A stretch of DNA of 64,000 bases from Dudresnaya verticillata (Eukaryota), in contig OZ374559.1 in the NCBI GenBank assembly GCA_977862235.1, forward strand, positions 930,001 through 994,000. The letters are read 5' to 3'. This document shows, piece after piece, positions 1 through 64,000 of this stretch. Both the position numbers and the translations under genes were made by a program. The number at the start of each line of letters is the position of its first letter. Position 1 is the first letter of the stretch. The notes below the pieces were generated by a model. The model was not told the origin of the DNA. It worked only from the letters and a program-made list of their open reading frames with translations, and did no database searches.

Positions 1-895
1 GTGTGTGCCCAGCACTACGAACGCCGACGAGGCACCCGAGCACGGACGCGACCGACCGTCTCCAACGCCCCCGCCCAGGCGCACCACCCACGGCCAAGTC
101 CGAAACTCGCCACCCTTACGGGCGGCGCACGCAACCGCCTCGAGGGTGACGCCCGCGAACGTCAACGACGTGTCTCAAGTCGAAAAAGGGGTCGCCCGCA
201 AACACGAGAGAAGAAGCAGTCGTCGAAGACGGAGTTGGGCTACGTTTCGTGCACGACGCGCTAATCGCAAAAATGACTCCGCCGCTGGGCGCGGCATCCA
301 CGCCCAGGAGTCGCAAGAAACGCGCCCCACGCGCGGCGCGTCGCCAAACTAACCGTCCCCGACGCTAACCCAACATGCTCTACGTCAAAGACGAAAAGCC
401 TACCGACAAACGGCTCCCCAACTACATATTCGCTCAACAAGCGGAACCACAATTGGAACAAAACGACTAAGTCGGCATGAGAAAATGGACCCTCCCAAAA
501 GGGTTTACGCTACTGTAGCGGCATCAAGGAAAGAGAAAAACGCCATCAAGGCGGCACCGCCCCAAGCTTTTACGCAAACGCTACTACAGCGGACAGACAA
601 CAACAACGTCTATACGAACGGGACCCGTCGGCTACCTACTGCTCGCTATCGCAGCGCTCTACATCAATCGGACACATAAGCAACTACGTTGGACAACGGT
701 CAAGTTTATTCGGGCTTCACAAGCGAGGGTAACCCCCGTGCCCGCATGACCTTCCACTACGACCTACGTCGTGAGACGCGGCACTAACCGTCTATGACGT
801 ATGAATCCCTCGCTCGCCGCCCCACCACGGGGCAGGCAAAGCGACACCACACGCGCTCTCGCGTTCGCTAATCGTTCTTAACGACCTAACAAAGG

Positions 896-3202
896 CTACG
901 CCTTTTTCGTCGCAGACGGCTCAAGTGGGGCATCATCCCCAAGGCCATTGGCGGACTCTCTTAACGCCTCTTCATAGAGGTCGTCCTCCGTCACCGACGG
1001 TACGCTCGCAGCAGGGGCAGGAACGGACCGCAAGGGACCCGCCACAACCACTGCTGTCGAAGTCGCGACATCCACCGCTGGCGACGCACCTGTCTCACAA
1101 TCCGCCTTAGGCGACGACTGTTCGTCAACCGCCATAGGCGCAACGTTAGAGTCATTATCCGCCTTAGGCGCTACAACAGGAAGCTCACGCGCCTTTGGCG
1201 GCGGAGCATCCTCAACCGCCTTGGGCGCAGTCGACGGCCCCGGCACCTCCGGTGACGGGACCGCATTAACCGCCAAAGGCGTTGAACGATCAACAACCGT
1301 CACCGACGAAGAGGCCACTGGAGCCTGCGGGACCGCCGTAGGCGCTACCACCGCACTCGCCTTTGGCGGACTTTTGTTACCAACGTCAGTGGACGCAATG
1401 GCGGACGAACTCGCACAACCCGCCTTAGGCGACAAAGGCTTTTTCGCCACTCCATCATTAGACGCTACACCTTCGTCGTTAGACGGCGCAGTCGCAACGA
1501 CGGTCGACGCCGGAACCGCAGTAACGCTGGGCTGCAGAGCAGCCAGAAGCGAGTGCCCGAGGGGCGTCGTGGATGTTCCGCCCGACCCGTCAGTGACGAC
1601 ACCGGTAGCTCGCAAGAATGCGAGCACCGTGCGGCGCTGCTCCTCAGTCCACTCGGGAACTGCAGGGGGGCGATTCGCACCGTCAGCGACGTTAGACAAG
1701 CCGCCTTGAGGCGTAACTTCAGACGCAGAACTCGCCATGGGCGCAGCCATGATGGCATCACCATCACCGTCATTGACGGAAGCCGAGAGATCCAACGGCG
1801 CATCCGACGGCAAGCCCACAGTCACAACAGCCGACGGCCCTACCGCCGCTGGCGAAATCGTCGCGGGAGCTGACGCCCCCGCAGTAAGCTCAACCGCCAT
1901 AGGCGTAACGAAGTCCGTCCCAGACGGGTTAACCGGTCCGCTGTTAGCGTGAAACGCATCCTCCTCCGCCATCAAGGCGCTCAAGTGGGGTGGGAAATCC
2001 CCCGCAAAGTCGCAATTCTTGCGCAACCCACGTGGGTGATTCGCTGGCGTGAAGCGGTCCGTTCGACGATGACTCTCAGCGATGTTCTCCGTCGTAAGAC
2101 GTTTGGTCCACGGGTTGTACCATACCCAATCGCCACAGGCGGAATGATTCCTACTCATCGCGTAACGCGGACGGTTTGCCTTACGGCGCCGGTTCCCCGG
2201 CGGCACAGCTACCGGGTCGTCCCAGTTGACGTTATCCGCCACATGGCGCAAATCCCAGAACTCTTGGCAGTTCCTGGCACCACCCAGCACTTCGGTCAAG
2301 TCAAGCCCACCAATGAGGCTGACTACGCGTGGTGGCACATAATAGAGCCGGAAGGTGTCATACACCTCCCACATCCATGCGTAAGTTACGTTGACGACCC
2401 ACTCGGTGAAAAATACGATCCAATATCGGGAGTACGGATCCGTCCGCAACTCGGATCCAATATACGTGACACACGGAGGCAATTCAGCCGCAAAGCCCTC
2501 GCAGACCTCAAAGTCCCGCCACATCGGCGGGACGCGAATGAAGCAATGCGGCAACTTTTCCCGCTCAATGCGATCAACCTGCGTATCTTGATACGGTACA
2601 AAAACGCCTTTGCGGCGGCGCGTTTCGCACTCCCAACGGACGCAGCGCTCCCAATAGAAGGTGCCCGTCCTATGCAAGTATCTGAAATCCGCTTTCAAGC
2701 GTACACCAAGGAGGTTAGCCTCCTGAAGCACCCGCGGCTCAGCCGAAACCGCCACATGGCTTAACGACAACGTCCCAAGACGGTCCCCATAACCCACCTC
2801 GCCATTTGTGCGGTACTGCCCTGCGTCAAATTCAAAGACGGTGGGCGTCAATACCGACCCCGGGTAGCGGGTAAACCGCCGATATACGTCAACGACGAAA
2901 CGCGCATGTGCATCTGCACGCGTCTGGCCGGCGGCAATACGCAGCCAACCCCGCGGAATGGCGCACCGGTGGCGCCACTCGTTCGTCCACACGACGGCCA
3001 GGGGCAACTCCCCTGGCAAAAATCCGCTCACAGCGTAATGGGTGATGAGATCCTCGTGTCGCAGGGCCTCCTGGTCGAACCAAGGGGCCCGCGAGAATAA
3101 TCGCGCATCGTTGCGGGGCGTCCTCCCGACGAAGTCGAAGGGGGACGGATATACCGGCGCCGCCGAAGGCGCAGCCACTTGCAAGCCATTGAACTGCGCC
3201 AT
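896..3202 (-). CDS. Antisense accessory ORF of element A, 768 aa, unknown function (Trp/Tyr-rich N-terminal ~400 aa, Ala/Pro/Val/Ser-rich tail)
   Basis: Uninterrupted ATG-initiated ORF. AATAAA lies downstream on the minus strand (705-710). Shares motifs with the antisense ORFs of B and C. Confidence 0.75.
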   Translation of the reverse strand: MAQFNGLQVAAPSAAPVYPSPFDFVGRTPRNDARLFSRAPWFDQEALRHEDLITHYAVSGFLPGELPLAVVWTNEWRHRCAIPRGWLRIAAGQTRADAHARFVVDVYRRFTRYPGSVLTPTVFEFDAGQYRTNGEVGYGDRLGTLSLSHVAVSAEPRVLQEANLLGVRLKADFRYLHRTGTFYWERCVRWECETRRRKGVFVPYQDTQVDRIEREKLPHCFIRVPPMWRDFEVCEGFAAELPPCVTYIGSELRTDPYSRYWIVFFTEWVVNVTYAWMWEVYDTFRLYYVPPRVVSLIGGLDLTEVLGGARNCQEFWDLRHVADNVNWDDPVAVPPGNRRRKANRPRYAMSRNHSACGDWVWYNPWTKRLTTENIAESHRRTDRFTPANHPRGLRKNCDFAGDFPPHLSALMAEEDAFHANSGPVNPSGTDFVTPMAVELTAGASAPATISPAAVGPSAVVTVGLPSDAPLDLSASVNDGDGDAIMAAPMASSASEVTPQGGLSNVADGANRPPAVPEWTEEQRRTVLAFLRATGVVTDGSGGTSTTPLGHSLLAALQPSVTAVPASTVVATAPSNDEGVASNDGVAKKPLSPKAGCASSSAIASTDVGNKSPPKASAVVAPTAVPQAPVASSSVTVVDRSTPLAVNAVPSPEVPGPSTAPKAVEDAPPPKARELPVVAPKADNDSNVAPMAVDEQSSPKADCETGASPAVDVATSTAVVVAGPLRSVPAPAASVPSVTEDDLYEEALRESANGLGDDAPLEPSATKKA

Positions 3203-3602
3203 TACGTCTGAGACGTTGAGTAATCATACGCCACTGGCGGACTTCACACGACGTCAACGACGGTCTCGGACTCCGCAGTGGAGTCAACTACGCCAAAGGC
3301 GGAAGCAAACACGGCACACGTCAACGACGCTGGACTGAACAACGCCGAAGGCGGACCTCAAACAAACGCCCTAGGCGATGAGCGCACGCACGCGTGCACA
3401 AGATACGACGTCAACGACGGGAGTTCTTGTTGCGCCAACGGCGGGTGGACAACTGGATGTGCGTCTTTGACGGGGCTCAACCAACGCCAAGGGCGGGCAA
3501 ACGCAGGCGCGAAGACACGGGTGACCGACACGATCGGCACTGGAAGAGACGCAGACGCGGGAAGGAAGGCAGGCTGAAGCAGGTTGATGTGTTTGCGTTT
3601 TC

Positions 3603-3610
3603 GGAGGGGG
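3603..3610 (+). promoter_or_regulatory. Polypurine tract of element A
   Basis: GGAGGGGG followed by a 3-nt spacer and then the LTR TG. Element C has the same spacing. Confidence 0.65.
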
Positions 3611-3613
3611 TCG

Positions 3614-4511
3614 TGTAGTGCCAGGGGGGTCCCCCGTTTTCGCTTTCAAGCGTTGATATGCAGCGTCTACCGACGGACGACCGCCAACGGCGCGCTAAAC
3701 CCGCCCGCGGCGCAAACACGTCACCGACGCATGCCGCTGGCCACTTGGGCCAGAACGGCTCGCTGAGCGTGCAGACCGCACGCCTGAACCCGGCCACTGT
3801 ACGGCGCCACGCGTGCGCGCGTGGCGCAGTGGCGGGAACGTTCGCTGTAGGCGTGGCCCGAATCCGGATCCCACATCGGGATCCCACATCGGGATTAAGG
3901 GGTGTAAGGCACGCGCCTGTAAGCCTGGCGCATCCGCATCGCTGGCCCGAATCCGGACTGGATCGGGATCGGTACGGATCGAGATCGCTCGCGCCATGAG
4001 GCGCGCGCGCGGCTGTAAGGAAAGGATCCACGTGTAGGTGTGAGGACTCGCGCGGGGAACTACGCGTGATCTGTCAGGAGCGCGGCTGCATGATGGACGG
4101 ATCTGTCAGACGCGCCTCGGGACAACACGTGTCCCGAGTTCCCGCGTTACGCGTACATCCGCGTCGCCGCCGCTAGGTAATCCTGTACTTAGTTGATCCG
4201 TCTCAGACGTCACAGTAAATCCCGGTAAGCCGGCCTTGGTCCAGACTTCCCCGTTCAGCACGCGCGTACCCTACCGCTGCCTACGGCTAAGCGTTTACCT
4301 CCGTGCTTCCACGTCTCTACCCGTCCTCGACGTGTTCCTTTTCTATTTCCTTTTGTTCTTCTTTTCCGCCAAGGGCGTTTACAGTCCGCCCAAGGCGAGT
4401 CAACCGCTCTACCACCAGACGCCCACGGCGAGGCCACTCATCGCCGCAGGCGTCGCTACCACCGAGCCCCGAACTGCTCGGCAGTGTCCGTCAAAGACGT
4501 TTTGCACTACA
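3614..4511 (+). repeat. 3' LTR of element A (898 bp)
   Basis: TGTAGTG/CACTACA inverted termini. Collinear blocks shared with the solo LTR at 20847-21786 (e.g. AGTCCGCCCAAGG, TCAACCGCTCTACCA, TTTGCACTACA). Confidence 0.85.
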
Positions 4512-6247
4512 CTGTGTAGTCGTCTCCCGAGCGTTGTGCCGCTATTGCCATTGCCACTGCCATTTCCGTCCGTATGTTTGGCTGAAACCCGAGCTGCATT
4601 CTATGTCGGGTGAAGCAAGCTTGCACTTCATATGCTATTGCTTTTTCGATGACTTTGCGGGCATGGGAAAGCAGGCAAATTGGGCGGTAGTTCCCTGGAT
4701 CCGCTTGGCAACCGCGTTTATGCACAGGCACGAGTGACCCGACCGTCCAGGTTGCAGGGAGATTTGAAAAGTCACCGCAGCGTTTCCACATCCAGAAGAG
4801 TAGTTCTGCGGAGAGTTCGGGGCACAGTTGTAGCATCTCAATATGTATGTCGTCCCTGCCCGTCGCGGTCCCTCGAGATATGTTTTTCAGGGCGCGTGTG
4901 ATGCTTCGTTGGAAACGCGGAGGTACGTAGAATGTTCGAGGCTTTGGTGCCGCGGGGGTGTCTCTAGATGTATCTGTGACAGTATCCATGTGTTTGGTGA
5001 AGGCTGTTGGCTGTAATCTTGGTCCCCCTGACATGTCCATCTTCGCACGACGGACTCGTTTTCGGTTTCGGGTCCGTATAGCTTGGGAGAGTATGGACTG
5101 TGGGCGCTGTAGTAGCTCTTCAGCCTCGCTCCGTTGCTGTTGCTTCTTGATGGCGCGGATACGGGAGCGTATGGTACGTTGGAGAGTTCGATACTCTTGC
5201 TCTGCTCTCTCTCGTGTTGGCGGAGTTCCTGCTGCCTTCATTCGTCGATAAGCTCTGGCCCGTCGGCGGCGTAATGGGTCCAAGTTTGGGGGGCAGTGTG
5301 GCTTGTTAGGTCTGGCTGCGTGGGAGAGCAGCAGCTTCCAGGGTTTTTGTAGAAGCTTTGGGAGCTCCTCCATGACTTTCTTGGCCTCATGGTGATTGTT
5401 GGCAATTTCTAAGTCTCTGAATGTATGTCGGTAGTGTATTTTCGTAGGCACGTCGCACTATGCTATGGTATCGGGGGTTAGTAAGGAGCGGTTTTGTGAT
5501 TCCGCAGCTTCGTTTCTCGGGGACATGGTCGAGCTGCAATTCACAGCACGAGGTGGGCTGTGTTTGGCGCTGCGGGAGTTCTACCAGGACCGGAGCGTGA
5601 TCAATAGCCCCGTCCCATTCTCCTGTTGCAACAAACGGGTAGAGGGGTCCCGAGGCATTGTACAGGCAGATATCAATGGTGCTCATACCTCCACTTCCGT
5701 TGGAGCTGAAGAAAGTCGGTTCCGGCGGTGCTTGGACGGTAAAGGGGTTTCGGGAGCACCACTTAGATATGTCCACTCCTTTCTCATTTCTCCGTGTGCA
5801 CTATGCCGTACTGCGTGCGTTGAGGTCACCAATGATGAGTGTAGGTCCTCGCGATCTCGCTTTAACAGTGTCCAGAATGGTTCTTATGTCTTCTTTTCCG
5901 GCTCTGGGGCTGATATATGCACCGTCTATGTCACCGACATTGGGGACTTCGAGGCATAGTAGTTGATATAGCGCCGGATGATGCGGCGGCTGGGGTAAGA
6001 TGGAATATCGAACAGATGCTTTCAGTTGTGGTCGGCTGATCATTGCAATACCTCCGAGCCATGGACCGTTGGTCCCAGCACGCGTTGCCAGAATTGTAAA
6101 GGAGGGGTGGGGCAGGTTATGATGTTGTGATGGAGGTGTGTGTGTTTCGTTGAGTAGTAGGACTTGGGGTTGGGCGGTGGTCAGGAGCGTTATAACGTCT
6201 GCGAGGCATGAATTTAGGCCCGCGACGTTCCAAGTCCCCACTAGCAT
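4512..6247 (-). mobile_element. Degenerate LINE ORF2: APE endonuclease plus N-terminal RT, interrupted by element A
   Basis: APE motifs GTWNVAGL, LNETH, GDLNA, TID, DHAPV. RT motifs ATGRDDI, VPVHKRG, NYRPICLLS, QLGF. Split by stops and frameshifts. Confidence 0.9.
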
Positions 6248-7581
6248 ATTTCTCCTGTGTTCTGAGGACTCGCTTTTACGGGGGGTGTGGTGATGGAATT
6301 ACGCGAGGCTTGGTTTTGATGTCTCGCAGGCATTGGGTCGGAGTTGGCCACAGCCCTGTTCTCCAATGAGGTAAGCTTCGCAAAGCCGCGCGCGGTTAGG
6401 GACGGGTACTGTCGTATGGTGGGGCTTCTTTGGGGGTCAGTTCTGGCTTGCGAATATGGGTGGGTGTCCATCGGGTCTGTATTTGGAAGAATAGAGTCAT
6501 TGCGGGATCCAGAGTTTTGTTTTTGGGTTGCGCCCGGTATTGTTGGGTTGAACCCAGTCCCCGCAGGTACTGTCTTGTCTTGAGGGGCGGTCTCTCATTT
6601 TGTGCGCGTCCATCATCTGCAAGGGGCATTCCCAATGGAATGAATGAACGATACGGGGTTGGGAGGAGCGCTGTCGAAGGCGCGTCAATCGCTTACTCCA
6701 AACAACGCCAGCAGTGAGAAATGACCCCCAGGCCGTCGTGGCTCAAGCGGTGCGCGCGTCGCCGGGTACGCCCCGGGCCGCAAGACCCACCAAACCACAG
6801 CACCCTCCGGCTGAGGCACCCGCTTCTGGTGGAAACTTAGGCTCACCGGGCACGTGACCCAGAAATACCCCCTCCCTGACTCCCCAAACCATGCGGGCAC
6901 ACCAGACATCTCTTCCTGTCACTCTAAACCGCCCACCAAGACAATTGATGAAACTTCCCCGCCCTGCATGCTGCCAACCTCAACCCTGCTCACGGAACCG
7001 ATGGCCGTTACGCCCGCTGTCACGCGCTCCACCTCCAGCCCGGCTACCCAAGGTATGCCCTCCAATCCACCCGTCGGTATAGCCGCCGTCGCCCTCCCTC
7101 GCGTTGGCGCCGAACAAGACCCTCCAAGCCGTCCAAGGACACCCCAGCCACCGGCATGGGCGCAGCCTCCGGTGCCCCCACTGCGATGCCATGCAAGACC
7201 CCGCCCACCAACCCGCCCAAAGACACGCTCCTCTAACGCGCTCACGGGCCAGTCGCAGTACTGCGGGTCACAATACACCAATCTACCAGTCCCGGCACAC
7301 CCAACCAAACGTCGCAACGTCCTCCACAACCCCTGCGACCCCCGCGCCCCTTAATCTGCACAATGGAAGTCCTGCATGCGGGTCTACTGCTAAGGCCCCC
7401 CAGGACATAGGACAGACAACGAAAGTGAGCCTACCCACCCGTCCACCACAACGGCAGAATCTACCGTCTGCCATGGAAAGCGCCAGCGCTCGTCAAGCAG
7501 CAGCACGCCACCCGGTACCAAGTCCTCCTTTCCCCGCCGCTCGCCACCAACACAACCGGGCGCAGAAACCCCCCCTCAGAA

Positions 7582-8253
7582 ATGATCAGTAACAACAATT
7601 CCACCGCACTTCCAACAGTTGACGACATCCTGGAGAACCTACTTCGTCGCTCAGACATTTTCGAAGGGATCCCAAGACAGTGCCTTCCCAGTCTCGCCCT
7701 ACTCCTCATTCGAACACTCAGGGCCGCAACTGCCGCCCCCAACCCACAAGACATAGTATGCGCGTTCACACATCTGCACATGCTCCCCGTAGCCGTACTC
7801 AGAAAATAATTCTGTGGTGAAGAGGGCTGGCGCACACTTCCAGGTCAGATGCATAGCCTTCGTCAGAGAATCAGAAGGGCCAGTGCCGGAGAATGGTTAG
7901 AACTCTGGCAAGAAGCGCTTCAGGCCCACAAAGACAGAATAGAGTGGCAAAGAAGGCGCCCACGCAAACGTTGCTCTCCTCAAGCCCATCTCGGGAAGTG
8001 CATCCGCCAAGCTCAGCAAGCCCAATATGGCAGAGCAGTAATTTCTCTCAAACAGTCTCCAATCGCGGACACAAGCGAGCCCTCAACCATCCAAGCCCTC
8101 AAGCACCTCCACCTCCGACCGACACAGTCGATAAAGCCGGTCACCGTTGCCGATCCTCCCTTCCCCCCAGTGGTTTCTGAAGCCACGGTGAAAAGGGCAA
8201 TCTCGAGAATGAACCCGAACTCGGCACCTGGCCCCGACAAGATGGCTCCCCGA
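7582..8253 (+). mobile_element. Fragment of a non-LTR (CRE/RLE-type) retrotransposon, region just N-terminal to RT
   Basis: LPVAVLR...GEWLELW...YGRAVISL...ALKHLH...NSAPGPD, typical of the pre-RT region of such elements. Contains an in-frame stop and breaks off after APGPD. Confidence 0.6.
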
Positions 8254-9237
8254 TGTGGTGCAAATCACCATTTGCCGGACTTGAAGTATTCTTTGTACGG
8301 CCTATTCTACGCCGACTCGCGACTACCGATGACGGGGCTTACCGCTGTTTCGCGCGGATCAAGCTGCTAGAGCGCGCGAGGTGCAGAGTCAATTTGGGTA
8401 TGCAAGAGAGAGATGCGGACCTTTATGGTAGGGTTCGAAGGGCGCTAAGTCGCCCCGTCTACGCAAGCACCTACCTGAAGGGAAAGACGATGGTGATTGA
8501 TCTCCAGCTCCTGAAAGCGGAGAAGATGAGATACAATGCGAATCGTGAGTGCTTGCGTTTCGTCCGAAGGGTTACTCCCTCTCTGTTCGGACGTAAAGCG
8601 GCCAATGGCACGTAACGCCTGACGAGCCTCAGTTCCAATAGCGCCGTAGGAGTCAATACCGACAGCATGAAAATCCATTCCCTCGCTGCCGAGCAGATCT
8701 TGGTAATGCGCTCTGTTGGGCCATTCAGCGAGCGTCGCCGCTGCCCCACCCAAGCGAGAGGCGTCAGTGCAGTAATTGGCAGCAAACGGGGCTGCCACCG
8801 TAACGTCAAAGGCCTGAGGGCGGGGGTTAAAGGCACAAATAGGAACCACCATGTCCATACGGCGACGAGAAGTAGGGGCAGATGACGTTCGGCTAGAAAT
8901 GAGTACTCGGTATAGATAGGGCGTAGGCCCAACTGGCGGATTTAGTTGGCTAGAACATCTCGTAAGGTGTTATGACGCCGGATAGCACTTTCGCGCCTAG
9001 CGCAGGTGATGGCATGTTTCCCGAGAGGATCAAGTAGAAGAGCTTGCGTCACGCCCCGCGTGAGTACACAGTGGGGACGACGAGTAGTGCCGGTGAAAAG
9101 GAAATGACTACTTTTATTGTTGCAGAAGAAGAGTAGTCGAATGCAGTGACTAACAACAAACAGCAAGAATGCTCAACAGAAATTATGGAAACGAAGGAAG
9201 GACTTGAAGTCGAGAAAGATGAAGGGTGGGTGGGCGG

Positions 9238-9510
9238 GAGAACGAAGGAAAGAACTTAGGGGAGACGGAGGGGTTGTCTAAGCTGGACTGCAGTGCTTAT
9301 ATCCCCTCCAGAACCTCTAAATTTGGTAACACCATATGGTTCAGCCCCAAACAGTGAAGTGCCAAATATAGTGCTAAAAGTTGCACAGACTCGTAGAAAC
9401 CCCTTTCGGGTAGATGTTCTATCGGGTTGTTGCTGCTTCAGGACGCTCGGCAGGGCTCGCTATCCCCAGTGAGGACTTTTCACCAGTGTAGACGCATCGA
9501 GACACAAACT
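9238..9510 (-). repeat. Direct repeat copy A2 of the DIRS-like element (273 bp)
   Basis: Matches 13219-13491 with about 7 substitutions counted by eye. Confidence 0.95.
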
Positions 9511-9539
9511 GAAAATCCGAAACCGTAACGAAGTGCAGC

Positions 9540-10600
9540 TTATTGAGGGGGCGGGATCCGCGGACCGGATGAGTCCAAGAGAGACCAGAAATAGTGACCC
9601 ATTTCCGTTGACAGGTGAAGCCTTGAATCATAATAGACGTTGACGACCATATGGCTGTTGCGCCACCCTCCTCTCTGCGTGATGCGGGCTAATGGAACAT
9701 TGAGTAATACAAGAGCGGTGACGCAGCCGCTTCGTAATCTGTGCGATGAGTAAGAGGCGAATGGCGGAGGAAGGACTTGCAAGGCGCCGAGACAGGCCTT
9801 AAGTGCAGTAATGACGAGCTGTGGCCGTAGTTCAGTATGTGCAAAGGTCCAATAGAGTTCTTCCGGGCTGCTGCGTGCCGTTCGGCGTTGGAAATAGCGC
9901 CAGTGTAGTGCCAATGGATTACGGACGGAGAACCGGAGAGGCCGATCCCGACACGTGAGGTCACACGCCCCGACACCACGTACGAGGCGTCCCTTGAGAG
10001 AGCGTGGGCGCGCAGAGAGCATCAGAAAGCCAAGATTGCCGCAGGAACTGGAGGTGGAGCGCATCGAAACGTCCTGTAGCTGAACAGTGCGGACGGTATT
10101 CTCTCACCATGCCATCACATACTGAAACTCAGTAAGCGCAGCATAGTACTCGATAAGAGATCCTTCAGTTGCTCGAAGGCCCAAGGTACGAATCTGAGCC
10201 ACGATGGAAGCAGGAATAGCCGCCCGAACGTCTTGCAATCCACCGCGTTGATCGCCCTGGTGTCTGAAGGCCCGTATGAGGTCCGTGTGATGGTTTCCAG
10301 AGAAGGGGTCACCAAGACCTTCGCGGAGATGTCGAGTGCGGACGGCTGAAATTTAATGATCGACAGAGCGGCCGTGTACTCGATCTTCCTCGAACAAGAA
10401 CCCAATGTAGGCAAGAGCAGTTCCTTGTGCGGCGGGCAGTGCACTGTGGCCGTTTCGTTCGCAGTAGCTGGCGAACTTGTTCCACTGACTTGTCTTAGAA
10501 CGATTTGTAGTTTCTGAAATGCAGTGTCTCGCAAGCCTTAGGGTCGCCCGCCCGGATGAAGTCGCAGGGATGACAGAGGCAATACGGCGTTGCAATGCCT
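9540..10600 (-). pseudogene. Tyrosine recombinase of the DIRS-like element (disrupted; start approximate)
   Basis: N-terminal QWNKFASYC...ALAYIGFL helical domain. Catalytic region YSSHRLRSG...RGGWRNSHMVVNVYY (H-x-x-R, W, Y). Confidence 0.85.
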
Positions 10601-11010
10601 GTCCGGTGGTTTCCCTACTTCGGCCAAGAGAAGAGCCCAGGCGGGGTTCGCGCGTAGTGAGGTGAAGAGGGGCGCTTCCGCGCCTGGAGCGATGAATCGT
10701 TCGTTGCGCGAGAGCCTCCTCAAGGTTCCGAACCATGGTGCTGCGGTCCAATACGGCACCACGATGACGCCATGGGCCCCCTCGTTCTCGATCTTGCATA
10801 GCGTGGCCCAGATCCACGGAGTCGGGGGATTCCACAGCCGACTGCGTCCGTCGCCCCAATGCTCGTCGAACTGTGCCACTATTACTCGACGGCGGGCGGC
10901 AGGAGCCTCGCCCAAGGGCCAAAAGCACCGCACGGTTTGCAGTTGTAGTGAAGTGGCGAAGGATTCCAGCAACCATTTCGTCGCTGCTAGGTCTCTGGGA
11001 TTCCAGGTTC
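10538..11010 (-). pseudogene. DNA N6-adenine methyltransferase-like domain of the DIRS-like element
   Basis: WNPPTPWI...VIVVPYWTAAPWF, placed between RNase H and YR as in DIRS elements. Confidence 0.7.
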
Positions 11011-11013
11011 TGC

Positions 11014-12560
11014 TCAGTGTGTCGGCGTTCTTGTTGAGAGCCGACGGTAACCAACCGCCCGGATTGTCACCTTCATCGTGATCAGGACTTGGTGTAGACG
11101 ACGGAGCTCCTGCATCAGCTCTTTGCTCGCTGACACCATATTGGATAGGATATGGAAAACTCCCATATTGTCTACGTGCAAGAGGAGGATCGAGTGATCC
11201 CCAGAGCGACGCGCCTGAATCAGAGAGTCCTCCAGCGCCAGCCGGACTTCAACTAGCTGGCGGAGGGTGATGGACCGTAGGCGCAAAAAAGGTGACCACG
11301 TACCTTGCACGGAGAGTTCGCTGGGTGCACCGGCCTCCATGTCTCGACCCAAGGTGCCTCCATATCCAACGTCTGCGGCATCTGTATGGAGGCACCACAA
11401 TGGCTGTCCACCGCCAATGAGTCTCCCATCGCCCTGCAGCATAGTCTTCCACGTTTGGAGGTCCCTCATCCCGGCGTGGGACAACTTGACGGTCTTCTCG
11501 GGGTATCTGCCTCGCATCCCCTTTGAGAGCGTCGTACAGACTTCTTGTAAAAAACCGGGCTAGGGGAAGAGCAATCAGCTGGGAGACCGCGCGACCGCAG
11601 AAGCTTGATAAGAGAGACTCCCGTACCCAGCGACTGCGCTGACGGCCCGTACGCAAAAGGGTAGAAGCCATCTCGTGTAGCGTTTCCAGTTTCGAAGGCG
11701 TCATGAAGTATCGAAACTATACGGTATCTATGATGAGGCCCAGGTGCTCTAGTTTTGTAGCCCCTGTTCCCCAGATGCCTTTGTCCGGGTGCCGTACCAA
11801 ACCGAGGGATCCAAAAAGTAAGTCCAAGTCCCTGGAAACTTGGTGACACTCCTTTGCGGTACTGGGTCTGCTTCCATCCCCAGGAGCCAAAGGATAATCG
11901 TCTAGCCAGACAAGCACTCTCAGGCCCAAGGAGCGCCGTAGGTAGCGAGTGAGAGGGCTGAGAACTTTGACGAACCAGAATGGCGAAGCGGTCCATCCAA
12001 ACGGCAAGGCTATACAGCGGTAGTATTTGCCATCGTAGCGGAAAAGGAACCAATCCCACATGCGCGAGTGGAGGGGTATATGCCGATAACCACAGGACCA
12101 GTCGAATGACAACAAACGGTCCTCTTTGCACAGACAGGCTCCAAAGGCTGAAAGGATCCATCTTGACTGATTTCTTGTCCCAGTGCTCGCTCTGTTCCTT
12201 CAGGTTTATTATAAACCTTGTTTTGCCGTTCTGCCATGTCACAAATGCACTTGAGACGAGGGCCCCGCGACGGACACAACTTTGTGCATGTTCGGCACTG
12301 ACCTGCTGGTAAGTACCAACACAGCAACCCTCTGCCAGCTCCTTTCTCGCAAACGAAAGGTCTTCCGATGGCTGGGAGATCTCGGGAAGAATCCACCCAT
12401 GCAAAAATGGTCGCTGAGGAGGTTCCCATACTCCGAACTGTAGAATTCGGATGACGAAGGGGGTCGCGCCGATCCGTTCCCATTTCTGCGTATTTCGTCG
12501 TGTGCCGGCCCACCGAGCTCGGCGCCAGGTGGACGGCATGGAGTGGTGATCGAGGACCAT
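11014..12560 (-). pseudogene. RT plus RNase H of the DIRS-like element (frameshifted)
   Basis: KTRFIINLK, SFDWSCGYRH, LPFGWTASP, VWLDD, EHLG. RNase H motifs HTDAADVGYGG and HVDN. Confidence 0.9.
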
Positions 12561-13159
12561 TACTCCTTTGTGCCTGGCTTTTTGCTACCGTTAGTAGCAT
12601 CCTTATCCAGACACTTAGCAGTTTCGATGATATATTTGGCAGAAAGCTCTTCATATACATCTGAATAGGCGTCCGAGGGCACCTGATGGCGCTTGGCCTC
12701 AACACGAGTCTCGACGAGCTCCGCAATTTGGTTGGCCTGGCTCTGTCCTTTGCTGAGAACAGTCTGAAAGTGTGCAGTTCGCATCGCCAGAACCTCTTTG
12801 GCACCACCGAGACCATCTTCGATGAGGCCCAGCAAGCGAGACTGCTTCTCTGGATCCGAGTCCGCTTTGATAAGTTCGAGCGCAGCCTTGCACTGCTCCA
12901 GCCAACAACCCGCTGAATGGATGTACTCGAGTTCCTTAGCGTTGCGCCGGTCCTTTCGGAAGGTCTCCAAGTACAGTGTCGTTTCGGGCTTGAAATATCC
13001 GACCTCATTCGGTAGAACGAGGCTGTAACGCGGCCACAATTCCTTGCGGCCAAACATACCGGCAGCCAGCTGATGATAAACAACATCAACATAGTCACCA
13101 GATGACGGGGGCGGGACAGAGACGAAGGTGGCTGTTTCGCGTACATTTTGGTCGGTCAT
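12560..13159 (-). CDS. ORF1 (gag-like) of the DIRS-like element, 199 aa
   Basis: Intact ATG ORF between repeat A1 and RT. Its stop overlaps the RT ATG. The gag label is positional only. Confidence 0.65.
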   Translation of the reverse strand: MTDQNVRETATFVSVPPPSSGDYVDVVYHQLAAGMFGRKELWPRYSLVLPNEVGYFKPETTLYLETFRKDRRNAKELEYIHSAGCWLEQCKAALELIKADSDPEKQSRLLGLIEDGLGGAKEVLAMRTAHFQTVLSKGQSQANQIAELVETRVEAKRHQVPSDAYSDVYEELSAKYIIETAKCLDKDATNGSKKPGTKE

Positions 13160-13218
13160 TGAGGTCTGAGCGGTTCACCTGTCCAACGGGACGGAAATCC
13201 TTTGTTCAAAAGTATCTT

Positions 13219-13491
13219 GAGAACGAAGGAAAGAACTTAGGGGAGACGGAGGGGTTGTCTAAGCTGGACTGTAGTGCTTATATCCCTTCCAGAACCTCTA
13301 AATTTGGTAACACCATATGGTTCAGCCCCAAACAGTGAAGTGCCAAATATAGTGCTAAACGTTGCACAGACCCGTAGAAACCCCTTTCGGGTAGATGTTC
13401 TATCGGGTTGTTGCTGCTTCAGGACGCTCGGCAGGGCCCGCTATCCCCAGTGAGGTCTTTTCACCAGTGTAGAAGCATCGAGACACAAACT
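13219..13491 (-). repeat. Direct repeat copy A1 (5' terminus) of the DIRS-like element
   Basis: Matches 9238-9510 and abuts the host sequence. Confidence 0.95.
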
Positions 13492-16400
13492 AAAAACAGG
13501 GTTGCCCAAGCGGATATCACACGCAGTAATCCATTCCTCCGAGGTGAAGCGAGTACCGCGATAGGTATTCGGGAGGACAGTAAATGGGGCACTAGCTGCA
13601 GCTATGTTGCAGGACAGAAGACGAGCCATGTACGATTTTTTCACTGCTGAAGAATGCGAGGAAAGCGACGGAGAGCGGAGTACAGCTGCACGGGCAGCCA
13701 TAATACTTTCCGTAATGGACATTTGAATGCCAGGAACCGAACTATTGCGTTGAGTAGCTCTCCTTAATAGAGCTTCCGGGGTGAGAGGCAAGGAGAGAAG
13801 AGAAAGGTTTTGTAGAGGAAGCAGTGCTTCTGTAATGGCTCTATCGATCGGGCATATGCGAGCAGAAGCAAACTGTCCAAGGCGGATGGTGAGGAGGCGA
13901 ACCGCTGAACGGACTTGAAGCAGCGAGCCCGCATAAGCAGCATGGGCAACATCAGACGCAGAGGTTATTCCAAGACCCCAAAACGAACAGGAAGCGTAGC
14001 AAGGCATCAGGCCGAGTCGGTCAGGGGACGGTGTGACTCTTCATACGTGCCTGGCTGCCTCCTGTCGAACGCGTAGACTTCAGCGCGGGTTAAGTGCGGC
14101 GGCACAGTACGATGGAGAAACGATAGCTTACTAACGCCATAACAAACACGGATAATGTGAGATGAAATTTGGGGATCACATAGTGTATTGCATCGATCAC
14201 GAAGCAATTCATTCATAGATTGGAGCTTTCGAAATGCGACCTCGAGCGCTTGACATCCGAGAGGCACTCCAACGACTTTTGCGGAAGTGGAGCGAAGAAC
14301 AGCGCACGGTAGGTCTTGGATTGGGGAGGTAGGAGAAGGCCATGACACCCACGTCTTGGTCATGCTGACATTGAAGCCCATTGTGTGTCCATCTGATTGA
14401 ATGGAGGAAAGAAGCGCTGGTGCTGACAAGCGAGTGGTGATTATGTTGAAATCATCCCCATAGACAGCAACCATGTATATATCAGGGGAAGGAGAGAGGC
14501 GTTGGAGTAGAGGGTGGATGCCCAGGCAAAAGAGAAGCATTCCGAGAGGGTCCCCTTGACGAGATCCGGTGCGGCTGAGAAGTGCAAAGGGACCAAATAT
14601 GAGCGGAGAGGGTGTGCCATAGGCGAAAGAAATGTACCCAACGGAAGAGGTCAGGACCTTGAGTAGAAACGTCATCCAGGATGCACTGACGTTCGAGGCT
14701 GTTAAAAGCATTTGATGCGTCAATCTGAAGCAAAGCCAAGTCAGCATCAGACGCTTCCTGGAACCAGGTGCGAGCGGAATGTCCAATGATTTCACAGCCA
14801 CCGGTCGTGCCGCGTACTGCAACGGGCGTCAGTAGGAGCCAAGAGAACCAGATGCGCGTCGAGCAAGGAGTGTACTGAAAAGACGGGCCAGAAGGATACC
14901 AACAGCAATAGGACGGAGGTCGGTAGGGCGGTGTGCAGCTTTTGGGAATGCCACAAGATTGCTGGAGCAGAACCAGTGTTGGACGGATTGGGGAAGCCCA
15001 CCATTCACGGCGCAATTCACCAGCTGTGTCAATAGCTTTACAGGATGAAGACGGTATACGAAAGATCCGTCAACTTGATATCGAGCTCTAAGAACACGTA
15101 CAACACGGGTTGTACAGCATTTGAGCAAATTCCCTGCAGCGGTTAACTTCATAATTCTGTTTCTTGCCGAGCATACAAAGGAAAGGACTTAATGCACGAG
15201 CGCACATGATGTCTTGTGATGTCAACCTTGCAAATTTGTGACCTTTCCACGACAATTATAAATATCTATATGTACAAATAGATACAGAAAATATGTAAAC
15301 GTACATTGCAATGGAGATCGCATCCTTTCTTCACAAAGGATGCGACCTCCATCGGCTTCGCAAACACGTGTTTCTGAATAGAGACTACCACAGGCAGCCA
15401 TTCACCGGCGCGAAAATCCATCGTCCCACCAACCGGCCTTCCGTGGAATGTCTCGAAACGAATGGGTGCGTGCCCCAATATAAATTGCCGGCGGCCGCTT
15501 CAGCGGCCCGGCGACCCTATCCACCCGACCTGCAGGTGGCATGCAACCACACGTGCAGTAACGTTACATGCATGTAGCAGCATAGCAATACAAGCCATTG
15601 CGAATGGGCCTGGGCTTGAGCTCTGCTACAGTAGCTGATCAGCTACAGCAGCGTGCATCAGCTATCTCACAATATTCGAGCGTCCTTCCTGTTCACGACC
15701 TGGTGTACACAAAGCAATTGAACAAGAATAAGAAATCTATTGGTCAATTGACAGGTGGGATGCTGTGATTGTCGTACGCAGTGAGTCCAGCAGTACTCGA
15801 CGGCCAGAATGCATTACGGATTGGCGGTTTGGCACGGACCCCTTGGACACCCCCTGGCCGTTCCGGTTCCCATTGCATGCAAGGCATGCATGGGCGCGGG
15901 CTTGTCGGGCCCGACATATGGGTCATATCAACATATGATTTGTAACACAATTGTGGTGTGCATGAAGGCTGTTCCAAGCATATTGTTAACGAATACGTGC
16001 CCGCAAATTGTATCTGAAAACTTACAATAACATGGTTGAGTGCTTGAATTGTGGATGTTCAGCAGGACAAACACACAGCTCTTACTGGAGTGATTTCTTG
16101 TAATTTCAATGCGGTTCCCACTTGAGGTTCCCCGCTATAACCGCGGTTGTGCGCGCAGTGCGGTCATTTTCCGACTGGTGTTACAATGTGCGCTCCAGAG
16201 GCCCCCTGTTTTCTCGATAAGTCGCTGAGAAACCTGGAACCAGCCCCCTGTGGATCCAAAGGCGCACAATCGCCAGCGAAACACTCAACCTTTCCTCCTC
16301 AACGTTACCCCTAACAGCAGTTCCACTGCATTACGGGTGCCTCTCAACAGTACTGGCACGTGCCTGCACTACTGAGCATATCGCTCCCTCCGTATGGTCA

Positions 16401-16845
16401 CCGCTCCGCTCTCTAGCGGAGCTCTTGCTGCATAGCTCGCGCGCGCGCGTGCAAGCTTGCACACCGAGTCAACTGGCGTTGTGCGCGTATATTACCTCAC
16501 GTGGAGCTTCTATTACACGGCCGAGGTCATCGTGCAATTGCTGATAACAGCTATCGTTCCCTACGGAACCGTATGCTTATGCTAGCCCGCCCGCTCACCG
16601 ACACGCGCGCGCGTTTTGCCTCTCCGCAGAGGCATTTCAAATCGCTGCGAAACTTGAAGGTCCGAGAAGATATATCCCAGCCACGTCGATTCTCCTCGCC
16701 GCGGAAACGTTTCGATTCAATATTCGAGAAGACAAATCGTCCTTTCATTTTCAAGCGTTTAACACTCTGTGTGTTCAAGAGCCGTCCTTTAACGCTAAGG
16801 TCCCACGGAGCGCCGCATTGGAACGAACTCAGCGCGGCAATGCCA

Positions 16846-19116
16846 TGAAGCGCGTTTCGGTTCAGATGTTGCGCGACTTTCTTCATTCGCAGAACGTGCA
16901 TTCTTTCCGAGACAAGTTGGAGAACAAGAGCAAGTTTTACGATTTGTTCGAACGAGAAGTCGGTCCGATTAAGGACGTCGTTGCAGTAGGCGCAGTGGAT
17001 CTAGGTTTTCACAAGGCCTCGCGTACCAGGAAGAGAATCTAATTCGACATCGCTCATTCCCTAATCAGGGAAGGGATGAAGCGCGCCGTTGATATGTACG
17101 TGCGCTTGGTTCAATATGCTGATGGATTTTCGATTTTACACGAACTTTTCAAGAGCCGCGACTTCCATGAGTGCGGATGCGTGGAGAAGGTGGCTATTTT
17201 GCTTGCAACATCATCCAGGTGCATGTTGGAGAGGTCGGAGAATCGCAAGAAGAAGTGGCAGGCTTCCTTTGTCCGATGGTTCGCTTCCTGCATTGGGGCA
17301 CTGGTCAAGTATGCTGGTGAAATTCTGTAAGGCAAAAGCGAATCGTGCAACCGCATCTGGGTGAAAGGATGGCTTGAAGTTGGAAAGGAAGGTACCGATG
17401 GTGTCATTCTCGGCATCCTTGCGGAGATTGGTAAGTCTCTGAAATTCTCGCAAGCGACTAGTGGCTCAAACGATCGTCACGATAGTCTTGAGACCACTGA
17501 TAATGCATCCGGATTGCAGCTGAAAGAATACAAGCTGTTACTGAGGAGAGCTATCAATGGGCTAATCACCCAATTCCATTCGTCACCAGGCATAGACGAC
17601 GGCAACGAGGAGTTGTCGATACACGACATCGTGTTGCCGCGCATCATCTCCCGCTACATGAAACAGGATGGTGGGGTGAGGTCCGGATTGCAAACCTCCA
17701 AGGAGGTTGACGGGAATGAGGATCAGTTGGGAGAAGGAAGAGGGAGAAGAGGGAATGTATCCGGTGAAAGACGTGGTGGAGGCAAGGGTGATTAGGTCAC
17801 AGAAGTAGGTCGGCAAGGTTTAGGTCAAGGACGCGTATCTGGGAGAAATGCTGGGAAAGGACACGTATCTGAAACGGAATCTCTTGCTGAAATTGGGTAA
17901 CGTCTTCGCAGTCCAGACCCACGTAATAAAACATTCCTACGAATTCGTATTCCAAAAACACGTGTCAAGAACGTAACTTAGCGTCGCATCACGCCTGCCA
18001 CGGGTATCTCTATTGGAAATACTACTAGTAGGGGTACCGATGGATCAGCTGATCCACATGCAGAAAGTGGAAGGGATAAAAGGACGGACGAATGAAAACT
18101 GGTGACAGATACTTCACGCACTATTTCCGTGGATCTTGGCGAACGTTCTGATGGCAGAGATTCGATCGAGACAAGGAAAGAGATATCCTCTCTGCTTGCA
18201 GCACAAGCTGGAAAGAGGAAAAGTCAACCTTCACTATCGTATCGTTCTCCCAATTCAAGGCGCAAACCTCGCGCAGGCTCGTCAGTCAGAAAGCTGTTGA
18301 TGACAAGAAGACTCAAAATGCGCAGTTGCCATCAGAAGATGAAGCGGTGAAGGGCACATTGGGTCCTTCGAGTCGAAAAAGCAGGAAGGTCATGGTGTAC
18401 GCTATTGATTATGATAATGGTCCGGGTACCCATCCCCCCAGTCCCAACGGCAAGGATACTCCAAAATCTTCAAGTGATGTTTGGGCGAGGGTAAGGCAGG
18501 AAGCCGCGAAAGGTTCTGTGGGAATGAGGCGGACAATTGAAAGGAGTTCGTTGGACGAGCAGAAGAATCTATTGCGTCTGTCGCAGTTGAACAGTAAGAA
18601 GAAAGAACGTGGAGGCAGGAAACCTTGTTCTATGAAAACTATGGTACCGAAGGTTACGCAGAGTGGCAGAGACACACCAGAGAAGGGAAGGAACGTCGCC
18701 GTGTGCTTCCGCAAGATACACAAGCGTTTATTGATTATCTTGAAGCCCGATTATCATCATCGGACGAGGCGTCTCGAGCTTTTGACAGGCGCATTACTGA
18801 GATCCTCCTCATAATATACCCAGATCATGTCTTCCTTCCTCTAGCAGAACAACGAGAACTAGGTGAGAAGAATAGAGTGGAAGCGCTCAACCGCGCGAAG
18901 ACTTCATAGCCTAAGGTGGTTCGGTGCGGATCACGTCGACGCGAGTCGTGCGTCGACACGCCAGACGAGAGCTCTGCGCAGTTCTTCGATGTCGCACCTC
19001 TTCAAAAGGATCAGGAAGACATTTCACTCCGTACGGCGGTAAGGGACTCGGAGCACTCCGATGCCCGACGCAAAAAAGTCCTACCATATCCGACATTCAT
19101 GAATGATTTTACATGA
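16846..19116 (+). pseudogene. Decayed long ORF of unknown family
   Basis: ORF pieces at 16818, 17076, 17361 and 18102 share one frame and read as protein-like sequence separated by stops. Later pieces (18326, 18625, 18916) are frameshifted. No motif recognised. Confidence 0.4.
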
Positions 19117-20846
19117 ATGGTTTTACATGAATGATTTGACATTCATGAATGTCGCATAAGGTAGGGAGTTTGTTTGTTTCCACACGCCGCTCAACTTTGG
19201 GCGCATTGTGCCGGCGATGTTTTTGCGTCGGGCGGCGGGCGACTGTTGATCTGTTGCTTTTGTTGTTCTTGTTCTGTCTACCCATTCCTTTACTAGTCGC
19301 AGCGACCGGCGGCTTATATACGCTCGGACCTATTACTTATTACAACTCATTACAAATAGATCTATTCTATTTCTATTTCTTATTTTGTTTTAACTAATTG
19401 ACAGTGTTGCTATAGTTCTATAACCCTTACTATGATTAAGGTCTATACAGCACAATTATACTACAGTGGAACCCCGATAGCTGCAACCAATCGGGAGATG
19501 GGCCCTGTTGCAATTAGCCGGATGTTACCCTAGAGCGGGAGGTGTCGTAACTTTCTTAGTACCTCTTTGCGCTTTATTTGTAGTATACTGTACCTGCTGT
19601 ACCGTACCATCACAGAACTGTCCACAATCCGTTGTAATCTAACAGTGGATATCGATTTTGGTCTGTCTCAAGCGCTCTACGCAATGAAGACGCAGTATAC
19701 ACTCTTCAATTTGTTGACAGCATTAAACATCCACTATCAACGGCTCCATTCAGACTAGAAATGCGCATTGCTGCGGAAAGAATTCGTACCTGGTCCGCCA
19801 CCGAAGGTAAAAACATCTCCCCCTCCTCATCGGACAACTGTTCTTCGATAACATCACAAGTGTTTACAATAGTATCAACATGTCCCTCATCCCCGTCCTG
19901 CTCGGTGCAGGCCTCCTCGCCAGCTGGGTTTAAGAGAAAGGCGATGCTGAAATCACGGTCACTAGGAGGAATAGCCTGAACTGTGCTTCGAAGTTGCTCT
20001 CTATCGCTTCTCAAGAGAGAAGAAATTCCCATAACGTTGACAGGTGATGAAGCAGGTGCCCTTCTCTCACGGAGAATGCCAGTATGCACCCAGGAGTTTT
20101 GAATGAATTCAGATGGCAGTTCGTTCCAAATCATTTTGAAAGACCTCGTATCAGAAAGAAGATTCAGTTTGTAAATGTCTCTTGCTCTCTCCTCAAACAA
20201 ATCAAGTACACGGTTCATTTGGTGTCGTCGATACCGCAGCTTCATCGCGGTGATGATCCCAGCATCAAGGGGCCCAACCTTGGATGTAGTATTCGGAGGC
20301 AAAAATATAACTTCAACGTTGCTGATGTCCAGGATTGTTTCCTTGGTCCCATGGGCACTACAATTGTCAATTAGTAGGGCAACCTTCCTTCCAGGCGTCT
20401 CCGCAATGCACGAATTGAAACGAAGAAGCCATTCGAAAAATATATGACTCGTCATCCATGCCTTTGAGTTGGCGTGGCAGTCAAAACCAAGTTGCGCGCC
20501 TGCCATTTTTTAAAGACCCGCGGGCGCCAAGCCTTTCTGATGACCATCAACTCAGTCTTTTCGAAGCCGTCAGCATTACAGCGTGGCAAAAATGTCAACG
20601 TGTCCTTTTGCCTCTTTCGCCGGGTAACCATATTCCGCGATTGTCGTGTCCGGTGCAAGCTTGTAAAATAATCCGCATTCGTCTGCGTCAAATATGTCTT
20701 TCCATGTGTAGGCTTCAAAAGATTTCTTGATAGACGGAAGAGCTTGTTGTAATCCTTGGACGTCTGCATCCCCACCCTCGCCATGGGATTTGAAGAACTT
20801 TAAACCCCATCTGTGTTTAAGTCTGTCAAGCCATCCATTTGAAAAG

Positions 20847-21786
20847 TGTGGTGCAAAGGGGAACCCGGCTCTTGTTCGCTGCGAGCGGGTTACAACAAGA
20901 ACGTCAACCGACGATATCGCCAATGGCGCGCTCACCGGCCGTTGGCGCGAGCACGTCGTGGACGTACGAACGGCTCACCTGCGTACGCACAGCGCATTCG
21001 GCGGCTCACGCGCGCACGAGGCGCACTGTACGGTGTTACACGTGGACCACGAGGCGCCGTATGCCAGCCAGGACGCGATCCGGATAGGAGGCATCGGGAT
21101 CAACGGTGGTGTAAGACTACGAGTCTGTAAGGATGGCTCGGATCTAGACGCGATCCAGATCGGGGATCGGGATTGGGCATCAGGATCTACACCGATGTAA
21201 TGTGCGTGCCTGTGAAGCCAACGCGCTCGTAATGGTGGCGCAAATCGGGATTAGGATCGAGATAACCACACTGCCACCCGCCCGAACCTGTAAGGGGCAC
21301 CTGGCCACGTGTCTGTGTAAGCACGAGTACAGGACGTGGGAGACAAGTCTCTCAGAGGCCTGGCTGCACCGCGCGGCAAAACTGTCAGACGCATCGCAGC
21401 ACAACACGTGTCCTGGGTTCCCGCTCGACACTCCCGGCGCCCGCGCGAGTGATAGTACATAGGTAACCCGTCTAGGATGCCGGAGTAAATCCCTGCAAGC
21501 CGGCTCTGGTCCATATTACACCTTCCGCGGCACGCGTACCTATCCATTGGCCTCAAAGATCACGCGTCTACCTCCCGTGCATCCACAATCAGCCCCCGTC
21601 GTCGACGTGTCTTCTTGCTTTTGTTCCCTTTTGTTCTTCCTTTCCACCTCGGGCGTTTATAGTCCGCCCAAGGTATGTCAACCGCTCTACCATTACCGCC
21701 TAAGCCGAGGCTCACCGCCTCAGGCGTCACTACCCACCGAGCTCCGAATTTCTCGGCGGTGTTTCGTCCAGGACGTTTGCACTACA
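20847..21786 (+). repeat. Solo LTR related to LTR A (940 bp)
   Basis: TGTGGTGCAAA...TTTGCACTACA termini, TSD AAAAG on both sides. Removal restores the transposase sequence. Confidence 0.92.
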
Positions 21787-21915
21787 AAAAGCTCAACGTT
21801 AATTTTGTGTCCTTGCCCAATCTCTTGTTTGCCTCTTCCAGTAGCTGGCCTCCTTCCGAAACATCATAACACCCGATGTATTTATGCATCTGTTGAAAAT
21901 CTCGCATACCCAGGA

Positions 21916-22673
21916 TGTGGTATAGACGCTGTGCGCAAAGCGACTCCGTGGTCTACGCGAAAATAGTCGAGACATATGATTCTTAAAGTGACTCCGTGAA
22001 TGCGCACACCAAGATGGCAAACGTATTACAGTGCGCATAATGTGCGCGCGCCGCGATGGAATTCGCATTAAAGTGCGGAACGAATACGAAATCGCTGAAA
22101 CCTCCATGTTTTCCCCGTTCTTTCCTGGTCGAAAGGCTCCGAGGCCCACAACGCGCGTGCACCTCCGTATACAATGCACGCGCACTTCGTAACCGCGCCC
22201 ATACGTGAGAGACCGTTAGTTGGCACCGAGGCCGTTGCGAATAAGTCGAGTACGAACCGTCTCCCGTTGTGACGTGTACTAGTGCTCACATAGTAGTACG
22301 TAGACAGTCGTCTGGCACGACCTCCTAGGTTTTCCGGTAAGCGCCTAGCGCCCGGACCTCGCAGTTTTCGGTAAATTCCTCTTGCTTCGAGTTAGGTGTG
22401 TTCGTGTTCGTGAACGTGGATGCGGTTGAACCTCGCTTTTGATAGCCCCGCGCACCCGGAATCATCCCCGGTGATCGATTGCTCGAGTTCTCAATTCCGC
22501 GCAGGAATACGTTGACACCGTGGTCCTTCGCGTCGGTCGCTCCCCTCTACCATGCTGCCACCCCTTCCCTTTCTTCGTTTTACCTTAGGCTACGAGGCCA
22601 CACGTTCGGCGGCGAGATCATCCCTTACAGTGCGAGACTTTCCTGGGGCTCCGTGGACATTCGTTATACCACA
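21916..22673 (+). repeat. Solo LTR related to the element B LTR (758 bp)
   Basis: TGTGGTATA...TATACCACA termini, collinear with 31167-32009, flanked by AGGA on both sides (4-bp match). Confidence 0.9.
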
Positions 22674-23399
22674 AGGAAAAGAAAGCATTTTATTGGGCGT
22701 GGCATTTCCCGTGTCTTTCGCGGACACTTTTTTTTGCGTCTGTCGTGCATTAACATGATTTGTTCCAGGTTATTTAGAATCCTCGATACGGTTCACTTAT
22801 GAGGCAGCTTAGGAAGCCAGAGCTTCTTCTGGGCCCAGAGAGCAAGTTGGGAAAGAGTAGGTGACTCGCCATTGAGTCTCAATCCGCATGCTTCAACGCA
22901 GATAGATTCTTTTTTGTACCATGGTCAGGGCCATATTGCGACAGTTTTGAAAACATAGTTGCGGAGATAGAGCTGTGCTTTCTGTGGGATGGGACAATGC
23001 AAGCCAGCACGGTGTATACGGCGGAGCACCTTTTTATTCATTGCAAGACCTTTGGGAGCATTGCCAACGGTTGGAATTTAGTAGGCTTTGTTTTAGTGAA
23101 GAGCTGTTACGGTAGGGCGGATGTTTACCGTTGTTTATTATAAGAAACAGCCTCGTTCTTTTACGTTCCGTGTGAGTGTACTGGATCGTACACGGTCAGA
23201 AAGGGCTGAAAAGAGCTGTTTTAACGATATTGTAGTAGTATTAGGACCACTACCCAATAATAGTAGTACCCAAAAGGGGTCATACCCATGTGTGGCCGAG
23301 CCAATACGAATCCTTTTCTATCTATCTACTGTATAGTGTCAATCTACACTGTAAAGACACTGGTTGGCGCTCCACGTCGCTCCGCGCGCCCTTGTCCAA

Positions 23400-24630
23400 C
23401 GCGACCTGCGCCGCGACGACCAGCTGCTCCACCGGCACCTGCCGCTTTGGCGATCGTTGCCGCTTCGCTCGCGCCCAATCCCGCCTGCCAAATGCAAATT
23501 GCCGCTGCGCCTGGTGCCGGCTCGCGCGTTGCACCGCGTGCGCTGCACCTCCAGCTCGCGGGAGTGGCAGCCGCCGCGCTGCTCAATCGTGCGCCCGGAG
23601 CGCTACGACGGGACGGACTAGGCGCGTGCTGAGCACGCTGCCGCGGTCGGTGGTGCTGCGCCGCATCCGCGGCCACATCGTGGCGAATACGGCTGTCGCG
23701 TCGGCCGTGTTTGTTCTGTTCGACGGCCTGGCATACACCTACCCCGAGATTGTGCACTACTTCAACATCAACCCGCTGCCGCACACCTTCCTCTGCACGG
23801 TCATGTTGTTGTTGCTTGTACTGCGCTCGAACGCCGTGTTGAGCCCGTTCCGCAGCGCGGCGCGGCTATGCGTGATGTGCATGCCGCATGGGCATGTAGA
23901 GGTGGCAGGGCGACTGGTAGTGTGCTTTACGTACGCGCTGATGCACCACTTGCAGGGGCTGGGCGAGGAGGAGGCGTTTTCCGAGCTGTTGGGGGACGTT
24001 TCTGGGCTGGCGGAGATGCAGCGCGGGCTGACGGGGATGATGGCGGGGGTGGACGCGCGGCAGTTTTACGGGATGTCGGCGTCCGTGGGCGAGCTGGAGT
24101 GGCGCGTGGCCTGCGTAGTCGAGCACGACGCGCGCGTCGAGACGGAGTGGCACGAGGCGAGCACGCCCGTTCCGTGCGCGGAGGGCATGTTGCGACGCAT
24201 CCGAGACGCGGACAACCAGCCGCTTGAGGTGCTGATGCTGCTGTAGACGTTGGTCAAGGTGTCGATGGAGAGGAAGGACGGGCTGCTGCGCAGGCAGGCC
24301 GAGGCGGGGTCGCGCGGGTTTGCGAGCTTGGAGCTGGACAAGTTGGAGATTTGCATGATTGAGATGGTGTGGTACATATGACCGACGTGATCGACAAGTG
24401 CGAGCGGGTTTTGAAGAGACCCGTGCCGCTGTCTTAGAACCGGCACACGTTGCGGCTGATCTCGTTGTGGACGCTTACGCTGCCGCTTGTGCTAGTGCCG
24501 ATCCAGGGGGTGGTTTGCATCCCGACGATCGCGGTAATCAGCTAGACGCTGTTCGGCATTGAGGAGATTGGGCATCTGCTGGAGGACCCGTTCAGACGGG
24601 AGCGGTACTCGCTGCCGCTGGCGGACAACT
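23400..24630 (+). pseudogene. Bestrophin-like (YneE/VCCN-type) anion channel pseudogene with a degenerate N-terminal CCCH-like motif
   Basis: LLLVLRSN, FTYALMHHL, CERVLKRPVPLS*NRH...LWTLTLPL, LFGIEEIGHLLEDPF (about 24550-24594). Three in-frame TAGs and a frameshift near 24365. Confidence 0.8.
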
Positions 24631-24759
24631 ATTACCTTTATCAGACTAGTACATCATGCAACTACAGTAGATCTAGCGATACATTCGAAGCAGTAAACTA
24701 ACCTGGCAGCTCGATGCCATTCCGAGGGAAGCAATTGAAGAAGTGGGTAAAGCGGTCAG

Positions 24760-25533
24760 TTAGTTCAAGCTAGTATCGCACGCGGGGCATCTAAACCGTT
24801 CAGTTCCCTCCACTACCAGCCGGTTGTCTTCATCATTAATGCGGTGTACCAGCCGCCGCCCGAGTAGAGCCTTGGGTTTCGCTCGCGGTTCCACGCCGCA
24901 AGACAGCCGGCACACCTGCGTGTTAAGGTGAGCCTGGAACTCTTCCTTACAGTTCCAGGGCTTCACCTTAACTATATTACAGTGCGGGCTCCCCAAAATA
25001 CCGACGTTCGCCCTTCCCGCCCTCCTCAGACGCACCTGTGTGACACAGATGTCGTCCTCGCACATGCATGCAGTCGAAATGGTAATTTGTTGGTGCCTTA
25101 CAGCGGTCATGCGAACATCGCCGGGAGCGGCGGCCGGGAGGGTGGCTGGGGGCGAGCGCGTGGGGGAAGGTGGCAGCGAAAATCGCAAGGTGCGCGCAGC
25201 GCGCTGCACAGTCGGCGGAGTATCAGTAGTCCTGGAATGCGATGAAACGCGCGCGGCGGGCGGTGAGTTGGCGATTTTTTCGAGTTCTTCTGGCGACAGC
25301 TCGGCCCGCTGTTGCCGCCCGACCAGGGTTAGGGGCGAGCCTCTTCTGTTAACAGTCGCGATCCTCTGAGACGGGCGACGGCACTGAGCGCGTACTGTAT
25401 TCCCGTTTCTAGAAGAGCCCCCTGAAGGCGTTGCTTCGCTGCTGTCGAGGAGACGACGCGGTGCGCGGCGGTGGCGCACCGGTCTAGTATAACCGCGACG
25501 GATGTCGACATCAAGAAGATCTTCTTCTTCCAT
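24760..25533 (-). CDS. Hypothetical protein with Arg/Ser/Pro-rich N-terminus and Cys/His-rich C-terminus (upstream in-frame ATG at 25605)
   Basis: Open frame of up to 281 aa with CMC...C...HC...H...C...C...CPAC. No family recognised. Confidence 0.45.
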   Translation of the reverse strand: MEEEDLLDVDIRRGYTRPVRHRRAPRRLLDSSEATPSGGSSRNGNTVRAQCRRPSQRIATVNRRGSPLTLVGRQQRAELSPEELEKIANSPPAARVSSHSRTTDTPPTVQRAARTLRFSLPPSPTRSPPATLPAAAPGDVRMTAVRHQQITISTACMCEDDICVTQVRLRRAGRANVGILGSPHCNIVKVKPWNCKEEFQAHLNTQVCRLSCGVEPRAKPKALLGRRLVHRINDEDNRLVVEGTERFRCPACDTSLN

Positions 25534-27600
25534 TTTGTAGAGGTAGTTGGTGATGATGCGGGGTTGGTGGTGGGTGTTGCAGTAGGAGGTCCGGGGCCCG
25601 GGCATGAGCTATGTGGTGCGATATGTCCTGTGCGTTGGGTATTCAATTCGGGTGAGGTGGAAGATGAGAGATATTTTTCAGATTTTTCAGATACAATATC
25701 TGGACCGCATTCTGACACGTAGAACAGCAACGGCCTTCCGTAATGACGGTACCCTAGATGACAGATCATTTTATGTCATCCATGCATGTGACAGACCACA
25801 GTCCGCCAGCCACGTTTCGTAAATTCGATCACACTATGTGACCTACTATTTTCTGTATTGTGCCACAGATGCCTGATATATATCTGTCGTAAATGACAGG
25901 ATATATGATAGCTATCGTAAATGACAGAAAACATTCGATCACCGTAGAAGGTGACGGGCCTTGGCCTGTCATTTAGTATACCAATGGATATATCCATCCT
26001 ATGTGACCGTATGATTGCATATGCAATATGCTTGCTGTGAATTAGGTACCTAGGCGTATAGGCCCCTAGGGGCTTTAGTAATAGCTACTTTGGGACAAAC
26101 CGCAACTGCAGTTGCATGTAGCTATGCTGTGAGGCAGATGATTCACAGAGCATCCCGTACATAGCTTCTAAATGTACAGGGAATGTGCACGTTCCGTTCA
26201 GATTTGCTAAGTCGAACATGTTCAACCTAGCCAGCCTGAAGCCTATATGCTACTAAGTGGCAAGCTTGCCACTTGGTGCTAAATACACAGGTTGGCTGCA
26301 GTAATCAAACTTAATAGTACGCAGCTGTTTGTATTCGAATAGATCACATCCATTGATAAATAAGATCGTATGCTATAGCGCTGTGGACATTGAAATATTC
26401 CGTCCGGTGTTGTGTGCCGGTGTGCAAGTGTTGGACTATCGTTGGAACTAGCACACTGAGGTCGATCAGGAGCTATTAATTCCCCTTCTGCACTTATTTT
26501 CTCGGCTATGTCCCTTCGTGGTAGCTAGCCGTTCTCTCTCTTCTATTCCTTATGAAACCATAGAATTGACGATAAAGAGTCGTTGATTTTTGCATCCCAA
26601 CACGCAATCTTGTACATCATTTCGAGTTTAGCAATGTCTAATTCTACACTAGCATTGCCCGAACCCGGTTATCTCCGAACCAGTGCCGGAACTGTCGGCC
26701 GACCGGCCGGTCGTATCGTTCCCGTGCTATGGTGCTGCAGCTCATATATCCGTATCCATATATCTAGCGGTTATCAAATCCAGCGGATATCATTTCTTGC
26801 GGATTCTTGTGCGCCAAAAAGACTGTGCGCAGACATTGAACACAAACACGTTGAAATAATACCTCCGGTTATCACGGTTGGAAGGTAAACGCCTTTTTGG
26901 CATTGGCCGTTGATGGCTGGTTAGCCACTTGTAGAAAATCTCTCGAGACGCCATTTGTGTTTTCCAACCGCCGCTGCGCGATAACCGCGCTGCACACACA
27001 CATACCCGCCTGCGTGAATTTGTGGCTGTTGTGTCCGTATGGACATGGCTATCTGCGTATATCCCACGATGTCTAACGAACAATTGTACCAAAGCGATTG
27101 CAGTGCTATGATTGCAGTCATATGACCGACTATATTACATCGTCTGCTGATATGCCCGCTTCAGAACTATCACATGGCGAAATTAGATATATATTTATAG
27201 ATTAATTTTTGATTGCTCCGTCTCAAACGGATACCGCTCGAGCGGCTGATCAACCGCTTCCTTCCGTTCACTATACTTTACCTGTACTTCGGTACTGGTG
27301 TACCGTTCACAAACACTGTTATAGCAGTCATGTTATGGATGTATACGCGCAGAACTCTTCACGGTCAACAGTTCGAAACGGTGCATATTGCCGACGTGAA
27401 AGATGTGTTATGCGCGCTGTCGCGACAGTCATGGCTAGCACTAGGCGGTATCGCACTAGGTAACCTAAGGCGGTTGTTTCACATAGAACAGTATAAAGTT
27501 CTATTCACTGCTCGAACACATGGCATGTTGTTTGAGAATACCCCTTCTGCAAGTATCTGCTGCTTGCTGCACCCCCTCCGTGTCGCTATTGTGAATAAAC

Positions 27601-30213
27601 ATGGGAGTTATTGTGGTCAACGATTCCTCTCCCTCTACTTCCCGTCCTCATTCTCCTATTGCGAGCTCGCGGAACTCGCGGGAAGGCTTTCTTGCCACAC
27701 TACTGAATGCCACTTCGTGCCAATCCAAAGATGGTTCCAAAGATGACGACAGAACAATCACTCACAGTTTCTCTTCTGTTGAACAACGCATCAAACGTAC
27801 TAGTATTGGGGCGAAACCGTGCCGAAACATTTCTCCAGTGGAAAAATACATCGCAGCAAAGCTCTTCCAGTTTGAAGAAAGCGAAAAGAAGTATCGCATC
27901 TCGAAGAAAATTTATGCAGAAGCTGTTGTAGTTGCACCGTCTCCTCCCGCATATTTCCCGGTTTGTCCAGGAGGTTTTGCTACTTTCTGCTCTCTAGAAG
28001 GCTACGACGTCGATATTCCAGGCTTCATCGAGGGTTCTTCGTAATTAGCTCAGAGGGAAAGTTGATCGGAAATCTTCCGTCATCCTTTGCGAAAACAGAT
28101 TTGAGGTGTCCCGTCGGACATTCATATGCTCAGGAATCAAGTGTTTTCAGTACACTGAAGAGCGCTGCAGCATTCCGCACAGTGGGCTTTGGAAGAATGA
28201 GGCAGAAGACATCACTGATGACCGCGACAATCCTACCTGTGAAGAGATGGAGATGGAACTTGCTCGCCAAGTTTTCTTCTTCGCCCAAGACAGCTTCCCA
28301 CTGGCTTGAAAACATTTACAGAGTCGCAAAGGCTTTTTCGATCAGTTGCAAACCCGAGAAATGTCATATAATCGACAAAACTGAGTTCCGAACTGGCTGC
28401 TCAAGGTTGGAAAGAACGTTGGTCATGAACTTGGTAGGTCATCTTCAAAGTTGCCAGACTTCATTGGGTGCGCTGAATTTGGGAGACCAGGAGTGGTGGA
28501 TTCAAGAAAGTGTACGCTGGTAAAGCTTCGACTGCAGGGTGCAAACCCTGATCTCGTCGATATGCTCCGAAGAGACGCAGAGAATAGTATCTTTCCGGTA
28601 TCTAAACAGTCAAGAGGGAGGTGTCCACCTTTGAAGGCAAGGTACCCTGGCAAATTCTGCCCTAGTCCAATTCACGGCCAAGAATCTCCTAAAGTCATTA
28701 GGCTGAAGTGTGCTGCTGTATACCATTACCTGTTCCACAGTAGCGAGGATGGGAGCTTGTTATGGGTTATCGTTGTCGGAATTGAGACGCATCTACATAC
28801 ATGGCCGAAAGCAACCCCTTCTCCGAGATTGATCAAACACTTTGTTGAGAGTCAATGTTCACAAAATCCAAAGATGACAAGTCGGGCTCTTGCAATCAGT
28901 GTTGAAGAAAGATTCAAGCTAAAGGTTCCTCTCAACACAATACAGAAGCTACGAAATCAGTTCTGTAGAGAGATGTATCCATTTGGGCGCTCGCTTCATG
29001 CGCTGATCGCAATTTATCGGGCAAGATGTGGAAATGATGGAAACAATTACGTCATTTCAATTGCTGATCATAGATTACAAGACGAACGGAGACAAGTGCA
29101 TGATCAGGAAGGGGTTTCTATTCTCATGGTAAACGAGGAGCTACTGAAAACTGCTGTTAAGATGCCTCGGTTGGGATGTGATGGAACCTTTGGTATCCTC
29201 AGTTCTTACGATCAAGATCTGAATTTCGAGCTCAACACGATTGTCGCCAAGGATGATAAGACTGGAAAGGTATTCGGAGTCATGAGGCAGCTCTGCTCCA
29301 GAAAGACGGTGGCGGCAAGGAAGATTTTGTTCAAAGAACTGGTTTCGAGGCTCGTTCTTTTGGGCTTGAAGGAACTTCTCTCGGCTCCGATTGGTAAGCG
29401 AATGACCATGGCGACAGACTTTGAAACAACTTATGAATTTTCGTTAGGCGTGCATTGGCAGAAGAATTTCGGTCAGGTTCGGACATGGAATATGTTCAAG
29501 CCGTTTGCTTCGGATGAGATGTGCACGCAAAGCGGTTAGTAATGGAGAAGTGCGACATTTCTCAGGACCCATCTCTTTTCAGTTTGGCAGTGGGAACGAG
29601 GAATGTCTTAGAAGCGGCCAAAGTGGATGAGGCATTGCGTGTCATGACTGGGATGGGTGGCAAGTCGGAGTCTTTCGCACAATAGCTGATGAATGAAAAA
29701 GTTGCTTCGTGTCTTTGGTTTCACCGGTACTACTCAAATAAGAACCCTGCAGAGCTATCAAGCTCTGTCTTCTGGGACACAAATCCCAACGAGGCCATGA
29801 ATGCTCGGATCAAAGGCTTACCCAGCTATCTTCAGACCAATCGTAGAGGTCTGGACCTGGTAGAGGCAGTGAATGAGTTAAAAGTAATGGACGATGGGGA
29901 TGCCAGAAACATAGCGGCTTTTGCTCCAACTCAAGGGATACAGTACTTCTCGGAACCGGACTGGAAGAGATCTCAAGCAAAAGCAAGGAAAAGGAACTTC
30001 GACGATGTAATAGTGACCGATGATGAATTTGTTCCCGCGTCACAGCCGAAGAAATATCGGAAGGCTTCCAAGAACGGTACAGATAGTTCGAGGCCAAGAA
30101 CTAGGCATACTGTGCTGGCATCTGCAGAGAAGGTTGATACTCTCACAAGGAAGACAGAAGAACTCACTTCTCTAGTGGAGAAACTCATAGCATCCCAGAG
30201 CAATAAAACATGA
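27601..30213 (+). mobile_element. Degenerate Mutator-like (MULE) DDE transposase
   Basis: C...HLH zinc motif, CDGTF, MATDFE, a frameshifted C/H motif near 29510-29527, DTNPNEAMN. Several frameshifts and stops. No TIRs identified. Confidence 0.7.
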
Positions 30214-31166
30214 TCGGCGTGAATGGGCCATATCATGAAATGACGGAAAAAGCGGTCATTTTCGCCTATGAGTCTCAGTCTCAGGAATATGTCATGACTG
30301 CTTGGTCTCGATGACATGAGCCGTAGTCACTCGCGCTTAATTGAAATATGGAACTGAATGACAAAAGAAGCATTTATCCTCAGATGGTGCTCAACGCCAA
30401 TAGCACTGAGTCAACAAATACTGCAGTATGCGTGCAGTATGCGCGATATCTCGCATACGTATCTGGTGCTTGTATTTGTCTGCAGACACATGTAAATGTA
30501 TCATTGGCATATTGGCAAATGAGGGCTCAGGTGTAGTAGAATGACTTCTAAGTCAACGAGGAGAGCAACACAAAAAGACAGCTGTCTTAGAAGACACTCC
30601 ACTGTGTGGAAGGTAGCTCGGTAAAAGGGGTTGGTAGAGACTTGATAGGGCTTAAAGCCCTAAGAAGAGGGGAAAAAGGAAGGCGAACTCAGCCGTGTAG
30701 AGCAGTTCGTCGTAGACGACGGGGCTTGTAGACGCCCAAAGGGGGTTTGTAGCGGTAGCACTGTAAGTATCCAAAAAGGGGAAAACCCAAGGCACAGACC
30801 GCTGCCGGTTTAGTGCCGGGCCCCTGCTACTCAGGGGCCCCATAAATACAGAGAGAGCCGAAAAGGTGCTACTCGCTCAGCTAGAGCTCTATTGCTAATA
30901 ATTAGCTAATACTGTACAATACAGGTATGATATTTCCTTAGATAGGAATGACTGGTCTGGCCACAAGGCGAGCGCGGTGCCACTGTCAGGCGCCGCGGGG
31001 CAAACATCCGCCAGCAATGCAGGGCGCGATGATGCGGTCATAGTTAATCCCCAAATGGCATAGCGCCATCTCACCCGGAGCAGTTCGCCTTACAGATTAA
31101 AGCTGTACACGTGTTGCCTTACAGCGCAGGGGCGCTTCAGCAATTAAATCAATCTGTAAGCCAGCC

Positions 31167-32009
31167 TGTGGTATAGACACTATCCGTGAAACGACTCCGT
31201 GGCCTACGTGAAAATAATCAAGAAATACGAATTTCGAAATGACTCCGTGAATGCGCACGCCACGATGGCAAACGTATTACAGTGCGGATACTGTGCGCGC
31301 GCCACAATGGCATTCGCATTACAGCACGCACGTGATACGAAATCGCTGACACCTCCGGGCGAATCCCGAGCCGACTTCGTGATCGCGCGCGCCACGATGG
31401 CATTCGCATTACAGTGCTCACCTGATACGAAATCGCTGACACCTTCGCGACTTTCCCGTTGTTTCCCGCGCATAACGGCACCGGGGCCCACGAGACACGC
31501 GCACCTCCGTATGCATCGCTGGCGCACTTCGCAACCGCCACCATACGTGAGGCGACCGTTCGTTGGCACCGAGGCCGTTACGAATCATTCGAGTACGAAC
31601 CGTCTCCCGCGTTGACGTGCATTCGTGCTCACGTAGTATTACTTAGCCAGTCGTCTGGCACAATCTCCCACGGTTTCCGGTAAGCGACTAGCGCCCGGAC
31701 CTCGGAGTCTTCGGTAGACGCCTGTTTCTTCGAGCTCGGTGTCTTCGTCTTCGTGACCGCAGATCCGGTCGAGCCGCGCTTTCGATAGCCCCGCGCACCC
31801 GGAGTCATCCCCGGTGATCGATCGCTCGAGTTCTCCCTTCCGCACACGAATACGTTGACACCGTGGTCCTTCGTGTTGGTCGCTCCGCTCTACCACGCTA
31901 CCACCCCTTTTCGTTTCTCCGTTAGGCTACGAGGCCATTCGTTAGGCTCCGAGGCCATTCCTTACAGTGCGAGACTTCCCCGCGTCACCGTGGACTTCGT
32001 TATACCACA
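31167..32009 (+). repeat. Left (inverted) LTR of element B, 843 bp
   Basis: Reverse complement of 43090-43932 over its whole length, with a few percent substitutions by eye. Confidence 0.95.
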
Positions 32010-32652
32010 CTGCGAACGTCCCGGTCGCGGGTTACGAATCACGAGTTGGCGTGGCCCGGTTTCCCTCGGTGGAGCGGGGATGGAGCCATCCGAGTGGCGG
32101 CGCGGAGATTGCTTCGAGCTCACGTCGTCGGGCAGCAGTACCTCGGGGCTTACGAATTTGAATTCGGATCACGTGTGCGATGGCGCCTTCGTATTGGCTA
32201 ATCACGAGGATTTTTTTGCGTACGTAGAACGGGCTAGGGCTGCGGCGCCGTCCGTCGACGCGCGCGCACGCGGATCACGGAGACGGGGCGCCAGCCGCGT
32301 GGGTGATTTCAACTTCGTGTTGCGCTGGGTCCGAGCCCCTTGCGCCTTCGGTCAGCGCGCTCACACACAACTCGCTTCAGCTCCTTGGCTTTCGGTCTTC
32401 GCGGTCCGTTTGCTCCTTCGTGTGCGCTGGTGCGTCCTTTCGCGTCTCTTCTCGCATCGTTCGCTCCGCTCCGTGGCGTTCGTGTTGTTGCTTCGTTGGC
32501 CTCGGTGGTTTGCGGTGGTCGGTTACGGGTCGTGGGTCTCGGTGTTGGGGCAAGTGCGGCTGGTCCTCCGTGGATTACGTGAGGGCCTCTTCGAGATTCG
32601 CGTTCGTTCCTCCGTGGGTTTCTGTGCTTTTCGTGACGAGCTTCGTGTAACG

Positions 32653-34598
32653 ATGTCGGACATGGGTCACGAAGAGGGAACCGGGTCCCAGGAAAAACGT
32701 GCGGAGGGCGTTCGTCGCCGCCTCGATGGCGAGCTCGCGGCTGCTACGGCGGGTCAGTTGGCTCCGAAGCCTTCGGATCCTTCTTCGGATGTCACGGGCT
32801 CTTCGGGTGGGGACTCCGAATACGTACCGCGGACTCTCGCGATTCCAGACGTTGTGGATATCGGTGCCTCCAAGTCAGCGGGGATCACGGATCGCGATAG
32901 TCCTTTCGTAAGTTCGGGCGGCTCGAATCCGCAATTCGTGAATCGGGGTTGGCAGCCGAGTTCTTCGTTGGGTCCTCCGAAATTCGGGACAAAGGATGAG
33001 AGTGCTCCGAGGCTTCCGTCTGCGCAGCTGCACTTCGCGTGGGACGCGTTCGCGGTCTCCGGAGTTACTCACGAAGAGGTTGCTGCGTACGATGGCCGTG
33101 TTCGTCCGGATCTCGCTCGTTTTCGTGCACTGTGCGAGGGTCTTGATGATAACGGAGCTGGCGTCTTTCACGTATTCTGGCCCCGTGGCCCCGTGTATCC
33201 GACTCCGATGGGTCTTCCGTGCGACGTCTCCTACGTGACCACGGTCGACGAGGTTGCTTATGTAGATGCATGCGCGCACGTGCTCCTGGCGCCGGGTGCG
33301 GGTATCTCCGTGGACTCTCCAGTGGCTGCGATTACTCGCTTGCGTGATTACCCGGAGTTCGAGTCCGCCGCGGGAAACGTATGGCGTCACGTAGACTCGA
33401 TTTCGCGCATCCTCGGAGTGCACATCGGTGCCGGAGACTGGGCACTATTCCGTGGCGCGGGCTCGATGCCTGATCGCGTGGATACGAATTCGCGTCTCGA
33501 TGACCGCGTGCCTCTGAGCATGTTTGCGAGTTCGTTCTGGCTCGATGCTTCGTGTATTCGGGCCCCCGCGGCCTTTGTCGTGCCACCTCCGAGGGTGATT
33601 CGTTATTTCGGGCTCGTGGTCGACCTGTTCGCGGAACCTACGAAGAAGTGCTTCGTGCGTTTCCGGGATTCCGAACATCGCTTCGAGCTTGGTCGCGCGT
33701 TGATTTCGGATGTCACGCAGCGTCAATGCGTATGGGTACTCGATGCTTCGTTGCGTAGTTTCGTTCGTGATCGTTGGTCGAAGTCGTTCTCCGAGGATGG
33801 CGGGTATCCGGATCTTTCGCTCCGGGGCTCGGATCGCACGATGCCATTCACGAAGATACTCGCGATCGCCATCGAGGATGCGGATCGGAGGGAGCTCCAG
33901 TCGACTCGTCGCGATTTTCCGACGGGACAGTGGTCCCATGTGTTCAGACCCGACGTGGGCTCCGGGGCCTGGTTCGATTGGCGCCACAACCGTCCGTCAC
34001 GAGGAGGGCGCGGTCCGCGAGTTGATCCGTTTTCGCATACGAGTGCCGCGGTTTGTGCCATCGGGGGCGAAGTGGGTCCGTTGCCGCGCGTTCCTCGTTC
34101 TGTAGCTCCGGTTCCTTCGTCGTTGCTGACTCCGGGGTCATCTCTTGGCACCGGGGCTGTCGCGTTGGTGCCGAGCGCTTCGGGTCTTCGATCGCGAGTC
34201 TCGAGATGCGCTGTCCTACGGATATTCGCAGTCTCGACTCCGTGAGCGATGCGTGTCGCGAAGCGGGTATCTCCCCCTATGGGACTCTTCGACAACTGCT
34301 GGAAGATCTCGGCGGAAGTTTCCTTCGCGCGGTTACAGAGGTGATTCGCCTTCGTAGGCAGCTTCGTGATCGGGATGCGGAGATAACGGACCTTCGTCAT
34401 CGTATTCGGGACCTCGAGTTGAGCGGTAAGCGTCGGCGCGAAGATTACGGTTACCCGAGTTACGATGCTCCGCGTTACGGGTCTGGCTCCGGAGGCCCTT
34501 CGGGCTTCGGACCCAGCGGTGGCGACGGTTACGATGGTCACCGCGGACAATCGCAGACATCGGATCCGTATGCGCCGAACTTCCTTCGCGTGACTTGA
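32653..34598 (+). pseudogene. Antisense accessory ORF of element B (one frameshift near 34150-34200), with C-terminal coiled coil and Gly/Tyr-rich tail
   Basis: ATG at 32653 within ORF 31855-34245, continued by ORF 34053-34598 (EVIRLRRQLRDRDAEITDLRHRIRDLE, GKRRR). AATAAA at 34991. Confidence 0.7.
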
Positions 34599-35949
34599 GA
34601 TGAAAACGGGAACGATCCTCGTGATAACCCGCCTTACGACTCCGCAAACCCGTATGGTCGCTCGTAATTGTACGTAGTGTGAGCACCGAGTCTTTCTCTT
34701 TTAGCTTCGTAGCTGCGTGGTTTCTCCTTTTCGGTATCGAGCTCCTTGTTCTCGGAGCTCGCGGTGGCGGGGTCTCGGTCTTGTGGTATCGTCTCGAGTA
34801 AACGTTTTTCTTTTTCGACTCTTCTTTGCCTCGTAGTGATAGTCACGTAGTTGTCAGCATCGTAGCTTTAACTTCGTAGCTTCTCGCAAACGAGCTTCGT
34901 GCTCAAGTGTGTGAATCTGGAACTTGTTCGTGGCGCGGCTTCATTTTTCTCGACTCCGTGGCCTACGTGATGCGTGTGACGTCGATTACTAATAAAATTA
35001 CGTGTGTTTCCTTCGCGGAGTTGAGTCATCGAGACTTCGTGAGATATGCGTGCACGGTCCCCTCCTCAAGACGAAGGTGTCCGCGCCAACGTGCTTGGGG
35101 GGTGGGTTGCGGATACGCGCTCCTCGGAGAGTTGTGCGGGTGCTGCGAGGACCGCGCAGGGCATGTCGCGTGAGCTCCGGGGCTGTGGCGGGCGAGCTGC
35201 TTCGGGGGCGCATCGGTGCGGGCGGAACGTTTTCGTAATGGGGCGCTGAGGCCATGCGAGAGACTCCGTGGTCGTTGCGAAGGTGCGTCGTAACAGGTGA
35301 GCTCCGTGTCGCAAGTGAGGCGCGGGTTGCGAAGTAGAAGTGCGCGTTGCGGGTGGCATCGGCCTTGAAGTATGACATCAGGCGTGTATGAAAAGTTGCG
35401 TATAGTTCACCGTGTCCGTCCGTCGCGGTGTCAGCTCCTGTAATGCGAGTGCCGCGGTGCAACCTTGTGCGCGGATGAGCCAGTGTCGAATATCACGAAG
35501 CTCGTGGGACGCAGTGTGTGTCCACCGCCGCAGCGGTGGGGGCGCCCGTCGCGATACCGGGGGACGCTTCCGACTGCGTAAGAAGCGACTTCGTGTGGGC
35601 ATCGTGGCGGACGAATCGGTGAGCGCTTGCGGAAACGGTGATGCGGAGTGGGCTTCGTGATGCCGTCGAGGGCTGCGTTGTGATGTGCGGGGTGGCGGGC
35701 ATCTGCTCCGAGGCATCCGTGTGTGTCGGGGCTGTGGTTCGTGCGCGACGAAGGCGCGTCGTGAAATAAGGAGTCGAGTATCTCGAAGTTGGGCCGCGAG
35801 GTGAGCCGAGCGGCACTGGGCGATCGGATGCTCCGAGGCAATCGAAATGAGCAGCTTCGTAGTCAGCACGTAGTTGGAGAAAGCTGAGTGTGGCTCCGGG
35901 GCCTTTCGAGTGGTGAGCACAGTGCGCCGCGCAATCCGGGTGAGCGGGA

Positions 35950-38900
35950 GCGTTAATCGTGTGACGAATTGCGGAGCACGAAGTCGGGGCCACGGAACCA
36001 CTCGGGGTCCCAGTCGGAGAGCCATTCGTGGGCGAGTAGCACGGGATCACGCGGGTCTGCTTGGATTCGAAGCCTTGCGAAGTAGCGTGAAACGAGTTAT
36101 TTGGGCACGTGCGTACTAAGTTCCCACGTAGGCGTCGCGTAGCCGTCCCACTTGATACAAAACACGAATTTTCCGGCTTCGTCGGTCGAGTGATCGAGGA
36201 TGCGATCGACAACGTATTCGGGCCTTCGGTGACCTTTTCCGCAATGTCTTCGGGTCGCGTAATCGACGGTCGCGAATTCGTATGTGGTGGCGCGTAGATG
36301 CAGCGGTCCGCGGAGACGCGTTCAACGAGACCCTTGCTATCGATCACGAGTGTACGCGTGTCGTTGAAGAGCACTTTGTACGGCCCCTCCGCGGGGGATT
36401 TCAACTTCGGAAGTTTCGTTTTCCCATCGTGGGTATCGAGGTATACGTAGTGTCCGGGTTTGGCGCGGCTCTTCGTGTGGCGGATGCGCTTATCGAAGTC
36501 GCGTTTGTAACGGTTTTGAACTCGCTGTAACGAAGTGCGTGCGGAGTCGATGGCGAAATCGAGTCGCTTAACGAAATCGTTGCGAAGGTCCTCCGTGGGT
36601 TTTGGTCGATGCTTTTGGGAGCGCTGGGTCACAATGAACTCGGGCGGCGGTCGCGATAAAACGAGATTGAACGGAGTTGTCTTCGTAGACCGATGAACGT
36701 GGCAATTGTACGAATACGTTAACGCGGAGACATAGCGGTCCCAATCGTTTTGGTGGTCGTTCACGTAGTTACGAAGCATCACGAGGATAGTGCGGTTATA
36801 GAGTTCGGTTTGTCCATTCGTTTGCGGATGATACGCGGAAGTGAATACGTTCGATAACCCGAGTAAGCGACAGACGCCCTGAAAGAACTTCGAAGTAAAC
36901 TGTTTCCCGTTATCCGAGAGCACCGAGGCTGGCGGTCCATACTTGAATATCCAAACTTCGCAAAAGTAACGGCCACGTGATACGTGGTTATTACTCGTAG
37001 TGTGGCCACCTGGGTCAACTTCGTAAAGCGATCCGTAATCACGAGGATGAACTCGCGTCCGGATTTCGTTCGTGGTAACGGGCCTAAGATGTCAATCGCG
37101 ACCGATTCGAGTGGGCGCGTAGCGGGGAAGAGCTTCAAGCGATGAAGATTTCTTCGGAGACGGATTCGATTCCTTGCGCAATGTTTGCAATTGCGAACCG
37201 TGGATGCGATATCGGCTATCATGTAAGGCCAGTAATACGTTTCACGAAGCGAGTAGAACATACGATTTTGCCCCGGATTGCCAGCGAGTAACGAATGATG
37301 CGCCAGCGTGAGCAAGCGAGGTCGGAGCGTCTCGGGCAATACGATTTGCGTGAGCTTCGGAATCATTGGGTGCGTTCGTCGCAGGAGACCATCTCCATCT
37401 TCGTGAAAGAGACTATCCTTCGTTTTCGATTGTCGTGATTGCACCGTTTGGCAGAACGAATCAATACGTTGTCCTTCGAGGATTTCGGTTACCGTAATCG
37501 GCGCATGTAGGTCCACGGGTTTCACGTCGGTGAGGTCACTCGTTCTTCGTTGGGATCAATTCGATAAAGGTCAAACGGATCATCGTCATCGATATCGTCC
37601 CATAAATCGCAGTCATCGTAGACATCCTTTTGTCCTGCGTATTCATCATGTAGTTCTGCGTCGTGTTCGTGTTCACAGCCTTCGTGGCACGTATGATTGT
37701 GGGGTTCGGAACCCGGGGTGACCGCCGTGGATCGTGGCGTATTGCCTGCGCGGTGTACGCGTTTCGCGGGTGTAGTCTTTCGCGTAGAGTCGTGGCGAAT
37801 CGCGGTGGTCTTCGATTGACGTTTGCGGGAGCGCGTAGTAATGAGAACCGGGTCTCTTTCGTTTTCGATGGTTTTCGTGATGTCGTTGCGGAAACGTTCT
37901 TCGTTCTTCGCTGCGATTTGATCCGAGTCAAACGTAGGTACTTCTTCGTCGATTGCGGGTTGTTCGCGATGCGGAAGTAGCAATCGTGAGAGGGCATCGG
38001 GAATCTGGTGGACGCGACCGGGGCGATATACGATTTCGAAGTCGAATTCGGCTAAGCGAAGCCTCCATCGCGTGAGTCGCCCGGACGAATCGGTAAGGGA
38101 AAGAAGCCATCGGAGCGCATCGTGGTCCGTAAGCACGGTGAGCCGGGTCCCTTCGATATACGGACGCAACAAAGTAACCGCCCATACGACTGCGTAGCAT
38201 TCGCGCTCGGTTGCGGAGTAGTTCTTCTCGGCATCGTTTAACGAATACGACCAGTAGCCCACGGGTTGGAATTCTTCGTTATCTTGCTCCTGTAGCAATG
38301 CGCACCCGAGTTGATACGCAGACGCGTCCGTATCGACAATTTAACGTTTCCCGAGTTGCGGTAACCGGAGTATCGGTGGTGACACGAGCTTCCGTTTGAG
38401 CGTTTCGAATGCGGTAACCTGATCCTCCGTGGATTCTCGTAGCCGGGATCCGCATCCTTTCGCGTCATGTTCGTCAACGGTCGCGCAATTTTCGCGAAGT
38501 CTTTCACGAATCTTCGGTATACGTTACACGCGCCGAGGAACGAACGGACTTGCGTGAGTGTCTTCGGGAACTTCGCGTATCGGAATGCTTCGGAGCTCTT
38601 CTCGGCCATACGCAGCTTCCCCGGGGAAATTACGTGTCCGAGATAGTCGACTCGCTTTCGGAAAAGGAAGCACTTCTTCATCTTGAGCGAAGCGAAACCC
38701 CGGAGTTACGAAGTAGCGTGAAAACTTGATCGAGATGCGCGATGTGTTCACGAAGATTCGCGGAGAAAACGATCACGTCTTCGAGGTAAACGAGACAGCA
38801 CTGCCAACGGACTCCGGATAGAATGATGTCGAGTGCGCGTTGAAACGTAGCAGGCTCGTTTTTCAATCCGAAGGGCATACGAAGATAACGATAAGTTCCG

Positions 38901-40576
38901 AGAAACGAAGTAATAGTAGTCTTATCGCGGTCTTCCGGGGCAACCGGAATCTGCCAGTACCCACTGTTACAATCGAGTGTCGAAAAAATCGAAGCGTCTC
39001 CGAGTGAATCGATACAATCTTCCATCCGGGGAAGCGGGTACGCGTCGGATAGTGTCTTCGTATTGAGTCTTCGATAATCTACGCAAAAACGAAGTGTTAC
39101 GTCTTTCTTCGGTGCAAGGACTACGGGGGACGCCCACTCCGAGGTGGCTGGTTCGATTACTCTGGCTTCGAGCATACTGTCGATTTCGTTACGGACGATT
39201 TAACGTATTGTGGGCCTTTGACGATAGGGCATCGAACGAATAGGTCAAGTCCCGGGTTGTAGATCGATCCGATGCTCCGTGGCTGCGATCGTTCCGAGGT
39301 CTCCGTTCCACATCGATTCGTGCTTATGTAGCATCTCGAGGACCTCGTTTCGCATAGTTTCATCGGGTATGTTCGAAAGGTCTACGCGTTCTTCCCAATC
39401 GCGGGAACTCGAATTGGCTTCGGCTGCTGCAGTCGCGGCGCCCTTCGTGAGCGGTTTTTCCTTCGTGGATATGGATTCTTCGGGTGACTTCGAGTCGTCG
39501 TGCTCACGTAGCGTAGAGATGTTGAGCACCTTGGCAAACGAATCCGCGACTTCACGATCGGGTGTCAAAATCGCGAGCGGGTTTCGAGCTGCGTATCCGA
39601 TGACGGTTCCCTTCGGTAGAGCTCGAGGCTTATCCGTGAAGTTCGCCATCAACACCGAAAACTCGCGATTCGGACTGACTTCGTGTATCCCGTTCGTTAA
39701 CCGTACTCCGTGTCGGTGTTTTAACGAAGGCTTCGGTTCGATATGATTTAGTCCGAGGGCTTCCGAGGTCACGGTGACTAGCTTCTGCGAATAACTCGGT
39801 ATGGTGCCGCGGCGGTTCAAACAAATGGTACGGGTATCTCGGTCCCAATCGTGGAGCTCACGTTGGTGTCGCTGCGATAGCGTTTTCTCGAATTTCTGCT
39901 TCGGATTTTTCGAATTAGTAGCGGGTGGAGCCGATCCAGCAATGCGGTTGAAAATCGGAATCGTGCTTCCACTCTTCGTGATGAGCCTCCGTGGGCTGAG
40001 CTCGATGCTTCGTAAATGCGCGTCCATCCACGAAGTTCCAAGGAGAACGTCGACTGCGAGTTTCTCCGCAACCACGAAGGGTACGCGGTATCGAACGTTC
40101 CCAAGGCGGACTGTCAGGTAAACGATTCCATCGAGTCGCAACGGGGTGCGATCAGCGGACGCGAGCCTCGGAGCTGATTACATCGTGGACGCGTTCGCTT
40201 CCCAACCGGTGGGTAACGCAGCCCGGGCTATTAGGTTGTAACCGGAACACGTATCGACTGCAATCGTATGCGGCGTCATTACGGAGGCATCGAGGCCAAT
40301 GGATCCGGTCACGAGGAAGATCTCCGAAGTCATCAAGCAAACGTATCCCTCGGTGGTAACTTCGGATTCGATCTTCGAGATCGGTATCCTCTTCGAATTG
40401 TTTTCGCACGAAGCATCTTTGGCGAGGACTCGACATCGCTTTCGGTCTCGTCGTCGTGCGGCGCGCTTCCTTCGCATCGCAGCGGCTCTCGGAATCGGAA
40501 TACGCGGAGTGTCTCGGGGAACGGATTCAGACGAAGTACGTGACACAACGGGCGTCTTCTCCTTTACTCGTTTTCC
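35950..40576 (-). pseudogene. pol of element B (protease, RT, RNase H, integrase, chromodomain), multiply frameshifted
   Basis: AVDTCSGYNL, LRFCVDYRRLN, LDCNSGYWQI, YLED (variant of YLDD), NYSATERE, TDH, AIDILGP, SDNG, PQTNGQTE, EGPY. Chromodomain YVVDRILDH...KWDGY...TWE near 36120-36220. Confidence 0.95.
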
Positions 40577-43018
40577 GAACTCGAACTAGAATCCGAATTG
40601 CAAGCGTCCGCGTCCAATGGGGAGGTTGATCGATCACCTCTTCCGTTGTTCGCGGAGTCTTCGTAAGCCTCCGAGGGCAGGTTCGGGTGACTTGGCTCAA
40701 TCGCGTCAACATTTTCACGGACTGTGAGAACCTGTTGACGGCCCGGGGCCTGCGCGTGTCTCGGATTGCGGAGGACGGTAGGCGGCCCTCGACGCTCAAA
40801 GCTGACTTGACGCTGGGCTTGATCCCTCGGGTAGCGCGTATCGCCTTGACGAAGATCTCGGTTTACGCGATTGTCACGCGATCTTCGGGGGTCTTGTCCA
40901 CGGTGACCTCGATTGTCAACGGATGCGAACGAATTCCCTCTTGCGGCACCGCGATTCACGAAGTTATTACGCGTATACGGTCTCATCTCGAGTTGATAGA
41001 GATAGTTCTGATACGCGCAGTAGAGTTGTTGCTCCTTCGTGAGATACGGACACGAATAAATCAGGTGACCGATTTCGCGACAGAACCAACACGGCCACGC
41101 ATCCTGGTTCTTCGGGATCATCGAACGCGCTATCTCGATTTTCTCCGGGGTCATCAGGGGGACACGCGCGGGTACGAAACGCTCGATGCGACTCGTGAGA
41201 TCTAACGTATCGTCCACGGAGACCGTTGTCGAAGTAGTCGGTCTAGCGGATGTGGACCCGGTTCCTGAACGAATCATCATCACGGCCATTTGCGGATCTT
41301 CGTTCATCGGTTACTCGTATTCACTCCCGGGAGTGTCGCAAGCTTCGATAAGCATCGTGCGTCTGGGCGCTTGGCGACTCTTCGGGTACGTAGCGGACGC
41401 TCGGTTCTTCGAATCACGCGACTGTTGGGCCGCGGTGTCACGTAGTTCGCGAGCTAGGAATGTCGTGCCTTCGGCTTGCGCGATTCGTTGCACGCTCATA
41501 AAATTCTTTTGCTCGGACAGCGGTAGGCGTCGTACCTGGTCGGCCATGATAGGATACGTAGTAGGTAGTAATCCACGAATAAACTGGTGCGTTAACGAAG
41601 AGTCATCGTAGAAACCGGAGCAGATATCTACGTAGCCTTGCAAACGAGTCGCGAACTCCATCTCGGTTTCATCGGACTTCTGTTTCGCGGTTATCACGCG
41701 ATCGTGTGCGTCTGCGATTACGTCTTCAGTGAGAAATCGTTGTAGTAACACGTTCACGATCGCGGACCAGCAAACCGGGTTGCCCGTACGATCGCCTCCG
41801 AAGGCATAGTGTTGATACACCTTGAGCGCGGTCTCATCGAGAAACCACAAAATCGTATGAACTGCTGCTCCTTCGGTGAGCCCGACTCCGTTCAACGCTT
41901 GTCGAATATCACGAAGAAATGCGAGAACCTTAATCGGATCGCGTCCCGTAAACTTCTCCAGTCTCGGCATCATCGAACGCATGCGCGAAACGGTTTTCGA
42001 CGTGTTACCTCGGAATACTTCGTGTTGGTTATCCCGGGGTGACGAATTCGTGAGTCGATACGATCGATAGCTTACGGCCCGCGCGAATTCGGGAATGAGC
42101 GTCGCGAATTCGCGCGGGCCGTAAGCTATCGATCGTATCGACTCACGAATTCGATGACACGGGTCCCGCGAGCGCTAACGGATTTTCGATTACGGGTCCT
42201 CCGGGGGACATAGGTGGTTGAAGTGAAGCTCGGAATACTGCGGGGTTGATACGGGGGTTGTCGGAGGCATCGGTTGCCTGATTCGATAAGGGGTGCGGGG
42301 ACTGATTCGGATACGTGTTTTGCGGTAACGTAGATTGGGCACCCGGGCCTTGCACGGGTTGAACTAGCGGCGAATTGCGGGGGTCAGGACGGGCTTCGGG
42401 ATGACCTTCGCGACTTCGAGACTTCGGTAACGCTGCGGACACGATGTCACGAATAGCGTTCAACTGTTCCTCGGAGAATGCGTGCGAGCTGCGAACGGGA
42501 AGCGAGTGACTCCCCTTGCCCACGGGGGCGGATACGTTGCGCTCGAGCACGAGAAACCGATTGCTGACTCCCGAGACGAGATCCCGGAGACTCTCGAGTG
42601 AGTCTTCGATCCTACGGACCTTGCCAGCGCGGAGATTGTTGAACTCTTCGTGAACTCGATTGTGTGTATTACGGATTGAAAGCTGCGTGATACGGTACGC
42701 GGTAGAAAGCGCATCGATGACCTCTTCGTAGAGTAAACGTAGTTCTGAACCGGAGACTTCCTTAATCGAGAAGAGTCGATCGACGGTATCCGAGGGAACG
42801 ATTTCCAACGGAGTGTACGTATACGAAAGGTCGGACTGGCTACCGTAAGCCTGCGAACGCGAGTCTGTGCGAAGATCGGGTACCGTTATTCGTGAAGCGC
42901 GAGTGCGAGAAAACGGTTCTCGGTCACTCGCATTCGAGTCGAACAACGGGAGCTCCGGAATCGGTACGTCATCGGATTTCGGTACCGGCGAATCGGGGCG
43001 CCTCGGAGCGTGAGACAT
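40564..43018 (-). pseudogene. gag of element B with CCHC zinc knuckle, broken by a 49-nt inverted duplication and a premature stop at 41311
   Basis: FTGRDPIKVLAFL and EGAAV align with gag of element C. Knuckle CWFCREIGHLIYSC. Confidence 0.9.
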
Positions 43019-43070
43019 CGTGTCTCGGATAGAAACGAATTAAGAATAAATGCGAAACTTCGGGACCACG

Positions 43071-43088
43071 TTCTAGGTCGGGAGACCA
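43071..43088 (-). promoter_or_regulatory. Primer binding site of element B (probably tRNA-Tyr)
   Basis: TGGTCTCCCGACCTAGAA begins 1 nt after the 5' LTR and is identical to the PBS of element C. Confidence 0.9.
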
Positions 43089-43089
43089 G

Positions 43090-43932
43090 TGTGGTATAAC
43101 GAAGTCCACGGTGACGCGGGGAAGTCTCGCAGTGTAAGGAATGGCCTCGGAGCCAAACGAATGGCCTCGTAGCCTAACGGAGAAACGAAAAGGGGTGGTA
43201 GCGTGGTAGAGCGGAGCGACCAACACGAAGGACCACGGTGTCAACGTATTCGTGTGCGGAAGGGAGAAATCGAGCGATCGATCACCGGGGATGACTCCGG
43301 GTGCGTGGGGCTATCGAAAACGAGGCTCGACCGTATCCGCGGTCACGAAGACGAGGACACCGAGCTCGAAGAAAAAGGGGTTTACCGAAGACTCCGAGGT
43401 CCGGGCGCTAGTCGCTTATCGGAAACCCTGGAAGGTTGTGCCAGACGACTGGCTAAGTAATACTACGTGAGCACGAATGCACGTCAACGCGGGAGACGGT
43501 TCGTACTCGAATGATTCGTAACGGCCTCGGTGCCAACGAACGGTCGCCTCACGTATGGTGGCGGTTGCGAAGTGCGCCAGCGATGCATACGGAGGTGCGC
43601 GTGTCTCGTGGGCCCCGGTGCCTTTATGCGCGGGAAACAACGGGAAAGTCACGAAGGTGTCAGCGATTTCGTATCGGGTGCGCACTGTAATGCGAATGCC
43701 ATCGTGGCGCGCGCGATGATGAAGTCGGCTCGGGATTCGTCCGGAGGTGTCAGCGATTTCGTATCACGTGCGTGCTGTAATGCGAATGCCATCGTGGCGC
43801 GCGCACAGTATGCGCACTGTAATACGATTGCCATCGTGGCGTGCGCATTCACGGAGTCATTTCGAAATTCGTATTTCTTGATTATTTTCACGTAGGTCAC
43901 GGAGTCGTTTCACGGATAGCGTCTATACCACA
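43090..43932 (-). repeat. 5' LTR of element B, 843 bp
   Basis: TGTGGTATA...TATACCACA termini, followed on the minus strand by the PBS and gag. Confidence 0.95.
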
Positions 43933-44693
43933 CAGCCATATCACCCGGGCGGTGGTGCGCCTGTCATTCCTTACAGAGGACTCGTGTCCACGCGGCTCCT
44001 TACAGGCCGTCAACGCCCGTTGTACCACATCAGGTGCAAACATGCAGATGCTGTGCCGACTTCAACTTATCATCACATCATGCACACATCAGAATCGGTG
44101 ACATGACATTGAGAAGCAACGGAATAATTTCATTGTCAAACGGTCTTTAAGCAAAAGATTGGTTTCAAGTTGATGAGCATGCGGTAATATGTATCGGAAA
44201 ATGTTTATGTCTGTGGCCGCAATTTCAGGTTGGCCTGTCTCATAGTGGGTTTATTATTGAAACAAGTTTTGTTTTACATCGTGAATCGATGCCCTCTTCC
44301 GCCCCCGTCCTCGAGTGAGCGACGACTGATAAAGAGTCTCGCCTCCCACCGACCCTCGGCGGGGTCGCTCAGAGCGGCCAAACAAAGGGGTGAAGTCCCC
44401 CTGCCATAACTGACATCCTAAAATATCATTAAATCTAAGACATACGCCAACATCAAATCACTCGCGATCTGGCGCCAAAGACAAATGCGCGCAATTATAA
44501 AGGAAAAGTACATAAAGGGCGCAATACGAACCCGTTCGTATTGCGCTGCACCCCTACCCTGGAGAGCAATCCGGACGAAATCGACGCTGGCGCACCAGCC
44601 AGGGCCACTGACGTAAGCGCGTTACTCGCCCGGCCTGTCGGCGCGAGTACGACACTGTATGACAAATTCCTATAGTGGACACTCCGTGCGTTG

Positions 44694-45211
44694 TGTAAGG
44701 AAGTACCTTTTGGGTCTCTTGTGAACTCAAAGAGTGCACTCAATGAGAAAGCCACAGAGCGGGTACCTGGTAGCGGTGGTAGAGCGGGAGGAACCCAGAG
44801 GGTAGACAGGGCACGTAACCTGATTGGAAGCACGATACTGAAGGTAGTTCACTGGGCGGGGGGTTAACCGGGCACGGGTGACAAGTGTGCTGCGGTGCCG
44901 ATAGCTTGGAGACGTAGTTGGGGCCGGAAGGTGCTTACCTTTACTGTTCAGTGACCGCTACGGGAGATACCCTTATATGGTACTCCGACTGTCAGGCAGC
45001 AACCCTCATACTGGGCTATATACACGCCCCCTATCCTAAGCTATAATTTCTAAAATAAATACACAGATACTAAGCTACTGACCTGCAGAGTGACACTTGG
45101 ACCAATCATAGGCTACCCGTCTTGTCCCTGCTGGCGCCCTACAGGTAATGCTATTTCCGCGTATACACGGGGGCAGAGGGCCCACTTCTGTAAGCCCTTC
45201 ACTGTATTACA
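44694..45211 (-). repeat. 3' LTR of element C (518 bp)
   Basis: TGTAA...TTACA termini. Differs from 54054-54572 by about 3 substitutions and 1 indel by eye. Confidence 0.96.
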
Positions 45212-45214
45212 GAG

Positions 45215-45224
45215 CCCCCCCCCC
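45215..45224 (-). promoter_or_regulatory. Polypurine tract (G10) of element C
   Basis: C run on the plus strand, 3 nt from the 3' LTR. Confidence 0.8.
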
Positions 45225-45398
45225 GAGATTGCGGCCCGTCCTCGGGACGCCAGGGCAGCCTGCACGTGTTTCGCGCGAAATCATAACCGTTTGGTATCCA
45301 GACGGCTCGACGCCCATGACCGTCGTCGGCCGGCAATCGATCCCGCGTGCAGCAGTACTTCTCTTCCGCAGCAGCATCACCTCAAAGGTTTTTCCAAC

Positions 45399-47626
45399 AT
45401 GGTCCCACGTCAACCGCAACCAACACCACGCCGTTCACCACCCCGTCGTCGTCGTCTCTCCAACCCCGACGTGGTCGTTCCAGTCACGCCTTGCGTAAGC
45501 CGCGGAGGTTACTACGCCGCGATGGCCCAGTCTTCCCCCATGGGTGGCCATGGCGGTTTGTCGGCGTTTTCCAACCAGGAGGTGCTGGAGCAGTTTCCAC
45601 TCCAAGGTTACCTCGTGGACACTCATCCGGACACCTACCGCTTCCGGGCGATCCCCGAGGGTAAGCGCGAGAACCAGTGGGTTGCGCATCTGCGTCACTG
45701 TCCGCCGAGCGTCCTCGTTCCAAACCACTATGGTAGTGACCTCAAGTGGCTGCGTGTCGGGTTCGAAGAAGACTACGTCCCCTCCCTCTACCGCTTCCTT
45801 GAGGGTAACCAGTGGGTGAACGAGATCAAGTTACTTCCTGAGTCACTCCTGGAGTCGAAGCCTTTTCCCGACCTGTGGTGGTTGACCGAGCGGTGGGCCG
45901 TGGACATCTGGACGGAGACGCGCATCCGCAACCGTACCGATGGTCTCCTAGCGGGGTTTCACAACGTCGAAATGTGGAATATCCCCATGGGTCGGCGTCG
46001 TGATTACTATGTGAAGAACCCAGCTGGTGGAACGCCATCGAAGGTCCACGCTCCTTGCCGTCGTTAACTCCGGGAGTGTTGGCGTACTTCGGCGCCCATG
46101 CGCGGGACTCGGCGGCGAAGTGGTATTACCCGGTGTGGTCAATCGCCAAAACCGAGCAGGTACTCCACGTAGCGCTCGCCTTCCTTCAGGCAGCCTACTT
46201 TGGCATGTGGGACTCGACGCCCTATACCGAAGCTGGTTATCATACCCAAGATGGTCTACCGGATGGTCGTCTCTTCCGCTTGTCTAAGACAATCATCGAG
46301 GCCATTCGCACCCTCGGGGTTGACCTGATTTGTGGGGGTAGTACCTTTGCGGGTGAGGACTTGGCGGGACTACTAACCGCATCGGAGACCTTCAAGTGGG
46401 CTGCCGGCGAGGTTTGGGTTGCATATGACCCTGAGATTGCCGAAGCGGTTGACCGATTTGGTAGGCGACATATCGTTGATAACCGTCCTGGTCCGCCTCT
46501 CTACTCTTTTGGTGAGGCCGGGGGTATGGGTCGTGGCTGGGGTCACATGGGGCCGAACTCGGAGAGAAACCAAGTGGTCGACGACGATGAGGCGCCCACC
46601 TACAGTGGTTACCCCGACCGGGCGCGAGCAGTGTCAGGGCCAGTGACTCCGGCGAGGACTGCGCGCCTGGGTCTGGGGGCGCGTCCGGGGACTCCAAAGC
46701 CACGAGCGGCACCGGGGACAGTAACGCAAATGCGTGAGGCGCGTCCGGCGACACCCGCACGGGCACCCTCCACTGGCTTACCACCGATGGTAACTCGCGA
46801 AGCGGCGGCTGGACAAGTTAACCCATTGGCTTCACCGAGTGGTCCCTCTTGTGCAGCGACGGTCCCAGCTGGAATGACCCTTTCTACCTCTGGTCACCTT
46901 AAATTTGGTCGACTTCAAGAGGCGTGTCGCGCTGCAAAGGTTCCGGTACCGGAAACTGTAGAGGAGGCTCTGGATGCCGCTCGGGAGTGGGTGTCGAAGG
47001 AGGCCCTCCTGACCTGGTTACTCCGGGAGGTGGCCCAGATGGGGAACTTCCAAGTGAACCAACTCGGTAACCATATGGCAACGATGGACCGTTTGGGAAC
47101 CGAAGTGGCCAACGTCCGGGCGTCTCTTGCGAGCATGGCGGCGGCGATGCCGCAGAACTCCACGAGTTTCGTCACCTCCCGTACCAAGTTCACCCGGGAG
47201 GTCTTACGCAAGAGCGATATTCAGCCGAAGGCTTCCGCTCATGGCGCGACCGATTCGCTAACCCAAGTGGTGAACTATCAACCGGGTGACCCTTTGGCTC
47301 TGGCGTCGCCGGGGCCCGCTCAGGGAGCTGAGCGGCAATCCGCTGCTCCGTCGGATATTACCAAGATGGTTGTGGGGGGGCCGCCTAAGGAGACTCCAGC
47401 TGGCTCCTCTACCTATCAAGTGACGCAGCCTCTTCCTGCCGGGGTTACTACCAGTGTGGCTACTCCCGTGGAGGTAGGGAGCCGAGCGGCGCTGCCCGAA
47501 GCGACTCCTAGAGTTATCACACCTGCGGAGACTCGTAGGGCGTCTCCTTTCCAACCCCGTCGCCTTGCGTCTTCTCGTTCGGGCGACTTCGAGGAGTCGG
47601 TTAGGAAACGTTCCCGTTACCAGTAG
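45399..47626 (+). pseudogene. Antisense accessory ORF of element C (one frameshift near 46040-46060)
   Basis: ORFs 45090-46067 and 46055-47626 join into one protein-like sequence ending RKRSRYQ. AATAAA at 47671. Shares motifs with the ORFs of A and B. Confidence 0.7.
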
Positions 47627-47862
47627 TTACTATAATTAGATGAGCCTCTAGGGTGACCTGACGAGTGTCCAATAAAACATCTTCTGTCTTGTGATGTATC
47701 TCCCTGTGTGGCTGTCCTTTGTCTTGGTTTCTAAAAGAGTACAGTGTACTGTAGGCAAGTGGCGTAGAATAAATAGAAAAAATGAAGAGGGGGTAAGACC
47801 TAGTGCCGATTCATTTGACTCCATGAGATAACGCCGTCGCGAGACCTGTTGATTGGGTGACG

Positions 47863-50800
47863 CTAACTCCCTGAGTGACGCTTCACGAGATACTTTGGAG
47901 TCTGCGAAAATCCACGAAGTCTACACCCCCCAGCTCCAGGCGGTGGCGTCTTGTCAAGCCGGTGCCAGTAGCGTAACACAAAGTTGTGAGGGATGTGCGC
48001 GGCTGGCTCCCAAGTATCGTCGTTAGGGGCATAACCATACCAGCGAACCTTATATTGGTAACCACTGTCGGTGACACGGTGCTTAACCAAGTGGTCAACT
48101 GTATAGTAATCCGAGTGGGTGGTCGCCGTAGGCAGCGAAGGAGCCGATGGTGGATCCTGAGTAATTTCCGGGTCGTCGAGAGGGGCGCGGGGACCACGAT
48201 GAGGGTCAACCGAAATGCGGTCTTGTGAAACGGTATTAAAAAGTCCATATTGCTTAATAGTAACCGTATGGTTGGCATGAACGGCGGTAACCAGAAAGGG
48301 TCCGGTCGCTTTGGGCAAAAGTTTCCTAGAAAGGTTCTGCTCCTCGGCGGGGTCGACGAGGGAAGCCTGTCGTTCACCAACTTGGCGTTTAGTGAACTTG
48401 GGGCGATCGAGGTAAACCCACTCACCAACAGTAACCGAGAAAGGCCGTGCCACGGAGGTGTCAAAGGCAGATTTGTAACGTTGTTGGGCAGCCGTAAGGG
48501 TGACCTTAGCGGTAGCAATAGCCTGTTGAAGTTTCCGAATGGTTAAACGCTTAACCGAAGCAGCGGTGAGTTGCGAATCCAATTGATTGGTAACACCCGT
48601 TGTGGGAGAACCCTGTAGAGGTATAACCGAAGGTTGCCGGGATAGGACGAGATCAAAGGGCGAGGTACCCGTAGAGCGGTGAACCTGAAGGTTGTACGCA
48701 TAGGTAAGCGGATGTACGTAACTGTCCCAGTCGCGCTGATGATCTGCGACGTAATGACGTAACCGCTGGACAAGGGTCTTATTGAACCGTTCGACCTGAT
48801 CATTGGTCTGGGGGTGGTAAGCGGTTGTAAATAGCTGACGTAACCCCAGGGTTTGGCAGATCGTGGCAAAGAACTTTGACACGAACTGTGGACCATTATC
48901 GGAAAGCACATATAGCGGAACACCGTAAGGGTAGACCCAGTGGTCGAGAAAAGCTTGCGCAACCGTACGGGCATTGGTATTCCGTAAAGGTATGGCGCGC
49001 GTAAGCTTAGAAAACCGGTCGGTAATATCCAAGACGAAACGGTTACCGTGTTCTGTTTTCGGAAAAGGCCCCGCGAGGTCCATAGCAAGGAATTCCAGTG
49101 GCCCAGCGGCGGGAAATAACTTAAGGTAGTTCTGATGTTTCCGTAAGGTACCCCGATTTTGGACACACTTAGTACAGTCACCCACAACGGCATATGCGTC
49201 ATTAGCCATATAAGGCCAATAAAAACTGTCGCCGGAGGGTATAATACATTCTTGAACCACCAGGGTGTCCGGAAAGGAGAGGATAGTGGGCCAAGTATAG
49301 GATACGGGGACGCAGGGACTTTGGCACCACTATCTGAAGTGCTCCGTCGAGTGTCGCTTGGCGGATTAGAAAACCATTATGGTCCCACTGGATTTGAGAG
49401 CCCGCTATACCAACTTGGTTAGCCATCTTTTGGCAATACTCATCCCGTGATTGTGCCTCTAGGAGTTCTGCTTGCTAACCTGACGGGGTAAACCTTTTTG
49501 GTTTGCCAAGTCACGGACGGTCGGTAAATTGAGCTGACGCGGGGTGCTATTTTCAACCGCGAGGGTAAAGCAGGGGATGTCATCGTCCAATGGGGTTTGG
49601 TCACTCCCTGGAGTCGAAAGCCTTGAAATGGTGTCCGCCAAATGATGTTCCCTTCCAGGATTGTAGGTGACTAGGAAGTCGAACTCCGAGAGTCTTAAAC
49701 GCCAACGTGCTAGGCGACCCGATGCATCCGAGAGGTTTAACAACCACTGAAGGGGTTCGTGGTCGGTTCTAACCGTAAAGCGGTCACCTTCAAGGTAAGG
49801 TCGGAGTGTTAAAAGACTCCATACAACGGCGAGACATTCCCGCTCGGTAGCCGAATAATTACGCTCAGCGGAATTAAGAGTGCGACTCCAATAACCAATA
49901 GGCAGCTTATCCCCTTGTTCGGTTTCTTGAAGTAAACAACAACCAACCTGAAGGTCGCACGCATCGGTATCTACGTAATAACGGAATCCCTTTCGAGGTA
50001 ACGCCAATATGGGTGCCGTTAAAAGACGACGCCGGAGTTCGTCGAAGGCGTCGTATTCATCCTCTGCGAGTGACTCAAAAGTGAAGGGTTGATCCTTGCG
50101 GAGTTTTCTGGAGAGCGGAGACGCAATGCGTGCATAATTAGGGACGAAGCGTCGATAGACGTTACATACTCCAAGAAATGACCTTAACTCGGTTTGATCC
50201 GTGGGAGGTTTCGCCTGGCGTAGTGCGGTAACGTTCTTGGAGGCGACTTACAGCTTTCCTGGGCGTATGACATGGCCGAGGTAATCGACGGACGCCCCGA
50301 AGAACTTACACTTAGATAACTTAAGAGAAACCCCTGCGGTTCTTAGTAGATCAAGCACAGTACCTAAATGGTGGAAGTGGTCATTAATACTCCGAGAGTA
50401 CACGATAACGTCGTCGAGGTAAACCAAAGCGTATTGCCACTTGCATCGAGATAAGATAATGTCGACTGCCCGTTGGAATGTGGCGGGCGCATTCTTGAGA
50501 CCAAATGGCATCCTGATAAAACGGTATAACCCTTCGTGGCAGGTGAACGTCGTCTTTTCGCGATCGTCGGGATCGACTTCAACTTGCCAATAGCCACTAT
50601 TACAGTCGAGCGTCGTAAATATCTTAGCGTCTCCCAGCGAGTCAATACATTCGTCCATTCGAGGTAACGGATATGAATCTCTCCGAGTAATACTATTAAG
50701 TCGGCGATAGTCGACGCAAGAACGTAGAGACCCATCAGGTTTGGACACCAGGACGACGGGACTGGCCCATTCTGCCCCAGAGGGTTCAATAACGCCTTCG

Positions 50801-51930
50801 CGTAACATTCGTTGTACTTCCGCCTTTTCGGCTTCCCGAGCTTTAGGGCCAGCTCTATAAGGGTGTTGATAGATGGGTTTTCCCCCTTCCATCAACTCAA
50901 TCCGATGCTGAGTGGCCTTAATGGTGCCCAGTTGGCCTGACCACATTTCTTGATACTCTTGAAGCATTTCCATGATTTGGGATCTAGTAGCACTGTCTTC
51001 GACACCTATATGGACAGTGTCTTCCCAACTGGGTTCCGCTTTTGGCTGCTCCCCCTGGGTATCCGACCGGGGATCTTCTAGTAGAGTTCCAATACTCAAA
51101 ACCTGATCCGGTCTTGGTAACGCATGGCCTACTACTTGAGTCTTCTTCAAGCGAGCAGGGCGATGACCAAAATTGGTCATTAGCACCGGAAAAACTTCCA
51201 TAGGAAGAACATCCCTAATCCCATTTGCCATAATGGTTAACGACTTATGTAGTGACCGCGGGGTATTATGAACCAGGCATAATCCAGATGCACTGGTTCT
51301 CACCGGCACAAGCGAACGTGACCTAGGAGGTATAACCCAATCTTTGGCTATTCTCACTTTGGTAGAAACCGTTGGTTGTTTAGCGTCGGGAACAGCAACT
51401 CCTCCCATAGAAACACCGAGAATAGGTACTGCTGGGGCATCCTTCAAGAGTAACATTCGGGGTCCCGGCATGATGGCTGTGACATGTCGATCGATGAAGG
51501 CTGTTCCAAGTATAACCTCGGCAGGCATATTAGCAACAACCAGAAAATGGGTCTTCGTATAGAGATTAACGACACGGATATATAAGGGGATGACTCCTAG
51601 AGGTAATATTCGATTATTAGAAGCGTCGACGATGCTACGCGTGGTTTCCTTATAGGGTTTGGCTTGCTCTTCCCAACCATTAGGTAACATTTTAACATGA
51701 ACCAGATTGGGTCCGGCGCCAGAATCAATCACGCCCCTTGCGGATATCATCTGAGATGACCAGACCCCTAACGATAGATCCACTTCGTAGTTTTGCTTCT
51801 TAAGTAAAAATACTTCATCATAGTCATCACCCTCCAGGTTATCCACGACATCGGGTCGTAATACGGGTTCTGGAAGGCGCATATTTGAGGAGGGGGCATG
51901 CGTCGTTATGCCTTCTCCTCCACGTTTTCC
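47863..51930 (-). pseudogene. pol of element C (protease, RT, RNase H, integrase, chromodomain) with premature stops and a frameshift
   Basis: IDSGA, YLDD, DTDAC, NYSATERE, AMDLAGP, SDNG, GPF. Chromodomain YTVDHLVKH...YKVRWYGY...DTWEP. Stops at 50248 and 49459. Confidence 0.96.
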
Positions 51931-53938
51931 GCAATGGAAACTCCTTGAGCTGCCTTTGAGGGCTCCACTGAGGGTGATCCCGTGCGTCTAGCCTGGGTGG
52001 GGCCCGGATGGCCTGTTGAGGAGGAGGCCCCGGGTTACCTTGTCGATTACCTTGCATGGCTCGGGCCCGAGCTAAACCATAGAGGTTTTGCCTTCTGGAA
52101 GCAATTATGCCAGCGCGAACCGCGGGGGTTACCAATGGACATTCATGTGCCATGTGGGCTGGGTTAGCACGGATCCAACATGCCCGTATCGGCGCACCAT
52201 CTCGGGATCCCACTGTGGTTATCGAAGACGGGGGTGTCATAAACTGGTTAGATAAGTCTTCACCAAGTTGGAAAATCTCCTCTTCTTGAATGTCTTCCAT
52301 GCCCGGTAAACCCTCGGAGGTAGCTGTCGACGTACTTACGGAGTGAGACGGCGGTTTCTCGAAGCTAACCGCGGCGACGGGAATTACTCCCCTTTTACCC
52401 TTTAGGTTAGTCGTCCCACGTGTACTCCTATGAGCTTCTCCAAGGTCTTGTGCATATTGTGTAATCTGCGTGTAGGACAAACTCTTTGAGGAAGCCAATC
52501 GGTTACGAACCGGTGCACAGATACTCGGGAGGAGTCCATCAACGAAGATCGCCTTGAGGCGGTGTTCAGTAAACACCGACTCGCAACGGCGAGCTCTGGC
52601 TCTTACTAACTCTGCGAAGTCCCGTTCCGTTTTTCCTTCTGCTTGTCTCAACGAGATTACGTCAGCATAGGCTAGCGCAATAACCTCATCGGTGGCATAA
52701 GTTTCCAAAAGGTAATTAACCACTTCGGGGTACGTTGTCAACAAATCTCCCTCATCTTCGGAGTCCACAACCATACAGGTTCTTGTCTGTAGCCTGGCCT
52801 GAAGGTTGTCCCTTGCGGTTCCTGCCATAAAATATTGTAGTAACCAAACGGCAGCTCCTTCATGGATATCATTTTGGTTACAGGCATCCTTGAACCTTGC
52901 TAGGAAACCCAAGATGTTAATCGGGTCTACCCCCGAAAACCGAGAGGGTGGCATCTGAATAGCCATCCTCTTATAGTAGGTATTTACTTTCCGAGAGACT
53001 CTCGAAGAGTAAAGCCTTGAGCGGTTATCCAATCGGTAACTTTGAAAGCTAACCACTCGGGTAAATAGGTCGTTAAGGGGTTTAATCCTCCTGACCTTTG
53101 TAGGTTTAGACGACCGGCGACGGCGCCGTCGGTCATCATCGGATGAATCATCCGAACTTGAACCATCTGAGGTAACTGACGATGAGTCAGACTCAGATGA
53201 GTGATGTTTCTTCTTATTTTTCTTTCGTTTGTCCTTCTTCTTCTTCTTTTTAGAATTCTTGGACTTCGATCCTTGTCGGTTACTCCTACTACCTTCGGAG
53301 TCCGACAAACCCCCTTCGGGTTCCTTTTTTGTATCACCAGTTTCGGTTGGTAGAACGATGCCAGGAGGGACGACATCATCCTCCCTATTTTCCACTTTGG
53401 TTTCCCCTATGGGTTTAGACTTTGGTCCAGTTGAAAGGTCCGCTGCTTGCCCATAGGCCTCGAGAGACTGAGCGACCAACGGGGGAACCATTTTGGTAAG
53501 CATCCCATAGATTGGACTACTGTCCGGCTGAGTGGTCCATGACTGGACTAACTTGTCAGTAGCCGTGGCGGCAAACTCTGATAGTGTCCTTGGACCTTGT
53601 TCCTCTAGAAAGTGTCCCACTAGTGGTTCAACCGTTTGAGGTAACCGAAGGGTCAACTCATCATGTAGCCAGTTGATCCGACGGGGCATCAGATCAGTAT
53701 TGACCCAATGGTTACGGTTGGAATGTAGCGGGGGCTGCCTTGCGACTTCTTTCGAAGGACCGGCTAAGGGTTTACCTGTTACGGGATTGGTGGATGCTTG
53801 ACCAGGCGGTTCCTCTTGTTCTACTCCAGGAGTTCTCGGAGGGTGGAGCAAAGACTCCGGGTCCTCAACTGGGGGGACCAATGGGGTCTGCTCCGCCTTC
53901 TGACCACGACGGGAACTACTTTGAGAGTGAGTTGACAT
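51906..53938 (-). pseudogene. gag of element C (degenerate zinc knuckle, probable 1-nt indel near the 3' end)
   Basis: Long ORF after the PBS with a Lys/Ser-rich tract, FSGVDPINILGFL, and CWIRANPAHMAHEC. Confidence 0.88.
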
Positions 53939-54033
53939 CTTGGAGTAACAGGGGCCTTGGTGGGTTGATTTTCTTCAGTATCCAATTGAGTTACGATATT
54001 CGTCGTCCTCTTAACGGCTCACCAACCTTGAAG

Positions 54034-54051
54034 TTCTAGGTCGGGAGACCA
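54034..54051 (-). promoter_or_regulatory. Primer binding site of element C (probably tRNA-Tyr)
   Basis: TGGTCTCCCGACCTAGAA begins 2 nt after the 5' LTR. Confidence 0.9.
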
Positions 54052-54053
54052 GA

Positions 54054-54572
54054 TGTAAGGAAGTACCTTTTAGGTCTCTTGTGAACTCAAAGAGTGCACT
54101 CAATGAGAAAGCCACAGAGCGGGTACCTGGTAGCGGTGGTAGAGCGGGAGGAACCCAGAGGGTAGACGAGGGCACGTAACCTGATTGGAAGCACGATACT
54201 GAAGGTAGTTCACTGGGCGGGGGGTTAACCGGGCACGGGTGACAAGTGTGCTGCGGTGCCGATAGCTTGGAGACGTAGTTGGGGCCGGAAGGTGCTTACC
54301 TTTACTGTTCAGTGACCGCTACGGGAGATACCCTTATATGGTACTCCGACTGTCAGGCAGCAACCCTCATACTGGGCTATATACACGCCCCCTATCCTAA
54401 GCTATAATTTCTAAAATAAATACACAGATACTAAGCTACTGACCTGCAGAGTGACACTTGGACCAATCATAGGCTACCCGTCTTGTCCCTGCTGGTGCCC
54501 TACAGGTAACGCTATTTCCGCGTATACACGGGGGCAGAGGGCCCACTTCTGTAAGCCCTTCACTGTATTACA
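54054..54572 (-). repeat. 5' LTR of element C (519 bp)
   Basis: Direct repeat of 44694-45211. Confidence 0.96.
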
Positions 54573-54992
54573 CGTTGCTGTGTTTCAAATATAGTGATAT
54601 TGAGAAACCAAATGCTAGAATAGCGTAGGATATGTTTCGAGTGCAAGATACCCTGTTTACGGTATTCCACAGGTATTTGAACTTGTGAGGCGCTACATGG
54701 CAGTGCGCACAAGGGATAGCAAGCTTCCGGTACTGAAATCTGCAGTGCGATACCACCACGAATACGTAATCTAAACAGATGAAGGAAATAATTGGGTTAT
54801 ATGAGCATGTGGTCGACAAAAAGCGATCATCTCGAACTCCTAGAATGTAACATGACACGTAGCTGTTTCTACGGCAATGTAAAATCAATCACACCTGGCG
54901 TCTCTCTTGTCTGTCAGGGCGTCGGGTATGAGAGTGGTTAGAATAGAGTGTTTTTCAGCCAACTGTAGAAAACCTAGTGCTATTAGCGCTAC

Positions 54993-55718
54993 TGTGGTAT
55001 AACGGGCGTTGACGCCCTGTAAGGAGCCACGTGGACACGAGTCCTTTGTAAGGCATGACAGGCGCACAATTGCCCGGGTGATACGGCTGGTGCTCCGATT
55101 GATTTCATTGCTGGAACGCTCCCGCGCTGTAAGACAACACGTGTACAGAGTTGGTATGTAAGGCGCACTTATCCAGATGATATGGCACTGTGCCATTTGG
55201 GGATTAACTATGGCCGCTCCATCGCGCCATGCATTGCTCGTGGATGTTTGCCCCGCGGCGCCTGACAGTGGCGCCGCGCTCGCCTTGTGGCCTGATCACT
55301 CATTCCTATCTAAGGACATATCCTACCTGTATTGTACAGTATTAGCTAAGTATTAGCCATAGAGCTCTAACTGAGCGAGTAGCACCTTTTCGGCTCTCGC
55401 CGTATTGATGGGGCCCCTGAGTAGCAGGGGCCGGGACTAAACCGGCAGCGGTCTGTGCCTTGGGGCTTCCCCTTTTTGGGCGCTTGCGGTGCAACCGCTA
55501 CAAATTCCCTTTGGGCGTCTACAAGCCCTGTCGTCTACGACGAATTGCTCTATTCAGCAGGGTTCGCCTTTCCCTTTTTCCTTTGTCAGGGCTTTAAGCC
55601 CTTTCAAGTCTCTACCACCCCTTTACCGAGCTACCAACCACGCGAGTGGGATCGCTCTTTGAGGACAGCTGTCGTGCCGTGTCGCCGTCTCTGTTGGCTT
55701 CAAAGCCATTCTACTACA
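54993..55718 (+). repeat. Intact solo LTR of family D (726 bp)
   Basis: TGTGGTA...TACTACA termini, TSD GCTAC on both sides, homologous to the split copy at 30532-44029. Confidence 0.93.
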
Positions 55719-56309
55719 GCTACCATAGCGTGTGCTGTTACAGGAAAGCAAGGACAAAGCAAGATACCTTCGTTAGGGTATTGGAATGTGCGAGGCCGTG
55801 AATGGCAGTGCGCACAAGGGAGCAGGAGCGTCGGAAACTGAATTGTGAAGTATACTACCGGTAGTATTATGTCATCTAAACAGATGATGGAAAGGATTCG
55901 GTTATTTGGGCATGCAGTCGACAAGTCGACCATCTCGAACTGCTAGAGGGATTCAGGCCTAATTCCGAGGAGGCGGCGATGCAGACTAGGAGCTGCACAC
56001 CCGTTGTTAGTGTACAGTACGGTTCCGATGTGAGACCACTCTGGAATGATTGGGTGTACAGTGCAGTATAGTGTAGCAGTGCCGATATTATAGTACCGTT
56101 ACAACTCTACCGAATGAGTTCTATTGTACCGGATTTGACGGGTTTGGGTACAATATGCGTTGGCTGTTGGGTCCTATCTGGGTCCGAACCGGTTTTGACG
56201 TCTGAAGCATCGTCTTCGACCGTTGCAGCAAACGGGATTTGCAACAATCCTGTTTCTTAGTTACTTTTGGGCAGGATCCAAAACGGTGGATGGGGTTCGG
56301 TTGCAGCAA

Positions 56310-56358
56310 TCGCATGGTTGCGCTTATCAGGGGTTGCTATTACCGGGATTCCACTGTA
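56310..56358 (-). repeat. Isolated pogo-like terminal sequence
   Basis: Reverse complement reads TA|CAGTGGAATCCCGGTAATAGCAACC, similar to the terminus at 19462. No partner end found nearby. Confidence 0.45.
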
Positions 56359-58220
56359 TTATTTACTTCCAACAGAGATTCTTTGCAAGCACTCATTTTT
56401 GCAAGATGCAGCCAGCTCGAAAATCAGGCATAATTTAATGCACTGAAATGCACCCGTTGTTTACTTCGAACTGAGGTTATGGAGCATGGTATGACATCTT
56501 GTGAGCAGTGTGAAGTGGAAGACTTGTCGTGTAGGAAATGCTAATACAATGACACCCCGTTGTAAGCGTCCTGCACTATGTGCATAACCGCGCTATGTGC
56601 ATACTGAACCATTCTACCACCGAAGAACCTGCGGTTTTGAGCCATATAAGTATACACCCCGCATACCTGCATAATGCATACAGAGCAGAGAAGAAGCCTT
56701 ATTTTCTGATTAATATTTGGCCCGCTAGTATACCGCCCCCGCTAGTACGCCAAAATGCACAATTGCAAAAGTTTAAATAATTGAACACCCTTGCTTGTTT
56801 CACACAAGCTGTTCAAGAGTCCAACTCAAACGGCGCACATACTCTCCTCACCAACTCAGCAGGTGCTGTGACAGTTCTTCAGCAGCAACAAGGATGGTTC
56901 CTAACGCCTCAACAGGAAAGCAAGCGCTCACTCTTCGTCAGAAAAGGCTTATTCTTGAAGAAAATAGTAAGAGAAAGAATGTGAGAGGAAACGCGACGCA
57001 AACAGCACTTGCCAACCCTTGAAGAGCTCGGTCGTGAGATTGCTGGTCTAGATGACGCAGTCGTTGTGGATACAGATCCCGATGTGCCAGAAGAAGAGGA
57101 TACACAGATACTCTGTCAGTCGAGCAGGAGCTACTCTGTCTCGCTCAGGCTCGTTCCATCCTCTACAAGAATGATATCGTCTGTGACGCAGCCTGAAAGG
57201 CTTTTACAAGTGTCAACGCTCTCTAAGAAGGGAGAAATTCCATGAAGCAAACAAGCATCTCAGACCACTTTTCGAGGAAATACAGAAGTTGTTGTCTAGC
57301 CCTCGGCAATTGCATACCCCCCCATAAAAGCATAAAGAACCTTTCTCCCAACTAGCATGCTTACAACAGGGGTTCACTGTAGCGGGAGAGCCTTCTTCGT
57401 GAACAGATTGGTTGTTCACTTTACAGCGACGCAGTATATCTGCATGAGCAATCTGTGCATGGATCGCCAGCGTTTCTCTCTGTCTACCTGTAGACTTCTA
57501 CAGAGCTGTAGCGCTATGCCTCCGCAAGTATACATATTTAAAGTCGAAGACTGACGATTATTTTTGCCAAAGACGAACAAGTGAACCATCCTCACCTCAC
57601 CAAGTTTATGACTTGTTCTATACAGAGCACGGGTAAAACAGCACTGCATCAAAGCTGCACAGGGAAGAAGCAGCAATTAATCCACAATACAGACTATTCC
57701 TCCAGACTATTGGTGGTAAAGCGGAAAGTTAACATAAGTCAATATGAGTCTAGAGAGGCACGGAACATCTGGAGGGAATTGTGTGGCCTATATGAGTAAT
57801 GAAACCTGATTAACATGGTTAACATGGAGCACAGGTCAGTGTTGCAATAGAATGTTAAGCACCAGCTCCGCGAATTGCAATTCACGCGCGAGGTCATGAG
57901 TATTTTCCAAGGCATCTTGGTAAGTAACTTCAGAATTCAGGAATACCGCTGCAGCAGGGACACAAATCGCGTCCAGTAGTCAGAAAACTCCTTCTGTCCC
58001 TTACGCGAAGCTATCCCATCAAAGAGTGCATACATTATGTGAGCTTGTTAATCATTTTCAAATGGTGTTGGATTGACGCAGTCCGTAAGGTATCTTTCAT
58101 GGCGTCTGCGTGTTATCTAGTAGATATACAGGCTTCGCGTCCAACGCAAAGGCTAAGTCCTACAAGTCTAAGGGGAAAAAATAAACTCGGTCCTTTTGCT
58201 CAACCAGAACAAGTTCTACG

Positions 58221-58721
58221 ATGTTCTCAGTTTCAGTCTTATTGGTGTTCTTCATTTCGATTCTAGTCGGGCACCTGTCCTCGGCAAGCTCCGTCGGGGG
58301 GTTGATTCCAAACAAGAGCCACCAACTGAAGATCCCTGTATATGGCAACCACTGCGGGCCCGGTCATGGAAGCAAAACGAAGCCTTGTATAGACGAGACG
58401 GACTGTGCGTGCAAGCGCCACGACAGCTGCTACGATAACTGGACAGTTTTCAAGAGAGGGCAGCTATGCAAATGCGACGCCGACCTGATTCGCGAACTTC
58501 GAGGAAGTAAGCGACCGGAAGCGGTGCTGATATACAAGTTTTTTATCTTGCTGCCGTGCAGATACCCCAAGGATGAGAATGATATGTACCCCTGCAAGAA
58601 ATGCCGCAAGACGTTCCTCGGAAAGATTTGTGTTTGGTCGATATGCATGCGCAAGAAATGTGTTAATGCCTTGACGTTTAGCTATAGGAAAAAGATGTCA
58701 GTTTCTAGGGTGAAGTGCTAG
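58221..58721 (+). CDS. Secreted phospholipase A2 (plant group XI-like), 166 aa
   Basis: Hydrophobic signal peptide, Ca-binding loop YGNHCGPGHG, catalytic DCACKRHDSCY (His-Asp), CKCDADL, Cys-rich, intact ORF. Confidence 0.9.
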   Translation: MFSVSVLLVFFISILVGHLSSASSVGGLIPNKSHQLKIPVYGNHCGPGHGSKTKPCIDETDCACKRHDSCYDNWTVFKRGQLCKCDADLIRELRGSKRPEAVLIYKFFILLPCRYPKDENDMYPCKKCRKTFLGKICVWSICMRKKCVNALTFSYRKKMSVSRVKC

Positions 58722-61700
58722 AAGAGAGAAGTTTAACTTCATTCAGGAGGTCGGAGGGAGCTCTACAAAGTCCTCGGGAGAGACGATCTTGGCAGGTTAA
58801 TCGCCAGCGCTTCTTGCCGGAGGGGGGTAGACACAAAGCGGACAGTGATGGTAGAAATTTCTTCGTTAGAGCTTGCGCCAAACGGACGTGGAGAGGGTGC
58901 AGTGATATGGTCTGAGTGGACTTGATGAGGAGCGTCCCAACGGAGGCTCTCCGCCTTAAAAGAACCATCTCAACAAAGTGCACTACCACTCCCCCAGAAA
59001 GGACAAGAAGGTTCAAGCTTTTGTTACGATTATCACGAGTACGAGAACAGCATTAAAGTGGGGAAAGTGCCGGAATTTCAAAGGAGTGGGCCAGACCAAA
59101 GATTTTCCATCTCCACTGTCAGTTCCGTGGGCGGGCTGGTCCTGCACTCAATGCAAAGATATTTGTGCTGCAACGCAACGGCATCGGCAGCTTTGGCCGC
59201 ATCCTACACGTCCCAAACATAACTTGGGCCGATGCAGAGAGAAGCTCTGTGCATGCTCAGCGAGCGTTGAGAACCACACCGTCATCGTAAACAGAGATTG
59301 CTCCACACGCTGGAGGCCTATCGCAAGTTGTGATATATCGCGCATACAATTGCACCGCCGCCACTGCGTGATACAAACACACTGATTTAGAGAGAGGGGG
59401 ACTTTATTCAGAAAGGAGAAATTGAGGGGCGCTACAGCGCAACATCGCCCCTATAGCACCAGAGTCTAACATGCTGGTGATCCTAAACTTCAATGGATAG
59501 TGTCGTCGACGTCCCGTTAGTCCAGGCCTTCCAGTAATCATCAGCGGCTAAGTAATTAGGGTTTCCGCTGTTCGTCTTGCTTCAATAAAGTTCGATGATG
59601 ATGATGATGGATAGTGTTTTGGAGGAAAAGGCCTATGAGCGGACATATTAAATTGCAAGGGAGATATCATTGGCCTTGGTTCAGCGTGAGCTGGGGATGA
59701 TAGCAGTACAGGATGCGTAGCTAATGCGGCGGACCCGTTATTGACTTCGCTAACCTTGCTGAGGGCTTGGGGAAACGGAATTCCGTCTGACAGGCAGTTC
59801 AGCGCCTTCCCCGGCTTTGGATGGTAGCAGCACACGATAGCGTCACGGGTGGATGGGCCCAAGGAACCCATACTGAATGGTGATCACTGTGTTATTACTG
59901 TAATGTATTGCAGCAATCCAGGAAGAGGGGGCCCTCTATTTCAAAAGTATCCCAGCGATTTTGCTGTTGCCCGTACGACCCAAACGGTGTCCGGGTCGTT
60001 ATGTCGCTCTCGAGAACCGTCTTCGAACACACGACACCAGCTCGTATTACTCTTCCTTCTCCCGTGTCTTTTCAATGTAGCGCGAATGCGCTCCTCCCCT
60101 CCACCCTTCCTAACACCACACACATCACGCTACTTCCATGTCGGCCTTTGCACCACACATTTTTTCGTCCAAAAGGCAACCGTGAGTCTCAAGCGCTAGT
60201 TGGACAGAGAGACGTGATGAATGCAGTATGAGCATCGGTTCACAGGACCATCGGTTCGCAGGACCATCTCATGCCCCGTTCTGTCCTATCTTCGCAGCCT
60301 AAAAAACGCATGGCTCCTGGTGACTGGGGCACAATAACTGCAGCAGTCTTGCCCATGACTCACAATCGAACACAACACCATTACACACACACATACGTAT
60401 CCATACGCACACCAATTCCAAACGAGTACTCCCTGTGCCTTAGAGACCCAGAAATGCCTTCTTCGTGGGTCCCGTATCGTGCAACCGTGTGCAGTCACAA
60501 GCAATACATCCACATGTTCACACGCCCCAACACCGATAGAGACACCCACCGACTCTCCCGACCCGCACAGGCATGGATTAAGTCAATACTCCCGCGCCTC
60601 CCGTATGTGCACAATATACGGATGCTTTCCCCATACCGCCTGTCCTTCGTAGCCATCCATCGTCTATGTCATACCGTGGGTCAAGTCAGTTCCCTCAAAT
60701 TCCCGTATCGACACCTAGCCATGGTCACCTTCGCTCTAATCCCTGTTCGGTAAACGTTATCACCAGTGTTGTCGGGCAATTAACTGCAATAGCAATACTG
60801 TATTACATTGTGTGCTGAATGCAAATTCTAATTCTTGTTGCAGTGACATTGTATATTGCAATACCTATTGGGTTGAGGGGCAATATTGGAAGCCCTATTG
60901 TTAAATGCAGAATTCTGCAAGATACGCATATGTGTGCTTATCCTCCTCAAAATGACTCAACGGTTTTGGGACGCGCATCTTGCTTCTCATTCCATACAAG
61001 CTGCTCGTTCTGCCCGTATTGCTGCCAGATTTCAACAGCATATATTACTGGAAGAGCTTGCTAATTCAAGCTGTCATAATCACATATTGCCAGTACGATC
61101 GCCGCCATCCGTACCCTGTGCTCTGCAGAGTTTCCCTCTCTAAACACGCCGTCATCCTCTCAATCATAGGCACACCACCGCTGTCCTTTCCCCTTCCCCT
61201 GGTACACTAAAGTGACAGCTCTCTGACACTGCAGCCGACCCTGGTGTGCCTGCACATGGGCCATTAAGTCGCCCGAGCGGGACCACCTAAAATAACCAGT
61301 AAAAGTTTACCACCACATATATCGTTCCGTAGGCGCATAAAACAACATCGCTTATTGCATGACGTAGGCATATATTGCAGATGTTATTGCGACGTGAGGA
61401 CGGCTATATTGCAATATACAGTATTGCCGAAGGGGAGAGCACTGGTGCAACATGTTACTTCTTGCATTTGTGTGAGCAATAACATGCAATGTTATTGCCT
61501 GCAGCCCTGTTATCAATGATAGATTATCACCTTCGCGTCCTATAAACCACTCGTCATGTCCGAGCCCAGTCCAACTGGGATGGAGCTCTTGCATAACGAG
61601 GAATCGAGGCGGGAGGCGAACGGAAGGACTCCACAATTTCCGGAAGCCTCTCCCTCATTTCAGGATTCAGAGTTGCGAGATGCTTGTGGATGTTTGTAAC

Positions 61701-64000
61701 CTGTCTGCTCCGCTCTGACAATCGTCCTGCCGTTCAACAAGAATATTGCACTGCTCAGAAACATTGCATTACTGTGGAACTCAACCTACTAGACTGGAAA
61801 ATATGACACCCGAACCCTCCTGCGACTCCCAAGTGCGCCTGCAAATGAGCCTCAGCTGCCGCAAAGGGCTACTCTACACAGCGAAGAAAGAACAAAATCA
61901 CAGGTCCTCGCCAATGGCTTGAAACCTCAATAATGCCAACTGAGCCTTATGCAACTGGAGGGACGCTCACGCACCCTGTACACCTAACCCCTATACATGT
62001 CACCATCCAAAAGGACGCTTATATTATTTGCTTCTTTCCCTTCCCCGGTGTAGCAGACCATATCGTGACCGCTACGATGCGGATCAGCGTACGCATCCGA
62101 ATGGCGGAGGAAGTATTCTTGCGACTAATCAGGGCCCATAGAAACATGGCCCTGAGTTGCATTAGATTACCAACATCATTAGTACCAGTACGCTTTCAAC
62201 AACTCCTGTCACATACCTGTTTCGTTCCCTCTCCGTCTCCCTTTCTCGAATTCAAAAGGTTCAGCAGTACATTTCAAGTACCACTTCCGCGAGAGAGACT
62301 CATTTCAAAGATACTAGAGGTACCATCGGCATTCGTTGCTTTTCTCATCTTACATTTGTCCTCGTGAAGCGCGACGCTTATGATCCTTCCCTCTCGCCAA
62401 CTTCGCAGGTTAGGGCTTTCAAGATGTATATGTCAGGTCTGGAGCCTACCTCGGCTCCCACACCTCGACCGCTTGCAAACTCGATCATGGCCATGCGACA
62501 TCGTGATCATCTTCGCATAGATTTGAATATGAACTTAGATGACCGTGGTTTCACGACAACCTCACAAAGGTTTGACGTGCCTGAAATAAGCCCTCACTCT
62601 TTAGAGAAGAGACACGGAAATAGTCTTTACGTGTCTCTTCCGGGTGCGAGTCTGGTCTTCCCCTCCTCTCTTGCGTGAGCACTCCAAGCGTTTTCACTAC
62701 CGCCGATTCTGAATCAAGTTGGGAATTGAACTCCATACTATTGATTCTAGACATTTATGACCGCATTAGCACTTGGTTTCAGCTTGGTGGCTCAAAAAGT
62801 TTATCGCTCAATTTCTTGCGGTGAAGACAGGATGTTCTCCCGCCACCGAACTACTCAAGCTCGCCACTCTTCTGGTGTCATTGGTCCTGAAGTGCGTCAC
62901 AGGTAGTGTTAAGTGTCGTAAGCCCCTCCCTCCTTCCTAACTGCCCCTAGCCCCTAAGTTCCCTTTCGGAGCTACCCTTTCTTTTTTGCGTAAAGGTCTC
63001 CACTACCCCCCTCTTAGATAAAAATCGTAGATTCAGGACCTCTTTTCTCGTCTGGCTTCAAAGGGCACGAAACCCCACAAACTCTCGCAACGAGTAGCCA
63101 CTACACACAGCCCAGTGCACCGATACTTCCGATTCATATACACCCGCAGTCCTTTCCTATCTCAATATTTTCCTGCTCTCTTCTATCCCAAAAAGGACCA
63201 ATACTTTTTTGACTGTGTGTGGTTCTGCGCAACCTTGGAGAGCAAAAGCAAAATAAAAACTACTAGGGTAATGCAATAACTTGCTGTTCGTGGATATGGG
63301 GAGGGACGATGCCACAAACATGGGCTAAATTGTTGCCGAACTCAGCTCAGCTGGGAATAGCTGTATTGCAGCTTGTACAAGATATCTCTGCAGCACAATG
63401 CAATTTGAGAGAACTGCGGCTTTAAGATGAATGCCCCATTTTCGTTTGAAGCATACTTCCATGGCATCGCAACGACATGCCGAAAATGAAACTATCGGGG
63501 AATCCTGGTAATATCGAAAGAACAGTTTTGCTGCTAGTGACAAGAACAGCATTTTATTCTGCTTATGACTGGCCGTGTATGGCTGCAACGGAACAGTAAT
63601 AGAAACGGCACAAAGTACTGTTGCCGATGCTCTTCGCTAACGAAAAGAACTTGTGTGTACAGAAGTGTATATATTCTAGTCACATGGCTCAAGTGGCTTG
63701 GGGAGGCATTTGCAAAACAAGAAGTGGAACACCTTTCTCAAAGAATAACCTACAGACCATTGAGGGGGCTTAATATATACCATAACGTGCGCTGCGGTCA
63801 ACTAGCTTGAGGCGGTCTACTCGCCGTAGAGAGTTCATTTGTGTAAGGAGAGTCATCTTCTAGGCTCTTGGAGAAGTTTCTTTCGACAAAGCAAGAAGAG
63901 TGGGAAATATCTGCGCTCCACGGTCGAAACCAGTTTACAAATCAATCCCGTACCGAACTTGCACACCGTAATGAATTGAGTGGATCTGTGCGTTCGGAAG

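Follow-up and report, generated by a model that had tools for sequence, protein, structure and literature searches.

Two conserved words in the LTRs of a Ty3/gypsy clade as a candidate accessory site for the D-arm of the tRNA-Tyr primer

Pairing between primer tRNA and template beyond the primer-binding site (PBS) has been established by bench work on single elements, namely Ty1, Ty3, Drosophila Gypsy and HIV-1. Ty1 supplements its PBS with short stretches, BOX0 and BOX1, that can pair with the T and D arms of its primer and are separated by loops; both packaging of the primer and initiation are described as requiring them (PMC4974528, PMC7969010). For Ty3, pairing between the primer's D arm and the element RNA is reported, and the second site of Gypsy is described as matching the anticodon and T stems of tRNA-Lys2 and as dispensable for cDNA synthesis (PMC5371799, PMC1635307). 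The initial annotation of the DNA studied here had stated that Ty1 and Ty3 use extra tRNA-pairing segments, and the cited accounts bear this out for both the T arm and the D arm (PMC4974528, PMC5371799). It is conservation alone that singles out the candidate site described below, in LTR families that are otherwise unalignable and in at least two assemblies.

We analysed a 64-kb stretch of the Dudresnaya verticillata contig OZ374559.1 (hereafter the window). Two of its elements, B and C, are Ty3/gypsy LTR retrotransposons, with Pfam matches in the order RT, RNase H and integrase between TG...CA LTRs; families A and D are known in the window from their LTRs alone. Element C, on the reverse strand, harbours a gag-pol region (47863-53974) coding for RT, RNase H, integrase and a chromodomain. 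Its 5' LTR (54054-54572) is followed by an 18-nt PBS (54034-54051), its 3' LTR (44694-45211) is preceded by a G-rich purine tract, the two LTRs are 99% identical, and the element is flanked by a 5-bp target site duplication (TSD). The chromodomain (PF00385, E value 1.1e-11), located at the integrase's C terminus, identifies element C as a chromovirus; none was detected in the scanned ORFs of element B, whose pol is frameshifted. Element B has a TSD, a 5' LTR (43090-43932, reverse strand) and an 18-nt PBS (43071-43088, reverse strand) that is complementary to the 3' end of a tRNA-Tyr(GUA) and identical to that of element C. Its other LTR (31167-32009, forward strand) is inverted relative to its own element and has no purine tract. 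Element B splits a family D LTR into a 3' part (30532-31166, reverse strand) and a remainder (43933-44029). The other LTRs, all on the forward strand, comprise a 3' LTR of family A (A1, 3614-4511), whose element is cut by the window start, and solo LTRs of families A (A2, 20847-21786, 5-bp TSD), B (21916-22673) and D (54993-55718, 5-bp TSD). The element sense is fixed by the PBS and gag-pol for B and C, and for A by the purine tract just upstream of A1 and an antisense ORF (896-3223). For D, we infer it from the motif described below and from an LTR end resembling that of L008, a PBS-bearing LTR.

The four families had been called dissimilar in the initial annotation. This stands insofar as blastn among the A, B, C and D LTR representatives yielded no match at E<=0.01, but the LTRs of B and D share their last 9 nt and the RTs of elements B and C are 61% identical, which makes these families kin.

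The first conserved word, box 1, is the 11-mer CCGCTCTACCA with its 8-nt core CTCTACCA. The 11-mer occurs nine times in the window with at most one mismatch (0.99 expected) and the core ten times (1.18 expected), counts that were matched by none of 100 shuffles in either case. Seven 11-mers and two cores are found inside LTRs, and the three remaining matches (49402, 57714 and 29858) lie outside them, a number close to chance. All nine sites previously reported were recovered where the initial annotation had placed them. Its assertion that every LTR carries the motif is true for the nine TG...CA LTRs found in the window, in which the core lies 83-121 nt from the LTR 3' end across the four families. 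The motif is absent from a direct repeat of the window (9238-9515/13219-13496). Its conservation in the LTRs is real.

A second word, GCTACC (box 2), overlooked earlier, is present 1-40 nt 3' of box 1, exactly in seven of the nine window LTRs and differing at a single position in the remaining two. Boxes 1 and 2 are found at 4404-4414 and 4455-4460 in A1, at 21682-21692 and 21729-21734 (variant) in A2, and in family B at 22542-22552 (one mismatch) and 22554-22559 (variant) in the solo LTR, 31885-31895 and 31897-31902 in the inverted LTR, and 43204-43214 and 43197-43202 in the 5' LTR. Those of element C are at 44777-44787 and 44769-44774 in the 3' LTR and at 54137-54147 and 54129-54134 in the 5' LTR. 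In family D, the core lies at 30632-30639, with an extended box 2 ending at 30612-30617, and at 55610-55617, with box 2 at 55630-55635. The long spacers of family A (40 nt in A1, 4415-4454; 36 nt in A2) are predicted to fold as hairpins, as stable in 1 and 8 of 1000 shuffles, respectively, and that of A1 would bring the two boxes together.

Among nine representative LTRs, the sole 8-mer common to all is CTCTACCA and the sole common 6-mer outside it is GCTACC; both statements also hold for 8/8 LTRs without L035, which was originally chosen by the motif. In 1000 shuffles, no 8-mer was found in more than four of six independent groups. Both boxes are also present in 4/4 elements from other assemblies that were chosen by their PBS alone and have more than 150 nt upstream of it. 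L006 and L008 have just 56 and 102 nt upstream of the PBS, respectively, and no box was found within the 102 nt at hand for L008.

All eight PBSs examined in the clade (two in the window, six elsewhere) are identical. We identified in another organism a tRNA-Tyr(GUA) gene, L001, whose 3' end matches this PBS at 15/15 positions plus CCA. Read antisense, GCTACC matches positions 6-11 of the L001 tRNA exactly (6/6) and CTCTACCA matches positions 17-24 at 7/8, the order of the two words being that along the tRNA. The box 2 match was predicted before the L001 sequence was known, and it hinges on the G7-U66 wobble of the PBS-matching tRNA (6/6 for L001, 5/6 for L012, another tRNA-Tyr). When tRNA positions 1-58 were shuffled 200,000 times, 16 of the shuffles gave a collinear match of both words, as did two of 20 tRNA calls, L001 being one. 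By itself the core is generic, being exact in nine of these 20 calls, a biased set in which box 1 is found within one mismatch in 16. The match continues in register in some families: the extended box 2 of family D agrees with the tRNA at 10/11 positions (6-16), and box 1 is extended over positions 28-33 in A1, by the 6 nt that precede it, and over 28-32 in A2. The idea that the motif pairs with the D-arm of tRNA-Tyr, put forward in the initial annotation, is partly supported: there is a PBS-matching tRNA-Tyr gene with a 5' half complementary, in order, to both words, but the L001 tRNA carries C20, A26 and U27, and the full 11-mer fits it at 8/11 positions only, with a central mismatch in box 1.

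With moderate confidence, we propose that the two 3'-proximal LTR words of this Ty3/gypsy clade form an accessory site that would open and hold the D-arm of the tRNA-Tyr primer. The 18-nt PBS would anneal to the 3' end of tRNA-Tyr, presumably freeing its 5' acceptor strand. Positions 6-11 of the tRNA would next be bound by box 2 (GCUACC), and positions 17-24 or 17-27 by box 1 (CUCUACCA, often with an extension). With both boxes paired, the two strands of the D stem would be occupied and positions 12-16 left unpaired opposite the 1-40-nt spacer, and the primer would thereby be held for packaging or initiation of reverse transcription. A more speculative version, which we regard as doubtful, places the boxes in R and hence at both RNA ends. 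There, a PBS-anchored tRNA-Tyr with its D-arm unzipped throughout might clamp the RNA ends and guide the first strand transfer. The clamp would be the single conserved internal LTR feature of a red algal chromovirus clade, and its fit would be so close that the LTR would predict the D-arm of the host tRNA (U20, G26, G27).

The calculated energetics of these interactions speak against the proposal, as do the mismatch at C20, the generic nature of box 1, extra CTACC copies near the boxes and the lack of a box in L008. Duplexes between LTR ends and positions 1-30 of the L001 tRNA were more stable than those of shuffles (p<=0.05) in just two of nine LTRs; with the non-cognate L012 tRNA-Tyr, which has U20, G26 and G27, this was the case for seven of the same nine. 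For tRNA positions 28-58, p<=0.05 was reached in 1/9 and 0/9 LTRs. When six leaders were co-folded with the L001 tRNA, most of the proposed pairs failed to form, with box 2 paired as predicted in one case and box 1 in none. Box 1 might also pair over a distance with another part of the element RNA, but none of five elements contained an exact complement, and G-U-tolerant complements were present in three of the five, about as expected by chance. Base modification also weighs against pairing with the D-arm: D-loop uridines are usually dihydrouridine. In M-MuLV, extra tRNA-template contacts are reported to be abolished by tRNA modifications (PMC13191261).

No tRNA gene was detected in the window. 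The cognate tRNA was not found in six contaminated assemblies, and its search in viral contigs gave one match, L063, which is not a tRNA. A tRNA pattern search of 257 genomes returned, outside G001, just single-mismatch matches at about the control rate. Searching viral contigs and sets of 257 and 301 genomes by RT added one clade member, L059, cut at the PBS, and gave further matches in G299 and G390. Four PBS-pattern matches (L003, L005, L010 and L002) were discarded as non-retroelement sequences. A Maf gene adjoins the L001 tRNA gene.

The main rival to the primer site is a protein-binding site made of tandem CUACC/CTACC words, recognized on RNA by Gag or nucleocapsid as a packaging signal or on LTR DNA by a host factor. 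The likeness to the D-arm would then be a coincidence, aided by the repetition of GGUAG in D-arms. We consider this possible, if rather unlikely. CTACC is common to both boxes, with extra copies near them in 5/8 LTRs, and the last 200 nt of 8/8 LTRs contain two to four sense and no antisense copies. The variable box spacing (1 to 40 nt), the fact that box 1 has its invariant A opposite C20 in the sole cognate-type tRNA found and the general failure of the proposed pairs to form in co-folding also fit a protein site. Such a site leaves unexplained, however, that CT-CTACC-A comes first and G-CTACC second in every case, with flanking bases that differ as the tRNA predicts and follow its antisense order, and it accounts neither for the in-register extensions of families A and D nor for the G7-specific match.

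It is quite improbable that the motif belongs to a signal for 3'-end processing or for termination where R meets U5. The fixed distance to the LTR end and pyrimidine-rich stretches close by in several LTRs agree with that role, and as no AATAAA is found near the motif in nine LTRs, another signal must serve. Yet the motif is missing from the tandem LTRs of L031 (one case), a gypsy element that belongs to a different clade, and a processing signal has no reason to be collinearly complementary to the primer. Least probable of all, in our view, is that the antisense strand is an RNA polymerase III A box, serving as a TFIIIC site or insulator and resembling D-arms because tRNA genes contain A boxes. 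The antisense 11-mer does fit an A-box consensus at 11/11 positions in 6/12 LTRs (range 8-11), but no full B box is present within 120 nt in 12/12 LTRs (best 7-8 of 9). Moreover, positions that are free in A boxes are invariant here whereas the terminal GG varies, and the two boxes never occur at the native 5-nt spacing. Tf1-type self-priming was rejected on account of the match of the PBS to a tRNA over 18 nt.

Read as an accessory primer site, the boxes would allow natural covariation to be used to test how common and how necessary such pairing is. They also constitute a short signature to orient and classify solo LTRs in red algal genomes.

The candidate site would resemble the multipartite PBS of Ty1 in its putative short segments pairing with the primer outside its 3' end, seen here as matches to a tRNA-Tyr of another organism. 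Ty1 is described as belonging to the copia type, with initiator tRNA-Met as its primer and its boxes in GAG, 3' of the PBS, whereas the elements described here are of the Ty3/gypsy type, with a tRNA-Tyr primer, an 18-nt PBS and boxes 67-121 nt upstream inside the LTR that match the 5' third of the tRNA only. As Ty3/gypsy elements with a second, here putative, tRNA-binding site, they are akin to Ty3 and Drosophila Gypsy (PMC5371799, PMC1635307). Unlike here, the second site of the bipartite PBS of Ty3 and the second tRNA-Lys2 site of Gypsy are placed by those accounts at the RNA 3' end (U3 or upstream). The 5' PBS segment of Ty3 is given as only 8 nt, whereas the PBS here is already a full 18 nt and therefore needs no supplement. 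Instead of the Ty1/Ty3-type arrangement, in which a short 5' PBS is completed either in GAG or at the 3' end of the RNA, these elements have an 18-nt PBS and boxes upstream in the LTR. In combining a full 18-nt PBS with upstream leader segments that pair elsewhere on the primer, the proposed site recalls the primer activation signal and A-rich loop of HIV-1 (PMC13191261), although the HIV-1 segments are described as targeting the T arm and anticodon loop, not both D-stem strands. We found no description of the present layout, with both D-stem strands matched upstream of a full-length PBS, in the available text of the literature on such pairing. It is likely that the two boxes represent a new layout of the known principle of extra primer-template pairing.

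Nine LTRs with TG...CA ends, belonging to four families, were delimited by self-comparison of the window and reading of the sequence: family A at 3614-4511 and 20847-21786; family B at 21916-22673, 31167-32009 and 43090-43932; family C at 44694-45211 and 54054-54572; and family D at 54993-55718 and as one split LTR (30532-31166 plus 43933-44029). Blastn between representatives of the four families gave no match at E<=0.01, in agreement with the dissimilarity described in the initial annotation. The nine motif sites of that annotation were all found in place, and its proposal that every LTR carries the motif held: the 8-nt core of this 11-mer (box 1) is present in 9/9 LTRs, 83-121 nt from their 3' ends. 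With up to one mismatch, the 11-mer occurs 9 times in the window for 0.99 expected, and the core 10 times for 1.18; in neither case did any of 100 shuffles contain as many. Three more motif matches lie outside LTRs. The window also harbours 278-nt direct repeats (97% identity; 9238-9515 and 13219-13496), devoid of TG...CA ends and of the motif, which flank frameshifted ORFs that resemble DIRS/Ngaro-type RT by eye and yielded no Pfam match.

An unbiased word count over nine representative LTRs returned CTCTACCA as the sole 8-mer common to all nine and GCTACC (box 2), 1-40 nt 3' of box 1, as the sole other common 6-mer. When the ends of six independent groups were shuffled, no 8-mer was found in more than four groups (1000 trials). 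The two-box element is real and strongly conserved. In family A, the spacers between the boxes (36-40 nt) are predicted to form hairpins, whose stability is reached by 1 and 8 of 1000 shuffles and by 5/172 and 5/181 LTR windows of the same length.

Scanning prokaryotic assemblies for the PBS yielded nine stretches, six of them retroelement contigs contaminating two bins and three bacterial. Both boxes are present in all four of these retroelement contigs with >150 nt upstream, with 74-87 nt between the end of box 1 and that of the LTR. The remaining two, with 56 and 102 nt available upstream, have no box in that length; the latter is the sister of family B, in which the boxes sit 107-121 nt from the end, and is thus weakly informative at most. 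A fifth foreign LTR (L035), first picked by the motif, was afterwards recovered by LTR similarity. One foreign LTR shares with family B 21 identical bases exactly over both boxes and no other similarity. The foreign LTRs of L028, L029, L035 and L037 have in common, at about positions 270-480 and directly after the AT-rich stretch, a palindromic, hairpin-like block that could serve as a transcription start or dimerization element. The bacterial bins G001 and G002 (loci L004 and L006-L012) contain eukaryotic contigs. At least 13 of those in G001 have gypsy RT, one contig (G001:C4) is AT-rich and organelle-like, and L012 carries an animal-type tRNA cluster.

Elements B and C, the gag-pol-bearing copies of their families, are Ty3/gypsy elements with RT, RNase H and integrase, to which element C adds a chromodomain, and their 18-nt PBSs are identical. 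Their RTs are 61% identical, which makes the families one clade and the motif inherited; inheritance leaves its sole survival across the families to be explained. Named proteins among the best 120 of 5482 matches to the C RT include those of Agarophyton chilense and Palmaria palmata, which group with this RT in a 25-row tree (99/97 support), and the ORF at 28385-29539 matched only Gracilaria domingensis proteins (3/3). These relationships point to a red alga as the likely host of the window. Long antisense ORFs lie between pol and the 3' LTR in this clade (window 896-3223, about 32650-34245 and 45054-47626; also L020, L021 and L029 from other assemblies), with no Pfam match in the five window frames scanned. 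Element B (31167-43932) sits inside the split family D LTR, its two outer ends flanked by an identical 5-bp TSD. Its LTRs are 97% identical yet inverted, with both U3 ends outward; the inner junction lacks a preceding purine tract, and the flipped LTR is directed into an antisense ORF (open frame 31789-34245). The likely cause is either an assembly error or the nesting of an opposite-strand LTR with a later deletion between the 9-nt terminal repeats. The family B U3 contains a tandem duplication of 63-90 nt (92% identical; 31295-31466 and 43633-43872), a candidate enhancer repeat, of which a single unit is present in the solo copy at 22044. Elsewhere in the window, weak Pfam matches below cut-off correspond to a phospholipase A2-like stretch (58185-58721) and to a CCCH finger with a bestrophin-like stretch (23245-24246).

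When metagenome contigs were scanned for the PBS complement preceded by a T-loop, a single locus was returned, L001, from another organism. It harbours a tRNA-Tyr(GUA) gene interrupted by an intron, with 15/15 matches to the PBS at its 3' end before CCA; next to it, in head-to-tail arrangement, is a Maf-family gene (PF02545; L001 172-963) for which the one named relative is bacterial. Pairing with box 2 would require G at tRNA positions 6 and 7; this was predicted before the L001 gene was seen, and both are present there, G7 being wobble-paired. Box 2 matches the L001 tRNA at 6/6 positions, versus 5/6 for the non-cognate animal-type tRNA-Tyr of L012. The initial annotation had the motif pair with the D-arm of the primer tRNA, a proposal that is partly supported: the 11-mer matches the animal-type tRNA-Tyr at 11/11 positions and the PBS-matching L001 tRNA at 8/11 (C20, A26 and U27 differ), where the core, opposite positions 17-24, has one mismatch (C20). 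In family D, box 2 is extended over 10/11 tRNA positions. The in-register extension of box 1 in family A reaches L001 positions 28-33, at which L001 departs from the animal-type tRNA, whereas in family B box 1 extends over positions 28-29 of the animal-type tRNA. Both words matched collinearly in 16 of 200,000 shuffles of tRNA positions 1-58, and in 2/20 ARAGORN calls from the retrieved loci, among which similar D-arms are over-represented.

With conservation, position, PBS, tRNA identity and complementarity to a homologue of the primer established, we lean towards an accessory primer-tRNA pairing site as the most likely reading of the two-box element. In family C and the foreign LTRs, the LTR stretch richest in AT precedes the boxes by 240-600 nt, and the boxes would be part of the transcript. 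PBS annealing would release tRNA positions 1-7, and boxes 2 and 1 might then invade the D-stem, one from each side. Several results weigh against this proposal. The last 200 nt gave better duplex energies than shuffles (p<=0.05) with the L012 tRNA in 7/9 LTRs and with the L001 tRNA in only 2/9, and therefore the pairing reading requires U20 in the host tRNA. Co-folding of leaders with the L001 tRNA, proposed along with the two-site pairing, went against it: box 2 fell on positions 6-11 in 1/6 and the box 1 register was found in 0/6. Box 1 alone is generic, with exact matches to 9/20 tRNA calls. All 8 PBSs seen in the clade are identical, and the only LTR with a different PBS, that of a gypsy element from another clade, lacks the motif.

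A tandem CUACC protein site is a tentative alternative to primer pairing, and additional CTACC copies near the boxes in 5/8 LTRs speak for such a repeated site. A search for long-range pairing inside the element RNA found no exact partner in 5/5 elements. That the boxes form a 3'-processing signal appears improbable, and a Pol III A box is more doubtful still, as 12/12 LTRs have no full B box according to the A-box and B-box consensus.

Among the titles and abstract openings listed from the open literature, none deals with the motif or with red algal elements primed by tRNA-Tyr, and the accessible portions of 10.1101/2025.02.11.637652 and PMC10025401 do not mention the motif. As far as its accessible text goes, a survey of LTRs describes terminal repeats, AATAAA, a GT-rich stretch and TATA as conserved motifs, and no such box (PMC3601003). 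In Drosophila Gypsy, a second site of 11 nt, located near the 3' end, was dispensable for cDNA synthesis (PMC1635307). In HIV-1, upstream segments contact the T arm and the anticodon loop of the primer, and in M-MuLV the extra contacts are removed by modifications (PMC13191261). Ty1 and Ty3 are described as pairing with initiator tRNA-Met, at its T and D arms, through tripartite sites whose extra segments lie in GAG for Ty1 and at the RNA 3' end for Ty3 (PMC4974528, PMC5371799, PMC7969010). The two-box element does not have the Ty1/Ty3 layout; in its working, it would nevertheless be akin to the known accessory sites if the pairing inference holds.

What the first reader, a model, noticed from the sequence alone, without database searches (positions are those of the whole stretch)
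31162..43937. Gypsy/chromovirus element with inverted LTRs that integrated as one unit
Seen: two 843-bp LTRs face inward (31167-32009 on +, 43090-43932 on -), so both outer ends are the LTR 5' (U3) end. The same 5-bp CAGCC flanks both sides. The uninterrupted paralog of the host solo LTR (about 55074-55105, reverse strand) has CAGCC only once, so this is a true TSD. No PPT lies next to the inverted LTR, unlike elements A and C. Established: the standard two-strand-transfer mechanism makes direct LTRs, and inverted termini are a DIRS-1 trait linked to tyrosine recombinases, not DDE integrases. Inference, three options: (a) a lineage replicating with inverted LTRs, one driving gag-pol and the other the antisense ORF; (b) concerted integration of U3 ends from two cDNAs followed by end joining (both LTRs are followed by CTG on the inside, i.e. 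the first PBS bases); (c) later inversion of the LTR via its 9-bp terminal repeats.
Basis: partly seen in the sequence, partly recalled or inferred. Interest (0 to 1): 0.92.

Follow-up and report, generated by a model that had tools for sequence, protein, structure and literature searches.

The report
Retrotransposon fossil with one LTR flipped
A dead Ty3/gypsy jumping gene sits in a single 5-base insertion scar with its two end repeats facing each other, likely because a short by-product of reverse transcription was joined on backwards exactly where the second-strand primer site belongs; it is likely a one-off accident, not a new kind of element.

Summary
Two 843-bp LTRs (28 mismatches) face inward, CAGCC flanks both ends, and the empty paralogous site has it once. 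Inside is a decayed gag-pol with DDE integrase and chromodomain, an 18-nt PBS and an antisense ORF.

The junction is informative. The flipped LTR carries CTG (spacer plus two PBS bases). A motif lying 21-25 nt before the 3' LTR in 7 of 11 direct-LTR relatives lies only 7 nt before this junction, so about 15 nt, the polypurine tract, is missing.

Best reading (0.62): an LTR-length plus-strand strong-stop DNA was joined backwards at the PPT. The 9-bp terminal inverted repeat then let integrase use two U3 ends.

A replicating inverted-LTR lineage is unlikely (0.08). Among 91 related loci, 18 have long direct repeats and none has inverted termini, the antisense ORF family occurs in direct-LTR elements, and no RNA of this layout carries U3 in sense. 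No genome or reads were available, so copy number is untested. A 20-nt internal copy of LTR sequence is unexplained.

The parts
31162..31166 (+). Left target-site duplication CAGCC
31167..32009 (+). Flipped LTR (in the place of the 3' LTR), U3 end outward, 9-bp terminal inverted repeat
32010..32012 (+). CTG shared with the PBS side of the other LTR (spacer plus first two PBS bases); junction
32017..32022 (-). RRGACG motif that precedes the PPT in direct-LTR relatives; here 7 nt from the junction, PPT absent
32653..34598 (+). Antisense ORF of unknown function, likely one frameshift near 34200; family shared with direct-LTR elements
34951..34970 (+). 20-nt exact copy of LTR positions 26-45, between the converging genes; unexplained
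36100..36234 (-). Chromodomain (Pfam Chromo 28.1 bits, cut-off 25.1)
36240..37501 (-). Integrase: H2C2 zinc-binding domain and DDE core, split by a frameshift
37880..40342 (-). Protease, reverse transcriptase and RNase H, broken by stops and frameshifts
40987..43039 (-). gag region (Retrotrans_gag, E 3.4e-5), broken
43071..43088 (-). 18-nt primer-binding site, identical in element C and in five contigs of G001; likely tRNA-Tyr
   Evidence: tRNA identity inferred from recalled C1:G72/A73 rule
43090..43932 (-). 5' LTR in normal orientation to gag-pol
43933..43937 (+). Right target-site duplication CAGCC
30532..31161 (+). Host solo LTR, left part (continues 43938-44029; own TSD TCAGG)
54993..55718 (-). 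Uninterrupted paralog of the host solo LTR (empty site; own TSD GCTAC)
21916..22673 (+). Solo LTR of a related subfamily, 84% identical, same 9-bp terminal repeat, 4-bp flank match

Best explanation
This is a single, now dead copy of a chromodomain-bearing Ty3/gypsy retrotransposon with inverted LTRs inside one 5-bp target duplication, likely made when an LTR-length plus-strand strong-stop DNA was joined backwards to the cDNA at the polypurine tract (PPT), giving a molecule with two U3 ends that the integrase likely inserted as one unit. Shown: inverted LTRs, TSD with empty site, PBS, CTG beyond the flipped LTR, no PPT, 9-bp terminal inverted repeat. Inferred steps: (1) the parent was an ordinary direct-LTR element; (2) repeated PPT priming left a spare strong-stop DNA ending just past U5, in the spacer and two tRNA-templated bases (CTG); (3) the plus strand stopped at the PPT primer or gap and was joined to that untrimmed U5 end, either by a reverse-transcriptase template switch before integration or by host end joining after it (these cannot be told apart here); (4) because U3 and U5 ends share 9 bp, integrase accepted two U3 ends. 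The product lacks a PPT and would be unable to replicate by the standard route.
For: TSD with exact 5-nt overlap on the empty paralog. Both outer ends are exact LTR starts, with a 9-bp terminal inverted repeat. The inverted match runs exactly 3 nt past U5, CTG. RRGACG lies 21-25 nt before the 3' LTR in 7 of 11 direct-LTR elements (background 1.6-3.2 per kb in the 9 loci counted) and 7 nt before this junction. A matrix built from those 7 ranks the junction site 4 of 11,071 positions; leave-one-out ranks were 1-4 for 6 of 7. 18 of 91 related loci have long direct repeats, 0 of 91 have inverted termini. The PBS is identical to that of direct-LTR element C and of L087, which has PPT, LTR and PBS in standard order. 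The antisense ORF profile hits element A (E 6e-5) and L078, which have a PPT-preceded 3' LTR and direct LTRs respectively. Invariant codons changed in pol: 6 of 148 (4.1%) against about 3.8% expected from LTR divergence (my arithmetic), so the LTRs look as old as the insertion. In Ty3, PPT recycling makes displaced strong-stop DNAs, the second ending at U5, and dead-end copies accumulate in particles (PMC5371799, passages). Ty1 integrase needs little more than terminal TG-CA (PMC2939329, abstract).
Against: No member of this element's own family was found outside the window: relatives are 59-73% identical in RT protein (90 of 91 loci; one is 41%), so copy number is untested. The motif was spotted by eye with this element in view, and 4 of 11 relatives (A, L016, L078, L087) lack it at that distance. 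A 3-nt match (CTG) arises by chance about 1 time in 64. The dating test is noisy: element C gave 4 of 153 (2.6%) against about 0.9% expected. A 187-bp mismatch-free run in the LTR pair (p = 0.022) could reflect later gene conversion. The 20-nt internal LTR copy is not explained by this model. The solo LTR has only a 4-bp flank match.
Confidence: 0.62

Rival explanations
1. Post-insertion templated rearrangement: a normal element inserted, and later its 3' LTR and PPT were replaced by an inverted copy of the 5' LTR during break repair, using the 9-bp terminal repeat outside and CAG inside as microhomologies. Includes the first reader's option (c) plus a deletion.
For: It keeps the TSD. Both needed microhomologies exist. 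A 52-bp, 98% perfect fold-back in gag (42043-42153) shows that template switching has touched this element.
Against: A plain inversion would keep the PPT, which is gone. The inner breakpoint would have to land at the PPT edge by chance. Decay of pol matches the LTR divergence, giving no sign that the LTR was recopied much later, though that test is weak.
Confidence: 0.15
2. A heritable lineage with inverted LTRs, one driving gag-pol and the other the antisense ORF, replicating without a PPT and perhaps using the internal 20-nt LTR copy as a DIRS-like complementary region.
For: The layout would give each gene an LTR promoter. The 20-nt match is beyond chance: the longest match in 1,200 Markov simulations was 18. 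It equals the left LTR exactly, and no match over 15 nt was seen in 13 other elements. The own family could not be surveyed.
Against: 0 of 91 related loci have inverted termini. The antisense ORF family sits in direct-LTR elements. Neither LTR-driven RNA would hold U3 in sense, so tRNA-primed strong-stop DNA would have no acceptor (reasoning from the standard mechanism). The 20-mer is not terminal, unlike the DIRS ICR (PMC7192593, passages). A related solo LTR is most simply made from direct LTRs.
Confidence: 0.08
3. Autointegration origin: integrase joined the processed U5 end into the element's own DNA just upstream of the PPT, as in inversion circles, and the product was later inserted through its two U3 ends.
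For: Inversion circles with an inverted segment between the LTRs are documented in retrotransposon particles (PMC7197481, passages). The junction falls right after the terminal CA.
Against: The CTG match to the PBS side would be coincidence.
Confidence: 0.07
4. Two whole cDNAs each gave a U3 end to one concerted integration and were then trimmed and end-joined.
For: It explains the U3/U3 ends and the TSD. Template-switch composites inside one TSD are known (PMC1950507).
Against: One arm must be cut to 3 nt past its LTR and the other at the PPT edge, which are the natural ends of a strong-stop intermediate. No excess LTR divergence pointing to two donor copies was seen.
Confidence: 0.05
5. Assembly error flipped the left LTR.
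For: No reads could be laid on the junctions.
Against: The LTRs differ at 28 scattered sites, the window has no N, both flanks fit the empty site exactly, and the join rests on 3-9 nt overlaps with loss of about 15 nt, which overlap assembly does not readily make.
Confidence: 0.03

Closest known systems
Ty3/gypsy (Metaviridae) LTR retrotransposons with a chromodomain integrase
   Same: Gene order PR-RT-RH-INT-chromodomain, DDE integrase, TG...CA LTRs, tRNA PBS, 5-bp TSD.
   Different: The LTRs are inverted and the PPT is missing in this copy.
Template-switch composite insertions (Sabot and Schulman 2007, PMC1950507; abstract and passages seen)
   Same: A malformed cDNA made during reverse transcription is inserted as one unit with a TSD.
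   Different: Those join two elements around a third LTR; the passages seen describe no inverted LTR. Here one LTR is flipped at the PPT.
DIRS-1 (PMC7192593, passages seen)
   Same: Inverted long terminal repeats around gag and RT/RNase H.
   Different: DIRS-1 has a tyrosine recombinase and an ICR that repeats the outer ends of both LTRs side by side. This element has a DDE integrase, PBS and TSD, and only a non-terminal 20-nt internal match.
Retand, Grande, RIRE2 and other gypsy elements with an antisense ORF between pol and the 3' LTR (PMC11963269, passages seen)
   Same: Antisense ORF of unknown function in the same position.
   Different: Those are non-chromovirus plant elements, mostly with a TRP28 domain. 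This ORF has no Pfam match and belongs to a separate family.
Autointegration inversion circles (PMC7197481, passages seen)
   Same: Aberrant particle products with an inverted segment between the LTRs.
   Different: They are extrachromosomal dead ends; this one is chromosomal with a TSD and two clean U3 ends.

Membership tests
Ty3/gypsy LTR retrotransposon | pol order protease-RT-RNase H-integrase | tested here: met
   protease seen by tblastn alignment only, no Pfam hit on the 54-aa piece
Ty3/gypsy LTR retrotransposon | DDE integrase with H2C2 domain | tested here: met
   split by a frameshift
Ty3/gypsy LTR retrotransposon | tRNA primer-binding site after the 5' LTR | tested here: met
   18 nt conserved in C and five G001 contigs; cognate tRNA gene not seen
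Ty3/gypsy LTR retrotransposon | 4-6 bp target-site duplication | tested here: met
Ty3/gypsy LTR retrotransposon | Direct LTRs | tested here: not met
   met by relatives, so this is read as a malformed copy derived from the group, not a regular member
Ty3/gypsy LTR retrotransposon | PPT before the 3' LTR | tested here: not met
Chromovirus clade | Chromodomain at the integrase C-terminus | tested here: met
Chromovirus clade | RT groups with reference chromoviruses | not tested
   No curated references in the tree. Brown algal chromodomain gypsies lie outside chromoviruses (PMC12477816, passage), so the domain alone does not decide.
DIRS-1 group | Inverted terminal repeats | tested here: met
DIRS-1 group | Tyrosine recombinase in place of integrase | tested here: not met
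   DDE integrase present; no recombinase hit in 14 ORFs of the element scanned
DIRS-1 group | ICR repeating the outer ends of both LTRs | tested here: not met
   Longest internal match is 20 nt to LTR 26-45, not terminal
Heritable inverted-LTR lineage | Several copies of the same junction with different TSDs | not testable with these tools
   No genome held; no run listed

The most novel reading that the evidence does not exclude
A DDE-integrase retrotransposon lineage that has switched to inverted LTRs, dropped its PPT, uses one LTR for gag-pol and the other for its antisense gene, and rebuilds its U3 ends by a DIRS-like route involving the internal 20-nt LTR copy.
Probability: 0.08. Interest if true: 0.9.

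Novelty: new variant of a known kind. Interest (0 to 1): 0.36.

Why it matters
If the best reading holds, the junction is a readable fossil of PPT recycling and dead-end strong-stop DNA, steps studied mainly in yeast Ty elements. It would show that such by-products can be integrated through two U3 ends when the LTR tips are symmetric. Finders that look for direct LTRs would miss such copies, so their rate is unknown and could be counted. Convergent LTRs could also yield double-stranded RNA against the whole family (inference). If the lineage reading held, it would be a new replication route for integrase retrotransposons.

Tried and rejected
No genome held. No sequencing run was listed for 30300-36000, which is no evidence either way; no reads were laid. 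Viral contigs gave nothing for the PBS pattern, the RNase H ORF or the RT alignment. The word-indexed search found no homolog of the antisense ORF among 7,992 candidates; the HMMER search found 14. The ESM Atlas did not answer in five tries. My idea that the junction cuts a hairpin shared with element A was rejected: 96 of 300 shuffles scored as high. Three antisense-ORF contigs in G001 end before any LTR, so they say nothing on orientation. The antisense ORF looks less decayed than gag-pol (no stop, one likely frameshift in about 650 codons), but about 2 stops are expected, so this is not significant (my arithmetic). The bacterial promoter scan does not apply to a eukaryote and was not used. 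No tRNA gene in the window. The RT tree is the quick version; the careful search did not finish. Nine literature searches listed no paper whose title or abstract start describes an integrase element with inverted LTRs; most hits were seen as listings only, PMC8786324 (one mention of an inverted LTR) was not opened, no supplements were read, and subscription journals and Repbase are not covered.

Full report
Observation. Self-comparison of the window gives one long inverted pair, 31167-32012 and 43087-43932, 846 nt at 97%. The LTRs proper are 843 bp, begin with TG and end with CA, and differ at 28 sites (15 transitions, 13 transversions) without indels. The extra 3 nt are CTG. CAGCC flanks both ends. 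The element sits in a solo LTR of another family (30532-31161 plus 43938-44029, own TSD TCAGG). That LTR has an uninterrupted paralog at 54993-55718; the two flanks map onto it with an overlap of exactly 5 nt. The TSD is therefore real and no host sequence is lost.

Contents. On the minus strand the right LTR is followed by one spacer base, an 18-nt PBS, gag, and pol in the order protease, RT, RNase H, integrase, chromodomain. Six in-frame stops and about five frame changes lie in the aligned parts and the RT catalytic motif is altered, so the copy is dead. The PBS is identical in element C and in five contigs of G001, and conservation stops at 18 nt. Its complement has the C1:G72 pair and A73 that I recall as eukaryotic tRNA-Tyr identity; this is inference. 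An antisense ORF runs 32653-34598 on the plus strand.

Relatives. In a quick RT tree of 122 rows, this element and C fall in a clade of 74 rows (SH-aLRT 100) with metagenomic proteins, most of which carry a chromodomain. An RT alignment fetched 80 loci (best 80 of 576 confirmed) from metagenomes and 11 from genome bins; 52 of the 91 are at least 7 kb. Eighteen have direct repeats of 50 bp or more over 4 kb apart (five are circular contig overlaps, one is a nested tangle). Two short inverted matches turned up, 31 bp inside the LTR pair of L035 and 25 bp in the distant L090; none is an inverted terminus. These are distant relatives, 59-73% identical in RT for 90 of 91, not this element's own family. 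In the window, C has direct LTRs, a PPT and a TSD, and A has a PPT before its 3' LTR. A profile of the antisense ORF and its 14 homologs hits the antisense ORFs of A, L078, L082 and L008 at E 6e-5 to 3e-4 among 4,988 ORFs. The antisense gene is thus older than the inversion and does not depend on it.

The junction. In 7 of 11 direct-LTR elements, the hexamer RRGACG ends 21-25 nt before the 3' LTR; A, L016, L078 and L087 lack it there. The 11 were chosen one per apparent family among those whose LTR start I could place; L032, L076 and L067 were left out as family duplicates, and L055 and L061 could not be placed. Here the motif ends 7 nt before the flipped LTR; it occurs 16 times in the 11,080-nt internal sense strand. 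A matrix from the seven relatives ranks that site 4 of 11,071, about a 1% chance of falling in the last 25 nt (my arithmetic), with leave-one-out ranks of 1, 2, 2, 3, 2, 454 and 4. I noticed the motif by eye with this element in view, so the figure is optimistic. Taken at face value, about 15 nt are missing, which is the PPT itself. What replaces it is the LTR read from an end that runs 3 nt past U5.

Mechanism. For Ty3, a review describes repeated priming from the PPT: the first plus strand runs 12 nt into the tRNA, the tRNA is cut at or near its junction, the second strand ends at U5, and dead-end strong-stop DNAs accumulate in particles (PMC5371799, passages). A strong-stop DNA made after incomplete tRNA removal would end in the spacer plus two bases, which is CTG here. 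A plus strand arriving from pol would stop at the PPT primer. Joining those two ends gives this layout with no further assumption: PPT lost, CTG kept, exact U3 tip outside. The join could be an RT template switch, or host end joining after integrase took the U3 end of the LTR piece. The LTR tips share 9 bp, and Ty1 integrase accepts foreign DNA ending in TG-CA (PMC2939329, abstract), so two U3 ends are a plausible substrate. All of these steps are inferred. Composite cDNAs inserted within one TSD are on record in cereals (PMC1950507), and aberrant strand transfers are common in HIV-1 proviruses (PMC12657518 and PMC9278108, passages); none of the passages seen describes this exact product.

Dating. 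Six of 148 codons invariant in 71 relatives are changed here (4.1%). Half the LTR divergence times about 2.3 replacement sites per codon (recalled) predicts 3.8%. This fits LTRs that were identical at insertion and not recopied much later. The test is weak: C gave 4 of 153 against about 0.9% expected.

Against my reading. The family's copy number is unknown. A 20-nt stretch at 34951-34970 equals LTR positions 26-45 (left LTR exact, right one mismatch, solo LTR two). The longest match in 1,200 Markov simulations was 18, and 13 other elements showed nothing over 15 nt. It is not terminal and so not a DIRS-type ICR (PMC7192593, passages), but my model does not explain it. The solo LTR at 21916 has a 4-bp flank match only. 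A 187-bp identical run in the LTR pair (p = 0.022) may be gene conversion. A hairpin-truncation idea failed its shuffle test.

Earlier notes of this scan (8 of 14 shown) report U3/U3 inverted-LTR insertions in algal, fungal, fish and octopus genomes, mostly read as accidents. They are unchecked AI notes and I could not test them; they suggest the error recurs, which lowers surprise. One pointed me to PMC1950507.

Verdict. A real and unusual structure, most likely a one-off reverse-transcription and integration accident whose junction maps to the PPT edge. New variant of a known kind; interest 0.36. The lineage reading stays open at 0.08 until the junction is counted in the genome.

Noticed in passing
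window 34951-34970: 20-nt exact copy of LTR positions 26-45 between the converging pol and antisense ORF, about 20 nt before an AATAAA on the plus strand. In a direct-LTR parent it would be complementary to the start of U3 in the genomic RNA and could loop out the antisense ORF.
   Followed up: partly
window 42043-42153: 52-bp inverted repeat, 98% complementary, 7-nt loop, inside gag near a frame change; possibly a fold-back template switch.
   Followed up: no
window 31167-43932: CpG observed/expected is 1.6 in this element and 1.45 in the related solo LTR, against 1.0 in element C.
   Followed up: no
window 9238-13496: Element with 278-bp direct repeats at 97% and a weak tyrosine recombinase hit at 9543-10103 (E 1.7e-4, below cut-off); possibly a decayed Ngaro/PAT-like element.
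   Followed up: no
L016, L029, L035, L041, L076, L078, L082, L084, L087; window elements A and C: A marine chromodomain-gypsy clade with the RT motif TLDCNSGYWQ, long antisense ORFs after pol and a conserved RRGACG before the PPT; no named description was found in the searches run.
   Followed up: partly
L081-L089 (G001-G003): Bacterial genome bins hold retrotransposon contigs, several at high coverage, that look like eukaryotic contamination.
   Followed up: no
window 58185-58718: ORF with a phospholipase A2-like domain (PF08398, E 1.1e-4, just below cut-off).
   Followed up: no
window 31884-31904 and L096 1383-1403: A 21-nt LTR motif identical between this LTR and a distant relative's LTR; a shorter core is visible in the LTRs of A, C and the host solo LTR.
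   Followed up: no
window 21289-21786: LTR related to element A's (74% over 420 columns) with no evident TSD.
   Followed up: no
window 19709-20509: DDE_1 transposase fragment (E 5e-30).
   Followed up: no
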